DNA of 59,268 nucleotides from an uncultured bacterium (GTDB lineage: Bacteria; Electryoneota; Tariuqbacteria; Tariuqbacterales; Tariuqbacteraceae): positions 3,935 through 63,202 of the forward strand of contig CAYQZD010000001.1 of NCBI GenBank assembly GCA_964421875.1, in the 5' to 3' direction. The position numbers and the translations under genes were made by a program. Positions 1-59,268 of the stretch are shown here, piece after piece. The notes below the pieces were generated by a model, which did no database searches, was not told where the DNA came from, and saw only the letters and a program-made list of their open reading frames with translations. Positions within the stretch are counted from its first letter, which is position 1. The number at the start of each line of letters is the position of its first letter.

Positions 1-1
1 C

Positions 2-142
2 CCGGTCACCATCGGTTCCGACGCCCACGACAGCTCCCGGGTGGGCGAAGGCGTGGCGGAGGCGGTCGAATACGCCTCTCAGGCGGGCTGCCGGGAAGTA
101 AATATCTGGAGGAGGCGGGAAAAGGTGAGCCTGCCAATATGA
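2..142 (+). CDS. 3' fragment of a PHP-family phosphoesterase (histidinol-phosphatase HisJ/HisK-like), truncated by window start
   Basis: Frame 2 reads PVTIGSDAHDSSRVG...SLPI*; GSDAH is the C-terminal PHP metal-binding motif. Not in the ORF track because it has no start. Confidence 0.7.
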   Translation, partial: PVTIGSDAHDSSRVGEGVAEAVEYASQAGCREVNIWRRREKVSLPI

Positions 143-155
143 TGGGAGCGGCGCG

Positions 156-1754
156 ATGCGGTTCAAGATAGATACTCCTCTGATTCCGATGGGATTGGGG
201 ATAGCCCTGCGGCTGATTCACCTGAAATCCGCCCTGAGCGGTCCGGTTCTGAAAATCCTCATCATAGATTCCGCCTCTTACCACGCCTGGGCGTTGGAAA
301 TCGCCGGGGGAAATATTATGGGGGAGGGAATGTTTTTTCTCAGTCCGCTGTATCCCTATGTTCTGGGATTCCTCTACGCCCTGTTTGGTTCGCATGCGGC
401 AGTTGCTGCACTTTTTCAAATCACCCTCAGCGCAGCGGGGATATACTTAATCTGGTGGATAGGCAACAGTATTGGAGGTAAAACCGCAGGGATAACCGCC
501 GCCTTCATCGCCGCGGTTTACCCGCCCTGGATCTATTTCGACAGCGCGGTGATGACCGCCTCGCTGATTATATTCTTGAACACCGCCGCCCTCGCCGCGA
601 TAATCAAGTGGTTCGACCATCCCCAGCCGGGGTATATTTTCCTCGCCGGGGCGCTGATAGGATTGTCGGCGCTGGCCAGGCCCTCGGCGCTGCTTTTCGC
701 CGCCGTTGTCGCAGTCTGGCTGCTCAAGCGGCGGCTGCATATGGGGGCAGTGCTGCTGGCGGTGGGGATTATCACCGCAATCGCTCCGGTGACCATCAGG
801 AACGTTTTCGTCGGCGGAGAATTCGCCCTGACCACGGTTTCCGGGGGGATGAATTTCTATGTGGGGAACAATCCCGAGGCTACCGGTCTCTATGTGGAAC
901 CGGATTTTATCGTCTCCTCCGATCCCGACACCGAGTTCGAATCCTATCATCAGGAAGCGGAACGGCGTTCCTGGAAAAAGCTTTCCAACACGGGAGCCTC
1001 CCGTTGGTGGTATATGTCGAGCCTGCAGTTTATAATCCGTCAGCCTGTGCAGGCGGCGGGTATTTGGTGGAACAAGTTTTTCTATTTCTGGAACGAGCTT
1101 GAAGCCCCGAATAACGTATCTTTCTATCTGGTAATGCGGTCTTCGCCGCTGTTGAAATACCTTCCGCTGGGATTTGGAGTTCTGGCGGTGTTAGGCGTCA
1201 TCGGATTGGCGGGAGCGCCGGCGTGCCGGGGTAGAACTCTGCTTTGGATTTACCTTTTCAGCATTTTAGCGGCGAATCTGCTCTTTTTCACTTCCTCGGA
1301 ATTCCGTTTCCCCGTGGTGATTGCGCTGGCAGTTGGCGGGGGTATAGCGGCGCTGCGGATAGCGCGGGCGGTTCGGGAAAAGCGCTACAGATGGGGGCTC
1401 ATTGTATTAGGGGCGGCGGGGCTTTTATTCACACATTACCGCACCGACCTGTCGCAGGCTTTGCGCAGTCCCCGGATGGATTTCTACAATTACGGTTCCG
1501 TTTGCCTCAAAGAGGGCAAGCTGAAATCGGCGGGGAACTTTTTCATCCTGTCTTTGGCGGAAGACCCGGGATTTATCGAGGCCCATATGGGACTGGGGAC
1601 TACATATTTGGAGATGGATGAGTTCGAGGCGGCTGCGATGGAGTTTAAGGCGGCGGGATTTCCAGTGAGCGCGGAGTATTTGAAGAAAAACAGGTCGATT
1701 CTGGAGGATTTCGACCGGGAGGCAAAAAAGGGATTCGAAGATTCGAATCCCTGA
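156..1754 (+). CDS. GT-C fold membrane glycosyltransferase (ArnT/PMT_2, GT39-like) with C-terminal TPR-like helices
   Basis: Many TM segments; DSASYH..A, PLYPY, GLSALARP and GGMNFYVGNNPEATG motifs, FRFP, and TPR-like AEDPGFIEAHMGLG. Confidence 0.8.
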   Translation: MRFKIDTPLIPMGLGIALRLIHLKSALSGPVLKILIIDSASYHAWALEIAGGNIMGEGMFFLSPLYPYVLGFLYALFGSHAAVAALFQITLSAAGIYLIWWIGNSIGGKTAGITAAFIAAVYPPWIYFDSAVMTASLIIFLNTAALAAIIKWFDHPQPGYIFLAGALIGLSALARPSALLFAAVVAVWLLKRRLHMGAVLLAVGIITAIAPVTIRNVFVGGEFALTTVSGGMNFYVGNNPEATGLYVEPDFIVSSDPDTEFESYHQEAERRSWKKLSNTGASRWWYMSSLQFIIRQPVQAAGIWWNKFFYFWNELEAPNNVSFYLVMRSSPLLKYLPLGFGVLAVLGVIGLAGAPACRGRTLLWIYLFSILAANLLFFTSSEFRFPVVIALAVGGGIAALRIARAVREKRYRWGLIVLGAAGLLFTHYRTDLSQALRSPRMDFYNYGSVCLKEGKLKSAGNFFILSLAEDPGFIEAHMGLGTTYLEMDEFEAAAMEFKAAGFPVSAEYLKKNRSILEDFDREAKKGFEDSNP

Positions 1755-1780
1755 AAAATATCGATTAACTCAAAGTGGTT

Positions 1781-2467
1781 TCACCGCCTGAAGATATAGC
1801 CGAAACTGACCGAGCCCAGCAGGTATTTGGAAAAGATGTGGTATTCGTAACTCAGGTAAAAACGATGCCAGTAGAGGGCGACTTTAGGCTTGAGATAAAG
1901 GCTGAAGCTGCCGATGGTTTCGCCGCCGAAATCAACCGCGCGCCTTAGATCGTAATAGAGGTTGTAGGGGTCGTTCTGCAGGATGTGGAGGGATTGATAC
2001 CAGTAAGATATTTGCCGGTTACTCTTCTGATACACGTTGAACACGCCGCCTACGCCGAGCGACAATGCGGGGCGGATTGAAGCCAAATCCTCACCGTTCC
2101 CAAACTCATAGCGGAGGTTCAATCCCAGCGGCAGAAACATAAAATCCCGGTATTCCTTGGTGAAGTATTTTAGGTACAAATAATCAGCATGTTCAATCCC
2201 GTAGGGGTCGATTTTAGAGGAATCGGTTCTGAAAGGGGTGTGACCCATCAAATGACGTTCAATCAGTTCCATACCAAAATCGAGCCCGATTGAGAACCGA
2301 TTGAATCTAAAGAAAGCGGGATATACAGTTCCGCTGATGCCCAGAGAGGGCCGGTCGATGGCGTCGAAATTACTGGCGGTGATTTCGCCGTTCAGTTCCG
2401 CCAGAGATACGCCGGAAACGACCAACAGGGCGGTCAGAATGGAGATTAGCGTGGTTTTCATTTGCAT
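1781..2467 (-). CDS. Secreted hypothetical protein, probable small outer-membrane beta-barrel
   Basis: Signal peptide (MKTTLISILTALLVVSGVSLA), alternating hydrophobic strands (LPLGLNLRYEF, PALSLGVGGVF), C-terminal SVSFGYIF. Confidence 0.55.
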   Translation of the reverse strand: MQMKTTLISILTALLVVSGVSLAELNGEITASNFDAIDRPSLGISGTVYPAFFRFNRFSIGLDFGMELIERHLMGHTPFRTDSSKIDPYGIEHADYLYLKYFTKEYRDFMFLPLGLNLRYEFGNGEDLASIRPALSLGVGGVFNVYQKSNRQISYWYQSLHILQNDPYNLYYDLRRAVDFGGETIGSFSLYLKPKVALYWHRFYLSYEYHIFSKYLLGSVSFGYIFRR

Positions 2468-2589
2468 CGTATATTAAGAGAATTACATTTGAAATATAAC
2501 GGTTCCGCAGTAAACATACAAATATGTACACTTCAATTGCTGATTTAATGTTCCAAAGTGACTATTCAGTTTTCGGCAAACCTCGACTT

Positions 2590-2745
2590 TTCATTCTGAC
2601 GAAGTCAGAATCCTTCTTTGCAAGGCGGATTCTCAATCCGCCAATCTGCGTTAAGTCAGGTCTTTAGCGAAGCGGAGACCTTACTTCATTTAGACTGTCA
2701 GGTCACACCCGCCTGTGGGCGTCCAAGACCTGACAGAACAGGCAA
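2590..2745. repeat. Stack of dispersed palindromes (ATTCTGAC/GTCAGAAT, GGCGGATT/AATCCGCC, AAGTCAGGTCTTTAGCGAAGCGGAGACC family, TGTCAGGTC/GACCTGACA)
   Basis: Four adjacent hairpins; the third recurs at 48986-49019 and 57946-57973. Confidence 0.75.
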
Positions 2746-2774
2746 GATTTCACAATTTCTCGAATTTTCAATTT

Positions 2775-2854
2775 TAATCCCCCCTGTCCCCCTTTAAAAA
2801 AGGGGGGAAAACCGTTTCACTGTTTCACAGTTTCACCGTTTAACTATTTAACTA
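2775..2854. repeat. Composite repeat: CCCCC..AAGGGGG hairpin plus five 8-mer units (CCGTTTCA-like)
   Basis: Inverted counterpart at 5670-5739; related hairpins at 14739-14814 and 57869-57900. Confidence 0.8.
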
Positions 2855-2861
2855 TCACTAA

Positions 2862-5687
2862 ATGTCCGAAGCTGAGAATATATTTATCAAGGGCGCGCGA
2901 GAACACAATCTCAAGAATGTAGATTTGACCCTTCCCCGCAACAAGATGGTGGTTATAACCGGACTTTCCGGTTCGGGTAAATCTTCACTGGCTTTCGACA
3001 CCATCTACGCTGAGGGCCAGCGGCGCTATGTGGAATCGCTGTCAGCTTACGCCCGGCAGTTTTTATCGCTGATGGAAAAACCCGATGTGGACTACATCGA
3101 AGGACTCTCCCCGGCGATTTCCATCGAGCAGAAGACTTCCTCTCGAAATCCCCGCTCCACTGTGGGCACTGTGACCGAAATTTACGATTACCTCCGCCTG
3201 CTCTACGCCCGGATTGGCATCCCTTACTGCTATAAATGCGGCCGGCGGATATCGCGGCAGACGGTGCAGCAGATGGCTGACACAGCGCTCAAACTGCCGG
3301 AGGGGAGCCGCATCCAGGTGTTAGCTCCGGTGGTGCGGGGTCGGAAGGGGGAATACCGGGACATCTTCAAGAAAGCGAGGCGCGACGGTTTCGTTCGGGT
3401 TAGGGTCGATGGTGAAGTGAAAAGCCTGGACGAAGAAATCGTTCTGGAGAAGTATAAAAAGCACAACATCGAACTGGTGGTGGACCGGCTGGTGGTTGGA
3501 CCCGGCATCAGCGGCAGACTCACTGAATCGCTGGAAACCTCGGTTAATCTTGCCAATGGGCTGGCGCTGGTTGAGGTTATCGAAGGTGAAGAGCTACTGT
3601 TCAGCGAGCAATTCTCCTGCCCCGACTGCGGGATAAGCTACGAGGAGCTTCAGCCCCGGATGTTTTCCTTCAACAGCCCTTTCGGCGCCTGCCCCGGATG
3701 CGACGGGCTGGGGATAAAAATGGAAATCGACCCGGAGATAATGGTTCCCAATCCTGATTTGTCGATTTGGGAGGGTGCGATTCTGTCTCTGGGCGAGGGG
3801 CGGGAAGGGTGGTTTTTCAAAATGATTGAGACCGTGGCGGACCACTACGGTTTTTCGCTTCACACACCCTGGCGGGAACTATCACAAACACACCGCCGGA
3901 AAGTCCTATACGGCTCGGGCAAAGAAGAGATGAACTTCAAATGGGCGCATACCAACGGCAAGGCGGTGGGAGAATTCCAGCGCACCTGGGAGGGGCTGAT
4001 ACCCAACCTGCAACGCCGCTACCGCCAGACCGGCTCCGGAGGCATCAGGGAGTGGATTGAGGGATTTATGGGCGCAGTCCCCTGCGACCAATGCGGCGGC
4101 GAGCGTTTGCGGCCGGAGAGTTTAGCGGTCAGAATAGCGGGGCTCTCCATCGCCAAACTCACCTGCCAATCGGTGAAGGATGCGCTGACCTTTATAGATG
4201 AGCTTAAGCTGAACGAGAAGGAGACCAGTATCGCCCGGCAGGTTTTGAAGGAACTTCGCGCCCGACTGGGATTCCTGCGGAATGTGGGATTGGATTACCT
4301 GACGCTGGACCGCTCCGCTGGCAGTCTTTCCGGGGGGGAAGCTCAGCGCATCCGCCTCGCCACCCAAATCGGCTCGCAATTGGTCGGCGTGCTCTATATT
4401 CTCGATGAACCCTCCATCGGACTGCACCTGCGGGACAACAAGCGCCTCATCGGAACCCTGCTCAGGCTCCGGGATTTGGGCAACACTGTAATAATAGTCG
4501 AGCACGACCGGGAGACCATCGAATCCGCCGACCAGGTGGTGGATTTGGGTCCCGGCGCGGGGATAAACGGGGGTAAGCTGGTGGCGCAGGGAAGTCCGGA
4601 CGACATCAAACAATCCGATTCCCTCACCGGAAAATTCCTCTCCGGTGAAGAAATCATCGACATCCCCGCCAAACGGCGTTCGGGAAACGGGAAAGTCCTT
4701 AAGTTATCCGAAGCAAGGGGCAACAACTTGAAGAAGATGACGGCTGAGTTTCCCCTGGGCAAATTTATCGTCATAACCGGCGTGTCCGGCTCCGGCAAGA
4801 GCACATTGGTGAACGAGACACTCTATCCCGCGCTGGCGCAGAGGGTTTACCGCTCCCGGCTGAAACCCCTGCCGCACAAGTGGCTATACGGCACGGAGTA
4901 TTTGGATAAGGTCATCGCCATCGACCAGAGCCCCATCGGCCGCACTCCCCGCTCCAATCCCGCTACCTACACCGGGCTCTTCGCTCCCATCCGGGAGCTT
5001 TTCAGCCAGCTTCCCGAATCCAAGGCGAGGGGCTACAAACCGGGGCGTTTCAGTTTCAATGTCAAGGGTGGACGCTGCGAAGCCTGCAGGGGCGACGGTA
5101 TCATTAAAATTGAAATGCACTTCCTCCCCGATGTTTATGTCCCCTGCGAAATCTGCAAAGGGAAACGCTACAACCGGGAAACGCTTGAAGTTCTCTATAA
5201 AGGACGCTCCATCGCCGAAGCGCTGGATATGACCGTCGCCGAAGCCCTGGATTTCTTCCGCAATATCCCCACGGTAGAACGAAAGCTGAAGACGCTGGAC
5301 GAGGTGGGGTTGGGATATATCAAATTGGGCCAGCAGGCTACCACGCTGTCCGGCGGGGAGGCTCAGCGAGTCAAGCTGGCGTCGGAACTGTCCAAGGTCG
5401 CCACCGGGCGCACCCTGTACATTCTCGACGAGCCGACCACCGGTCTGCATTTCGCCGACATCAGGATGCTGCTGCAAGTCCTGAACAGCCTGGTTGATAG
5501 AGGGAACACGGTGATTGTCATTGAGCACAATATGGATGTCATCAAGACCGCTGACCACATTATCGACCTGGGTCCGGAAGGGGGCGATGCGGGCGGAACC
5601 ATCGTGACTCAGGGAACGCCGGAAAAAGTCGCCCGCTCCCGGAAGTCTTACACGGGGCGGTTTTTGAAGGGTGAATTGGTGAAATAG
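2862..5687 (+). CDS. uvrA: Excinuclease ABC subunit A
   Basis: [10 protein letters not shown] start, two Walker A motifs ([16 protein letters not shown]), LSGGEAQR signatures, zinc-finger Cys pairs, 941 aa. Confidence 0.99.
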
Positions 5688-5739
5688 TGAAACGGCGAAA
5701 TCGGTTTCCCCCTTTTCTAAAGGGGGGCAGGGGGGATTA
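5670..5739. repeat. Inverted copy of the 2775-2841 composite repeat, overlapping the uvrA stop codon
   Basis: GTGAATTG GTGAAATA GTGAAACG GCGAAATC followed by a CCCCCTTTTCTAAAGGGGG hairpin and a second G-run. Confidence 0.8.
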
Positions 5740-5745
5740 TGATAG

Positions 5746-5966
5746 TGTTTGGTGTTTGGTGTTCGGTGGTTAGTGACAGGATATTCACTGGCTATTATGG
5801 CTATTAAGGCTATTTGTAGGGCGGATTATTAAAACCCGCCGGTGATGTCGCAGAGTGCTGGGACTCTGCGACACGAAAAGGAAAAGATATCGGAACAAGA
5901 TACCAACCTGAATAAAGCCGCGTCAACGAAGAACGAGTAACCAGTAAGCAGCAACGAGCAACGAGA
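5746..5966. repeat. Mosaic of 7-mer and 9-mer tandem repeats, a GTAG-hairpin and a GTCGCAGAGT..ACTCTGCGAC palindrome
   Basis: GTGTTTG x3, GGCTATTA x3, GTAGGGCGG..CCCGCC (5816-5840), palindrome 5847-5872, AACGAGC-like x6. Confidence 0.75.
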
Positions 5967-6854
5967 ATGAAATTTTTAGTCGCCGGAGCCACCGGCTTTC
6001 TAGGTCAGGGCTTCACCGAAGCCGCATTGTCCGCCGGGCACAATGTCCGCACCCTGATTAGGTGGCGGTCGTGGAAAAAAGCCGTTGAGCGGGAGGGGGT
6101 GGAGAATTTTCAGTACCATTCCCCCAACGTAGGGCGTTTCCGCCAGGGGCTGGAAGGGTGCGACGCGGCTGTGAATGTAGCGGGCATCATCCGCGAATTC
6201 CCCGGAAAGAAGACCACCTTTCAGCGGGTGCATATCGAGTTCACCCGGATATTGGTGGAAGCGATGAAAGAGGCGGGGGTGAAACGATATTTTCATATGA
6301 GCGCCTTAGGCGTGGACAGCGGCCTGCAAATCGGCTACAACACTTCCAAGTTAGCGGCGGAAAATATCGTCCGCGAATCGGGGCTGGACTGGACTATATT
6401 CCGCCCCTCGCTGATATTTGGGCCCGGCGACCGTTTCGCGGTGGAATTCGCGGGATGGATACATAAAGGGCTTCCCATCCCGGTCATCGGCAAGGGGGAT
6501 TACCGGCTGACGCCGCTTTCGCGGTCCGACCTTTGCCGGGGGATGGTTAAATTAGCGGAGGACGCGAAGAGTTTCGGTAAAACCTATAACATTGGCGGGC
6601 CTCAGAAACTCAGCTACCTTGAAATCCTGCGCATCATCGAGAAGGCGGCGGGGCGGAAAATGCGGCTTGCTAAGACACCAGCGGGCCTGGTGATGTTAGG
6701 GGCGAAAATCTTAGGCCGGTTCCATTGGTTCCCCGCCACCGCCGATATGGTGAAACAGCTTTTGAAGGAGAGCGTCACCGACGAAACCGATTTTTGGGAG
6801 GATACTGAGATTACGCCGCAAACGCTGGAAGCGGCGCTGTCGGAATATATGTGA
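5967..6854 (+). CDS. NAD(P)-binding atypical SDR, complex I NDUFA9-like epimerase family
   Basis: GATGFLG Rossmann motif, YNTSK, WTIFRPSLIFGPGD, GKTYNIGGP. Confidence 0.85.
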   Translation: MKFLVAGATGFLGQGFTEAALSAGHNVRTLIRWRSWKKAVEREGVENFQYHSPNVGRFRQGLEGCDAAVNVAGIIREFPGKKTTFQRVHIEFTRILVEAMKEAGVKRYFHMSALGVDSGLQIGYNTSKLAAENIVRESGLDWTIFRPSLIFGPGDRFAVEFAGWIHKGLPIPVIGKGDYRLTPLSRSDLCRGMVKLAEDAKSFGKTYNIGGPQKLSYLEILRIIEKAAGRKMRLAKTPAGLVMLGAKILGRFHWFPATADMVKQLLKESVTDETDFWEDTEITPQTLEAALSEYM

Positions 6855-6864
6855 AAGCATACTA

Positions 6865-6979
6865 TGTTATTGCGAGGCGCAAAGCGCCGAAGCAGTCTAT
6901 GAAGCGTAATCGTCATTCCGGTTGCGAAGCAAGCCAGAATCTTTCTTTCCCGGAAGGATTCCGGCTTCGCGGGAATGAC
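6865..6979. repeat. GTCATTCC/GGAATGAC-family palindromic repeats
   Basis: 6907-6946 matches 53915-53954 at 37/40 nt; ends GATTCCGGCTTCGCGGGAATGAC. Confidence 0.8.
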
Positions 6980-7063
6980 CAATGCGCTTATGACTTCAGA
7001 AAGCTATAGTCTTACGACAGCGAAAATAAACTACACATCATTTCAAAAATCAGGAGGAGCAAA

Positions 7064-7879
7064 TTGAAATCCACACTGACCCGCCTCATTCCATTTCTTG
7101 TCATCTTTTGCCTTTTTTTTATTAGCTGCGAAGAAGGCGAAATGGGAATGCTTAGCAATTTTAATGGCATTACCGAAATCGCCGTGGACGGCCAAGTCCT
7201 GCGGGTGGACTCGCGGGATTGGAGCGGACGCGACACCTACGGTTTGAACACCCCGCCTCAGCCGCCGGACAGCATTACGGTTCAAGGGGATTCCTCCGGC
7301 GGACATCATAGCACCTTACCCACTGAATACTGTTTCTACAGCCCCGCCTGCCCCAACCCGTCCCGCTTCATTCCGGTGACGATTACGATTGGTACACCTC
7401 AAGCCGGCAGCGTTGAAGTGAATCTCATCGACAAATCCGGTTCGGTTGTCGCATCTTTATATTCGGGAATGTGCCCCGCCGGAGCACACAGCTTTAAGTT
7501 ATCTCCCTTAGGGATTTCTCCGGGACTCTACCGCGTGGTATATAAATGGGGAGACGCAAAATCCTGGGGGGATGTGGAAATCCGTTCTCAAACAGCGGTG
7601 AACACCGATTACATCGGCTATATGCAGCAGCATTGGTGCGAGGAGGCCTACCACGCCTACATCGATTCCACCTACGGCATCGCTTTCAACGAGGAGGAAT
7701 TCGGTTGGTACACTCTGCCCCCGCAAACCGACGATATTTATCACGAACTAATCGGCGAATCGAACCAGTTCACACCCGGCTGGGATGACTTCGTCCCGGA
7801 CACCACTTATGAAACCTACGGCGCTTCGGTGCATCAAGGAGACTACCTCGATTTGTGGCGCTCCGCTTACGGTAATTGA
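7064..7879 (+). CDS. Hypothetical lipoprotein with internal FlgD/T9SS-CTD-like Ig domain
   Basis: TTG start after AGGAGG, lipobox FISC, central PACPNP...NLIDKSGSVVASLYSG...PGLYRV. Confidence 0.7.
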   Translation: MKSTLTRLIPFLVIFCLFFISCEEGEMGMLSNFNGITEIAVDGQVLRVDSRDWSGRDTYGLNTPPQPPDSITVQGDSSGGHHSTLPTEYCFYSPACPNPSRFIPVTITIGTPQAGSVEVNLIDKSGSVVASLYSGMCPAGAHSFKLSPLGISPGLYRVVYKWGDAKSWGDVEIRSQTAVNTDYIGYMQQHWCEEAYHAYIDSTYGIAFNEEEFGWYTLPPQTDDIYHELIGESNQFTPGWDDFVPDTTYETYGASVHQGDYLDLWRSAYGN

Positions 7880-7886
7880 GATTAAT

Positions 7887-7915
7887 TTGAATATTTCCGC
7901 TAATATTGTTAACTT
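7887..7915 (+). promoter_or_regulatory. Putative sigma70-type promoter for the LVIVD gene
   Basis: TTGAAT-17-TAACTT with TG extension; imperfect inverted repeat ATGTCGA-N4-TTGACAT at 7921-7938. Confidence 0.4.
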
Positions 7916-8015
7916 TAAAGATGTCGATACTTTGACATATCGCCAAAATCCAATTCGGTGTTGAAACCTACTTTACTTATTGACTAACGCAGGTATTTCA
8001 ACGGAGGAGATAGCG

Positions 8016-10181
8016 ATGAGGGATAAATATCGGACCTCATTTGCCGCTGTGGTTCTGATACTGCTCACATCAATCCCGGCGTTGAGCCAGTCCTGGAATG
8101 TGGAGCTGGTGAGCAGGTTGTACAATTTCTGGGACTACGCCTGGTCGTCGGATATACAAGGTAACACGGCTTATGTCGCTGCGGGCTGTTCCGGCCTCAG
8201 GATCGTGGACATATCCAATCCGGGGAATCCGGTGGAAATCGGTTCCTGCGACACTCCGGGCAGCGCGGTTTCCGTGAAGGTCTCCGGCGATTATGCTTAT
8301 GTGGCTGATTCGCACCGGGGGCTCAGGATAATAGATGTTTCCAATCCGGCGCAGCCGGTGGAAATCGGATTTTATGAAAACGGAAACAACGCTTGCGGAT
8401 TGGCTGTCACAGATGAATATGTTTATATGATAGACATGAATCGGGGAAGTGTGAGAATCATAGATGTATCCTATCCGGGGCAGCCCTTCGAGGCCGGTTT
8501 TTTCGAACAGGGACATTATTTCAGAAACGTGGAAGTGGACGACAGCCTGCTTTATATCGCCGACTCTGATTCGGGAATGAGGATTGTCGATGTGTCCAAC
8601 CCTGCTTCGCCCGTGCAGATAGGATTCTGCGCCTGTCAAGGGTATGCCTTCGATATAGCTATAAACAGCAATTATGCCTATGTTGTGGATATGGCTTGTA
8701 TCTGCATCATTGACATTTCCAATCCCGCCGCCCCGCTGATGGCAGGATGGAGTTTTATATCCAATTCGCCGATGGGGACATTCCTGAGCGTGGGCGTTTC
8801 CGGAAACTGCGCCTTCGTTTCCGATGGCAACCACGGATTGATTTCCGTCGATGTGTCGATTCCCGCGAATCCAACGGTTCTGGCGCGGTTCGACACCCGT
8901 AATTACGCCGATGAAGTGACGGTGGTCGGTAATACCGCGTATATTTCCGAATTTTGCGGCATTCTCGAAATCGTCGATTTGAGTAATCCCGCTAATCCCG
9001 CCTTGACGGGTTTCATCGACAATTACGGACATATGTCCAGTGTGGATTATACCGGCGATTACGCCTGTATCACGGATTGCGGCAGCGGACTTCGGGTGGT
9101 GGATATCTTCAATTTAAATCATCCGGTCGAAGCGGGATTGTGGGAATCGGAGTTAACACTGCGTGATGTCGCCTTCGACGGGAGTATTGCGGCGCTGGCT
9201 TGCGACGACTCAGGGATTTGCTTCATAGATGTATCTAATCCTGCGAATCCGCAATACGTCGGCAGTTTCAACCTCGGAGGGGGATGTCATTATTCGGTCC
9301 GGATGCAGGGCGGAATCGTTTATATTGCAGACAGCCACCTGCGGACTATAGACTATTCCAATCCCGCGCAGCCGGTTGAAATTGGGAGTGTGGAATTACC
9401 TCATTATGGGGATTATTTAGCGGTGTCGGGCAACCGCGCTTATGTAACAGGTTATCACGACATTTACGCGGTCGATATTTCTGTCCCCGCCAATCCGGTC
9501 CTATTGGGAACGATGGAAACCGATTATTTGCTAACGGGGATTACCATCGGGGCGGAATATATTTATGTTTCGTATATCTATAGCGTCTATCCCGGCGCTC
9601 ACCGAGGATTTTTCGCAGTGGATATATCGAATCCGGCGAATATGAGTCAGGCGGGAATACTCCATATTGAAGATATTCACAGCATTAAAGCAGAAGGCGA
9701 TTTTCTGCTGGTGGGATGCGGCGAACCGGGACTCAGAATATTCAACGCCGCTGACCCCTCGAATTTTGTCGAAGTCGGGTATTATCAAGCGTCGGGCAGC
9801 GCCGGAGGAGCCGCGGTTTCCGGGGATTATATATTTCTCACCGAAGGGGTCTGCTTTGAAATCCTGGATTGGAGCGCTGTGGGAGTGGAGATTAGTAACC
9901 ATACCGCCCTTCCGGCGGAATTCAGGCTATCATCCCCTTATCCCAATCCCTGCAACGCCGCCGCTGAAGTCAGGTTTGAACTGCCGAAACCGGCAGAAGT
10001 CTCGCTGAAGCTCTACGACATCGCCGGGCGGTTGATAACGACTCCGCTGGAATCGAAATACTACGATGCCGGGATATATTCAGCGCATCTCGATTTGGAC
10101 GATTATGCGTCGGGGATCTATTTCCTTCGCCTTGAAGCCGGTGAATATAATCAGGCTATTAAGCTGGTATTATTGAAATAA
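8016..10181 (+). CDS. Secreted LVIVD-repeat beta-propeller protein with Por/T9SS type A C-terminal domain
   Basis: ATG 8016 after GGAGG, signal peptide, about 13 repeats of GLRIxDVSNPxxP, tail PYPNPCN...SGIYFLRL...KLVLLK. Confidence 0.9.
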   Translation: MRDKYRTSFAAVVLILLTSIPALSQSWNVELVSRLYNFWDYAWSSDIQGNTAYVAAGCSGLRIVDISNPGNPVEIGSCDTPGSAVSVKVSGDYAYVADSHRGLRIIDVSNPAQPVEIGFYENGNNACGLAVTDEYVYMIDMNRGSVRIIDVSYPGQPFEAGFFEQGHYFRNVEVDDSLLYIADSDSGMRIVDVSNPASPVQIGFCACQGYAFDIAINSNYAYVVDMACICIIDISNPAAPLMAGWSFISNSPMGTFLSVGVSGNCAFVSDGNHGLISVDVSIPANPTVLARFDTRNYADEVTVVGNTAYISEFCGILEIVDLSNPANPALTGFIDNYGHMSSVDYTGDYACITDCGSGLRVVDIFNLNHPVEAGLWESELTLRDVAFDGSIAALACDDSGICFIDVSNPANPQYVGSFNLGGGCHYSVRMQGGIVYIADSHLRTIDYSNPAQPVEIGSVELPHYGDYLAVSGNRAYVTGYHDIYAVDISVPANPVLLGTMETDYLLTGITIGAEYIYVSYIYSVYPGAHRGFFAVDISNPANMSQAGILHIEDIHSIKAEGDFLLVGCGEPGLRIFNAADPSNFVEVGYYQASGSAGGAAVSGDYIFLTEGVCFEILDWSAVGVEISNHTALPAEFRLSSPYPNPCNAAAEVRFELPKPAEVSLKLYDIAGRLITTPLESKYYDAGIYSAHLDLDDYASGIYFLRLEAGEYNQAIKLVLLK

Positions 10182-10363
10182 GTCTGCAAGTCGGCAGGTC
10201 GGCAAGTCAACAAGTCGAAGAAAATGTGTACAGGTGAGCAGGTGGACATGTGTACAAGCCCACGCTTGGAGAGCCCCGCTCTGTTACTACAAAATAGAAT
10301 CGTATCGTATGATGGGTTCTTAACTAACCAATTTACAAGTCATTCCGGCGCAGCCAGAATGAC
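10180..10363. repeat. 8-mer tandem repeats (AAGTCGGC-like x5, GTGTACAG-like x4) and a GTCATTCCGGCGCAGCCAGAATGAC hairpin
   Basis: TACAAGTCATTCCGGCGCAGCC (10334-10355) is identical at 51758-51779. Confidence 0.7.
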
Positions 10364-10445
10364 GCATGCGTTTCAAATCGGTAAATTGTTACAAAAAGCG
10401 GTTACAGGATATTTTTCTTGAATGAATAATAGCAAAGTAATCTCA

Positions 10446-10919
10446 ATGTCCGATTTTGCATTAGGCTCCCCCGCCCCGGATTTCACCCTCGAATCCAGCG
10501 AAGGCGGAACCTTCGCCCTCAGCGCGCATCTTGGAAAAATCGTAGTCCTCTATTTTTACCCTAAGGACAACACCTCCGGATGCACCAAAGAAGCCTGCGC
10601 CTTCCGCGATTTCAAGGGTGAATTCGATGCGGCCGGCGCGGAAATCTTCGGCGTCAGCCCCGATTCCCTGAAATCGCACGGGAATTTCTCTGGGAAATTC
10701 AACCTGAATTTCCCCCTGCTGTCCGACCCGGAACGGAAAGCGGCGGAACTTTACGGCGTTTTAAAGATGAAAAAGATGTACGGCAAAGAGCGCCTCGGCC
10801 TCGAACGCAGCACTTTTATCATCGACCCCCAAGGAAAATTCGCCGCGATTTACCGCAAGGTCAAGGTCGATGGGCATATTGAGCGGGTGTTGGAAGAGGT
10901 TAAGGGGATGGCGAGGTAA
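10446..10919 (+). CDS. bcp: Peroxiredoxin BCP/PrxQ
   Basis: VVLYFYPKDNTSGCTKEACAFRD active site; alternative start 10422. Confidence 0.95.
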   Translation: MSDFALGSPAPDFTLESSEGGTFALSAHLGKIVVLYFYPKDNTSGCTKEACAFRDFKGEFDAAGAEIFGVSPDSLKSHGNFSGKFNLNFPLLSDPERKAAELYGVLKMKKMYGKERLGLERSTFIIDPQGKFAAIYRKVKVDGHIERVLEEVKGMAR

Positions 10920-10976
10920 TTTAATTGACAGCGTTTTTATAAAGACATTTGAGAACAATACACTATAGGACAATAA

Positions 10977-12251
10977 ATGAATCATAGAATTGACGAACAA
11001 CGCTGCGCCTTTTGCGGCAAAACCACTTCTCAGGTGGCGGTGATGATTTCCAAAGGTAAACCTGACATACACACCGGTAAATCTGAAATAAACATCTGCG
11101 ACCAGTGCATCGAAGCTTCCCGCCAGATTATCAAACGCAGCCTGAAGAACCGCAGTAAGCGCCAAATCAAAGATTTCCCTATCCCCAGGCGTATTAAGGC
11201 TCAACTCGACCGCTATGTCATCGGCCAGGACCTGGCGAAAAAGCGGATTTCCGTGGCGGTTTACAACCATTACAAACGCATCAACTCCCGCCTGCTGGAC
11301 GACGACGTCGAACTGGAAAAGAGTAATATCCTCCTTCTCGGACCCACCGGAACCGGGAAGACTCTGCTGGCGGATACGCTGGCTCGCTTCCTCCAGGTAC
11401 CTTTCGCCATCGCCGACGCCACCACCTTGACCGAAGCGGGTTATGTGGGGGAGGACGTGGAAAACGTTCTGGTGCGTTTGCTGCAAGCCGCCGACTACGA
11501 TATCGAAGCGGCGGAGATGGGTATAATTTACATCGATGAGATAGACAAGATCGCCCGTAAAGAAATGAATATGTCCATCACCCGCGACGTCTCGGGCGAA
11601 GGGGTTCAGCAGGCTTTGCTGAAACTGCTGGAAGGGACAGTGGCGTCGGTTCCGCCGGAAGGGGGACGGAAACACCCGGAGCAGAAGCTCATCAGCATCG
11701 ACACCCGCAACATTCTTTTCATCTGCGGCGGAGCCTTCGAAGGCATCCGGGATATCATTGGACGCAGAATCGGTAAAAACCGTTTGGGATTCGGAGCCAA
11801 GTCGGAGCGGGTGCAGTCGATGTCGCTTTACGAAATGCTGGTCAGCATCGAACCGGAAGACCTTTTGGAATTCGGGCTGATACCGGAACTCATCGGCCGC
11901 CTGGCGGTGACCTGCCCGCTGGGGGAATTGGATGAAGCCGCTCTGATGAAGATACTGACCCAGCCGAAAAACGCATTGGTAAAACAGTATAAAAAGCTGT
12001 TCGAAATGGAAGGAGTGAAACTGCATTTCGACAAGGATGCGCTGAAGGAGGTTGTGAAGCAGGTGATGAAAAAACGCACCGGGGCTCGAGCCCTGAGGAG
12101 CACTATGGAAAGGATAATGAACGATATAATGTTCAATATCCCTTCCCAGAAAGGGGTCAAAGAGGTCTCCATCACCAGAGGAGTGGTGACCGGCAAACGA
12201 AAACCCAAACTCACCAAAATAGAGGCTGAATCTCAAAAGATGATTGCCTGA
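10977..12251 (+). CDS. clpX: ATP-dependent Clp protease ATP-binding subunit ClpX
   Basis: CAFC..ICDQC zinc finger, [30 protein letters not shown] loop. Confidence 0.98.
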
Positions 12252-12290
12252 TAATGTTTAAGACGAGTATGTATTATCACGAGGTAGAAA

Positions 12291-14681
12291 ATGGCATCCG
12301 ATGAAAAACGAAAAGTGAAAAAGATACAATCCGAAACCATCCTATCCAACGACCAATCCCAAATCCCGAATGAACTGCCGGTCATCCCCCTGCGGGATGT
12401 AGTGGTGTTTCCTTTTATGATATTTCCCCTGCTGGCGGGAAGGTCGACCACGCAGAAGGCTGTGGAGGAATCTGTGCTGAAGGACAGGTTCGTCCTGCTG
12501 CTGGCGCAGAAAGAACCCGGGGTGGACGACCCCCGAAAAAAGGACCTCTACAGCATCGGGGTAGTGGCTCGGGTGCTGCAGGTTCTGCGCCTCCCCACAG
12601 GACTGGTGAAGATACTGATAGAGGGGGTGGAACGCGCCAGGGCTGACCGGGTGGTTTTCAACCGTAAGATCCTGCGGGCGCGGATAGAACTCCTGCCTGA
12701 AATGGAGTCCGAATCCGCTAAGCTGAAAGCCGCCGTCCGCAAAGTATCCAATATGTTTCGGGAGTTTGTGACTCTTAATACCTCTCTACCCGATGAACTG
12801 CAGTTGACCACCGACAATATTCAGGACGCCGGCAGGTTAGCGGATTTCATAGCTTCCCACATCCCCCTACCCCTGGAAAAACGTCAGGAAGTGCTGGAAA
12901 ATATCCATGTTTACCCAAGAATGATGCTGCTGGCAAGGTTCCTCACCGACGAAATTGAACTGCTGAAGCTGGAACACTCCATCGACACCCAGGTCAAGGA
13001 TAAAATCACCCGCTCCCAGCGTAATTTCTTCCTCCAGGAGCAGATGCGGATTATTAAAAAAGAGCTTGGTGAGGAGACCGAAGACGATTATTCCGACATC
13101 AAAGAATATAAAACCAAAATCCGCCGCGCCAAACTGCCCTCTGAACCCCGCCGAAAAGCGAAGGAAGAATTGGAAAAGCTGAAGCAGATGCCGATTATGT
13201 CGCCCGAAGCGGCTGTCATACGCGGCTATCTCGACTGGCTGGTGGCAATCCCCTGGTTCAAAAAAACCGAAGACAATCTGGACATAAACACCGCCCAGTC
13301 TATCCTGGACGAAGACCATTACGGTCTGGAAAAACCCAAAGAACGCATTTTGGAATACCTGGCGGTGATGAAGTTGGTAGAGCGGATGCGGGGCCAGATA
13401 ATCTGCTTCGCCGGGCCTCCCGGAACCGGTAAAACCTCTCTTGGAAGGTCCATCGCCCGCGCTTTAGGGAGAAAGTTCATCCGCGTCTCTCTGGGAGGCA
13501 TCCGCGATGAAGCGGAAATACGCGGCCACCGCCGCACCTACATCGGCTCTCTCCCCGGCAGAATTATCCAGCAATTGAAGCGCGCCGGGACGGTGAATCC
13601 TGTGTTCCTTCTGGACGAAGTGGATAAGATGGCCTCTGACTTTCGCGGCGATCCCGCTTCAGCGCTGCTGGAAGTGCTCGACCCCGAACAAAACAATGCC
13701 TTTTCAGACCACTATCTTGAAGTCGAATATGACCTTTCTCAGGTGCTGTTCATCACCACCGCCAATATGAAACACAATATCCCAGCGCCCCTGTTGGACC
13801 GGATGGAGGTCATCGACCTGCCGGGCTACCTCCGCTATGAGAAGTATATGATTGCCCGCGGATTTCTCCTCCCCAAAAACTTGAAGGAACACGGCATCGA
13901 GGGGAAATCCGTAGAATTCACCGACCAAGCCCTCTATAAGATAATCGACGACTACACCCGCGAAGCCGGCGTGCGGCAACTCGAACGCGCCATCGCTACC
14001 ATCTGCCGCAAAGTGGCGCGGGAAATGGTGCAGAAAGGTAAGAAGAGTTTCACCATCAGAACCGGCAACCTTGAGCGGTATCTTGGCGTCAGTAAATATA
14101 TAGAAAGGGAAATCGTCTCCGGGACCAGGGTCGGCGCCGCCAATGCCCTGGCTTGGACCTCCGACGGCGGCGATATTATGCGCATCGAAGTGGCGCTGAT
14201 GAAAGGCAAAGGAACGCTGACCCTCACCGGCCAACTGGGCGAGGTGATGAAGGAATCCGGCAAAGCGGCGCTGTCGTACATCCGCTCCATCGCCGACCGG
14301 TTCGGCCTGGAGGAGAAAGATTTCCTGAGACGGGAAGTGCATATCCACATCCCCGAAGGGGCGGTTCCCAAGGACGGACCTTCCGCCGGGATAGCGCTCA
14401 CCTTGGCGATGCTGTCAGCCTTCACCGGGAAGCCGGTTCCCGCGACCTACGGTTTCACCGGCGAAATCACACTGCGGGGGGAAATCCTCCCCATCGGAGG
14501 CTTGCCCCAGAAACTGATGGCAGCCAACCGCCTGGGCTTGAAAACCGTCTTCCTGCCTCGAAAAAACATAAAAGAAGTCAAGGAAATCCCCAAACCGGTG
14601 ACCAGACCCCTCGCTCTCAAGCCGGTGGACAGTTTCGATGAGGTGATGGCGGAGGTTTTCGGAAACGGGGATTCAGCATAG
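12291..14681 (+). CDS. lon: Endopeptidase La (Lon)
   Basis: LPVIPLRD N-domain, GPPGTGKT, DEAEIRGHRRTYIG, PKDGPSAG catalytic Ser. Confidence 0.98.
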   Translation: MASDEKRKVKKIQSETILSNDQSQIPNELPVIPLRDVVVFPFMIFPLLAGRSTTQKAVEESVLKDRFVLLLAQKEPGVDDPRKKDLYSIGVVARVLQVLRLPTGLVKILIEGVERARADRVVFNRKILRARIELLPEMESESAKLKAAVRKVSNMFREFVTLNTSLPDELQLTTDNIQDAGRLADFIASHIPLPLEKRQEVLENIHVYPRMMLLARFLTDEIELLKLEHSIDTQVKDKITRSQRNFFLQEQMRIIKKELGEETEDDYSDIKEYKTKIRRAKLPSEPRRKAKEELEKLKQMPIMSPEAAVIRGYLDWLVAIPWFKKTEDNLDINTAQSILDEDHYGLEKPKERILEYLAVMKLVERMRGQIICFAGPPGTGKTSLGRSIARALGRKFIRVSLGGIRDEAEIRGHRRTYIGSLPGRIIQQLKRAGTVNPVFLLDEVDKMASDFRGDPASALLEVLDPEQNNAFSDHYLEVEYDLSQVLFITTANMKHNIPAPLLDRMEVIDLPGYLRYEKYMIARGFLLPKNLKEHGIEGKSVEFTDQALYKIIDDYTREAGVRQLERAIATICRKVAREMVQKGKKSFTIRTGNLERYLGVSKYIEREIVSGTRVGAANALAWTSDGGDIMRIEVALMKGKGTLTLTGQLGEVMKESGKAALSYIRSIADRFGLEEKDFLRREVHIHIPEGAVPKDGPSAGIALTLAMLSAFTGKPVPATYGFTGEITLRGEILPIGGLPQKLMAANRLGLKTVFLPRKNIKEVKEIPKPVTRPLALKPVDSFDEVMAEVFGNGDSA

Positions 14682-14689
14682 ATTCTAAA

Positions 14690-14881
14690 GGTTCCTCGCT
14701 GTTTTGTATGGGTAGATAGACATTTGCATATTGTAAGAAATCCCCCCTGCCCCCCTTATTCTAAGGAGGGAATCAGAAAGTCCCCCTTTGGAAAAGGGGG
14801 ATATAGGGGGATTTGTTTTACAGACAAGCAAGCAGATTTCCTTGATAGAATCAGTTTACCCACACGATTCAGCGAAGAACC
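14690..14881. mobile_element. 192-bp non-autonomous MITE-like element with imperfect TIRs and 8-bp target-site duplication
   Basis: ATTCTAAA at 14682-14689 and 14882-14889; TIRs GGTTCCTCGCTGTTTTGTATGGGTAGAT / reverse complement GGTTCTTCGCTGAATCGTGTGGGTAAAC (21/28). Confidence 0.8.
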
Positions 14882-14951
14882 ATTCTAAATAAACTATGGA
14901 TAAAGAAATCCGTATATATTTTTATGAAAACAAATAACTTATAAAAACCGG

Positions 14952-15152
14952 ATGGCTATTATGAAAGGAATAAATTTTGTCGTAGATGAAACCGGTGAGC
15001 AAACTGCGGTTCTCATCGATTTGAAAGAACATCGGGAGCTGCTGGAGGACTTTTTTGACTCTTTGATTGCTAAAATGCGCGCGGAAGAACCCAGAATGGA
15101 GCTTGAGGCTGTGGAGAAAAGACTGAAATCCTTAGGAAAATTAAGCGCCTGA
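14952..15152 (+). CDS. Putative type II antitoxin
   Basis: 66 aa, INFVVDETGEQTAVLIDL motif and acidic centre; directly upstream of a RelE-type toxin. Confidence 0.75.
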   Translation: MAIMKGINFVVDETGEQTAVLIDLKEHRELLEDFFDSLIAKMRAEEPRMELEAVEKRLKSLGKLSA

Positions 15153-15414
15153 ATACAAGTTAGTGTTTGCAAAATCAGCGGTTAAGGAACTCGAGGCGCT
15201 AAACACCAGCCAGATAGATGTAATATTTCCAAGGATTAAAACTCTCCGCACAAATCCCAGACCTCGAGGCTGTAGGAAACTCCGTGATAGAAGCAATCTC
15301 TGGCGTATCCGCACTGGCGACTATCGGGTAATATATGCTATCGATGATAAAGTCAAACTTATCGATGTAATTGCAGTACGGCATCGAAAAGATGTTTATC
15401 GAAGAAAATTCTAA
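15145..15414 (+). CDS. relE: RelE/ParE (StbE-like) toxin; expected start position 15145 reads GCG, first canonical start is GTG 15163
   Basis: PEYKLVFAKSAVKELEAL...NPRPRGCRKL..WRIRTGDYRVIYAIDD...VRHRKDVYR. Confidence 0.85.
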   Translation, partial: APEYKLVFAKSAVKELEALNTSQIDVIFPRIKTLRTNPRPRGCRKLRDRSNLWRIRTGDYRVIYAIDDKVKLIDVIAVRHRKDVYRRKF

Positions 15415-15441
15415 AGTATTCCTATTTGTAAAGGACAACCA

Positions 15442-17724
15442 ATGCGAATCTTTATCACCACCGCCGCCATATTTTTTATCGCCTTTAGCGCAGGGGCGGT
15501 TAATCACCATAATCTCATCCAAGTTCCCATCACCTCCAAGACCACAATGGTCGATGTTCAATCGCTGGGAATGGATATCGTCCGCTATGACCGGGCGGAG
15601 GACTTCCTGGAACTGGTCGCCACTCCCGCCGATGAGGATGAACTGCTCGCCAATGGAATCGGTTTCAGCAGGATTATCGAAGACCTTGAAAGTTATTACG
15701 CCTCGCGATTGGACCCCTCCGAGCCTATGGGCGGGTACCACACCTTCAGCGAAGCGGTAACGGAAATCAACCTGCTTCACACTAATTTTCCCAACATTGT
15801 GGGGACGCCCTATTCCATCGGGCAGTCGATTCAGGGCAATGAACTGTGGGTGGTGAAAATTTCCGACAATCCGGAAATCGATGAAAACGAACCGGAAGTT
15901 TTCTACAACGGACTCATTCACGCCCGGGAGCCGATGGCGCTGGAAAACCTGCTCTACTTTATGCATTATCTCACTGATAATTACCCCTCCGACCCGGAAG
16001 TGGCTTACCTGGTGGAAAACCGGGAGATGTTTTTCCTGCCGGTCTTCAATCCCGACGGATACCTCTTAAACGAGCTGATTCAACCCGGCGGAGGCGGTAT
16101 GTGGCGTAAAAATTTACGGGACAACAACAATTCCGGCTTCTTTGAGCCTGACTTCGACGGTGTGGACCTCAACCGCAATTTCGGTTATATGTGGGGCTAC
16201 GACAACATCGGTTCCAGCCCCGACCCCGGCGACGAAACCTACCGCGGAACCGCGCCCTTCTCCGAACCGGAAACACAGGTCGTCCGCGATTTCGTCAATA
16301 GCCGTGAATTTACATTATGCTTGAACTATCATTCCTACGGCAACCTCTACATTCACGCCTGGGGTTACGATTATCTTTATACCGAAGACCACGACCTGTT
16401 CAGTGAGTTGGGGTGGAAGATGTCCGCTTATAATGATTACCTGGTGGGACCGGGATGGATGAACCTTTACACCACCAACGGCGGCGCCAACGACTGGATG
16501 TACGGCGACACCCTGCATTCGGTGATTTACAGCTATGTAGTGGAAATCGCTACCTGGCAGCAGGGCGGATTCTGGCCGCCGGAACAGCTTATCCTCCCTC
16601 TGAGCCAGGCTCAGCTTGAACCTAACCTGCTCATCGCCGGTTACGCCGACGACCCCCGCCGGGCGCTCCGTCCGCAAGCGCCGATAGTTACGCCTCTGGA
16701 TACCGTGACCGGCCCCTTCAACCTGACCTGGAATCCCAACACCGATCCCAGTAATCCCCCGGTCTCGTACGATGTGATCGAGCTCCGCGGCAGGTCTGTG
16801 ATTGTGAACAACCTGGAAACCAATCCCGACAGCGAATGGGTGATGGACGGTTTCCTCTGGAGCGCCTCCCGCTCCTATTCCGGCGACCGCAGTTTCTGGT
16901 CTAACGCCCAAAACAATTCGGTCACCATCGCCGCCGCCGCCGAAACCTATTCAGTCGATTCCGGCGACACCCTCACCTTTTGGACCTACTTTAACATCGA
17001 GGACGGCTGGGATTACGGCTATGTCCAGGTTTCCCGGGACGGCGGCTACGCTTTCACCTCGCTCGAAGGAAACATTACCACCAATACCAACCCTCACCAC
17101 GCGAATTTGGGCAACGGCATCACCGGCGTCTCCAACGGCTGGATCCGCGCCGAATTCGACATCTCGGCTTACGCTGGAGAGAACATCATCCTCAGGTTTA
17201 TCTATGTGACAGATGATTATACCCTGAACGAAGGCTGGTTCATCGACGATATCCATCCCTGGGTCAGCTACGGCGGCACAGCGCTCTTAGCGCAAAGCCA
17301 CCCCGACACCTTCCTCAATGTCGATCCCGGCTGCAATCCGGAGACCATCTACTACCGGGCGCGAGCCATTGACGGTGAAGAGGAAGTTTCATTTTGGAGC
17401 GCGCCGGAAGACGCGGTGGTAGATCCCCTTGGTGTCTCAGCGGGAAAAAAGGAGCTTCCCCGCAAATTCAATATAACGGGAATCCACCCCAATCCCTTCA
17501 ATCCTACTACCGTAGTGGAATTTCACACTGCGGCGCAGTCCCCCGCGAGCTTGGAACTCTTCGACATCGCCGGGCGGACGGTGAGGAGCATCCGTTTGGG
17601 AGTCCTGAACAGCGGGGAACACCGGTTAGAACTTGACTGTTCCGACCTGAACAGCGGCGTCTATCTCCTGCGCCTGCAAAGCGGCGTTGAAGTCTCCTCA
17701 CGTAAAGTGGTTCTGCTGAAATAA
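15442..17724 (+). CDS. Secreted M14 zinc carboxypeptidase (carboxypeptidase T-like) with immune-inhibitor-A/MAM-like domain and T9SS-type CTD
   Basis: IHARE, GVDLNRNF, YRGTAPFSEPET, NYHSY; IEDGWDYGYVQVS domain; HPNPFNP...KVVLLK. Confidence 0.9.
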   Translation: MRIFITTAAIFFIAFSAGAVNHHNLIQVPITSKTTMVDVQSLGMDIVRYDRAEDFLELVATPADEDELLANGIGFSRIIEDLESYYASRLDPSEPMGGYHTFSEAVTEINLLHTNFPNIVGTPYSIGQSIQGNELWVVKISDNPEIDENEPEVFYNGLIHAREPMALENLLYFMHYLTDNYPSDPEVAYLVENREMFFLPVFNPDGYLLNELIQPGGGGMWRKNLRDNNNSGFFEPDFDGVDLNRNFGYMWGYDNIGSSPDPGDETYRGTAPFSEPETQVVRDFVNSREFTLCLNYHSYGNLYIHAWGYDYLYTEDHDLFSELGWKMSAYNDYLVGPGWMNLYTTNGGANDWMYGDTLHSVIYSYVVEIATWQQGGFWPPEQLILPLSQAQLEPNLLIAGYADDPRRALRPQAPIVTPLDTVTGPFNLTWNPNTDPSNPPVSYDVIELRGRSVIVNNLETNPDSEWVMDGFLWSASRSYSGDRSFWSNAQNNSVTIAAAAETYSVDSGDTLTFWTYFNIEDGWDYGYVQVSRDGGYAFTSLEGNITTNTNPHHANLGNGITGVSNGWIRAEFDISAYAGENIILRFIYVTDDYTLNEGWFIDDIHPWVSYGGTALLAQSHPDTFLNVDPGCNPETIYYRARAIDGEEEVSFWSAPEDAVVDPLGVSAGKKELPRKFNITGIHPNPFNPTTVVEFHTAAQSPASLELFDIAGRTVRSIRLGVLNSGEHRLELDCSDLNSGVYLLRLQSGVEVSSRKVVLLK

Positions 17725-17735
17725 GCTATCATATA

Positions 17736-18025
17736 GTAGGGGCGGTTCGCGAACCATCCTTATAAATTGCCCTATATTGATATCTTTACGCCCCAGAGTC
17801 CCCGCACTCTGTCTAAGGATATGTCATGCTGAGCGAAGCGGAGCATCTGCATTTTCGTATGTCATTTATAAACAAGAGATTCTTCACTAAGTTCAGAATG
17901 ACATAATACGAAAACTGGTGCTCTCGGACGGACTGTCCGCATACTGCGGCAAATAAACTTACACCGCGCAAGACAAAAAAGCAGCATATAACACATATGC
18001 AAATATGTAAACATATACATATCAT
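17736..18025. repeat. Mosaic of GTAG-REP, CAGAGTCCCCGCACTCTG, GTCATGCTGAGCG..CAGAATGAC and 8-mer tandem repeats
   Basis: Each unit has relatives elsewhere in the window. Confidence 0.75.
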
Positions 18026-18037
18026 ATAAGGAATCAT

Positions 18038-19681
18038 ATGCTCCCGGTTTTTACTGCGCAAGAAATGGCGGAATTGGATCGGAGGGTCATCGACGATTTG
18101 GGACTCCCCGGTATGGTCTTGATGGAAACAGCGGCTCGCGGAGTTTTCAGCGCTGCGCTGGAATTACTCTATGAAGAATACGGCGCCGCAATCCCCATAC
18201 TCGACATCCTGGATGAATCGGAGGAGGAATCTGATTGCGATTGTGAATACTTCGCCGACCTCCCGGCAAAACATATCGCGCTGGGCCGGAAAATTAAAAT
18301 CTACTGCGGCAAAGGAAATAACGGCGGTGACGGATTGGCGGCAGCCCGGATGCTGGACAGCGCCGGAGCCGAAGTGGAAGTGGCGCTGCTGGCGCGCGGG
18401 GAAGATTTGACCGGAGACGCCCGCGCCAATTATGAACTTGCAGTCAAGCTCGAAATCCCCCTTATCGAGGAAGCGAGAGGGGAGGAACTCATCGTCCCCG
18501 ACCACTGTCATCTGGTGATCGACGCCCTGCTAGGAACCGGGATTTCCGGCGAAGCCAAAGGGACCATCGCCGAAGCCATTGAAGAAATCAACGACGCTCC
18601 CTGCCCCGTCATCTCGATTGACATCCCCTCCGGCGTGGAAGGTTCCACCGGAAAAGCCGAAGGTCCTGCGGTCTCCGCCGACGCCACTGTCACCATGGCA
18701 GCCCTCAAGCGGGGCTTGGCGCTCAGCCCCGGCAGGGAACTCGCCGGAGATGTTTCCATCGTCGATATCGGCGCACCGGAAAAGGTCCTCCAAGAATACA
18801 AACCCTATCTCTGGCAGGTCGAAGCTCACGATGTATTGGAAATGCTCCCCGCCCGCGTTGAAGACACGCACAAAGGGGAATGCGGCAGGGTGTTCATCAT
18901 CGCCGGTTCGCGCGGCTTGACCGGCGCAGCCTGTATGTCCGCCCAGGCCTGTGTGAAATCAGGAGCCGGGCTGGTAGTGCTGGGACTGCCCGAATCGCTG
19001 AACCATATCGCGGAAATCAAGCTGACCGAAGCGATGTCTGTCCCCCTGCCGGAAACCGAGGATGGTTCGCTCGCCGCCGATGCCTGGGACGAAATCCAAC
19101 GGCGCTTGGAATGGGCCAATACCTGCGTTATCGGGCCGGGACTGTCCCGCAACGAAAAAACGCTGCAACTGGCGCGGAACATCATCGCCGGACTTAAAAT
19201 CCCCGCTGTTATCGACGCCGACGCCCTTTTCGCCCTGGCGAGTTCTCAAGATTCCCTGAATAACCTCCCCGAAAACGCCATCCTCACCCCCCACATTGGC
19301 GAATTCGCCCGCCTGGTGAACCTCAGCCCGGACGAAATCAGAGAAAGCCGCATCGAAATCGCCCGAGAAAAAGCCGCGAAATGGAACTGCGTCATCCTGC
19401 TTAAAGGCTCCCCTACTCTGACCGCTGCCCCCGACGGCTCAGTTTACCTCAATCCCACCGGAAACTCCGGGATGGCTACCGGCGGAGTGGGAGATGTGCT
19501 CTCCGGAGCGCTGGCGGCGCTGCTGGGACAGGGCGCTAATCCGATGGCGGCTGCGGTCGCCGGAGCCTATATTCACGGCTCAGCGGGAGACCTCGCCGCC
19601 GAGGAGGAGGGGATATTTTCCCTGGCGGCGGCGGACATTACCTTCAGCTTAGGGCAAGCTTTCAGGATGTTCGGATGCTGA
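18038..19681 (+). CDS. nnr: Bifunctional NAD(P)HX epimerase/dehydratase (NnrE-NnrD)
   Basis: LMETAA, GKGNNGGDG, DALLGTG, HKGECG, IDADA, LTPHIGEFARL, ATGGVGDVLSG. Confidence 0.95.
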   Translation: MLPVFTAQEMAELDRRVIDDLGLPGMVLMETAARGVFSAALELLYEEYGAAIPILDILDESEEESDCDCEYFADLPAKHIALGRKIKIYCGKGNNGGDGLAAARMLDSAGAEVEVALLARGEDLTGDARANYELAVKLEIPLIEEARGEELIVPDHCHLVIDALLGTGISGEAKGTIAEAIEEINDAPCPVISIDIPSGVEGSTGKAEGPAVSADATVTMAALKRGLALSPGRELAGDVSIVDIGAPEKVLQEYKPYLWQVEAHDVLEMLPARVEDTHKGECGRVFIIAGSRGLTGAACMSAQACVKSGAGLVVLGLPESLNHIAEIKLTEAMSVPLPETEDGSLAADAWDEIQRRLEWANTCVIGPGLSRNEKTLQLARNIIAGLKIPAVIDADALFALASSQDSLNNLPENAILTPHIGEFARLVNLSPDEIRESRIEIAREKAAKWNCVILLKGSPTLTAAPDGSVYLNPTGNSGMATGGVGDVLSGALAALLGQGANPMAAAVAGAYIHGSAGDLAAEEEGIFSLAAADITFSLGQAFRMFGC

Positions 19682-20049
19682 TTAATCCCGGCGGAAGTTT
19701 CACCAGGCTCTACCTGCCGGCGCTCTTATATATGGCGTTGATTTTCACCCTCTCCAGTTTCCACACTCTGCCCCTGCAGCAAATAGACCAAATTTCGCTG
19801 GATAAGATCTACCACTGCCTCGAATATGCGGTTCTGGGATATCTGCTCACCCGATTGCTGGAGCAGGGCTGGCGTATGCAGGGATTTACAATGTTCCTAC
19901 TCGCCGCTTCGTTCGGCATTGCCTTCGCTTTATCGGACGAAATCCACCAAATCTTCGTCCCCGGCAGGTTCTTCTCCTACTGGGACATCGCCGCCGACAG
20001 CCTGGGCGCAGTGGCGGGGTGCTGGATTTATCTCAAACTGAGGTTTTGA
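19675..20049 (+). CDS. VanZ-family membrane protein
   Basis: DKIYHCLEYAVLG and SDEIHQIFVPGR..D..AD motifs. Confidence 0.9.
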   Translation: MLINPGGSFTRLYLPALLYMALIFTLSSFHTLPLQQIDQISLDKIYHCLEYAVLGYLLTRLLEQGWRMQGFTMFLLAASFGIAFALSDEIHQIFVPGRFFSYWDIAADSLGAVAGCWIYLKLRF

Positions 20050-20054
20050 TAGTT

Positions 20055-21023
20055 ATGCGGAAGACTATTTATGTCTTATTGATTGCGCTGATCGTCGCCA
20101 CGCTCCCGGTTACAGCGCAAACGGGTAAACAGCAGCCCAAAAAAACCACCCTTGCTATAGAATTACACCTCCGCGCGGACTCCCTGCTGGAAAACGGTCA
20201 GTACACTGACGCTCGCAAGGAATATTACCGCGCCCTGGAATTGAAGGAAGGAGCCGGCGACACTCTGGGCGCAGCCCTCTGCCGTCTGGGACTGGCGCAA
20301 ATCGCCCTGGTGGAAGGATATTACACCAAATCGATGGAAAACTTGAACCGGATTCAACCGGCGCTGGAGTCCGCAAAACTGCTCCCGCAGTTATACACTC
20401 TGCATATGACCCGGGGCGAGGCCTTGAACCGCCGCTTCCTCTATCGGGAATCGACCGCCGAATTCAACGCAGCTTCGGAAATAGCCCTGAAGATGAGGAA
20501 TCCTCATAAAGCCTTCCTCGCCAGTGAGAAGATGGGGAAACTGTCGCTGCAGGGGAAGCGCGATGAAGCCGCTCTCCTCCACTTTTCAGAAGCCCTGCTC
20601 AAAGCTCCTGACCGCGCCGACAGCAGCCGCGCTTATAACGGCTTGGCGCGGGCGCTGACCCTGCGCAAAGACTATCCCGCCGCCATCTCCTACTTCGATT
20701 CTGCCACCGTAATAGCCTCTTCGCCGCCGGATACACTCTTGCTGGCGGAAATCTACGGCGCGAGGGGTGATATGAACCGCCGCCGGGAAGATTACAAAGG
20801 CGCGGTGAAATACCTCTCGATGCAGTTGGAATTGGTCAAATCGCAAGGGGACGAACTGCGCCGGGCGAGGATAATGACCAACCTTGCCGTCATCCTGGAA
20901 AAACAGAAGCAGGTCGCCTGGGCGCTGGAATTAATGGAGGAGGCGGTGAGGATACTGGAAAAACGCAAAAGTCCCGAAGCGGATGAAGCCCGGGAATTCT
21001 TGAAGCGTTTGCGCGAAAAATGA
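20055..21023 (+). CDS. Exported tetratricopeptide repeat protein
   Basis: Signal peptide from ATG 20055 followed by repeated TPR-like helical units. Confidence 0.8.
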   Translation: MRKTIYVLLIALIVATLPVTAQTGKQQPKKTTLAIELHLRADSLLENGQYTDARKEYYRALELKEGAGDTLGAALCRLGLAQIALVEGYYTKSMENLNRIQPALESAKLLPQLYTLHMTRGEALNRRFLYRESTAEFNAASEIALKMRNPHKAFLASEKMGKLSLQGKRDEAALLHFSEALLKAPDRADSSRAYNGLARALTLRKDYPAAISYFDSATVIASSPPDTLLLAEIYGARGDMNRRREDYKGAVKYLSMQLELVKSQGDELRRARIMTNLAVILEKQKQVAWALELMEEAVRILEKRKSPEADEAREFLKRLREK

Positions 21024-21071
21024 AATCAAATTAAATTAACCATTTTGACAAGTACAGCATTTCGCTGACGG

Positions 21072-21099
21072 GTAGGAGCGGTTCGCGAACCGCCCCTAC
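21072..21099. repeat. GTAG-type REP palindrome
   Basis: GTAGGAGCGGTTCGCGAACCGCCCCTAC, one mismatch to 48850-48877. Confidence 0.85.
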
Positions 21100-21168
21100 A
21101 ATCTGTTTCACTGCGCTGCTGGATTCCCCTATCCCGGTTGCATTATTTAGACCTAATTGGATTTTAAT

Positions 21169-23730
21169 ATGAAACTAATAACCACTATTATAATACTTCT
21201 GATGGCGGCGGCGGCCTTCGCCGCCCCGCCCGAAATCTACTACCTCCCCAACGGGATGGAAGTGGCGCTGATAGAAAATCACGCCGCGCCGGTGATCGCC
21301 TCCTCTATAATTGTCCGCACCGGTCTCCGGGATGAAACACCGGAAGTTATCGGCGCCTCGCATTTTCTGGAACATCTCCTTTTCAATGGCACCACACACC
21401 GAACCCAGAAGGAACTCTATGAGGAGATGGACCTCATAGGCGGCTACAACAACGCCCACACCGGGGATAACTTCACCAACTTCGTGATTCTCACCGGGAA
21501 GGATAATTTCGAAAAGGGGCTGGAAATCCAGACCGATATGCTCTTCAACTCCACCCTCCCCAACGACAAGTTCGAAAAGGAACGGGGAATCGTCATCGAG
21601 GAAATCGGCGGAGCGCACGACCGGGCGAGCTACCTCGCCGACATTCATTTCTCCGCCCGCTTTTTCAAAGGCTCTCCCTATGCGAATCAAATTCTGGGGT
21701 CGAAAACATCGATTGAGAAGATGAAACGGGACGCGGTGGTGAAGTACTATAAATCGCGTTTCCGCCCCAACAATATGACCGCTATCATCGCCGGGGATTT
21801 CGACCCGCAGGCGATAAAACCCATCCTGGAGAAATATCTGGGCGCGCCCTCCCCCGGTGAAATCCCGGAACGAAAGCTCCTTTACCTCTACTTACCCTAT
21901 GAAGCCGGGATCGCTCCCATTAGGATTCACCGCGAAAAAACCAGAAGCGTTAACCTTCGCGCCGGAATCCCCCTGCTGGGAGCCCCAGAAGAATGGCTCT
22001 ACACCGCAGACATTCTAACCGAAATGCTGGAAAAGCGGCTGAACGACCAGTTAACTTCCGGAGAAAAACCGGCAGCGCAGTCAATCAGCTTGGAATACTT
22101 CCTCGACCGCGATTTCGGCGCGATTATCCTGCGCGCGTCATTGTCCGGTGAGGATAACATCGAACCGGCGGTGACCGCTTTCCGCGAGTGCTTCCGAATA
22201 TTTTCCGAAGAAACCATCGCCGCCGATGAAGTCCAAAACGTTGTCACCTCCCGGCGCAGTCAGGCACTTTTCAACAGCGAACGGCCTCATTTCGCCGCGA
22301 TGATGCAGGCGAATATGCTCGCCTTCAACGGTTACGAATATGTAATGGAATACCAGGACAACCTGCAGCGCGTTACCCCGGAAGCGTTGCAAGAACTGGC
22401 GCGGGGAATGTACGAATACGCCCCCTTGGTCGCCTCAGCCGTCGTTCCCTACGCGGAGGGGGAAGATTGGAAGGAGAGAGCCTCGGCGGGAAAAATCCAT
22501 CGCGAAATCCTGACCAACGGCTTGGAAATCATTGTGACGCCCGGCTCCGGCAGCGGGGTGTTCGCGGCGCATTTCCTGTTTAAAAACCGCTGTCTGAACG
22601 AACTGCCGGGGAAAACCGGAATCACTGATTTCCTGCACCAACTTCTCTTGAAAGGGACAACCCAGCGCACTCAAGCCGAACTGGAAGCGGAGATTAACCG
22701 CCTGGGGATGCGCCTGGAAACCTCGGATAATCCCTGGATACCCTTCGACGATTACCGCACCGTCCCCGAATTCTCCTTCGTCCGGATGGAAACCGCGGAG
22801 GAATACTGGCGTCCCGCGCTGAAGCTCACCGCTGAAGTAATCCGCCAGCCCGCCTTCAATCCCGGAAATGTGGAATCGACCCGCGGGATGCTTATCGGAG
22901 CCGCTGCCCGCAAAAACGCTTCCGCCAAAGCCAAAGCCCGGTCGCTCTTCCTGAAAAAACTCCTGGGGAAAAACGCCGCCGCTAAACCCACCTCAGGCAC
23001 TCCCCGAACCCTGGGGGGAATCACCACGGCGGAACTGGCGGATTATCACCGGCGCTACTTCGCCCCGGATAATATGATAATCACGGTGGTCGGAAACCTT
23101 CCACCGGAAGAAATCGCGGCGGAGTTGCGAAGTCTGTTCGCCGATATGCAGCCCTCCGGTATCGAAGCTCCCCCAAATCCTCCGCCCCAATCACAGCTCG
23201 GCGAATACCGGGAAGAGTTGTGCAAGATGCAGTCCTATATCTACCTGGGTTACCTCATCGAAGAAATCCCGGAGGAGGACCGCGCCCCCTTAATCGTTGC
23301 CAATGCCATCCTCTCCGACCGCCTCCAGTTCAACCTGCGTGAACAGCAGGGATTAGCCTACAGCATAGGGTCTGCGGTAGTCTTGAAGGAGGGGTGGGGC
23401 TATTTCTACGCTTACATCGGAACCCGCCCGGAAAACATCGACAAAGCCTTGAAGGGAATCAAAACGGAGATTAAAGCCGCGGCAAAAGCCGATTTTAAGC
23501 AAAATGAAGTTACCAAGGCGGTAAACTCCTACCTTGCCCGCCGCGATATGCGCCGCCTGCTCAGCGTGAACCGCGCCAGTTTTGCCGGAATATACGCGAT
23601 GGAGGGGAAACCGCTGGATTCAGGCGAAACCTGGGCTGAATCGGTCAAAGCGGTGACGCTGGAACAAGTATGGAAAGCGGCGGAAAAATACTTCAGAACC
23701 GACAATTTGGTGGTGGCGGTGGTGGAATAA
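21169..23730 (+). CDS. Exported M16 zinc metallopeptidase (pitrilysin/PqqL-like, fused halves)
   Basis: Signal peptide, GASHFLEHLLFNGT (HxxEH), ERGIVIEE; inactive second half with LREQQGLAY. Confidence 0.92.
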   Translation: MKLITTIIILLMAAAAFAAPPEIYYLPNGMEVALIENHAAPVIASSIIVRTGLRDETPEVIGASHFLEHLLFNGTTHRTQKELYEEMDLIGGYNNAHTGDNFTNFVILTGKDNFEKGLEIQTDMLFNSTLPNDKFEKERGIVIEEIGGAHDRASYLADIHFSARFFKGSPYANQILGSKTSIEKMKRDAVVKYYKSRFRPNNMTAIIAGDFDPQAIKPILEKYLGAPSPGEIPERKLLYLYLPYEAGIAPIRIHREKTRSVNLRAGIPLLGAPEEWLYTADILTEMLEKRLNDQLTSGEKPAAQSISLEYFLDRDFGAIILRASLSGEDNIEPAVTAFRECFRIFSEETIAADEVQNVVTSRRSQALFNSERPHFAAMMQANMLAFNGYEYVMEYQDNLQRVTPEALQELARGMYEYAPLVASAVVPYAEGEDWKERASAGKIHREILTNGLEIIVTPGSGSGVFAAHFLFKNRCLNELPGKTGITDFLHQLLLKGTTQRTQAELEAEINRLGMRLETSDNPWIPFDDYRTVPEFSFVRMETAEEYWRPALKLTAEVIRQPAFNPGNVESTRGMLIGAAARKNASAKAKARSLFLKKLLGKNAAAKPTSGTPRTLGGITTAELADYHRRYFAPDNMIITVVGNLPPEEIAAELRSLFADMQPSGIEAPPNPPPQSQLGEYREELCKMQSYIYLGYLIEEIPEEDRAPLIVANAILSDRLQFNLREQQGLAYSIGSAVVLKEGWGYFYAYIGTRPENIDKALKGIKTEIKAAAKADFKQNEVTKAVNSYLARRDMRRLLSVNRASFAGIYAMEGKPLDSGETWAESVKAVTLEQVWKAAEKYFRTDNLVVAVVE

Positions 23731-23750
23731 TTATATCAACAACTTTATGT

Positions 23751-23918
23751 GCTGCAGACTCCCCGCAGTCTGCAGTATAATTTGTCATTTATGTCGCAGA
23801 GTGCGGGGACTCTGCGACACGAAGAACGTCCTATGAGATGTCACTCCCGCGAAAGCGAGAGTCCAGTATCTAATATGAATATAAGAAGATGGATTCCGGC
23901 TTTCGCTTCGGAATGACA
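23751..23918. repeat. Two GCAGAGT..ACTCTGC-family palindromes plus a GTCACTCCCGCG..GGAATGAC element
   Basis: Hairpins 23751-23776, 23792-23820, 23839-23918. Confidence 0.8.
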
Positions 23919-23993
23919 TCCCCCTTTCTTGTCATTTTTTCCAAGAATGACTATAGTCGTTCATCTTCAACCTATAAAAAAAGCGAAACGACC

Positions 23994-25085
23994 ATGATAA
24001 AGCCCGTTCCTGTAAGGGAAATCCTGCAGAAAATATCCCCCTACCAGCCCGGCAAGCCTATCAGTGAAGTGCAGCGCGAACTGGGGCTGGATTATGTCAT
24101 CAAGTTGGCTTCCAACGAGAATCACCTGGGACCCGCTCCTTCCGCTCTTAAAGCGATGCAGGAAGCGCTGCCAGAGATGCACCTGTATCCCGACGGCGGC
24201 GGTTATGAACTCAAACAGGCGCTATCGAAATTTTACGGCTATAAACCCGAGGAAATCATTTTAGGCAACGGCTCCAATGAAATCGTGGAACAAATCTGCG
24301 AAGCCTTTATGAACAACGGCGACAGAGCGGTCGCCGCCTGGCCCGCTTTCGTCAAATACCGCATCGCTATCCGCATTATGGGCGGCGAACCGGTCGAAAT
24401 ACCTCTAAAAGACTTCACCCACGACCTCAGCCGGATGTTCAGCGCCATCGACGATAAAACCAAAGTGGTCTTCATCGCCGACCCCAACAATCCCACCGGC
24501 ACCCTGCTCCCCAAAGACGAGCTGGAGGACTTCATCAAGCTGGTTCCGGACAATATTATTGTCGTCTTAGACCAGGCTTATTACGAGTATATCCCGGAAG
24601 AGATGCGTATAGATGAGAAGAAACTCATCCGCGAAGGACGCAATCTGATAGTCCTGCGGACTTTCTCCAAAGCCTACGGTTTGGCGGGGCTGAGAATCGG
24701 CTATGGTTTCGCCCGCCCGGAAATCATCACCGAACTCAACCGGGTGCGGGAAGCCTTCAACACCAGTTCCATCGCCCAAATCGCCGCCACGGCGGCGCTC
24801 AAGGACCAGGATTACGTCCGCGAAGTCCTGGATGTGAACCGGAAGGGTATTGCGCTGCTGTACGACGGTTTTGACAGCCTGGGTCTGGAATATGTCAACT
24901 CCATCACCAATTTCGTTCTGGTGGACTGGAAACGCGACGGGCGGGAGATGTTCCGGGAACTGCTGGAACGAGGAGTAATCGTCCGCCCGATGGGCGCGTA
25001 TGACTTGCCCACATTCGCCCGGGTCTCCACCTCCACCGAACCGGAACTACAGTATTTTATTGAAAAATTGCGGGAAATTTTGTAG
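23994..25085 (+). CDS. hisC: Histidinol-phosphate aminotransferase
   Basis: PYQPGKP, KLASNEN, GNGSNE, PNNPTG, LRTFSKAYGLAGLRIGY. Confidence 0.96.
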   Translation: MIKPVPVREILQKISPYQPGKPISEVQRELGLDYVIKLASNENHLGPAPSALKAMQEALPEMHLYPDGGGYELKQALSKFYGYKPEEIILGNGSNEIVEQICEAFMNNGDRAVAAWPAFVKYRIAIRIMGGEPVEIPLKDFTHDLSRMFSAIDDKTKVVFIADPNNPTGTLLPKDELEDFIKLVPDNIIVVLDQAYYEYIPEEMRIDEKKLIREGRNLIVLRTFSKAYGLAGLRIGYGFARPEIITELNRVREAFNTSSIAQIAATAALKDQDYVREVLDVNRKGIALLYDGFDSLGLEYVNSITNFVLVDWKRDGREMFRELLERGVIVRPMGAYDLPTFARVSTSTEPELQYFIEKLREIL

Positions 25086-25125
25086 ATTAAAAATGCATAC
25101 TACTTTTTTCCAATAAGGATTTGTT

Positions 25126-25560
25126 ATGAAAAGAGATAAGGAAATTGTGAAAAGAACAATGAAAATGGTTAAGAGCGATGAAACATCTCCGGAAATAACC
25201 CTAAGAAAAGAATTATGGAAAAAAGGCTTCAGATATAGAAAAAATGTTAAAAATATTATTGGAAAGCCGGATATAGCTAATAGAAAGTTGAAGATAGCTC
25301 TTTTTATAGATGGAGATTTTTGGCATGGAAACCAATATAAAACAAGAGGATTTAAAACCATTGAAGAACAGTTTTCCGATGTGTCAAACAAAGAATACTG
25401 GATAAAGAAAATACAAAGAAATATTGATAGAGATAATCTGGTAAATAACACGTTGAAAATGAAAGGATGGACAGTCATAAGAGTGTGGGAAAGCGAAATA
25501 AAAAATGACTCGATTGGTTGCGCAGACAGGATTATAGAATTAATAAATAAAATCACTTAG
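25126..25560 (+). CDS. vsr: Very-short-patch repair endonuclease
   Basis: TSPEITLRKELW, GKPDI, FIDGDFWHG, YWIKKIQRNIDRD, GWTVIRVWE; AT-rich DNA. Confidence 0.93.
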   Translation: MKRDKEIVKRTMKMVKSDETSPEITLRKELWKKGFRYRKNVKNIIGKPDIANRKLKIALFIDGDFWHGNQYKTRGFKTIEEQFSDVSNKEYWIKKIQRNIDRDNLVNNTLKMKGWTVIRVWESEIKNDSIGCADRIIELINKIT

Positions 25561-25567
25561 GTTGTTT

Positions 25568-26587
25568 ATGCGTAAAATCAATTACATTGACTTGTTTTGT
25601 GGGATAGGAGGATTTAGAATAGCAATGGAGCAAGCGGCGGAAGAATTGCTCTTAGACGCTAATTGCGTTTTTTCCTGCGATATTGATAAAGAAGCTCAAA
25701 GAGCTTATTATTATAACTTTAAAGAAATCCCACTCGGTGATATTAAAAATCATGATGAGAATAAGATTCCCGAACATGATATATTATTTGCCGGTTTTCC
25801 TTGTCAACCCTTTAGTATTATTGGAAAGAGAAATGGATTCGAGGACACAAGAGGAACATTATTCTTCGATATTGCTCGAATTTTAGAAGCGAAACAGCCA
25901 AACGCTTTCATCTTAGAGAATGTTAAACTACTGGTTGGACATAACAAAGGAAGAACTTTCAAGAGGATATTAGAAACACTAGATGATTTAGGATACTATA
26001 TATCTTACAAAGTGTTAAACGCATTGAATTTTGGATTACCACAGAAGCGAGAAAGAGTGATTATAATTGGTTCAAAAAGAAAAATAGATTATGTTTGGCC
26101 AAATAGAAAATATACTATGGCACCACTTGATGAAATTCTAGAAAAGAATATACCTCCTGAATATTATGTGTCTGATTATATAAAAAATAAAAGGATGGCT
26201 ATAGGCATTAAGACTGAACATAAATATACTATATGGCATGAAAACAAACAAGGGCATATCAGCGCTTATCCTTATTCCTGCGCGCTTAGAGCTGGGGCTT
26301 CATATAATTACTTATTGGTGAATGGAGAGCGAAGACTGACTCCTCGAGAAATGCTAAGACTTCAAGGTTTTCCTGACACATTTAAAATTGTCTGTAATTA
26401 CTCACAAACACGCAAACAAGCTGGAAACGCAGTGCCTGTTCCAATGGTGAAAGCAGCGCTTAAGCAACTGTTATTTGCATTGGATGAAGAAATCCAAATA
26501 GATAATAAATATGAGTTAAGGCACTATTATGAAAGCTCCCAAATTAAGAACCGCTCAGAAAGTAAAGCCACCTTTCAAGCAAAATAA
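25568..26587 (+). CDS. DNA (cytosine-5)-methyltransferase of a type II RM system
   Basis: DLFCGIGG, AGFPCQPFS, LENV, PQKRER, RRLTPRE..RLQGFP, KQAGNAV. Confidence 0.97.
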   Translation: MRKINYIDLFCGIGGFRIAMEQAAEELLLDANCVFSCDIDKEAQRAYYYNFKEIPLGDIKNHDENKIPEHDILFAGFPCQPFSIIGKRNGFEDTRGTLFFDIARILEAKQPNAFILENVKLLVGHNKGRTFKRILETLDDLGYYISYKVLNALNFGLPQKRERVIIIGSKRKIDYVWPNRKYTMAPLDEILEKNIPPEYYVSDYIKNKRMAIGIKTEHKYTIWHENKQGHISAYPYSCALRAGASYNYLLVNGERRLTPREMLRLQGFPDTFKIVCNYSQTRKQAGNAVPVPMVKAALKQLLFALDEEIQIDNKYELRHYYESSQIKNRSESKATFQAK

Positions 26588-27263
26588 TTTCCCAAGACAG
26601 GTTATAATAAACATAGCGAAAGACATTGTATATCACCTTGCCACAAAAGGTGAGCCTCGTTTAGAAGGACCTGATTGGGAAAAAATATTCGCTAACGCTA
26701 TTGGAGCCGAATGGAAACCATCTAATGTTGGTTTGGATGACATTGTTCTGGGAAATTGCGCATGGGGCGCCAAAACTGTTAAAGCGAAACATCCTTCAAA
26801 GTCAGAGACTGTGCGTTTAATATCTGGGCGAAATTCTCCAGTATATTCTTACAATGGGAAAATAAGCGCGCATATTGAGCCAAATGGTTTAGGTGAAAAG
26901 GTTATTGGAATTTGGAACGCTAGAGTTGACAGTCTTTATAGTAAGTTCAAATTTTTAAGAACCGTTGTTTTAATAAAATCTTATGATTTATGCGAATTAT
27001 GCGTTTTTGAATTTGAGACTGTTAGATATAATCCTTTAAAATATTCTTGGAGATGGAATGCCAGAAATAATCTTGAAGGATTTGACTTAAACAATCGTCA
27101 TATTTTTACATGGCAACCTCACGGCTCACAGTTCACTATAATTGAGACTGTTCCAGATAACAAAACTGCTTTTACTATAAAGAATCCTGATACAATTAGT
27201 AAAGACAAGATATTACATGATCTCGGCTTTGACGAAAGCTGGGTGACAATTCTGAAACCGTAA
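26529..27263 (+). CDS. Putative cognate type II restriction endonuclease
   Basis: AT-rich 244-aa ORF overlapping the MTase end by 59 bp; PD-(D/E)xK-like E..GLDD..WGAKT; family not recognised. Confidence 0.7.
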
Positions 27264-27279
27264 TTTTTATAATATATTT

Positions 27280-28572
27280 ATGCCCCAAACCTACATCGAA
27301 GACATATCGACTAAAGAAGGCCAAACCGCCGAAATCCGCGGCTGGCTCTACAACGCCCGCTCCTCCGGCAAACTCCGCTTCCTGCTGGTCAGGGACGGCA
27401 CCGGGCTCATACAGGCGGTGGTGTTCAAGGGGGATGTGTCCGAAGAAACCTTCGCCCTGGTGGATGACCTCCCTCAGGAAAGCTCCATCATCGTCCGCGG
27501 AGACATCCGCGCCGACAAACGCGCCCCCGGCGGCTACGAAATGTCGGTCAAGGAAATCGAACTGGTGGGACACGCCGAAGAATACCCCATCACCCCCAAA
27601 GAGCACGGCGTCACCTTTTTGATGGACCGCCGCCACCTCTGGCTCAGGTCCGCTAAACAACACGCTATCCTCCGCGTGCGCCATGAAATCATCGCCGCTA
27701 TCCGCGATTTCCTCAACTACCGCGGCTTCACAATGCTGGACGCGCCCATCTTCACGCCCGCGGCTTGCGAAGGCACCACCACCCTCTTCCAGACCGATTA
27801 CTTCAACGACAAAGCTTACCTGGCGCAGTCCGGGCAGCTTTATATGGAGGCGGGGGCGATGGCTTTCGGCAAAGTCTATTGCTTCGGTCCCACTTTCCGC
27901 GCCGAAAAGTCCAAAACCCGCAAGCACCTCACCGAATTCTGGATGGTGGAGCCGGAAGCGGCTTATCTTGACCTGGATGGATTGATGGACCTGGAGGAGG
28001 ATTTCATCTGTTACATCGTGGAACGGGCGCTGGAAAACCGCAAAGAGGAGCTGAACACGCTGGAGCGGGATTTATCCAGACTGGAAGCGATTAAAAAGCC
28101 TTTCCCCCGGCTCAGCTACGATGATGCCGCGAAAATGATGAACGAGGAGGGACATCAGTTCAAATACGGAGAAGACTTAGGCGCGCCGGAAGAGAGCTTC
28201 CTCGGCGACCGCTTCGACCGTCCGGTGATGGTGCACCGCTGGCCCGCAGAAGTCAAGGCTTTCTATATGAAACGCGACTCGGAACGGCCGGAATTGTGCC
28301 TGGGAGTGGATATGATAGCGCCCGAAGGACACGGCGAAATCATTGGCGGCGGCCAGCGCGAAGACGACCACGATACGCTGCTAAATTCGCTTAAACGGCA
28401 CGACCTTCCCTTGGAAGCCTTCGATTGGTACCTCGATTTGAGGAAATACGGGACTGTCCCCCACTCCGGCTTCGGATTGGGCTTGGAAAGGACCGTAGGC
28501 TGGATAACCGGCGTCCATCACATTCGGGAATGTATCCCTTTCCCCAGGATGATCTACCGGCTCAAACCGTAG
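27280..28572 (+). CDS. asnS: Asparagine--tRNA ligase
   Basis: OB-fold N-terminus, [49 protein letters not shown]. Confidence 0.96.
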
Positions 28573-28641
28573 CTGCCGAAAGATTTTCGTGCTGGAAATC
28601 ACATTTTTTTAGTTAAATCTGCAATTCTCTACCGATTTTTC

Positions 28642-28670
28642 TTGACATTTACTTTCCAAATTGTTATTTT
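28642..28670 (+). promoter_or_regulatory. Sigma70-type promoter of the M23 gene
   Basis: TTGACA-17-TATTTT with TG extension. Confidence 0.6.
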
Positions 28671-28766
28671 GAGTCGTTAATTCACCGTTAGATTGTGATG
28701 CTTTCTGTTGAAGATACCAATCTTAAATCGATTATAAACTTATATTAGGAACAGGCAAAGGAGAGT

Positions 28767-29684
28767 GTGGCCCCGTTGAAGCGAAACCGTAGTTTCAGAC
28801 TACTCTATATGCCGATAGGGGGCTCGGCAGTTAAAGAAATCCGTTTGTCCCGCGCCAAAGTCGTCCTCATCATCTCCACCTTCGCGCTTTCCCTCGTTGC
28901 TGTGGTGGCGGCGTTGACTACGCTCGCCCTCATCGCCATTCCCAATCATCAGCTTCAATCGCTCCAGAATGAGAATCAGCAACTCCTCTACCAGGTCGAC
29001 ACCTCATATCAGAAAGTCAAGACACTGGAAAAGGAACTGCAATCCCTCGCGGAGAACGATGAGCGCATCAGACTGATGGTGGACCTCCCTTCCATCGACG
29101 AAGCGACCCGCTTAGCCGGTATCGGCGGGGCTCTCCCGGCGGCGGGAATCGACCCGGGGCAGGACCTGCAAGAATTTTTGAACCAACTTGAACGCCAGAT
29201 AGAAGTCCAGAAAAACAGCTATCCCGAAATTATTCGGAAGTTCGAGGAAAACCTTGAACTGATGGCGCATACTCCCGCGGTCTGTCCCCTGGAAAATCCC
29301 AGGATTACTTCAAAATTTGGTTACCGGCGGGATCCCTTCACCGGAAGAATCAGCCCGCATCGCGGCATCGACCTCGGCGCCCGGCGGGGAACGCCTATCA
29401 GAGCCACCGCTGATGGTGTGGTGATAACGGCAAAACGGATACCCAATTTGGGTAAGACCATTATCATCGACCATGGCTTTGGCTATGAAACGGTCTATGG
29501 ACATATGCAGAGTTACCGCATCAGCAAGGGTTCGCGGGTAAAACGAGGGCAGATTGTCGGCGCTGTAGGCAACACCGGACGCTCCACCGCGCCCCATCTC
29601 CATTATGAAGTCAGGGTTAATAAACAGCAGGTCGACCCCCTGGACTATATGTTCGAGGAGGCGCTGGCGAAGCACTTCAAGTAG
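28767..29684 (+). CDS. M23 family peptidoglycan DD-endopeptidase with TM anchor and coiled coil
   Basis: HRGID, YGH, GNTGRSTAPHLHYEV. Confidence 0.93.
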   Translation: MAPLKRNRSFRLLYMPIGGSAVKEIRLSRAKVVLIISTFALSLVAVVAALTTLALIAIPNHQLQSLQNENQQLLYQVDTSYQKVKTLEKELQSLAENDERIRLMVDLPSIDEATRLAGIGGALPAAGIDPGQDLQEFLNQLERQIEVQKNSYPEIIRKFEENLELMAHTPAVCPLENPRITSKFGYRRDPFTGRISPHRGIDLGARRGTPIRATADGVVITAKRIPNLGKTIIIDHGFGYETVYGHMQSYRISKGSRVKRGQIVGAVGNTGRSTAPHLHYEVRVNKQQVDPLDYMFEEALAKHFK

Positions 29685-29708
29685 AATGATTCATTGGATA
29701 TAGAATAG

Positions 29709-29738
29709 AAAAGGTTCCCATTACGGGAACCTTTTTTT
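29709..29738 (+). terminator. Intrinsic terminator, possibly bidirectional
   Basis: AAAAGGTTCCC-ATTAC-GGGAACCTTTTTTT between convergent M23 and carB. Confidence 0.85.
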
Positions 29739-29771
29739 GTTTTATACCGATTCTTGAAAATAATTTCCGAT

Positions 29772-29923
29772 GTAGGGGGCGAACGGCCGTTCGCCCCTAC
29801 TAAAACATAGGATAACCTTTCTTAGAATCAGTAAATATCGTGTCGCAGAGTCCCCGCACTCTGCGACCGGAAATTGGGAAGTAATACTGCAGACTGCGGA
29901 CGGACTGCGGAGAGTTTGCAGCA
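29772..29923. repeat. GTAG-REP (29772-29800) and GTCGCAGAGTCCCCGCACTCTGCGAC (29842-29867) repeats
   Basis: Near-identical copies at 51793-51820 and 48905-48930. Confidence 0.85.
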
Positions 29924-29956
29924 TAAAAGAAAATCGCCTCCCCCGCTAATTCATTC

Positions 29957-32900
29957 TTAACCACCCCCGATTTCCTGCAGTTTCACCGGAGTAAGCGGGC
30001 TGCACCCGATAGCCTCTATCGCCCCTAAAGCCGCCTCCGCAGCGGATAATGTGGTGATTAGCGGCAGTCCCATCCGGTAAGCGGTCTCACCCACTATCCG
30101 CTCATCGTAATACGATTCCTCCCCTAAAGGCGTGTTTATCAGCAATTCTATTTTCCCGTTCTTCATCAAATCCACCACGTTGGGCCGCCCCTCGTTCACC
30201 TTGAAAACGAAGCCGGCTTTCACGCCCTGGCTGGTGAGGAATTCCTGAGTCCTCCTGGTGGCAGTCAGGCTGAATCCCAGCTTTATCAATCCTCGTGCCA
30301 GAGGCAGCATTCGCTCCTTGTCCCGCTGATTTACGGAGATGAAAACGTTACCGCCGGTCGGCAGATAGGTCCCTGCGGCGTAGAGCGCCTTGGAATAAGC
30401 GGCGCTGAAGGTGTCGGCAATCCCCATCACCTCCCCCGTGGAACGCATCTCCGGACCTAAGAAGGGATTTATCCCTTCGAACCGGCTGAAGGGAAACACC
30501 GCCTCTTTGACCGCGTAGCGTTCCGACGATAGGTTTTCCTGAATCCCCTGCTCCTTCAAGGAGCGCCCGATGATGCAACGCACCGCGACCTTGGTCCAAT
30601 CCACCCCGGTGGCTTTGGACACAAAGGGGATGGTGCGGGAAGCCCGGGGATTCACCTCCAAGACATACATCTGATTGTCCCGGAAAGCGAACTGCACATT
30701 CATCAATCCGATTACATTCAAAGACTCCCCCAGCTTGCGGGTGATTTCCGCCATCCGCTCCCGCTGCTTTCCGCTGAGTATAAACGGAGGCAGCACGCAG
30801 GCGCTGTCGCCGCTGTGGACTCCAGCCTCCTCGATGTGCTGCATCATCCCGCAGATAATGGTCTCCTTCCCGTCCGAGACGGCGTCCACATCGAACTCGA
30901 AGGCGTCTTCGATATATCTGTCAATCAGCACCGGATGCTCCGGCGTGACTTCCCCCGCCGATTCCCGCAGGTATTGCCGTAATCCTTCCCGGTTATACAC
31001 AATCTCCATCCCACGCCCCCCCAGCACGAAGCTGGGACGAACTAAAACCGGATAATCCACATCCTCCGCGATGTCCCCCGCTTCGTTATAGTTCTTGGCG
31101 ATGCCGTAAGCGGGATGGGGGATATTATGAGCGCGCATCAGCGTTCCGAACTTCTCTCTATCCTCAGCGTCGGCGATACGCTGAGGATTCGTCCCTAAAA
31201 CCTTGACCCCGTACCGTTCCAGCGCTTGAGCCACCTTCAACGGAGTCTGCCCCCCGAATTGAACCAATACTCCGTCCGGCTTCTCCCGAATACATATTTC
31301 AAGCACATCTTCCAGTGTGATGGGCTCAAAGTAGAGCCGGCTGGAAACGTCGAAGTCGGTGGAAACGGTTTCCGGGTTACAGTTGACCATAACGCTGGTA
31401 TAACCCTCCTCCCGCAACGCCAATGAAGCCTGGACACAGCAGTAATCGAACTCAATCCCCTGCCCGATGCGGTTAGGACCACTGCCGAGGATGATTATCC
31501 GGGGACTTTCCCCCGGCGAGACTTCGCTTTCGTCACATTCATAGGTGGAGTAATAATAGGGAGTATAAGCTTCAAACTCCCCGGCGCAAGTGTCCACCGC
31601 GAAATACGCGGGGCGGATGTAGTGGACTTCCCGTAAACGGCGGATAGTGTCCTCGTCGCTGTTGAAAATATGCGCCAGCTGCAGGTCGGAAAAGCCGTCC
31701 CGCTTCGCCCGCCGGATGATTTCCGGGCTGATTTCCCGCCTCAGAGTGGTTAAATCCCCAGCTCCTCGAGGCGCCGCCGCTCGCAGGCGCTTCTCCGTCT
31801 CCACTATCGACGCTATCTGTTCCAGAAACCAGGGATCGATGTGGGTGACTTTAAGAATCTCCTCCACGATCATTCCCAACTTCAGAGCGTGCCTGATGTA
31901 GAAAATATTCTCCGGCTTCGGCGTCGCTAATTTGCGGCGCACTACTTCCCGCCATTCACTCAGCAGGTGCGGCTCGACGAGGTCCGATGCGATTACATCC
32001 CGGCCGTCGGCGCCTAATCCCGCCCGCCCCTGTTCCAGACTCCGCAGCGCCTTCTGCAGCGCTTCGGGGAAAGTCCGTCCCAAAGCCATCACCTCTCCCA
32101 CGGATTTCATCTGGCTCCCCAGCGACTGTTTCACCGTGGGAAATTTATCGAAAGCCCAGCGGGGAATCTTCACCACCACATAATCCAGCGCCGGTTCGAA
32201 ACAAGCGGGAGTTTTCCGCGTTATGACATTGGGAATCTCATCCAAGCGGTAACCCACCGCCAGTTTAGCGGCGATGCGGGCGATGGGAAATCCTGTGGCT
32301 TTGGAAGCCAACGCGGAAGACCTACTCACCCGCGGATTCATCTCAATCACCACCATCCGCCCGCTCTCAGGATTAACCGCAAACTGGATATTGCTGCCTC
32401 CGGTATCCACCCCAACAGCCCGGATGATGGCGAAAGCCGCGTCCCGCATCCGCTGATACTCCTTGTCGGTCAAGGTCTGCTGCGGGGCGACCGTGATGGA
32501 ATCACCGGTGTGAATCCCCAGCGGGTCGAAATTCTCGATGGAACATATGACGGCGCATTGGTCGGCGCAGTCCCGCATCACCTCCAGCTCGAACTCCTTC
32601 CAGCCCATCAAAGCCTCCTCCACTAAAACTTCCCCCACCGGACTCCGGGACAAACCCCAGCGCACCCGCTCCTCGAACTCCTCCTTGTTGAAAACCACCG
32701 CGCCTCCCACACCGCCCAGGGTAAAGGAGGGGCGGATAATCACCGGCAGTCCGGTTCTATTCAACACCGCCTCCGCTTCCGCTAAAGATTTGGCGAACCC
32801 CCCTACGGGAATGTCGAGCCCGATATTCCCCATTGTCCGGTGAAATTCCCGACGGTCCTCCGCTAATTTTATCGCCCGCGCCGAAGCCCCCAACAAGCGG

Positions 32901-33238
32901 ACATCGTATCGTTCCAAAACTCCGTCAGCCTCTAAAGCCATCGCCAAATTTAACCCGGTCTGCCCCCCCATAGTGGGGAGGATAGAGTCCGGTCTTTCGC
33001 GCGCTATCACCCGCTCCACCATATCCGGTTCCAGCGCCTCTATATAGGTGGCGTCCGCCAGCGAGGGATCGGTCATAATCGTGGCGGGATTGCTGTTCAC
33101 CAAGATTACCCGCAAGCCCTCCTCCTTCAGCGACCGCACCGCCTGCGTGCCGGAATAATCGAACTCACAAGCCTGACCGATGACAATAGGCCCGCTGCCC
33201 AGCACCAATATCGACTTTATCTCATTATTCCTCGGCAT
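29957..33238 (-). CDS. carB: Carbamoyl-phosphate synthase large subunit
   Basis: [17 protein letters not shown], duplicated ATP-grasp halves, C-terminal MGS domain. Confidence 0.99.
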
Positions 33239-34361
33239 TTCGCATCTCCCGGATGAAGCGGTCGAAGTAATTCAAACTGTCGTGAGGTCCGGGGCTGGCT
33301 TCTGGATGGTACTGCAGAGAAAACACCGGTAATTCCCTGTGCTCCAGCCCCTCGACCGTCCCGTCATTGAGGTTGATATGTGTTACACGCCACTCTCCGT
33401 CCCCGCTTTGAGGGCGCACCGCAAAACCGTGATTCTGGCTGGTGATTTCGATAACTCCGTCGCTTTCCCGCCGCACCGGATGGTTCGACCCCCGGTGCCC
33501 GAAGGGCAGCTTGAAGGTCTCCAATCCCGCCGCTATCGACAGCAGTTGATGCCCCAGACAGATACCGAAAACCGGCAGTCTGCCCAGCAGATGTCTGATA
33601 GTATCCACCGCGTAAGAAACCGCCGCCGGATCGCCGGGACCGTTGGACAGCAAAACGCCGTTATGCCCGCCGTCAATAATAACCTCAGCGAAAGTACCCG
33701 CCGGATAAACGGTCACCCTGCAGCCCCGCAAAGCAAGTTCCCGCAAAATATTGCGCTTCACCCCGAAATCGAGCGCCGCCACCCTCAATCCCTCACCGGT
33801 GGAAAGCGGCGCGCTCCAGCGGTTGTCAAGCGTCGATGCGTCGATATCGTACGGGGATGCGCAGGTCACTTCCGAGGCCAAATCAGCGCCAACCATACTC
33901 GGCTGCTCCCGCACCATCTTTAAAGCTGCATCGCGGGGAGTATCCGTGGAAAACAGTCCGGCGCGCATCGCTCCCCGGTCCCGCAGATGGAGCGTTATCG
34001 CCCGAGTATTGGCGCAGGCGAGGACCGGAATGTCGTTCTGCTTCAGAAAGTCCGCCAATCCCCTTTCCGCCCGCCAGTTACTGAAGCGGAACGACAGACT
34101 ACGGATAACGGTTCCGGCCACATAGACTTTGTCAGACTCGTTGTCCTCGCAGTTCACACCGACGTTCCCGATGTGGGAAGCGGTGAACACCATAATCTGC
34201 CGATGGTATGAAGGATCGGTGAGGATTTCCTGGTAGCCGCTGTGGGAAGTGTTGAACACCCCTTCTCCAAACACCGGAACGGAGTTCAACAGCGCTTCGC
34301 CAGGAAAAAACGCCCCGTCCTCGAATAAAAGATACCCGCTTTTGTTTGTCCCTGCTGACAT
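33225..34361 (-). CDS. carA: Carbamoyl-phosphate synthase small subunit
   Basis: [38 protein letters not shown]. Confidence 0.98.
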
Positions 34362-34506
34362 AAATCAAGTATTGTCCTTTACCACATATTATCGAGAGTA
34401 CCAATAAATGAGAGGGTCATTTCGCCGCAGCCGGAATCTCTCATGAAAAAAAAGACACTTTGCTAAAAAATATCATTAAATCGTTCAAAATCCCAAAATT
34501 CTTAAC

Positions 34507-34534
34507 AATATAACCACAATCCGGAAATAGTCAA
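34507..34534 (-). promoter_or_regulatory. Putative carAB promoter
   Basis: TTGACT-16-TATATT on the minus strand. Confidence 0.45.
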
Positions 34535-34750
34535 ATTATAAGGCGGGGGATTCAGCAGCACCGACTTGAAATACTGCGGTTCTAATGATGGCTCATATCG
34601 GCGGGATAAGTACAGCGCGGTAAGTGTCATAGTTGATAATATGGATAAAATGTCCTATATTTTATACAATTCGAGAGATTTATAAATTAATTTGAACAAA
34701 AGACTCCCGGCATTACTGAAGTAATTCGTCGGCATCCAAACAAAAATCCC

Positions 34751-34824
34751 GCCCCTGTAGCTCAGTAGGATAGAGCAGCGGTTTCCTAAACCGCGTGTCG
34801 GACGTTCGAATCGTCTCAGGGGCA
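34751..34824 (+). tRNA. tRNA-Arg(CCT), CCA not encoded
   Basis: Acceptor GCCCCTG/CAGGGGC, D-arm GCTC..GAGC, anticodon arm GCGGT-TTCCTAA-ACCGC, GTTCGAATC T-loop. Confidence 0.97.
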
Positions 34825-34835
34825 CACACTATGAC

Positions 34836-34861
34836 AAGCCCGCGTATGATTCGCGGGCTTT
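34836..34861 (+). terminator. Hairpin after the tRNA, likely terminator
   Basis: AAGCCCGCG-N7-CGCGGGCTTT. Confidence 0.6.
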
Positions 34862-35090
34862 CCCTCTCATATAATGTATATCCGGTGTGCTGAAATAATG
34901 TAAGAAAATCAAGATGAAAACTGAGATTGTGAAAAATTTTCTTAAAATTATTGATTTTTAGCAAATGTATCTTTACATTATATACTTAAATTACTATTGA
35001 ATCGCCGGCTTTCTCACATTATTCTTCAATGCCTGCGGTTCTCCCTGAAAACTCGCAACCGGCATCCGCCAATTTGGGAGCATAACTTCC

Positions 35091-38000
35091 ATGAAAATGA
35101 ATACGTTCTCCTTGGCGCTGATTCTAATCCTTATAACTTCCACCGTATGGGCCGGGACTCTCACCGGCAACCCCGCCTGCACTAAAGCCGATATCCACAT
35201 TGAACGTTCCGACCAGCGAGCCCTCGAAGTTGACTTCCGATTACCGGGCATATCCTCCGCCCCGGCCTCTTACAACGGGGAAAGCTTCGACCTGCTCTAC
35301 CTCGAAGGCGAAGGGAATACCGGCGATATCGGAGCCCCGGAACTACCCACCGTTACCCGCCTCTTCGCCATCCCTCATCAAGCGGGAGTGCGAATTGTAT
35401 CCTTCGAACCGCAGTACCGGACTTATCACGGTATAACACCCTACCCCCACCAAGAGTATGAATACGGTTCACCCAGGAATTCCGATTCCTGGATTTTCGA
35501 GGATAAGTACTATGGTGAAGGCGAATTCTACCCGGAGCGCTGGGTGGAAATCGGCGAACCGGCGATTATCCGTGACCTCCGACTCATACCTCTCACGGTG
35601 TTCCCCGTCCGAGTGAATCCCGCTACCGGAGAAGCTCGGGTTTTGACCGGTGTCAGAGTGGAGCTTGCCTTCGATGAAACTCCTTCCCCCAATGTCAAAA
35701 GCAGACAGTTCGAGGGGACGGTTCCCTCCTTCAACCGAATCTATCGCAATATGGTGTCGAACTATGATTACACCAATCCCAACGGAGTCGAAGCCAAAGG
35801 TTCGTTTCTAATAATATACCCCAATGTATCCGGTGTGGCTGGCATCCTCCAGCCCTACTATGAGTGGAAAATGCGCCTCGGTTACCGCACCGAGATGATT
35901 GAGGTTCCCAACAACGCCTCCTCCACCCAGGTGAAAAACATCATTCAGGACGCTTATAATAATTACGACCCGCCTCTGGAACACGTGGCGCTGGTGGGGG
36001 ACGCCAACGGCAGCGTCGCCATTGGCTGTTATATCTACAACACCGGAGGAACCGACCATAACTACTCCCTGCTGGAAGGGGACGATATTCTCCCGGAAAT
36101 CACCGTAGGCCGCCTCAGCGTGGGCAGCACCAACGATTTGCGGACCGTCATCAATAAAATTCTATATTATGAAAGAGAGCCCTCTCTAACCACAACCGAT
36201 TGGTATAAAAGCGGAGCCCTGATTGCAGGTAGCTCCGCCAGCGGATTGTCCACTATCCAGATTAACCGCTGGATAAAACTGCAGCTTATCGAATTGGGCT
36301 TCACCGAAATCGACAGTATGTGGTACACTATGGGCAGCTCCTCCACCATAAGAACATTTATGATAAATGAGATGAACGACGGAGTAAGCGTCTTTCACTT
36401 TCGCGGCTTGCAGGGGATGAACGGTTGGTCGCCCAGCAGTATCCTCCAGGTCCAGAATGCTTTAAAAATCCCCTTCGCCACCTGCCTCACCTGCGGAACC
36501 GGCTCCTTCAACCAAGGACTGGCGGCTTCCGAAGCCTTCTTCCGCGCCGGTACTCCAACTATCCCCAAAGGCGCTATCGGCGCGGTGGCCACATCCACAA
36601 CCCTTACCCACACCCGCTACAACAACTCTATGGATATGGGGATGTGGGCCGGACTCCTGGAATACGGCCTCACCCAGGCCGGTCCCGCAACCTTCAACGG
36701 AAAACTCGAGCTCTACCGCACCTACCAGCACGATTGGGCTACGGGCCACTGCTTCATCTACTGGAACAATCTGATGGGCGATCCCACCTCGGACATCTGG
36801 CTGGATGTGCCCCAACAAAATGTCGTTTCTCATCCCGACACCCTTCCGGTGGGAACCGGAGAGTTTACTGTTACAGTTACCGATTCCACCGGCAATCCCC
36901 TCCCCGGAAGATATATCAACCTGTGGAAAGGGGATGAAACCTACACCGGCGGATATACCGATGAAGACGGAGCAATCACCGCCCCGGTCAGCTTGACTTC
37001 TTCCGGAGAACTTCTGGTGACCGTAACCTGTCACAATGACTACCCCTATCTGGGCGAAACCATAGTAGTGGAATCCCCGCTGAATATAGGATTGAACAGT
37101 CTCAGCGTCATCGACGGCGGCACCCCTCAAACCCGGGGAAACAACGACAGCGAAGCAAATCCTTCTGAGCTCATAGAACTGGCGCTCTCCCTGAAAAACT
37201 ACGGCAGTTCCCGCACTGCCACCGGCGTTAGCGCCGTCATCTCCACTCACGACACCAGCGTATCGATTACATCCGCTTCCTCCAATTTTCAGGATATGGC
37301 TCCAGGCGAAGTAAAAACTCCCGATGGACAATTCATCGTCCAACTCGGGCCCACTTTCCGCCAGGGCTACCGCATCCCCTTCGCCGCTACCATCACCACC
37401 AACCAGGCGATCTTCAACGCCCGCTTCGATATTCGCGTGAGTTCGGGCGAAGCGGTGGTGGACAGCCTCACCATAACCGGCGGTTATTTCAATCCCGGCG
37501 ACACCGACAACCTGGTGCTTTTCGTCCACAACACCGGAGAATGGGACTTAAACAATGTGACCGGCGTGATTTCCATCGCCGATACTATGGTCACCATCAT
37601 CGACGAGGAAGCCGGTTTTGGAAATATCTCCGCCGGACAAACCGTCTCCAATCAATCGAATCCCTTCGTCGTTGCCGCCAATTCCTTCATCACTAACGGA
37701 CTGTCGGAAACCTTCACCCTCCGCCTCACAAGCTCCAACGGCCAGATTCAAGACCTCTATTTCAGCCTCACCGCAGGAACTGTCGATGATGACGACCCCT
37801 TCGGACCCGATTCCTACGGCTACTTCTGTATCGACGACGCCGACGAACTCTATACGTTCCACCCAATCTGTGATTGGACTGAAATCTCCGGCATAGGAAC
37901 CCCTTTAAACCTGCCTGATACCGGCGGAGACAACGATAAATCTATAGTGATAACTCTCCCCTTCAGTTTCCGCTTTTACGGCGAAAACCATCAAGCCCTC

Positions 38001-39200
38001 ACCGTATGCTCCAACGGCTGGATGGCTTTCGGCAGTTGGGCGCTTATCACCGAGTTCCGCAACCAAACCATACCCTGCTCCTTCGGACCGCCCTCCGGGA
38101 TGGTCATTCCCTACTGGGATAACCTGAAAACTCAGGGCGGAAATATGGGGGTTTACCAGTATTACGACCAGCCGGGACATCGTTTCATAATCGAATATTA
38201 CAACTGTCCCCACACTTCCAGCTCCAGTGGGACTCAGACCTTTCAAGTTATTTTCTACGACCAGGCCTACCATCCCACCCGCACCGGCGACGGAGAAATC
38301 GTCTTTCAGTACCAGACCTTCCACGCTGTGGTCGGTCCCTCGACTGACCACGCCTACTGGACCACCGGGATAATGAATCCCGGCCACACCGACGGCTTGG
38401 AATACGCCTTCTGGAACCGTTATCACCCCGGAGCGGCGCCGCTGCAATCCGGTATTCCCACAAGCTCTGGTAGAGCAGTTAAGTTCACTACCAACATCCC
38501 CATCAGAGGCCCCCGCCCCCTGACAATCGACATCGAGCCGATTTCACCCCCCATTGTGATTCCGCCGCAGGGTGGCAGCTTCCGCTACACCGCGTTTGTA
38601 GCGGACACAGGCTCTTACATCATTGACTTCGACGCCTGGGTGCACGCAACCCTCCCCAACGGACTCCAGTTTGGGCCCCTGCTGGTCAGGGTTGGCAACC
38701 GGATAGAGCCGGGTATGTCCTTCACGCGCACTGTCACGCAATATATCCCCGGACAGGCGGGACCGGGCAATTACTTAATCAACGCCTTCCTGGGAGACTA
38801 CAACACCCGCGAGGTCTGGACTACCGACAGCCTCCCCTTCAGCAAGTCCGGCTCCGATCCCGGTTTCTACGGCGAATGGAAGACTTTCGGCTGGGACGGA
38901 GAAATTCCCAAAGCGGGAATCGAACCAAGTCTCCCGCTGGAGTTTTCCCTGCTGCCCCCCAGTCCTAATCCCTTCAATCCCGCTGCCGCGCTCTGCTTCC
39001 GGCTTCCGGTCGCAAGCCCGGTGAAAATCGCAGTATATGATGTTAACGGACGCGAAGCCGCGCTGCTAACGGAGGGATTCTTCCCGGCGGGAAGTCATCA
39101 GGTCGAATGGAACGCTGCCGGCAATCCCAGCGGGGTTTACTTTGCCATTATGAACGCTGGCGATTTCAAGCAGGTGCGGAAGCTATTATTGTTGAAATAA
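35091..39200 (+). CDS. Large secreted C25 (gingipain-like) family protein with propeptide, Ig-like domains and T9SS-type CTD
   Basis: GAPELP propeptide, EWKMRLGY, ALVGD, DHNYSLLEGDD.LPE..VGRLS, NLMGDP; tail PSPNPFNP...KLLLLK. Confidence 0.9.
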   Translation: MKMNTFSLALILILITSTVWAGTLTGNPACTKADIHIERSDQRALEVDFRLPGISSAPASYNGESFDLLYLEGEGNTGDIGAPELPTVTRLFAIPHQAGVRIVSFEPQYRTYHGITPYPHQEYEYGSPRNSDSWIFEDKYYGEGEFYPERWVEIGEPAIIRDLRLIPLTVFPVRVNPATGEARVLTGVRVELAFDETPSPNVKSRQFEGTVPSFNRIYRNMVSNYDYTNPNGVEAKGSFLIIYPNVSGVAGILQPYYEWKMRLGYRTEMIEVPNNASSTQVKNIIQDAYNNYDPPLEHVALVGDANGSVAIGCYIYNTGGTDHNYSLLEGDDILPEITVGRLSVGSTNDLRTVINKILYYEREPSLTTTDWYKSGALIAGSSASGLSTIQINRWIKLQLIELGFTEIDSMWYTMGSSSTIRTFMINEMNDGVSVFHFRGLQGMNGWSPSSILQVQNALKIPFATCLTCGTGSFNQGLAASEAFFRAGTPTIPKGAIGAVATSTTLTHTRYNNSMDMGMWAGLLEYGLTQAGPATFNGKLELYRTYQHDWATGHCFIYWNNLMGDPTSDIWLDVPQQNVVSHPDTLPVGTGEFTVTVTDSTGNPLPGRYINLWKGDETYTGGYTDEDGAITAPVSLTSSGELLVTVTCHNDYPYLGETIVVESPLNIGLNSLSVIDGGTPQTRGNNDSEANPSELIELALSLKNYGSSRTATGVSAVISTHDTSVSITSASSNFQDMAPGEVKTPDGQFIVQLGPTFRQGYRIPFAATITTNQAIFNARFDIRVSSGEAVVDSLTITGGYFNPGDTDNLVLFVHNTGEWDLNNVTGVISIADTMVTIIDEEAGFGNISAGQTVSNQSNPFVVAANSFITNGLSETFTLRLTSSNGQIQDLYFSLTAGTVDDDDPFGPDSYGYFCIDDADELYTFHPICDWTEISGIGTPLNLPDTGGDNDKSIVITLPFSFRFYGENHQALTVCSNGWMAFGSWALITEFRNQTIPCSFGPPSGMVIPYWDNLKTQGGNMGVYQYYDQPGHRFIIEYYNCPHTSSSSGTQTFQVIFYDQAYHPTRTGDGEIVFQYQTFHAVVGPSTDHAYWTTGIMNPGHTDGLEYAFWNRYHPGAAPLQSGIPTSSGRAVKFTTNIPIRGPRPLTIDIEPISPPIVIPPQGGSFRYTAFVADTGSYIIDFDAWVHATLPNGLQFGPLLVRVGNRIEPGMSFTRTVTQYIPGQAGPGNYLINAFLGDYNTREVWTTDSLPFSKSGSDPGFYGEWKTFGWDGEIPKAGIEPSLPLEFSLLPPSPNPFNPAAALCFRLPVASPVKIAVYDVNGREAALLTEGFFPAGSHQVEWNAAGNPSGVYFAIMNAGDFKQVRKLLLLK

Positions 39201-39279
39201 ATTGCTGATGCTTTAAGAAATTTTGAGGGCGCTGTGATTCGACCGATTCGCAGCGCCTTTTCTATCTCTGAAAAAGTAT

Positions 39280-40545
39280 ATGCTATTCTACGATACACTT
39301 TCACTCCTTCGCCGCTCTTCCGCGGCAAGGCTGATGCTGACCTACGGCGCTTTCACCGGCTCCATCTACACTCTTTCTATGTTCGGAGAGGTCATTGCCC
39401 GCAAGTCCCTGGGCGCCTCGACCCTGCAGGTCACACTGCTCTCGATGGTAATGCCCGTGACCAGTCTCACCTCCATCTGGTGGGGCTCTGCGATGGCCGG
39501 CCGCGACCAACGCCCGTTACTCTGGTTTACCGGGATAGGGGGCGCTGTGGCCCTGGGCTCAGGAATCTTCCTGGAAACCTACAACCACCTCCTGCTTATC
39601 TACGTCCTGTTCAATCTCACCTTCGTTCTGCAGCGAACCGCTCAGAACCGGGTGTTCCAGCAGCACATCCCTCCGGCGAAAACCGGCGGACTGTTCGGCC
39701 TCACTCACGGCGTCAGAATGCTGCTGGGCGCGGTAATCGCCGCCGCGGCGGGGTGGTGGCTGGAAACGGCTGACAAGGGGTGGCAGCAGCTTCTGCTTTT
39801 CATGGCAATAATCTGCTTCTTAGCCGTCGCCGCCATCGCCTCGATTCCCACCGCAGACTGCAAAGGGTGCGACACACCCTCGAAGACCTTCCGATTAACG
39901 GGACCTTTGAAGAACATCTACCTCCTGCTAAAGCGCCGCCCCGACTACCTCCGCTTTGAAGCCGCCTTTATGATTTACGGCGTCGCCTTCATGATGACCC
40001 TTCCCGTAGCGCCGGTCTATCTCGTGGACGACCTTGCACTGGGATACGAGGAAATCGGAATTGCCCGCGGGACCGTGAGCCAGTTGGTGATGATTGGCGC
40101 CATCCCCCTATTCGGGAGACTTTTCGACCGCACCACTCCCCATCGTATGGCTGCCGCCGCATACGCAGTATTGGCGCTCTATCCCCTGGCGCTGATTTCC
40201 GCCAGCGTTTTCTCCGGAACCGCCAGGTTCGTTCTGGTGATAATCGCTTATCTCATCTTTGGAGCGGCGATGAGCGGAGTGATGATTCTCTGGAACCTGG
40301 CTTCCCTCCGCTTCACCGGAAAAGGTGAAGACGCCGGAGTTTACCAGTCAGTGCATGTAGCGGCCACCGGCGTCAGGGGACTCTTCGCCCCCTTCCTGGG
40401 ATTCGCGGTGATGGAGTTGGTGGGACGGGAAGCCGCGCTGGTAGCATCCTCAGGGTTATGGCTGATAGCTTCGATAGCTATGGTCGGAGTTAGATGGTGG
40501 GACCACCGCGCCGGAGAAAATCTGTCTCTGCGCGTTCAGGAATAA
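39280..40545 (+). CDS. MFS transporter
   Basis: About 12 TM helices in two halves, FGRLFDR motif-A-like. Confidence 0.85.
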   Translation: MLFYDTLSLLRRSSAARLMLTYGAFTGSIYTLSMFGEVIARKSLGASTLQVTLLSMVMPVTSLTSIWWGSAMAGRDQRPLLWFTGIGGAVALGSGIFLETYNHLLLIYVLFNLTFVLQRTAQNRVFQQHIPPAKTGGLFGLTHGVRMLLGAVIAAAAGWWLETADKGWQQLLLFMAIICFLAVAAIASIPTADCKGCDTPSKTFRLTGPLKNIYLLLKRRPDYLRFEAAFMIYGVAFMMTLPVAPVYLVDDLALGYEEIGIARGTVSQLVMIGAIPLFGRLFDRTTPHRMAAAAYAVLALYPLALISASVFSGTARFVLVIIAYLIFGAAMSGVMILWNLASLRFTGKGEDAGVYQSVHVAATGVRGLFAPFLGFAVMELVGREAALVASSGLWLIASIAMVGVRWWDHRAGENLSLRVQE

Positions 40546-40622
40546 AGGGAATATGATACTTGGACAGATAATTGAAGGAGTGTATCAGAATAGACTTTTG
40601 ATTGTCGGCGGAATTTCCGCCC

Positions 40623-41678
40623 TCAGCAAATCCGCGGGAGTTGCTCGCCGCTGGGCATATCCACTATTCGAGGACTGCCGATTTCGCTCATCATAGTCAC
40701 CAGTCCCGGTGAACCGGCGCGCGCAGTTCCGATAACCGCGCTTCCCCCGCCCAGAGGATGCGCCCGCATCAACTCCAAAGCCCTTCCCGCATCCTGCTCC
40801 CTCACAAAGCAGACAAACCTGCCCTCATTAGCGATATACAGAGGGTCTAAACCTAAAATTTCGCAGGCTCCGCGCACACCCTCACTCACCGGAATCGCAG
40901 ATTCCTCAACGTGAATCTCGAAATTCCCCGACTCCGCGATTTCCACCAGAGCGCTGCCCAGTCCGCCCCGTGTGAGGTCCCGCAGGCAGTGAATCTCGAC
41001 TCCGCTGTCGAGAAGAAACATCACCAATTCAGACAGAGGAGCGCAATCGCTCTCAACCGCGCTCTCAAAACTTAAACCCTCTCGCTCCGACATAACCGCA
41101 ATACCATGCCGGCCGATATCACCGCTTATGAGCGCCGCGTCGCCGGGTTTTATCCTGCCCGGCGAAAGCTCGCCCTCAACTGTAACCAGCCCCACTCCGG
41201 CGGTGTTGATATAGACTCCGTCACCTTTACCCCGGTCCACCACCTTGGTATCGCCGGTGATAACCTTGACGCCGGCAGCTTCCGCCGCCCCCCGCATCGA
41301 CTGCGCTACCCGCCACAGCGTCTCCAGCGGAAATCCCTCCTCCAGGATGAATCCCGCCGACAAATATAGCGGTTTCGCCCCGCACATCGCCAGGTCGTTG
41401 ACCGTCCCGTTTACCGCTAAAGTCCCGATGTCCCCGCCGGGAAAAAACAGAGGGCGCACCACGTATGAATCGGTGGTGAAAGCCAGTCTGCCCGATTCCA
41501 CCGAAAACACCGTCCCATCCCCCAGCTGATTCAACATTGGATTCCCGTAAGCGGCGGAAAAAATCTCCTCGACTAAACGCCGCATCTGACTCCCACCGCC
41601 CCCGTGCGCCAAGGTCACATAGGATTGACCGGATAAGGGCAGGGGACAACTTGGAGTGAAATCGCTTTTGTCCTTCAT
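40623..41678 (-). CDS. hypE: Hydrogenase maturation protein HypE
   Basis: [33 protein letters not shown], terminal PRIC; ATG 41678. Confidence 0.98.
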
Positions 41679-41682
41679 AGTC

Positions 41683-41895
41683 TTAGAAATATCCCAGGTT
41701 ACGCAAGCGTGTTCGAATGCGGTCAATCTCTTCGGCGCTCAACTCCTCCCGCCGGGAACCCTCCTGCATCCGCGCCATCAAATCTCTCAGGATATACACC
41801 ACAAACTCGTTGACCGAGCTGAATCCCGAAGGAGCGATGATGGTTTTAATACGCTCATAGAGCGGCCGGGGAATCTTAAGTGTAACCTTGTCCAT
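41683..41895 (-). CDS. CopG-like ribbon-helix-helix protein with RLRNLGYF tail
   Basis: [14 protein letters not shown]...[14 protein letters not shown]; GGGAG RBS. Confidence 0.85.
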
Positions 41896-42071
41896 AATGT
41901 TCAACTCCCGTAATTAGAAATAACTAACTACATCTAGATTAATATTATTAATGGAAATGGATCGATTAATCTGAAAACAGCGGTTGCCTTAAAACGCTAG
42001 CTATGAATTTTTCCGCGGTGCAGCGGATTGTGCATAGCAGCGTCCATAAATCCACGAATTAGGATTTAATC

Positions 42072-42100
42072 TTGATTCTTACTTAAAAATGAAGTACATT
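42072..42100 (+). promoter_or_regulatory. Putative promoter of ligase copy 1
   Basis: TTGATT-17-TACATT, conserved in front of copy 2. Confidence 0.55.
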
Positions 42101-42212
42101 TTTGATGTCAAGTTATTCACAAAAAATACTATAATTATTCCTGATTTTAATGAATGCTGTCTGCATTAGCTTCGAATTTTATTGTTAACCAACGTCTTGC
42201 ATCCGAACAAAA

Positions 42213-43766
42213 ATGATGAACAAAAGGTCATACGTATTCGAAGTCAACGGATTTGAAAAGGCGGAAAAGGTCTTCTTGGTCGCCTTTTATTTAGTGGATT
42301 TAGTCTATTCCTGGCACACTCTAAACTACCGCCCTCGAGGTGAGAGCTTCCTTTTTCCCTTTATAGTACCCCTTGTACTATATATGTTTAAAAGCAGACT
42401 ATTCTTCTTATCGCTATTGATAGCCTTCCAAATCGCCGTCGCTTTTCTATTTTTAGGAGCGCCCGGTGACGTGGTCAAATACACTGCTACGGCGTTCCTG
42501 GTAATGATAGCTTTGAGCAAATCGGAAACCGCATTCTACATTTCCGTCGCGGCAATCTACACCTTTTTCCTGCCCAAAATCCAGAATATGGATATAGTCC
42601 ACGTCCTGCTGGTGTTCCTTTTCTTCAGTTTAATTGTCACCTTGGATAAAACAAAGTCTACAGGTTACAATAGAACAAGTGTAGTTAATAAACTAATGCT
42701 GGCGCTCTTTGTCTGGACAAATATCTCCATCCTCTGGTGTCCCAGCGCCACCAATGCTTTTTTCAGATACGCCGACAACATCAGTTTCTTCCTGGTTTAT
42801 TGGGTCACATTGATTCTGGTCGATGATGAACGTAAAGTGGTAAATACGCTCTGGATATTCGCAATAGGGGGTGTGGCGATGACTTTTATCGGAGCTATGT
42901 CGATATTAACGCCTTTCTTTCCTAACGTGGACTATATGGCGCTTAAAAATCACGTCTCATCTTTGTTAACTTTCTCTATATTCGCTCAACTGGCGCTGTA
43001 CTATACAAGGTCGATGAAGCTCCCCTCGATATTGGTGACATTCATCATTCTATCGACAATTCTCTGTATGTTTTCACTTAGCTCTAAAGGTGGAATTTTT
43101 GCCATAATTGTCTCGCTTCTATTATTTCTCAAGCTGAAAAATCCGAACAAAACTAAAAGGAATAACAGACTATTAACCACCGCTACCGGAATTATTACCC
43201 TGTTCCTCTTCGCGCAAATCCTCTTGGTTCCTCTGGTCTATGTAAAACTCAGCGATAAATTCCATGGGGAAAACTTCCCCATCGTTCTCGCCACGTTACC
43301 CTTCAGGTTGGAGCAATGGCGCTATGCGGAAAAGATGATTAATACCGATGGACACCCGCTCACCGGAGTTGGGATGAGCGGATTCGCTTACCTGCACTAT
43401 GACGCCTGGGAACATCAATTCACTCCGCGCCCGTTTATGATATCCACCCATTGTATTTATGTGCAAGTATATGTAGACTATGGAATCATCGGATTGATTG
43501 TTTTCATATTCCTGACAATAGCTTTCTTCTTAATCTTGAGTAAGTCCATCAAGCGGATGACGAACGAATCGATGCGTATGTACGCTTTAACTATGTACGC
43601 AGGAGCCCTCGCCTTCCTCATTCACGGACTTGTTGACTGGTCGTTGAGCGACGAACGATTCTGGTTCTTCATCGGTCTCGGAGTAGCCATTGTATTCATT
43701 GATAAAAACCAGCGCCTTAAAAAACAACCTGAGCAAATCAGCGAGCCCACTGAACCAATACTGTAA
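42213..43766 (+). CDS. O-antigen ligase/Wzy_C-family membrane protein, copy 1
   Basis: Many TMs; SKGG, RLEQW, HPLTGVGMSGF, THCIYVQVYVDYGIIGL, LIHGLVD. Confidence 0.85.
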   Translation: MMNKRSYVFEVNGFEKAEKVFLVAFYLVDLVYSWHTLNYRPRGESFLFPFIVPLVLYMFKSRLFFLSLLIAFQIAVAFLFLGAPGDVVKYTATAFLVMIALSKSETAFYISVAAIYTFFLPKIQNMDIVHVLLVFLFFSLIVTLDKTKSTGYNRTSVVNKLMLALFVWTNISILWCPSATNAFFRYADNISFFLVYWVTLILVDDERKVVNTLWIFAIGGVAMTFIGAMSILTPFFPNVDYMALKNHVSSLLTFSIFAQLALYYTRSMKLPSILVTFIILSTILCMFSLSSKGGIFAIIVSLLLFLKLKNPNKTKRNNRLLTTATGIITLFLFAQILLVPLVYVKLSDKFHGENFPIVLATLPFRLEQWRYAEKMINTDGHPLTGVGMSGFAYLHYDAWEHQFTPRPFMISTHCIYVQVYVDYGIIGLIVFIFLTIAFFLILSKSIKRMTNESMRMYALTMYAGALAFLIHGLVDWSLSDERFWFFIGLGVAIVFIDKNQRLKKQPEQISEPTEPIL

Positions 43767-43842
43767 TTATGTCCTCGCAACCATATACAATAAAGGACGA
43801 AAGTGGAGCTGCCTCTCGACTTCCCCCGCCAATCCTCAGAAG
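43767..43842 (-). pseudogene. Frameshifted remnant of the porin gene 3' end
   Basis: Reads SEDWRGKSRGSSTFV then, after a shift, LYMVART*, versus [23 protein letters not shown] of the intact porin; stop abuts the ligase stop as at 46018/46019. Confidence 0.75.
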
Positions 43843-43947
43843 CGGTGCGGTATAAACACACTCGGCGAGCAGCCGGGGAATCCTAGGGGTAAACTTGTCC
43901 CGAAGACTTCATCAATTATATGAGAGAATAAGTAAATATCTATTTTA

Positions 43948-44109
43948 GTAACACTTTACATACATGAAGTCAGCTTTAACACTGCTGTCATTCCAGCTTG
44001 ACTGATATCTTACAGCAGAATAATTGAAGTGCAGATTCCCGAGGCGTTCACTTCGTTCTCTTGCGGAAATGACATATTGGGCAGACGCTTCATATACTTA
44101 AAGTGACAC
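43948..44109. mobile_element. 162-bp MITE-like element with imperfect TIRs and direct-repeat flanks
   Basis: CTATTTTA at 43940-43947 and 44110-44117; TIRs GTAACACTTTACATACATGAAG / reverse complement GTGTCACTTTAAGTATATGAAG (17/22); internal TGTCATTCC..GGAAATGACA. Confidence 0.65.
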
Positions 44110-44146
44110 CTATTTTAGTAATATAAGGTGAATGTATTGGTTAATC

Positions 44147-44175
44147 TTGATTGTCACTTGAAAATAGAGTACTTT
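44147..44175 (+). promoter_or_regulatory. Putative promoter of ligase copy 2
   Basis: TTGATT-17-TACTTT, homologous to 42072-42100. Confidence 0.55.
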
Positions 44176-44464
44176 TACAGTTACCGAAATCATCATCGAT
44201 AACACCACAATAATTCCCGTTATCAGCCCACTATCATTAGCTCTGGACACGTGTGAATCAGGCTTTTAAATAGGGTTGTTTCCGCGGATGATTTACAAAT
44301 TAACCTAAGTTTGATAAGCTTGGATTTTACCTACTCCAGAAAATGTCTCTGTGCGACAATCCCGGACTATTAAAAACACTCACCCAATAACTATCGGATG
44401 GATGCAGTCTGCATTACCAGCGGAGATAAATATTTTAAGCCAGTGTATCGCATCTAATACATAA

Positions 44465-46018
44465 ATGATGAATAAAAGATCAAACGTATTCGAAGTCAAC
44501 GGATTTGAAAAGGCGGAAAAGGCTTTCCTGGTCGCCTTCTATCTCCTGGATTTTCTCTATTCCTGGCAAATCCTCACACAAAATCCTTACGCTGAGAATT
44601 TTCTCTTCCCCTTCCTGGTGCCACTCGCGTTATTCATTCTGAAGAGCAGAATGTTCTTTATCTCACTTCTGATATCCTTCCAAATCTCCGCAGCTTTTCT
44701 ATTCCTGGGCGCTCCAGTCAGCATAGTCAAATACAGCGCTGCATTTTTTCTGGCTATGTTAGCTTTTAGCAAGCCGGAAAACGCATTCCATCTCGCTATT
44801 GCTTCCATCTTCTTCTTCTTCATCCCCAGAATTCATAATATGGATGTGATTCACGTCCTCTTGGTGTTCATCTCCTTCAGCTTGATCGTCACCCTAAACA
44901 AAACAAAGCTGAATGGTTACAATAGAATCAGCATAGTTAACAAACTCATTCTGGCGCTCTTTGTATGGACGAATATCTCCATCCTCTGGTGCCCCAGCGC
45001 CACCAATGCGTTTTTCAGATACCTCGACAACATCAGCTACTTCCTGGTCTATTGGATAACCTTGATTCTGGTCGATGATGAAAGTAAAGTGGTAAATACA
45101 CTCTGGATATTCGCCCTGGGGGGAGTGGCGATGACTTTTATCGGAGCTGTGTCGATATTAACTCCTCTCTCTCTAAATGTAGACTATTTGGCGCTTAAAA
45201 ATCCCGTATCATCGTTGTTGACTTTCTCTATATTCGCTCAACTAGCGCTGTACTATACAAGAACGATGAAACTCCCCTCGATATTGGTAAAAATTGTCAT
45301 TTTATCCACAATTCTCTATATGTTTTCACTTGGTTCAAAAGGCGGTATTTTGGCCATAATTATATCGCTGATAACATTCTTCACGCTGAAAAATCCCAAT
45401 AAAACTAAAAGGAACAGCATATTATTAACCGCTGGAACCTGGATTATCGCCCTGTTCCTCTTTGCGCAGATTCTATTAGTTCCTCTAGTCTATGTAAAAC
45501 TCAGCGATAAACTCTATGGAAAAAACTTCCCCACTTTCCTTGCCACCTTACCCTTCAGGTTGGAGCAATGGCGCTATGCGGAGAAGATGATTGATACCGA
45601 TGGACACTTTCTTACTGGTGTTGGGATGAGCGGATTCGCCTACCTGCATTATGACGCCTGGGAACATAAATTCGTTCCACGCCCCTTCATGATATCCACC
45701 CATTGTATGTATGTGCAAATATATGTGGACTATGGAATCGTGGGATTAGCTATTTTTGTATTCCTGACAATAGCTTTCTTCTTCATCTTAAGTAAGTCTA
45801 TCAAGCGGATGACAAATGAATCGATGCGGATATACGCTTTGACTATGTACGTGGGGGCTCTCGCCTTTCTCATACACGGACTGGTCGACTGGTCACTGAG
45901 CGATGAAAGGTTCTGGTTCTACGTAGGTCTGGGGATGGCTCTTCTGTTCATTGACAGATATCAGCGCCATCATAAAAAGTCCCAGCAAGTCAGCGAGCCC
46001 GTCGAACCAGCCCAATAA
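44465..46018 (+). CDS. O-antigen ligase/Wzy_C-family membrane protein, copy 2
   Basis: Same 517-aa length and colinear with copy 1, roughly three-quarters identical by eye. Confidence 0.85.
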   Translation: MMNKRSNVFEVNGFEKAEKAFLVAFYLLDFLYSWQILTQNPYAENFLFPFLVPLALFILKSRMFFISLLISFQISAAFLFLGAPVSIVKYSAAFFLAMLAFSKPENAFHLAIASIFFFFIPRIHNMDVIHVLLVFISFSLIVTLNKTKLNGYNRISIVNKLILALFVWTNISILWCPSATNAFFRYLDNISYFLVYWITLILVDDESKVVNTLWIFALGGVAMTFIGAVSILTPLSLNVDYLALKNPVSSLLTFSIFAQLALYYTRTMKLPSILVKIVILSTILYMFSLGSKGGILAIIISLITFFTLKNPNKTKRNSILLTAGTWIIALFLFAQILLVPLVYVKLSDKLYGKNFPTFLATLPFRLEQWRYAEKMIDTDGHFLTGVGMSGFAYLHYDAWEHKFVPRPFMISTHCMYVQIYVDYGIVGLAIFVFLTIAFFFILSKSIKRMTNESMRIYALTMYVGALAFLIHGLVDWSLSDERFWFYVGLGMALLFIDRYQRHHKKSQQVSEPVEPAQ

Positions 46019-47362
46019 TCATATCCTCGCACTCATTAGCAGATAAACAAAACCGGACACCTCCCCCTTTTTGCCCTGCCAATCCTCGGAAGGGAAGAAG
46101 AAATCGACGCCGAGCTGAGCTTTCAAACCCTCTCGTATATCATACTTTAAGGTAGTATCTAACTCCTGCCCCAAAACCCGCGAATCCGCCCCGTCCACCG
46201 CTGAAGCGAAAGGTTTCTCCACCGTGAAATAGTGGAAATCTAAATTGCAGTCCAACCTGTCGAACAGACGCATCCCTCCCCTAAGAATCAAATCCCGCAA
46301 ACCCAGTGAACGCTCTCCCGGAATCGACTTGAAATAATCCATATGACCGAACATACGATGCCTGGAACTATAGCCGTCATAGAAATAAGTTACTCGCTCC
46401 TGGTTTAAACCGTCGTCGCCGCTGAGGAGATGAAATCCTGCCCCGCCGAAGAACTTAAACGGCTGATAGAACATCATCCCCAAATCGCCCGCCGCCATAT
46501 AGCCCGAAATCTCCCCCTCGCCGGAAACGTGCCCCATTCTTCCGAATTGATAAGCTAAGTCGAAATCCAGCCACCGCCGCGAGGATTCATTCTTCCCTAA
46601 ATCCAGATTCACCGCCACTGTAAAACGGCTGAAAGCGGGATGGCTCCCGCCGTGAACCGTGTCCGCCAACGGCGCCTGATCCAAATCGAGGAAAGCCAAG
46701 AGATTCACCCGCCGCTCCAGCAAGGAAACATCCAGCCCGGTGAGGGTGTTGTCCCTCTTATAGTCGAGGGCGGGATCAGGATATTTAGAAGGATCGCCGG
46801 GGATAGAATACCAGTGCCGGTCGCCCGCTTTGCCGTACAGGTGCCACAGGTTTACGGTAAACCGCCCGCCCCGATAGCCCCCCTTAATCCCGTCATAAGT
46901 TCGAGGACCGAACACGTTCCAGTTACCCGGACCGAATATCAGCGTCCGCCCCTGGTCGTTCGACATCCGCCCCACCTTGAGATAGCTTCCGCAGCCTATA
47001 AGCTCCCGCGCCTCGATGTAGGCCTTTATCACTCCCAGATTGTTGTCGAAGCGGTTGGGACCCACCGGCTTTCCCATCAGATAGGGGTCGGAATATCCCA
47101 TCAGGCGGGAATCCCCTATCATCATATAGATAGAAGTGTTCTCGATGAAACCGTCCAGTTCCAATCCCAAGCGGGCTCTGAAGGTGGAATAGGAATCCCA
47201 GCCGGTCTCCTCCGAAAAATCCCTGCCGTCGATTTCCAGCCGGGGCCGGAATTCAGCATCCAGAAAAATCTTATCGGCGATTTTAACCTTGGCGGCGGAA
47301 ATCCCTGATAGCAGCCCCAAAACCGCTGCAACGATTATAATTTTTTCTACGTACAATCTCAT
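46019..47362 (-). CDS. Alginate-export (AlgE-like) family outer-membrane porin
   Basis: Signal peptide, [54 protein letters not shown]. Confidence 0.8.
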
Positions 47363-48471
47363 AAATCCGCTGTCGCTTTCGATGTTTTTGGATTATGGTA
47401 CTTATAATAGCCGGCGCAAGCCCCCTCCGAAGACACCATCGTAGCCCCCAAAGGATGCTCAGGAGTGCAGGCTCCCCCAAAGGAGGGGCATTCGTCCGGC
47501 TTTTTCAATCCCCGCAGGATTTCGCCGCTGATGCAGTCCTCCGCTGAATCGGAAACTGCCGCAGCCCTCCCAAACCGCGATTCAGCATCGAAATCGATGT
47601 AAGCTTCATTCAATCCTAAACCGCTGCCGTCAATCTCCCCAATCCCCCGCCACCGCCGCGGCGTAACCCGGAAAACCTCCTCCATCAACCTTCTCGCGGC
47701 AAGATTCCCCTCCCGCCGCACCGCCCGGGAATAACAGTTCTCCACCCCGCTTTCCCCCGCTTCCAGCAGCCGTACACAACTCAATATTCCCAAGAGAATA
47801 TCCGTCGGCTCGAAACCGGTAACCGCGATGGGAACACTATAATGTTCCGCAAGCTCCTCATACGATTCCCACCCGGTCACGGCGCAGACATGACCCGGAG
47901 CTAATAAACCCTCCACCAGGTTTTTCTCCGCAGATAGTATCGCCTCCACCGCAGGAGGAATTAAAAACTGCGAAACCAGCAGGCTGAAGTTAGTCACTCC
48001 CTTGAGTTTCGCCTGATACACCGCCATCCCGTTCGCCGGAGCAGTGGTTTCAAAACCGATACCGAAAAACACCACTTCAAGCCCCGGCTCCGCCTCTGCT
48101 ATTTTCAATGCGTCCAGTGGCGAATACACCACCCGCACATCGCCGCCCTCGGCTTTGGCTGAAAGCAGATCACTTCCGCTGCCCGGCACCCGCAGCATAT
48201 CGCCAAATGAGCAGAAAATCACTTCCGGCCGGGAAGCTATTTCCACTGCTTTGTCAATCAATTCCACTGGAGTCACACACACCGGACATCCCGGCCCGTG
48301 AATAAGCGTAACCTCCGGCGGCAGCAGCTTATCGATGCCGAAACGCAGAATCGCGTGGGTCTGGCCGCCGCAAACCTCCATTATTCGGTGAGGTCCTCTA
48401 CTCTCCCCGTGGATGGAAGCAGCAAGCGTTCGCGCTGGCGCCGGATGCCGGTACTCGTCGATATACTTCAC
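47359..48471 (-). CDS. hypD: Hydrogenase maturation protein HypD
   Basis: [37 protein letters not shown]. Confidence 0.98.
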
Positions 48472-48719
48472 CGGGAGACATCCTCCGCCGAATCCTCTTC
48501 CAATCCATCCAGCAGCGCCAACGTCCGCTCCGCTTCCCCCTGGTCCAACATGCTGATGGCAAAGCCTGCGTGCACCACCACATATTCCCCGGCAGCCGCC
48601 TCCGGCGTGTAAGCCAGACTTACCTCTTTAATCAATCCCCCGAAACTGACTCTGCCCCGGCGAAGAACGGGATCTTCATCGGTTATTTCCAATATTTTAC
48701 CCGGTACCGCCAAACACAT
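48468..48719 (-). CDS. hypC: Hydrogenase chaperone HypC
   Basis: [17 protein letters not shown]. Confidence 0.97.
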
Positions 48720-48751
48720 TGTTAGAAAGGTGTCATTGAATAATTACTGAA

Positions 48752-49039
48752 GTAGGCGGGGGGTTTATCCCCCCGCATAATTTGTCGGGGGATAAATTCC
48801 CGACCTGCAATTTTTTATCTTAAAAATAGGTTTTGGAGATTAGGGTTTAGTAGGGGCGGTTCGCGAACCGCCCCTACCGGCAACCGTTAATCAGGTATCA
48901 CCGTGTCGCAGAGTCCCCGTACTCTGCGACATCAACGGTGGCTCTGAATGACCCACCCAACACAGCTGTTTCAGCGTATTGCGCTAAGTCAGGTCTTTAG
49001 CGAAACGGAGACCTGACTTTAATCCGCCTCAAGCGGATT
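48752..49039. repeat. Repeat mosaic between hypF and hypC
   Basis: Perfect 28-bp palindrome GTAGGGGCGGTTCGCGAACCGCCCCTAC (48850-48877), GTCGCAGAGT family (48905-48930), AAGTCAGGTC family (48986-49019), further hairpins. Confidence 0.85.
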
Positions 49040-51359
49040 ATCGAACCGAAAAAGCCTGCCCCAGCGCCAGCCCTCCATCGTTGGGAGGCACCCGCTGATG
49101 CCAGTAAGGCTGGAAACCCTCCTCCCGCAAGCGGCTGACTGTCCGCTCCGTCAGGTAACAATTCTGGAAACAGCCGCCGCTGAGGACCACCTTCGGCTCT
49201 CCCACTAAAATCGCGGTTTCGACTATAGCCTCCGCCAGCCCGTTGTGGAAACGAGCTGAAATCAAACCTTCCGATAATCCTGATATTACATCGGAAAACA
49301 GTTCCAGAATCATCGGCTCCCAATCCACCACTATCGCTGAATCGCTCTCTATAATCCGAAAGATATAATACTCGCCGGTGCTCACGCCGTCGGTTAAGTG
49401 TTCCAGTTCCATCGCCGCCGCGCCTTCATAGCTTGAAACCTGCCGCAATCCCAATATCGAAGCCGCCGCGTCGAACAATCGACCCGCGCTCGAGGTCCGC
49501 GCAGTATTGATTCCCTGCGAAAGCATCTTGATGAGATTATGCAAATCCTCTTGAGGAAACGACCTAACCGGAGGCAGGAAATCCCAGTTGAATACATCCC
49601 CGCCGTAAATTTCATACAACAGCCCCATTGCGCTGCGCCGAGGCTCTTGCGCCGCTTTATCCCCTCCCGGCAGCGGAAAAGTGCGGAGATGCCCCGCCCG
49701 CCGGAATGAATCTCCCTCGACAACTAAAAATTCTCCACCCCAGACGGTGCTGTCTGGACCATACCCTGTACCGTCCCAGGAAACTCCTAATACCGGTCCC
49801 TCCAGTTCGTTCTCCGCCATACAAGAAAGTATATGAGCGCGATGATGTTGTATCTTTTTCAATTTGACTCCGGATTTTTCGGCGTATTTCGTGGATAAAT
49901 AGTCCGGATGTAAATCGCAGACCATAATCTGCGGTTTGGTTCCATATAGTTTCTGCAGACTCTCCTGCGCCTCCCGAAATCCCTTCCAAGCCGCGGAGGT
50001 CTCCAAATCCCCCAAATGCTGGCTCAGGAAAACACCGCCGTTCAGCCTCAAAGCCACTGTATTCTTTAAGTGCCCACCCACTGCCATAACCGTACCTTCG
50101 CAGCTTTTACACTTAACCGGCAGAGGCGCGTAACCCCGCGCCCGCCGCAATACCAGCTCCCGCCCCATCGTCATCCGCACAATCGAATCGTCCACACCCC
50201 GCATGATGGGACGGTTGTGAACCAAAAATAAATCGGCGATTCGCCCCAAACGCAAAAGCGCCTCGCGCTCCTCGGTGCAGATTGGTTCATCTGAAAGATT
50301 ACCGCTGGTGGCAACCACCGGAAATCCCAGCTCCCTCATCAATATATGGTGCAGCGGGGTGTAAGGGAGCATCGCCCCCAACCAGGGATTCCCCGGCGCC
50401 ACCGACGCTGAAACCCGCCCCGAACCGCCCTTCTCCCGCCGATGCAGTAACACTATGGGACATTCAGGCGAACGCAAAAGCCGCGATTCCGGGGCTGACA
50501 CCTCGCAGTCCTCCGCTAAAACCTCCGGCGAGGGATACATCAGCGCGAAAGGTTTCTCCTCACGCCCCTTTCGACGCCGCAGTTCCTCCACCGAAGCCAC
50601 ATTCCCGGCATCGACCATCAGATGAAAGCCCCCCAAACCCTTGACCGCGACTATCTTTCCCTCCCGCACAGCCTCCGCCGCCGCTAAAAGCGCATTGTGC
50701 CGCCGTTCTAAAATCCTGCCCGACACATCCCAAAGCTCGAGTTGAGGTCCGCAGTCCGGACAAGCGGTGGGCTGAGCGTGGAAACGCCGGTCCAAAGGAT
50801 TCTCATACTCCGCCCGGCAGCGGTCGCACATTTCGAAATCCCGCATTGAAGTTTGAGGACGGTCGTAGGGGAGGGAATTGATGATGCTGTAGCGGGGCCC
50901 GCAGTGAGTGCAGTTGGTGAAAGGATAGAGATAACGCCGGTCCGAAATGTCGAAAATCTCCCGAAGGCAGTCCGGGCAGGTGGCAATGTCAGGCAAAACC
51001 AGCGCCGTCTTCAAACCCGATTCCGAACTGGGGCGGATGGAAAAATCCCCATACCCCGCCGGGTCCAGAAACAGCGGCTCCAGGCTCTGAATATGACTGA
51101 GCGGCGGCTTCTCCGATTCCAGTCTCAATATAAATCTATCAAGAAGCTCCCGGCCGCCTTCCACCTCTATCGATACCCCTTCATTAGAGTTGCTCACCCA
51201 TCCTGTCAGACCTAAATCCATCGCCAATCGATAAACGAAAGGGCGAAAACCGACCCCCTGAACTGCGCCCTTGAGGCAAACTCGCAAACGCTGTAACTTA
51301 TCACTCCTCCGAATGGCAGTTATATGAGGAGCTTCATACATATTTTCATTTTGGAACAT
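49038..51359 (-). CDS. hypF: Carbamoyltransferase HypF
   Basis: GAVQGVGFRPFVY acylphosphatase domain, CxxC zinc fingers, KGLGGFHL, QHHRAH, PPNDGGLALGQ; exact start uncertain. Confidence 0.98.
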   Translation of the reverse strand: MFQNENMYEAPHITAIRRSDKLQRLRVCLKGAVQGVGFRPFVYRLAMDLGLTGWVSNSNEGVSIEVEGGRELLDRFILRLESEKPPLSHIQSLEPLFLDPAGYGDFSIRPSSESGLKTALVLPDIATCPDCLREIFDISDRRYLYPFTNCTHCGPRYSIINSLPYDRPQTSMRDFEMCDRCRAEYENPLDRRFHAQPTACPDCGPQLELWDVSGRILERRHNALLAAAEAVREGKIVAVKGLGGFHLMVDAGNVASVEELRRRKGREEKPFALMYPSPEVLAEDCEVSAPESRLLRSPECPIVLLHRREKGGSGRVSASVAPGNPWLGAMLPYTPLHHILMRELGFPVVATSGNLSDEPICTEEREALLRLGRIADLFLVHNRPIMRGVDDSIVRMTMGRELVLRRARGYAPLPVKCKSCEGTVMAVGGHLKNTVALRLNGGVFLSQHLGDLETSAAWKGFREAQESLQKLYGTKPQIMVCDLHPDYLSTKYAEKSGVKLKKIQHHRAHILSCMAENELEGPVLGVSWDGTGYGPDSTVWGGEFLVVEGDSFRRAGHLRTFPLPGGDKAAQEPRRSAMGLLYEIYGGDVFNWDFLPPVRSFPQEDLHNLIKMLSQGINTARTSSAGRLFDAAASILGLRQVSSYEGAAAMELEHLTDGVSTGEYYIFRIIESDSAIVVDWEPMILELFSDVISGLSEGLISARFHNGLAEAIVETAILVGEPKVVLSGGCFQNCYLTERTVSRLREEGFQPYWHQRVPPNDGGLALGQAFSVR

Positions 51360-51367
51360 TTACACTG

Positions 51368-51631
51368 TTATTCCTCCACATCCACGCTTTCCAGCAGTAT
51401 CTCCTGAGCGTGAGGGTCGTCCATATCGTCGGATACATCAACCTCCAGCAGCGCCCCTTCGGCGATGGATCCGGAGCAGTCCCGCTCGAAATGCTCCCGG
51501 AAATGTTCTGCCGATATGTGTGAAAGCGCCCCTAATCTCACTTTTACCAACACCACCCGGGATACCTTCTGCTCCCGAGCAATGTATTCCACCTTATTTA
51601 TAAGATTGGATATCAACGAACGTTCATGCAT
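51368..51631 (-). CDS. hypA: Short HypA nickel chaperone lacking the zinc-finger domain
   Basis: MHE N-terminus, VKVRLGALS, AEGALLEV, EILLESVDVE; no CxxC. Confidence 0.88.
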   Translation of the reverse strand: MHERSLISNLINKVEYIAREQKVSRVVLVKVRLGALSHISAEHFREHFERDCSGSIAEGALLEVDVSDDMDDPHAQEILLESVDVEE

Positions 51632-51688
51632 TATATTGTCCCTGAATATTACTTTTTACTTTCCCAAAGGGTGTGTTGCCCCAATCGG

Positions 51689-52007
51689 TTTTCATAGTGC
51701 GACAGGGTCTCAGCGCCCTGTTGCATGACCGTAGGGTGGGTTCGTAACCCACCAATATACAAGTCATTCCGGCGCAGCCGGAATCCCTCTTCGTAGGGGC
51801 GAATGGCTGTTCGCCCCTACCGGCTGATGTGAAGTTGATAAAAACTTTCAAAAATCTATGTTCTTATATATTATTGATATAAACCGAATCTAATTCGGTT
51901 AATCCGTTTAATTCGTTGTGAATATAATGTTATAATAAACAAATACATACTGAAATCCAACTTCATAAATCTAAAGCATCGTAGGGGCGGATCCCCGTAT
52001 CCGCCCT
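51689..52007. repeat. Repeat mosaic between the protease gene and hypA
   Basis: Three GTAG hairpins (51731, 51793, 51981), GTCATTCCGGCGCAGCCGGAATC (51763), 9-mer TAATTCGGT-like x3. Confidence 0.8.
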
Positions 52008-52031
52008 CGATCGGGACTTTCTAATCCAATT

Positions 52032-52511
52032 CTATGCGATTTCCCCTAAAATCATCCCCGCCGCCCGCTCAATCCCCCGCTCAACCTCCGCGCTCACACC
52101 CGCGCCGGTCTCGAAATTCCTCCCCTCAATCCCAAACACCACCAGCTTTTTCGGCAGCCGCCCCAGCGCCCGCGCCAGTTCCACCGCCTCCGCCAGACTG
52201 AAACTGTGAGTGGAACAACTGGCGAATAATTCCCGCGGAAGCGGCGCAGCAGCCGCATCGAAACGATAAACCGCACCCGCCTCCCCCCCGGAAACCACCG
52301 CGTCGATGATGATGACCTCCTCCGCTCCCTCCCAAAGCTCCATCAACCCGGAAGCCTCCCCCTCGGCTTCCACTACACGCGCCCCCCCGAAAGTGAACTC
52401 CATGAGCCTCCGCGCCGCCAGCAGTCCCGCCGCGTCATCGCCCCGATAATCGTTGCCCACACCGATTATCAAGCGTTTGGGAAAATCCGCTCCGGAATTG
52501 GTCTCCACCAT
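52032..52511 (-). CDS. Hydrogenase maturation endopeptidase (HyaD/HycI family)
   Basis: IIGVGNDYRGDDAAG, IIDAV, STH. Confidence 0.95.
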   Translation of the reverse strand: MVETNSGADFPKRLIIGVGNDYRGDDAAGLLAARRLMEFTFGGARVVEAEGEASGLMELWEGAEEVIIIDAVVSGGEAGAVYRFDAAAAPLPRELFASCSTHSFSLAEAVELARALGRLPKKLVVFGIEGRNFETGAGVSAEVERGIERAAGMILGEIA

Positions 52512-52523
52512 CTCAGCGCCCGG

Positions 52524-53855
52524 CTAAACATGCTCTATATTGAGCTTCAGGAAATGACAGGAACAGGAAATGCAGGGGTCGTAATTCCGCACCACCTGCT
52601 CGCAATGCCAGGTCAGCTTATCCTTGTCCATATCGAGGTTGCGCTGAGCAAAATCGGAGAGGTCACGCTCTATCGTAGGCTGATTCTGCGAAGTCGGAGG
52701 AACCAGCTTCGCGTCCCGAATCAAACCGTAATCGCCCACAGTATAGCGGTGATAGAGTATCCCCCGCGGAGCCTCGGTACAGCCGTAAGCTTTGGCGGAA
52801 TGATGCGCCACATCGACCCTCGACTGCGGGGGCGGCTCGTATTCCTCGACTATCCGCAAACCCTCTTCACAAGCGAAAACCAACTCCACCGCCCGAGCGA
52901 TGATACTCTTGAAGGAATTGCTGCATACCGGGAGGAAATTGACCGCTTTCGCCTCGGCTTGCGCCACCGGTGTCAGTTTTTCGAAATTCAAATTGAACCG
53001 CGCCAGAGGTCCTACAAAGTAAGCACCCCGCTCCTTTATCCGGGAATGCAGCGATGTGGAGTGTTTCACATGCTCCTCTTCGAAATGCTCCTCATATTCC
53101 GATACCGGAATATCCAAACCCCTATTTGAAACCAGCCGACCCTCGTTTATACCGTATTCCTCCTCGTGCCGAAGAGCCACAAACACGTAATCGTAGTCGA
53201 GCTCAGGGAAAGGAAGCGTTGCCACGAAACGCACCGTCTTCACCGACGCATCAATCGCCCACTTCAGCTTATCGACTAAAGGCTGAAGCTCCTTCTTACT
53301 GGGAGCGCGGTAAAAGCCGCCCACGCAGGCGTTGACCGGATGTATCTCCCGACCCCCAATCACCCTCACTATCTCGTTGCCGATTTTCTTCAGCTCCAGC
53401 GCCATCTTCACCAGGTCGCCGTGGTCCTTAGCCATCTGTATAGCGTCCTGGTAACCCAGGAAATCGGGCGCATGCAGCATAAACACGTGCAGTGCGTGGC
53501 TCTCAATCCATTCCCCGCAGTAAAAAAGCCTCCGCAGCGCGCGAATCTGAGGGTGAACCTTGACCTCGAAAGCGCTCTCGAAAGCGTGAATCGAACTCAT
53601 CTGGTAGGCGATAGGGCAGATGCCGCAGATGCGTGCGGTGATGTCAGGCGCCTCCTGATAACGCCGGCCCCGAAGGAAACCCTCGAAAAAGCGCGGAGGC
53701 TCGAATATCTTCAGCTTAGCCTCCATCACCTTGCCATTCTTTACCTTGATATTGAAGCCCCCCTCCCCCTCGACACGGGCTAAATAATCTACCTTAATCG
53801 TCCTGGCGCCCTGTGAATTCGTACTTTCTTTATCCGACTTTTTTTTAGACTGCAT
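52524..53855 (-). CDS. hydA: Group 3b [NiFe]-hydrogenase large (alpha) subunit
   Basis: ARVEGEG, L1 RICGIC, EAPRG, PPTSQN, L2 DPCISC..H with cleavable C-terminal extension. Confidence 0.95.
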
Positions 53856-53914
53856 ATCGATATGCCTGATATTCTACAATTTAAAGTTATGTATCACTTT
53901 ACTGGGTTGAAGTA

Positions 53915-53981
53915 TAATCGTCATTCTGGCTGCGAAGCAAGCCAGAATCCTTCTGTGTAGGGGCGGTTCGTGAACCGCCCT
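53915..53981. repeat. GTCATTC-family hairpin fused to a GTAG-REP
   Basis: Matches 6907-6946; GTAGGGGCGGTTCGTGAACCGCCC at 53957. Confidence 0.8.
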
Positions 53982-54003
53982 CACCGGCAGCACGAAACCC
54001 GCC

Positions 54004-54783
54004 TTACCGCTCGTAAGCCTCGCTCTCCTTGCGGAAAGGTTCTGCATAAGCGTTATAGGTGCGGTAAAAACGGATAACATCCTCGGCTTTATAACCCAGC
54101 GCCACAATCCGTTCGCTCATCGAAATCGTATTCGGCGTCTCTTTAGGCCCGAAACAACCATAACAAGCGCGGTTGAAGGAAGGACACAAAGCGCCGCAGC
54201 CCGCCTGAGTAACCGGACCTAAACAAGGGAGCCCCTGCGAAACCAGCACGCAGATGTTGCCCCGCTGCTTGCACTCGATGCAGAGGCTGTAATTGGGGAT
54301 GTTGGGACGCCGGTTGTTAAGATAGGCGTTGATAACCTCCAAGAGCTGTCCCTTGCTGATGGGGCAGCCCCTCAGTTCGAAATCGACGAAAACATGGTCG
54401 GCGATAGGCGTGGATTTACTTAAAGTTTCGATATACTCCGGATGGGCGTAAACAATGTTGACGAAATCCTTGACGTCCTTGTAATTTCGCAGCGATTGTA
54501 TCCCGCCCGCAGTAGCGCAGGCGCCGATAGTGATGAGGAACTTCGAAACCTTACGCACCTTCTGTATCCTAATGATGTCGTGAGGCGTGGTGATTGAGCC
54601 TTCCACCAGCGAAATATCATAGGGACCCCGCGACACCGCCCGCGAAGCCTCTGGAAAATTGGCGATTTCGACTTCACCCGCAACCGCGAGCAATTCGTCC
54701 TCGCAGTCCAGAAGGCTAAGCTGACAGCCGTCGCAGGAGGCGAATTTCCAAACTGCTAATTTCGGCTTTTTCTTATGAGCCAT
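54004..54783 (-). CDS. hydD: Group 3b hydrogenase small (delta) subunit
   Basis: [41 protein letters not shown]. Confidence 0.93.
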
Positions 54784-54784
54784 C

Positions 54785-55624
54785 TTATATCTCCCGCTTT
54801 TCTAAGAGGTCTTTTATCGTATCGTATTGGAACACCGGACCGTCCTTGCAAATGAAATGAGGCCCGTACTGGCAGTGTCCGCATAAACCCATACCGCATT
54901 TCATGTTCCGCTCCATCGATAAATAGATGTCGCTTTCCGCAAGGCCTCGCTTTAAAAGCTCTAAAATGGTGAAACGCATCATAATCTCCGGCCCGCATAC
55001 CAAAGCCAAGCAATTGGAGTGGTCGAAAGGAGCCTTGGGTATCAAAGTAGTCACCACACCCACGTTGCCGCGCCAGCTCCCCGTACCCCGATCCACCGTA
55101 ACATGAACCTCCAGATCGAAACGCGAACGCCAATGCTCCAATTCCCGCCGGTAAAGGATGTCATCCCGGGTGCGGGTGCCGTAGAGCAGCACTACCTTGC
55201 CGTACTGCTCCCGGTGACTTAGCAGGTGATAAAGCGCGGGACGCAGCGGAGCCAGGCCGATACCGCCGGCCACTATCACCACATCCTTCCCTTCAGCCCC
55301 CTCCACCGGCCAATGTGTACCGAAGGGCCCGCGGATTCCCAATACATCCCCCTGGCGGAGCTTCCCCATCGCGCTGGTAACCGCCCCCACAACACGCGTG
55401 GTATGAAACAACCGCCCGCCGTCGCTGGGATTCCCGCTGATGGAGATAGGCACCTCCCCCGTCCCGTAAACATAAAGCATATTGAACTGACCGGGCTGGA
55501 AGGAAAATCCACCGTTACCTCTGCCACTTTCCAACTCCAAGGTGAAGGTGTCGCCGGTCTCCCGCCTCACTCCCTGAACCTTGAAAGGAACCGGAAGCAT
55601 CGGGTCATTCTTCTGTCTTTTCAT
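54785..55624 (-). CDS. hydG: Group 3b hydrogenase gamma subunit (FAD/NAD(P)-binding, 2Fe-2S)
   Basis: [48 protein letters not shown]. Confidence 0.93.
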
Positions 55625-55668
55625 ATATTTCTCACCCTAAATTCTGATAATACCGTGCTGCAGTATCT

Positions 55669-56040
55669 GTAGGTCGGAACCTAGTTCCGACATTATGTAA
55701 GAAGAAAGTTGTCACTCCTGAGAAACAGTCTATCCGACAATTACTAAAATGAGCGTCATTCCGGCTAGTCCGGAATCTGAAAGCCCATATTTCTTAAAAT
55801 TATCGTGCTGCAGAGTCCCCGCACTCTGCAACATTTACCTTGAAAATAGATTTACTGTTTCCTCGCGAGCCATTATTTTCATCCTGCGTTGTGGATGGTC
55901 GCGAAAAGATACCATCTATGATGGTTTATCCTGAAAATAGAATCATTTCCTCCCCACAGGATGGTAGTGCGGTTCGCGAACCGCCCTTACAAATTGCCTC
56001 ACATAACGACTTTCATGTTTTGGGATGCGAGGTCGCGAAG
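55669..56040. repeat. Repeat mosaic inside the hydrogenase operon
   Basis: GTAG hairpins (55669, 55964), GTCATTCCGG (55756), GCAGAGTCCCCGCACTCTGC (55807-55832), about 90-bp element shared with 58174-58260. Confidence 0.8.
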
Positions 56041-56058
56041 AAACAATCGCCTGAGGAT

Positions 56059-56517
56059 TTAGTGAATACCGTACACATCCAATAGCTGCAAGCGCGTAGC
56101 CTGGAGCCGCTGCACTATAATGTCCGCGAAGCGCTTATAGAAAATATAACCCAGCTCATGGTCCTCCTCGCATTTTTTTCGCAGACAAGTCCCGTCAACC
56201 GCGATGGCGCGCGTCAACTCGTAGGCTATCCCGGTGAAACGCCATTTGTAGGGGGGAATCAGCCAGGACCATCCCAAAATTTCACCGTCGGTAATGGTCT
56301 GAATAGTGATGGGACCCCGATTGGGAATGTTGATTTCAAGCCCAATCCGACCCTGGCGGATGAGGTAAAACTGGTTTGCGGGAGCGCCCTCCTTGTAAAT
56401 CCGCTGTTCCGGTTCGAAACGGATATTGGAAGCGCAGCCAACCACTAACTTAAGGTACTTGGGGTCCAAACCCTTGAAAAAGGGATGTTCCGCCAGGATA
56501 GGTTCAAGTGTGTCCAT
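56059..56517 (-). CDS. Stand-alone cyclic-nucleotide-binding (Crp-like) domain protein without HTH
   Basis: HPFFKGL, IYKEGAPANQFYLIRQG, GEILGWSWL; AGGAG RBS. Confidence 0.9.
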   Translation of the reverse strand: MDTLEPILAEHPFFKGLDPKYLKLVVGCASNIRFEPEQRIYKEGAPANQFYLIRQGRIGLEINIPNRGPITIQTITDGEILGWSWLIPPYKWRFTGIAYELTRAIAVDGTCLRKKCEEDHELGYIFYKRFADIIVQRLQATRLQLLDVYGIH

Positions 56518-56603
56518 TTAATCACTCCTTCGAAATATATAGCTATTATATAGTGTCATATTGAGGCAAACCACTGACTTCGCCCTCCAGCGAAGCCGGT
56601 TCG

Positions 56604-57761
56604 CTACAAAGCCGCCGCCGCCGAAAGCTTGGCTTCATTCTCCTGGATAGCCCGGATTTCCTCCGTCACATCGATACCCGCCGGACACCAAGTGATACAG
56701 CGGCCGCACCCCACGCAGCCCATTGCGCCGAACTGGTCCTGCCAGCTCGCAAATTTGTGGGTCAGCCACTGCCGGTAACGAGCTCCGGCGCTGTAACGCA
56801 CACTGCCGCCGTGGATGTAGGAATAATCCATAGTGTAGCAGGAATCCAGCTTCCGCACTCGAACCGCCTCCTTCCCCTGCAAATCGGTGTAATCCTCCAC
56901 CGTGGAGCAGAAACAGGTGGGACACACCATCGTGCAATTGCCGCAGGTCAAACAACGCTTGGCGATGCTGTTCCAAATTGAGTTCTCCGCGTGCCGGTAA
57001 AGCAATTCCTTCACACCCGCAGTCTCCACCGAACGGCCCATCATACCCGCCGCCCGCTCTGAGACCGAAGCCGCAACGGCAGCCTCCCGCTCCGTAGCTT
57101 CCCGCCAGCCTAAGGATTCAGCGATTTCCGCCCCCACTGTTGAACCGATTTCCACCACAAAGAAGTGCGAATCCCCCTCCAAAACCTCGGTCAAAGCCAA
57201 ATCGAAACCCGCAGCCGCTTTGGGACCGGTCCCCATCGACACACAGAAACAGCTCCCGCCGGGAGTCCCGCAGTTGACCGCGATAATAAGACTATTAGCT
57301 CGACGCGCCGCATAGCCGGGGTCGGCGAATTCGCCCTCTAAAAGCGCCCCGTCCAAACGCTGAATCGCCGCAATCTCGCAGGGCCTGACGCCTAAAAAAG
57401 CGTTCAAAGGCGCTTCAGACTCCACCACCGAAGCCTTCCAGCTAGTCCGAGTGCGGTGAGTCGCGCAAAGCTCCTGACGGGGGGGATAAAGGTACTTCTT
57501 CCAGGAATGCTGCCCCAAAACATATCCGAAAATGAGCTTGTCGCCTCGCTCCTTCAACCGGAAAATGCCTTTATCCTGCTCGTCGGTTATCCCTATCGGT
57601 AAATCCTGAACCTGGATTATTTCGTCTAACAACAACTGACCGTCACGAACCGTAGGCCCAATAATCCCGTATCCCTTAGCAGCCAAAGTATCCAGAAATT
57701 TCTGGAAATCATCCCCAGGAAAAACCGCTTTGACCCTGATTCGTGGTGATTCGTCGTTCAT
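56604..57761 (-). CDS. hydB: Group 3b hydrogenase beta subunit (AsrA-like 4Fe-4S protein)
   Basis: [44 protein letters not shown]; ATG 57761. Confidence 0.93.
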
Positions 57762-57868
57762 AACAGCAGACCTCTTCTCTTTAGTGGTTCTCGTTCCCCA
57801 CACTCCTGCGCGGGAATGCAGATAAGAACGCCATTATTACCTCCCATTCGGAAAAAACGTCCAATATA

Positions 57869-58260
57869 CCCCCTTTTCTAAAGGGGGCAGGGGGGATTAT
57901 AATCATTTGTAAGTCGGCTTATTTAAAAACCGACATACCGTCACATCAAGTCTTTAGCAAAGCGGAGACCTGACATCAATACTCCGAAATTAGCTTCGAC
58001 GACTCCGTGCAATACTACAATATTAATACGAAATATCTTGGTATTATGCTAATATCCCTAAACATTTACCTTGAAAATAAGTCTGCCAGTCAACAAGTTG
58101 CAGGTCGCAAGAATCCTATCAGTGCTGCCGGGTCCCCGCACCCGGCAGCATTCTGTGCAATCTGTGGTTTATCTTAACCTTAAAAATAACTTTGCCGCTT
58201 CCTTGCGAGGCATTATTTTCATGCTTCGTGGCGCGAGGTAGCGAAAGAGACCCTCTATAA
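57869..58260. repeat. Repeat mosaic between cysC and hydB
   Basis: CCCCCTTTTCTAAAGGGGG hairpin with following G-run, nearly identical to 5708-5740; AAGTC family 57946-57973; perfect-stem TGCTGCCGGGT-CCCCGC-ACCCGGCAGCA 58123-58150. Confidence 0.8.
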
Positions 58261-58264
58261 GGAT

Positions 58265-58885
58265 TTATTTTCCCCCTAACAATCCCATTTGTCTTAGATA
58301 TGACAAGATTTCGCTCACCAATTCTCTGGGCTGCTTGTCCGCAGTCTTTACCACCAGTTCAGGTTGATTAGGAAATTCGTAGGGGTCGTCCACACCGGTG
58401 AATCCCCTGATTTCACCACGACGTGCCTTTTTATACAATCCCTTGGGATCACGCTGCTCGCAGATATCCACCGGCGTATCGATAAATACCTCAATGAAAG
58501 GAAGGCCCGATTCCTGATGAAGTTTACGCGCCAAATCCCGGTCCCGGCGGTAAGGGGAAATAAAGCTGGTCATAGTGATTACCCCGGCGTCAGCGAAAAG
58601 CTTGGCAACCTCCCCGATACGGCGAATGTTCTCCATCCTGTCCGCCTCGGAAAATCCCAAATTCTTGTTCAAACCATGCCTGATATTGTCACCGTCAAGC
58701 ACATAAGCCAGGTAGCCCAGCTTAATCAACTCATGCTCCAGCGTGAATGCAGTGGTGCTTTTCCCCGAAGATGGAAGTCCCGTAAACCAGATAGTGCAAC
58801 CCTTTTGCTTAAGCAGACTTTCCCGCAAGCTCCGCTCCACGTGACTCTCATGCCACACTACATTGGTGGCTTTCACCTCTGTCAT
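58265..58885 (-). CDS. cysC: Adenylyl-sulfate (APS) kinase
   Basis: IWFTGLPSSGKST, LDGDNIRHGL, ENIRRIGEVA, RDPKGLY, FTGVDDPYE; ATG 58885 after AGGAG. Confidence 0.96.
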   Translation of the reverse strand: MTEVKATNVVWHESHVERSLRESLLKQKGCTIWFTGLPSSGKSTTAFTLEHELIKLGYLAYVLDGDNIRHGLNKNLGFSEADRMENIRRIGEVAKLFADAGVITMTSFISPYRRDRDLARKLHQESGLPFIEVFIDTPVDICEQRDPKGLYKKARRGEIRGFTGVDDPYEFPNQPELVVKTADKQPRELVSEILSYLRQMGLLGGK

Positions 58886-58938
58886 ATTATGCTCCTGATT
58901 GGTGAACAAGAATAATTGATATGCTACAATTGTAGTAT

Positions 58939-58967
58939 AATATAACCCCAAATAACCATAAAGTCAA
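58939..58967 (-). promoter_or_regulatory. Putative cysC promoter
   Basis: TTGACT-17-TATATT; perfect palindrome CTACAATTGTAG at 58924-58935 just downstream. Confidence 0.55.
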
Positions 58968-59067
58968 GTCCGGTTTGATAATTATTTCATTTTTTTCACC
59001 TCCGTCGTCCGTTGATAGAATGTCATTTCCCCCGAAATAGTCCGTCAAATAATAGAAAAATAACCAT

Positions 59068-59120
59068 TGTCATTGCGAGCGAAGCGAAGCAATCTTAATG
59101 ATCAATATAATCCCGTGACA
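59068..59120. repeat. TGTCATTGCGAGCGAAGCGAAGCAATCT repeat
   Basis: Related to 6865-6897. Confidence 0.65.
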
Positions 59121-59268
59121 AACCAGATTTTTAATGGTATAGTATTGGAAATTATTCTAATTGGATGGAATTTTTAAGGTGTGAAATCCACCGCGAACCT
59201 CACCGCAATCGACTGAAGCTCCCCCCCCCCCACACCCCACCCCCCCTCACCCCCCCAACCCCCCCCCC

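Follow-up and report, generated by a model that had tools for sequence, protein, structure and literature searches.

Mosaic intergenic regions that combine several short repeat types, mainly in tandem and convergent gaps, are known from Escherichia coli as BIMEs and from Neisseria, where they go by the name NIME. REPIN doublets and RAYT are reportedly described by Bertels and Rainey (2011). The building blocks closest to those considered here are already in print: GTAG-tagged REPs with RAYT/TnpA-REP, and CGTC-tagged REPs (Di Nocera 2013, PMC3733652); the Ssn GIY-YIG single-strand nuclease with NTS repeats (Chenal 2025, PMC11893778); and the BoxC, PIT or intrastrand triplex motifs (Holder 2015, PMC4666352). 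The NTS/SRM elements, the CGTC-tagged REPs and the Neisseria dRS3 are the same elements under other names, and the Neisseria mosaics interleave CGTC-1/dRS3 units with other repeat families (PMC3733652). In Neisseria, SsnA cuts near NTS and affects transformation, and the authors argue for a host role in modulating transformation rather than for pure selfishness (PMC11893778).

Intergenic stacks of several repeat families had been reported by the initial annotation of the window, the whole stretch of 59,268 nucleotides analyzed here, and were confirmed both by a position check and by an independent repeat finder. All 34 annotated positions (10 of family A, 8 of B, 9 of C, 4 of D, and 3 of E) bear the expected motif within 1 nt. 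The repeat finder recovered B as its group D3 (8 copies), A as D4 (6 copies), C as D8 and D17, E as D9 (3 copies), and D as D13 (3 copies), and a consensus search for exact or near-exact copies (≤3 mismatches) found A 3 times and B 5 times, with 0 in 100 shuffles. A stricter hairpin catalogue, limited to stems with ≥7 perfect pairs or with ≥9 pairs and one mismatch, recovers 23/34 of these positions. Genome-wide, each family is present in 70 to 460 copies, mostly intergenic; 1,485 hairpins fall into 35 clusters of at least 6 members, and hairpins and arrays together amount to 2,289 modules, 1,964 of which lie between ORFs of ≥120 aa, as delimited by crude longest-ORF calls in a 94%-complete assembly of 228 contigs, many broken at repeats. 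The annotated figure of at least six unrelated families is too low for clusters, which collapse into about seven superfamilies plus the arrays. As annotated, the window contains no cognate gene: the Y1_Tnp, small GIY-YIG, DUF559 and PF05635 hits are all located outside its stretch of contig C1.

Stacks lie on both sides of uvrA and in the hydrogenase region. Upstream of uvrA (2590..2853), a C half-unit (2593-2611) is followed by a GTAG-type hairpin (2624-2642), an E unit (2653-2686), a further hairpin (2698-2746), a D module (2775-2809) and an 8-mer array F (2814-2853). Downstream (5664..5966), an array F' (5670-5701) overlaps the uvrA stop and is followed by a D module (5705-5739), two arrays (5745-5768 and 5789-5814), a GTAG hairpin (5816-5840), a B hairpin (5846-5873) and another array (5924-5965). 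Other combinations include an 8-mer array (10180-10217) next to a decayed GTAG plus C composite (10306-10363) at 10180..10363; an A unit (17736), a partial B (17788-17818) and a C-type doublet (17823-17903) at 17736..17910; a lone GTAG palindrome at 21072..21099; an inverted B doublet (23750-23777 and 23792-23819) with a C hairpin (23839-23866) at 23750..23866; and an A unit (29772-29799), a B hairpin (29842-29867) and, identified by eye and absent from the hairpin catalogue, a B-like hairpin (29887-29920) at 29772..29920. Between hypC and hypF (48753..49019), a GTAG-type doublet (48753-48806) precedes A (48850-48877), B (48904-48931) and E (48986-49019) units, and each part of this stack has copies in other genomes of the phylum. 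The stack between hycI and a hypA-like ORF (51698..52005) consists of a B-like hairpin (51698-51725), a GTAG plus C composite (51731-51785), an A unit (51793-51820), a 9-mer array (51891-51917) and a second A unit (51981-52005). C and A modules (53920..53984) occupy a 148-nt gap between the genes for the large (52524-53855) and small (54004-54783) hydrogenase subunits; the gap between a cNMP-binding gene and hydG (55669..55995) harbors a GTAG-type hairpin (55669-55693) and C (55756-55777), B (55806-55833) and A (55964-55990) units. A last stack (57867..58152) combines D (57867-57903), a GTAG-like hairpin (57910-57935), an E-like unit (57946-57972), a short array (58081-58110) and B (58121-58152).

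An intrinsic-terminator reading of the hairpins was rejected, because T-runs follow only 36/783 family hairpins (4.6%), compared with 80/525 unique hairpins (15.2%), and orientation relative to transcription is close to 50:50 in 20 of the 22 families tested. For A and F, density in divergent gaps is about one-third of that in tandem gaps. A search of the window against Rfam at the gathering score returned a single tRNA and no other known RNA family.

Family A resembles GTAG REP/RAYT systems: the GTAG head sits on a 20- to 30-nt palindrome, copies outside genes are numerous, and inverted doublets are common. The tag, unpaired at one palindrome end, was found on 355 hairpins in 12 clusters, of which 75% to 91% per cluster lie outside ORFs. 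The link to RAYT that the initial annotation had named was found in this genome: a 181-aa ORF that matches E. coli TnpA-REP (PDB 4ER8; E = 1.2e-38) lies between inverted GTAG hairpins of cluster 5, in the layout of the known systems. However, this single RAYT serves as a flanked gene for just one of the 12 clusters, none was found for the other 11 in the 94%-complete assembly, and, unlike in the described systems, the GTAG units share mixed stacks with unrelated families.

The proposed association of family C with small GIY-YIG genes also held, with GTCATTCC hairpins on both sides of 2/2 such genes, the repeat-gene-repeat layout of the NTS/SRM-Ssn system with its single-domain GIY-YIG gene of about 100 aa. 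Among relatives, C-type heads (strict motif) flank 13/26 small GIY-YIG genes on both sides, and more do so by eye, compared with a head in 36/329 background windows; as a cross-control, poly-C hairpins lie beside 0/26 of these genes on either side. In cluster 2 of this family, the NTS pattern with ≤1 mismatch occurs in 37 copies (reversed control, 0), and the SRM pattern has 148 matches, versus 21 to 35 in shuffles, that include 112/137 cluster-2 hairpins. Only part of family C qualifies as NTS/SRM-type, because the largest cluster (cluster 0) fits the SRM pattern in only 1/216 copies. Both clusters possess the features of the CGTC-tagged REPs of Di Nocera 2013: a CGTC/TGTC tag, a stem of 8 to 9 bp starting A-T and T-A, a short loop and a short tail. 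Tags-outward dimers dominate (63/77 pairs within 60 nt), as in the described system. An intact inverted doublet of CGTC-tagged hairpins is found at 6912..6980, and this doublet type is over-represented across the genome. In the window, the hairpin at 23839-23866 matches the published SRM pattern, the unit at 17822-17903 has many copies in the same-family relative G001 (76 to 94% identity), and the C-type hairpin at 59069..59094 is of the same subfamily as the hairpins flanking the GIY-YIG gene of contig C118. The host here, in contrast to that of the published system, is an FCB-group lineage, and Ssn-type activity is predicted from sequence.

Family D modules have a C-run/G-run/G-run layout, as read from the sequence, and an inverted pair of them (a poly-C hairpin plus G tail) lies at 14739..14817. 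The design resembles that of the BoxC/triplex motifs, in which a loop separates a pyrimidine block from a purine block and a short linker leads on to a second purine block, and the modules are likewise intergenic, free of strand bias and conserved across genomes; the blocks, however, are plain C and G runs, unlike the E. coli BoxC consensus. A further difference is that D modules bracket the genome's single DUF559 gene, as proposed in the annotation, and that poly-C/poly-G hairpins lie on both sides of 17/22 DUF559 genes in relatives, compared with 3/329 background windows. One relative (G002), which is only 77% complete, possesses more than 20 D copies and no DUF559 hit. No mobility gene is described in Holder 2015 (PMC4666352), where the term DUF559 is also absent, and a literature search found no paper linking DUF559 to such repeats.

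Arrays with a period of 7 to 9 (2814-2853, 5670-5701, 5745-5768, 5789-5814, 5924-5965, 10180-10217 and 51891-51917 in the window, by TRF) reach a 9- to 23-fold higher density outside genes. Their proposed link to four-helix-bundle genes was recovered in this genome: of 10 genes of PF05635 (the 23S rRNA intervening-sequence protein family), 9 are accompanied by an array on one side or both, and 6 lie between arrays whose units are in every case near reverse complements. No paper on four-helix-bundle genes with inverted heptamer arrays was found in a literature search. The idea that family F arrays are empty ends of such cassettes was not supported: most heptamer arrays are solitary rather than paired, all of those in the window are, so that derivation from cassettes cannot be shown for the latter, and only 6/538 successive arrays have inverted matching units, no excess over random pairs, 4 of the 6 enclosing a four-helix-bundle gene hit.

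No cognate gene was found in this assembly for B, E and a further family, G. B is the most abundant hairpin family, and its compensatory stem changes are real: pairs 2, 3, 5, 6, 8 and 9 switch on both sides (pair 3, for example, is A-T 106 times and G-C 93 times), forming a few discrete subfamilies. Its loop C[CT]CCGC, with at least 7 contiguous flanking pairs, occurs 199 times; five permuted control loops occur 0 to 2 times.

Comparison of orthologous gaps revealed tight or overlapping junctions in relatives where this genome has stacks. The genes for the small and large hydrogenase subunits overlap in four relatives, as opposed to the 148-nt gap here, and the cNMP-binding/hydG junction measures, by eye, roughly 15 to 60 nt in four relatives and 434 nt here. 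The repeat content of the uvrA flanks differs among three genomes; upstream of uvrA, G001 has only a heptamer array, and an array with differing units directly follows the uvrA stop in all three. By these comparisons, the stacks are lineage-specific insertions, including the one between the hydrogenase subunit genes. Module families are 86 to 100% identical between genomes whose genes share 65 to 73% DNA identity, a distance too large to date single insertions or to see target sites.

Families co-localize well beyond a uniform random model and modestly beyond a model weighted by residual gap length. Gaps with at least three superfamilies number 128, versus 39 ± 5.5 (uniform) and 100 ± 7 (weighted), and tandem and convergent gaps alone 102, versus 30 and 80, a count reached in 1/1,000 simulations; with gap length allowed for, the excess is modest (z of about 3.4 to 3.8). 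The annotation's proposal that modules sit inside one another was not supported. They are juxtaposed or form intact inverted doublets (∼160), and of 7 candidate split pairs with foreign modules between the halves, none is convincing. Several short repeat types between genes, mostly in tandem or convergent gaps, recall BIMEs and the Neisseria mosaics, but here at least seven superfamilies plus arrays take part, four with different partner genes, and there is neither a fixed alternation nor a defined linker motif. An E. coli-type BIME was rejected: order and partners vary, with 178 distinct ordered adjacent pairs, and most hetero-family pairs are non-recurrent.

On balance, we favor, with some reservation, the interpretation that the stacks are accumulated gene-less copies of several independent hairpin-repeat systems, each with small repeat-bracketed "master" genes. 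Each system would pair one or a few such genes with orphan repeats in the tens to hundreds. Family A (GTAG REPs) would belong to RAYT, family C (CGTC/NTS-type hairpins) to Ssn-type GIY-YIG single-strand nucleases, family D (poly-C hairpin-plus-G-tail modules of BoxC/triplex design) to DUF559, and family F (7- to 9-mer arrays) to the four-helix-bundle genes, whereas B, E and G lack a partner in this assembly. Units may arrive as single hairpins, inverted doublets or pre-assembled composites and would persist at sites that tolerate an insertion, namely, following stop codons and at junctions within operons, but rarely in divergent promoter gaps, and would therefore pile up side by side. Single-stranded hairpin intermediates may allow the partner proteins to propagate the repeats in trans, and a repeat-rich gap may draw further insertions. 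Of the original hot-spot reading, the four gene-repeat links in this genome, two of them also seen in relatives, the co-localization and the lineage-specific stacks stand; nesting and the empty ends of F do not.

Three other explanations compete with this accumulation of orphan repeats. The stacks could be host-serving marks rather than selfish litter, selected as barriers to recombination or transformation or as mRNA-stabilizing ends around operons; as with NTS and SsnA in Neisseria, the hairpins would enable a single-strand nuclease to trim DNA that is entering the cell or recombining. The NTS-pattern copies and two Ssn-like genes described above, the cutting and transformation effects in Neisseria (PMC11893778), and the high identity of modules relative to genes, which fits constraint by a recognizing protein, are consistent with such a role. 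We nonetheless consider it unlikely, given that four relatives manage with repeat-free orthologous junctions, that a given gap varies freely in content from genome to genome, and that at least seven unrelated families would each need a function of their own.

Less probable still is that the stacks are mostly larger mosaic MITEs, with co-localization reflecting one multi-hairpin insertion instead of repeated hot-spot hits. About a third of neighboring pairs are indeed recurrent composites copied as blocks, not independent hits: 189/571 adjacent pairs fall into fixed-partner combinations that are strongly over-represented, k-mer extension yields composites of 100 to 145 nt with ∼30 to 50 occurrences, and positions 2617-2740 are found again as one block on other contigs (74 to 90% identity). 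However, two-thirds of adjacent pairs lie outside these combinations, which are mainly same-superfamily inverted doublets, and the diversity of ordered pairs and the varying order and content of the window stacks point the same way. It is very improbable that part of the material, chiefly the 7- to 9-mer arrays, arose in place at gene ends by slippage: although 164 of 271 distinct units were seen only once, the array after the uvrA stop has different units in each of three genomes, and matched inverted partners are at chance level outside four-helix-bundle genes, 594/816 arrays use units seen at least three times, one array family is 97 to 100% identical in G001 and G002, and reverse-complement arrays bracket the four-helix-bundle genes.

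The stacks richly illustrate selfish or semi-domesticated repeat DNA of a known kind, and elsewhere in the genome most of the families also bracket a tiny nuclease-type gene. A broader proposal, which we advance only tentatively, is that at least four unrelated small proteins form a guild in this genome, in which each maintains its own structured-DNA repeat by the same repeat-gene-repeat logic. Its members would be an HUH transposase, a GIY-YIG single-strand nuclease, a DUF559 Vsr-fold nuclease and a four-helix-bundle protein. If so, DUF559 would be the long-missing partner of the BoxC/triplex motifs and the four-helix-bundle protein that of the unexplained heptamer arrays, the stacks would mark exposed single-stranded, hairpin-extruding DNA where all of these systems act, and B, E and G, the orphan families, would hint at more partner proteins yet to be discovered.

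The intergenic DNA of this genome (G000; 4.0 Mb in 228 contigs, 50.5% G+C, estimated to be ∼94% complete) is a real and unusually rich mosaic, in which several independent systems of a repeat and a small gene occupy the same gaps, as the initial annotation had inferred. Genes were taken as greedy longest open reading frames (ORFs) and gaps as the intervals separating ORFs of at least 120 amino acids. All 34 positions at which a motif had been reported carry it, and the consensus sequences of the GTAG-headed REPs (family A) and of the hairpins with a C[CT]CCGC loop (family B) yield 3 and 5 matches, respectively, at ≤3 mismatches, compared with none in 100 shuffles. An unguided repeat finder recovered all five hairpin families together with their inverted relations, and the 7- to 9-mer tandem arrays (family F) were detected by TRF. 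These repeats supply the most frequent 12-mers of the whole genome, with 70 to 140 copies each. Counted by head motif, there are 355 copies of the GTAG type, 458 of the GTCA-tagged hairpins (family C), 319 of B plus 32 related ones, 103 of the poly-C hairpins with a G tail (family D), and 79 and 74 of two further hairpin families, E and G; arrays of period 7 to 10 number 816.

These repeats are predominantly intergenic. In a catalogue of 5,886 hairpins, 1,485 of which form 35 families of six or more, 70 to 100% of the copies within every family lie outside ORFs; the catalogue is conservative, given that it finds 23 of the 34 reported sites again. Arrays are 9 times (period 7), 23 times (period 8), and 15 times (period 9) denser outside than inside ORFs. 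The compensatory stem changes described for family B were borne out: the C[CT]CCGC loop sits on a stem of at least 7 contiguous pairs in 199 cases, compared with 0 to 2 for permuted loops, and a few discrete subfamilies differ at six stem positions, with both sides of the stem changed. A reading of the hairpins as terminators was rejected, with a T-run following 4.6% of the family hairpins versus 15.2% of the unique intergenic hairpins; it is also countered by the orientation relative to the flanking genes, which is ∼50:50 in 20 of the 22 families with enough copies.

The window contains no cognate gene for any of the repeats, but all four kinds of predicted partner are present elsewhere in the genome. 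For the GTAG repeats, a 181-amino-acid ORF on contig C44 matches the Escherichia coli RAYT transposase TnpA-REP (PDB 4ER8; E value of 1.2e-38); it is preceded by one GTAG hairpin and followed by three in inverted orientation. Both small GIY-YIG nuclease genes (contigs C118 and C80) have C-type hairpins directly upstream and inverted copies directly downstream. The sole gene for a DUF559 (Vsr-fold) nuclease, at the end of contig C186, has D modules on either side. Finally, TRF arrays flank 6 of the 10 four-helix-bundle (PF05635) genes on both sides, with units that lie within 1 or 2 mismatches of each other's reverse complement; in 3 others, just one side carries an array, and the last gene lacks arrays. 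Each of the pairings suggested by the initial annotation is therefore seen in this genome. An 18-kb region of contig C44 (positions 1 to 18000) holds the only RAYT, a six-module stack, and three of the four-helix-bundle cassettes.

The survey of partner genes was extended to 30 relatives from the same phylum, in which 22 stand-alone DUF559 genes and 26 small GIY-YIG genes were examined. Poly-C/poly-G hairpins occur within 260 nt upstream of 18 of the 22 DUF559 genes, downstream of 19, and on both sides of 17, compared with 3 of 329 background windows; as a cross-control, no such hairpin was found on either side of the small GIY-YIG genes (0/26). Strict C-type heads lie upstream of 16 of the 26 small GIY-YIG genes, downstream of 15, and on both sides of 13, against 36 of 329 background windows that contain a head, and most of the remaining genes have variant heads, as judged by eye.

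Families B, E, and G gave no partner gene among all inverted same-family pairs spaced 150 to 3,000 nt apart. These 67 pairs enclose apparently ordinary host genes, for example, a rubredoxin-like ORF, a DsrC-like ORF, an epimerase, and a sigma factor (translations judged by eye). Two B-flanked segments, both of 1,107 nt, turned out to be unrelated. Scanning one genome per species with the exact 20-nt core of B produced no gene lead either; the core was found at 16 loci (L101 to L116) in two other assemblies (15 and 1), so B is lineage restricted, whereas the C, D, and E families are widely shared.

The window itself (contig C1, positions 3935 to 63202) carries ordinary housekeeping and envelope genes, including uvrA, clpX, lon, carAB, and a group-3-like NiFe hydrogenase operon with hyp maturation genes. 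The type IX secretion tails on several of the encoded proteins assign the organism to the FCB group. A single tRNA is the only Rfam family matched in the window. A Dcm-Vsr module at positions 25126 to 27263 comprises a Vsr mismatch endonuclease and a C-5 cytosine methyltransferase, followed by a 244-amino-acid ORF that matches no Pfam family. A gene for a ParE toxin, preceded by a small antitoxin-like ORF (14939 to 15414), lies in a long gap beside a D doublet, that is, an inverted hairpin pair. Two adjacent O-antigen-ligase-like paralogues of 517 amino acids each are 73% identical in their 5′ regions (42207 to 42506 and 44459 to 44758), and each is preceded, a few hundred nucleotides upstream, by a 52-nt stretch that is 77% identical between the two (41842 and 43849). 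The near-pure C-run of ∼70 nt at 59199 to 59268, internal to the contig, is either an oddity of low complexity or an assembly artifact.

Co-localization was evaluated over 2,233 gaps of at least 30 nt for seven superfamilies, A to G. Repeats occupy 912 of these gaps, with at least two superfamilies in 354, at least three in 128, and at least four in 39. Independent uniform placement predicts 39 ± 5.5 gaps with at least three superfamilies and 3 with at least four, and placement weighted by nonrepeat gap length predicts 100 ± 7 and 24 ± 4, respectively. In tandem and convergent gaps alone, at least three superfamilies were observed in 102 gaps, compared with 30 ± 4.7 under uniform and 80 ± 6.4 under length-weighted placement, and the observed value was attained in 1 of 1,000 length-weighted simulations. 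The length-weighted model is conservative because the "nonrepeat" length itself increases with the number of superfamilies, by ∼40 to 95 nt for each one added, up to four; this rise most likely represents module flanks and decayed copies that escaped detection. Co-occurrence exceeds expectation for each of the 21 family pairs (odds ratios of 1.5 to 11). Neighboring modules are separated by a median of 37 nt, compared with 56 nt under random placement in the same gap, and 32.6% of the pairs from different superfamilies are ≤20 nt apart, compared with the expected 23.7%. The co-localization is real, and much of it tracks the amount of insertion that a gap has absorbed. A and F are approximately one-third as dense in divergent gaps as in tandem gaps; for REPs, a lower density in divergent than in tandem gaps is known.

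Within the stacks, 189 of the 571 adjacent pairs belong to strongly overrepresented combinations, nearly all of which are inverted pairs from the same superfamily, often from two different subfamilies. Of the pairs with tags pointing outward, 25 of 38 for A, 50 of 57 for B, and 63 of 77 for C are ≤60 nt apart, as are 25 of the 26 D pairs in opposite orientation (D orientation being arbitrarily assigned). These doublets correspond to the REPIN-like doublets and heterodimers known from the literature and mirror the flanks of the partner genes. Mixed composites with fixed spacers also recur in a few cases, for example, a GTAG hairpin with a C doublet or the block at 2617 to 2740 of the window, and the other two-thirds of the adjacencies show no order preference.

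The suggestion that the systems leave empty ends inside one another was not supported. Doublets with foreign modules between their halves are rare and unconvincing, and 7 candidate split doublets were rejected as nesting because each joins different subfamilies, which are not normally found together in a doublet. Arrays generally stand alone: among 538 pairs of successive arrays, 6 have inverted units that match (4 in a test by exact substrings), with no excess over random pairs, so inverted array pairs were rejected as a general feature, and the inverted arrays around uvrA are an oddity. The modules sit side by side, not within one another, and the arrays of the window cannot be called emptied cassettes. 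At uvrA, nested inverted repeats (2775 to 2853 and 5664 to 5739) bracket the gene: an 8-mer array upstream is matched by a reverse-complement array that overlaps the uvrA stop codon (32 nt, 81% complementary), and inverted D modules lie outside the arrays (35 nt, 91% complementary). Genome-wide, matched array pairs of this kind are otherwise found around four-helix-bundle genes only.

Comparison with relatives, comprising one genome from the same family (G001, 79% complete), one from the same order (G002, 77% complete), and others from other families, shows that the gaps are not identical and that three lineages have accumulated different repeats at the same gene boundaries. On the flanks of uvrA, G001 has just a heptamer array on each side, in gaps of ∼160 and 85 nt compared with 394 and 279 nt in G000, and G002 has arrays of other units with its own B-type and GTAG hairpins. 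The presence of a stack between hydrogenase subunit genes was confirmed. In four relatives sharing the operon order, the small- and large-subunit genes overlap in that the large-subunit ATG lies a few bases ahead of the small-subunit stop, compared with a separation of 148 nt in G000, where the ancestral ATG has been lost and replaced by another start. Insertion of the stack (window 53856 to 54003) removed the ancestral large-subunit start, and the new start, 148 nt downstream, gives a different N terminus. The junction upstream of hydG spans ∼15 to 60 nt in the same four relatives (by eye) versus 434 nt in G000. Between hycI and hypF, no hypA match was found in the two relatives whose loci span that junction; the HypA-like ORF of the window (51368 to 51631, minus strand) encodes 87 amino acids, matches positions 1 to 66 of the 112-position Pfam model, and has a translated tail without cysteine pairs. 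Across the compared genomes, gene DNA is 65 to 73% identical, compared with 86 to 100% for copies of the D, E, A, B, and array families, which are present in large numbers; this contrast points to horizontal spread or to constraint by a recognizing protein.

What is seen here is of a known type, namely, that of REP/BIME/NIME-type mosaics, REPINs, and Ssn/NTS. The GTAG- and CGTC-tagged REP superfamilies were defined by Di Nocera et al. (2013, PMC3733652), who noted heterodimers and tags-outward dimers, mentioned Neisseria mosaics of CGTC units interleaved with other repeat families, and stated that no transposase is known for the CGTC REPs. SsnA, a small GIY-YIG protein, cuts single-stranded DNA beside the NTS hairpin, and genes of this type, with thousands of homologues, are typically flanked by hairpins of this sort, according to Chenal et al. 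(2025, PMC11893778). The NTS pattern of that study, at one mismatch, has 37 copies in G000 and none in a reversed control; the looser SRM pattern has 148 matches, compared with 21 to 35 in shuffled genomes, and covers 112 of the 137 hairpins of C cluster 2 and 1 of the 216 of C cluster 0. The link between C and GIY-YIG genes was therefore already known, with part of family C belonging plainly to this system. The 37 NTS-like copies are a 28-nt hairpin differing in just the first base, in a bacterium of a phylum unrelated to Neisseria. Family D shares the block layout of the BoxC/PIT intrastrand triplex motifs, which Holder et al. (2015, PMC4666352) described with no mobility gene reported in that account; the word DUF559 is absent from its text. 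Literature searches found no paper linking DUF559 to poly-C or triplex-type repeats, or PF05635 genes to heptamer arrays, although this is not proof, with most subscription journals falling outside the search. The links of DUF559 to triplex-type repeats and of four-helix-bundle genes to heptamer arrays go beyond what is in print, as does the finding that one genome harbors all four systems alongside three orphan families.

Studies of short intergenic repeats usually deal with a single family. Here, a single 4-Mb genome holds four repeat types, each matched to a different small gene. The DUF559 pairing bears on the old open question of what spreads BoxC/PIT repeats, and the pairing of heptamers with four-helix-bundle genes is relevant to the unexplained 7-base arrays found in cyanobacteria and Xanthomonas. 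Repeats that are 86 to 100% identical across genera whose genes are ∼70% identical need either a strong constraint imposed by a protein or horizontal spread. The stacks, in turn, show that overlapping genes of an operon can be split by such repeats and yet survive.
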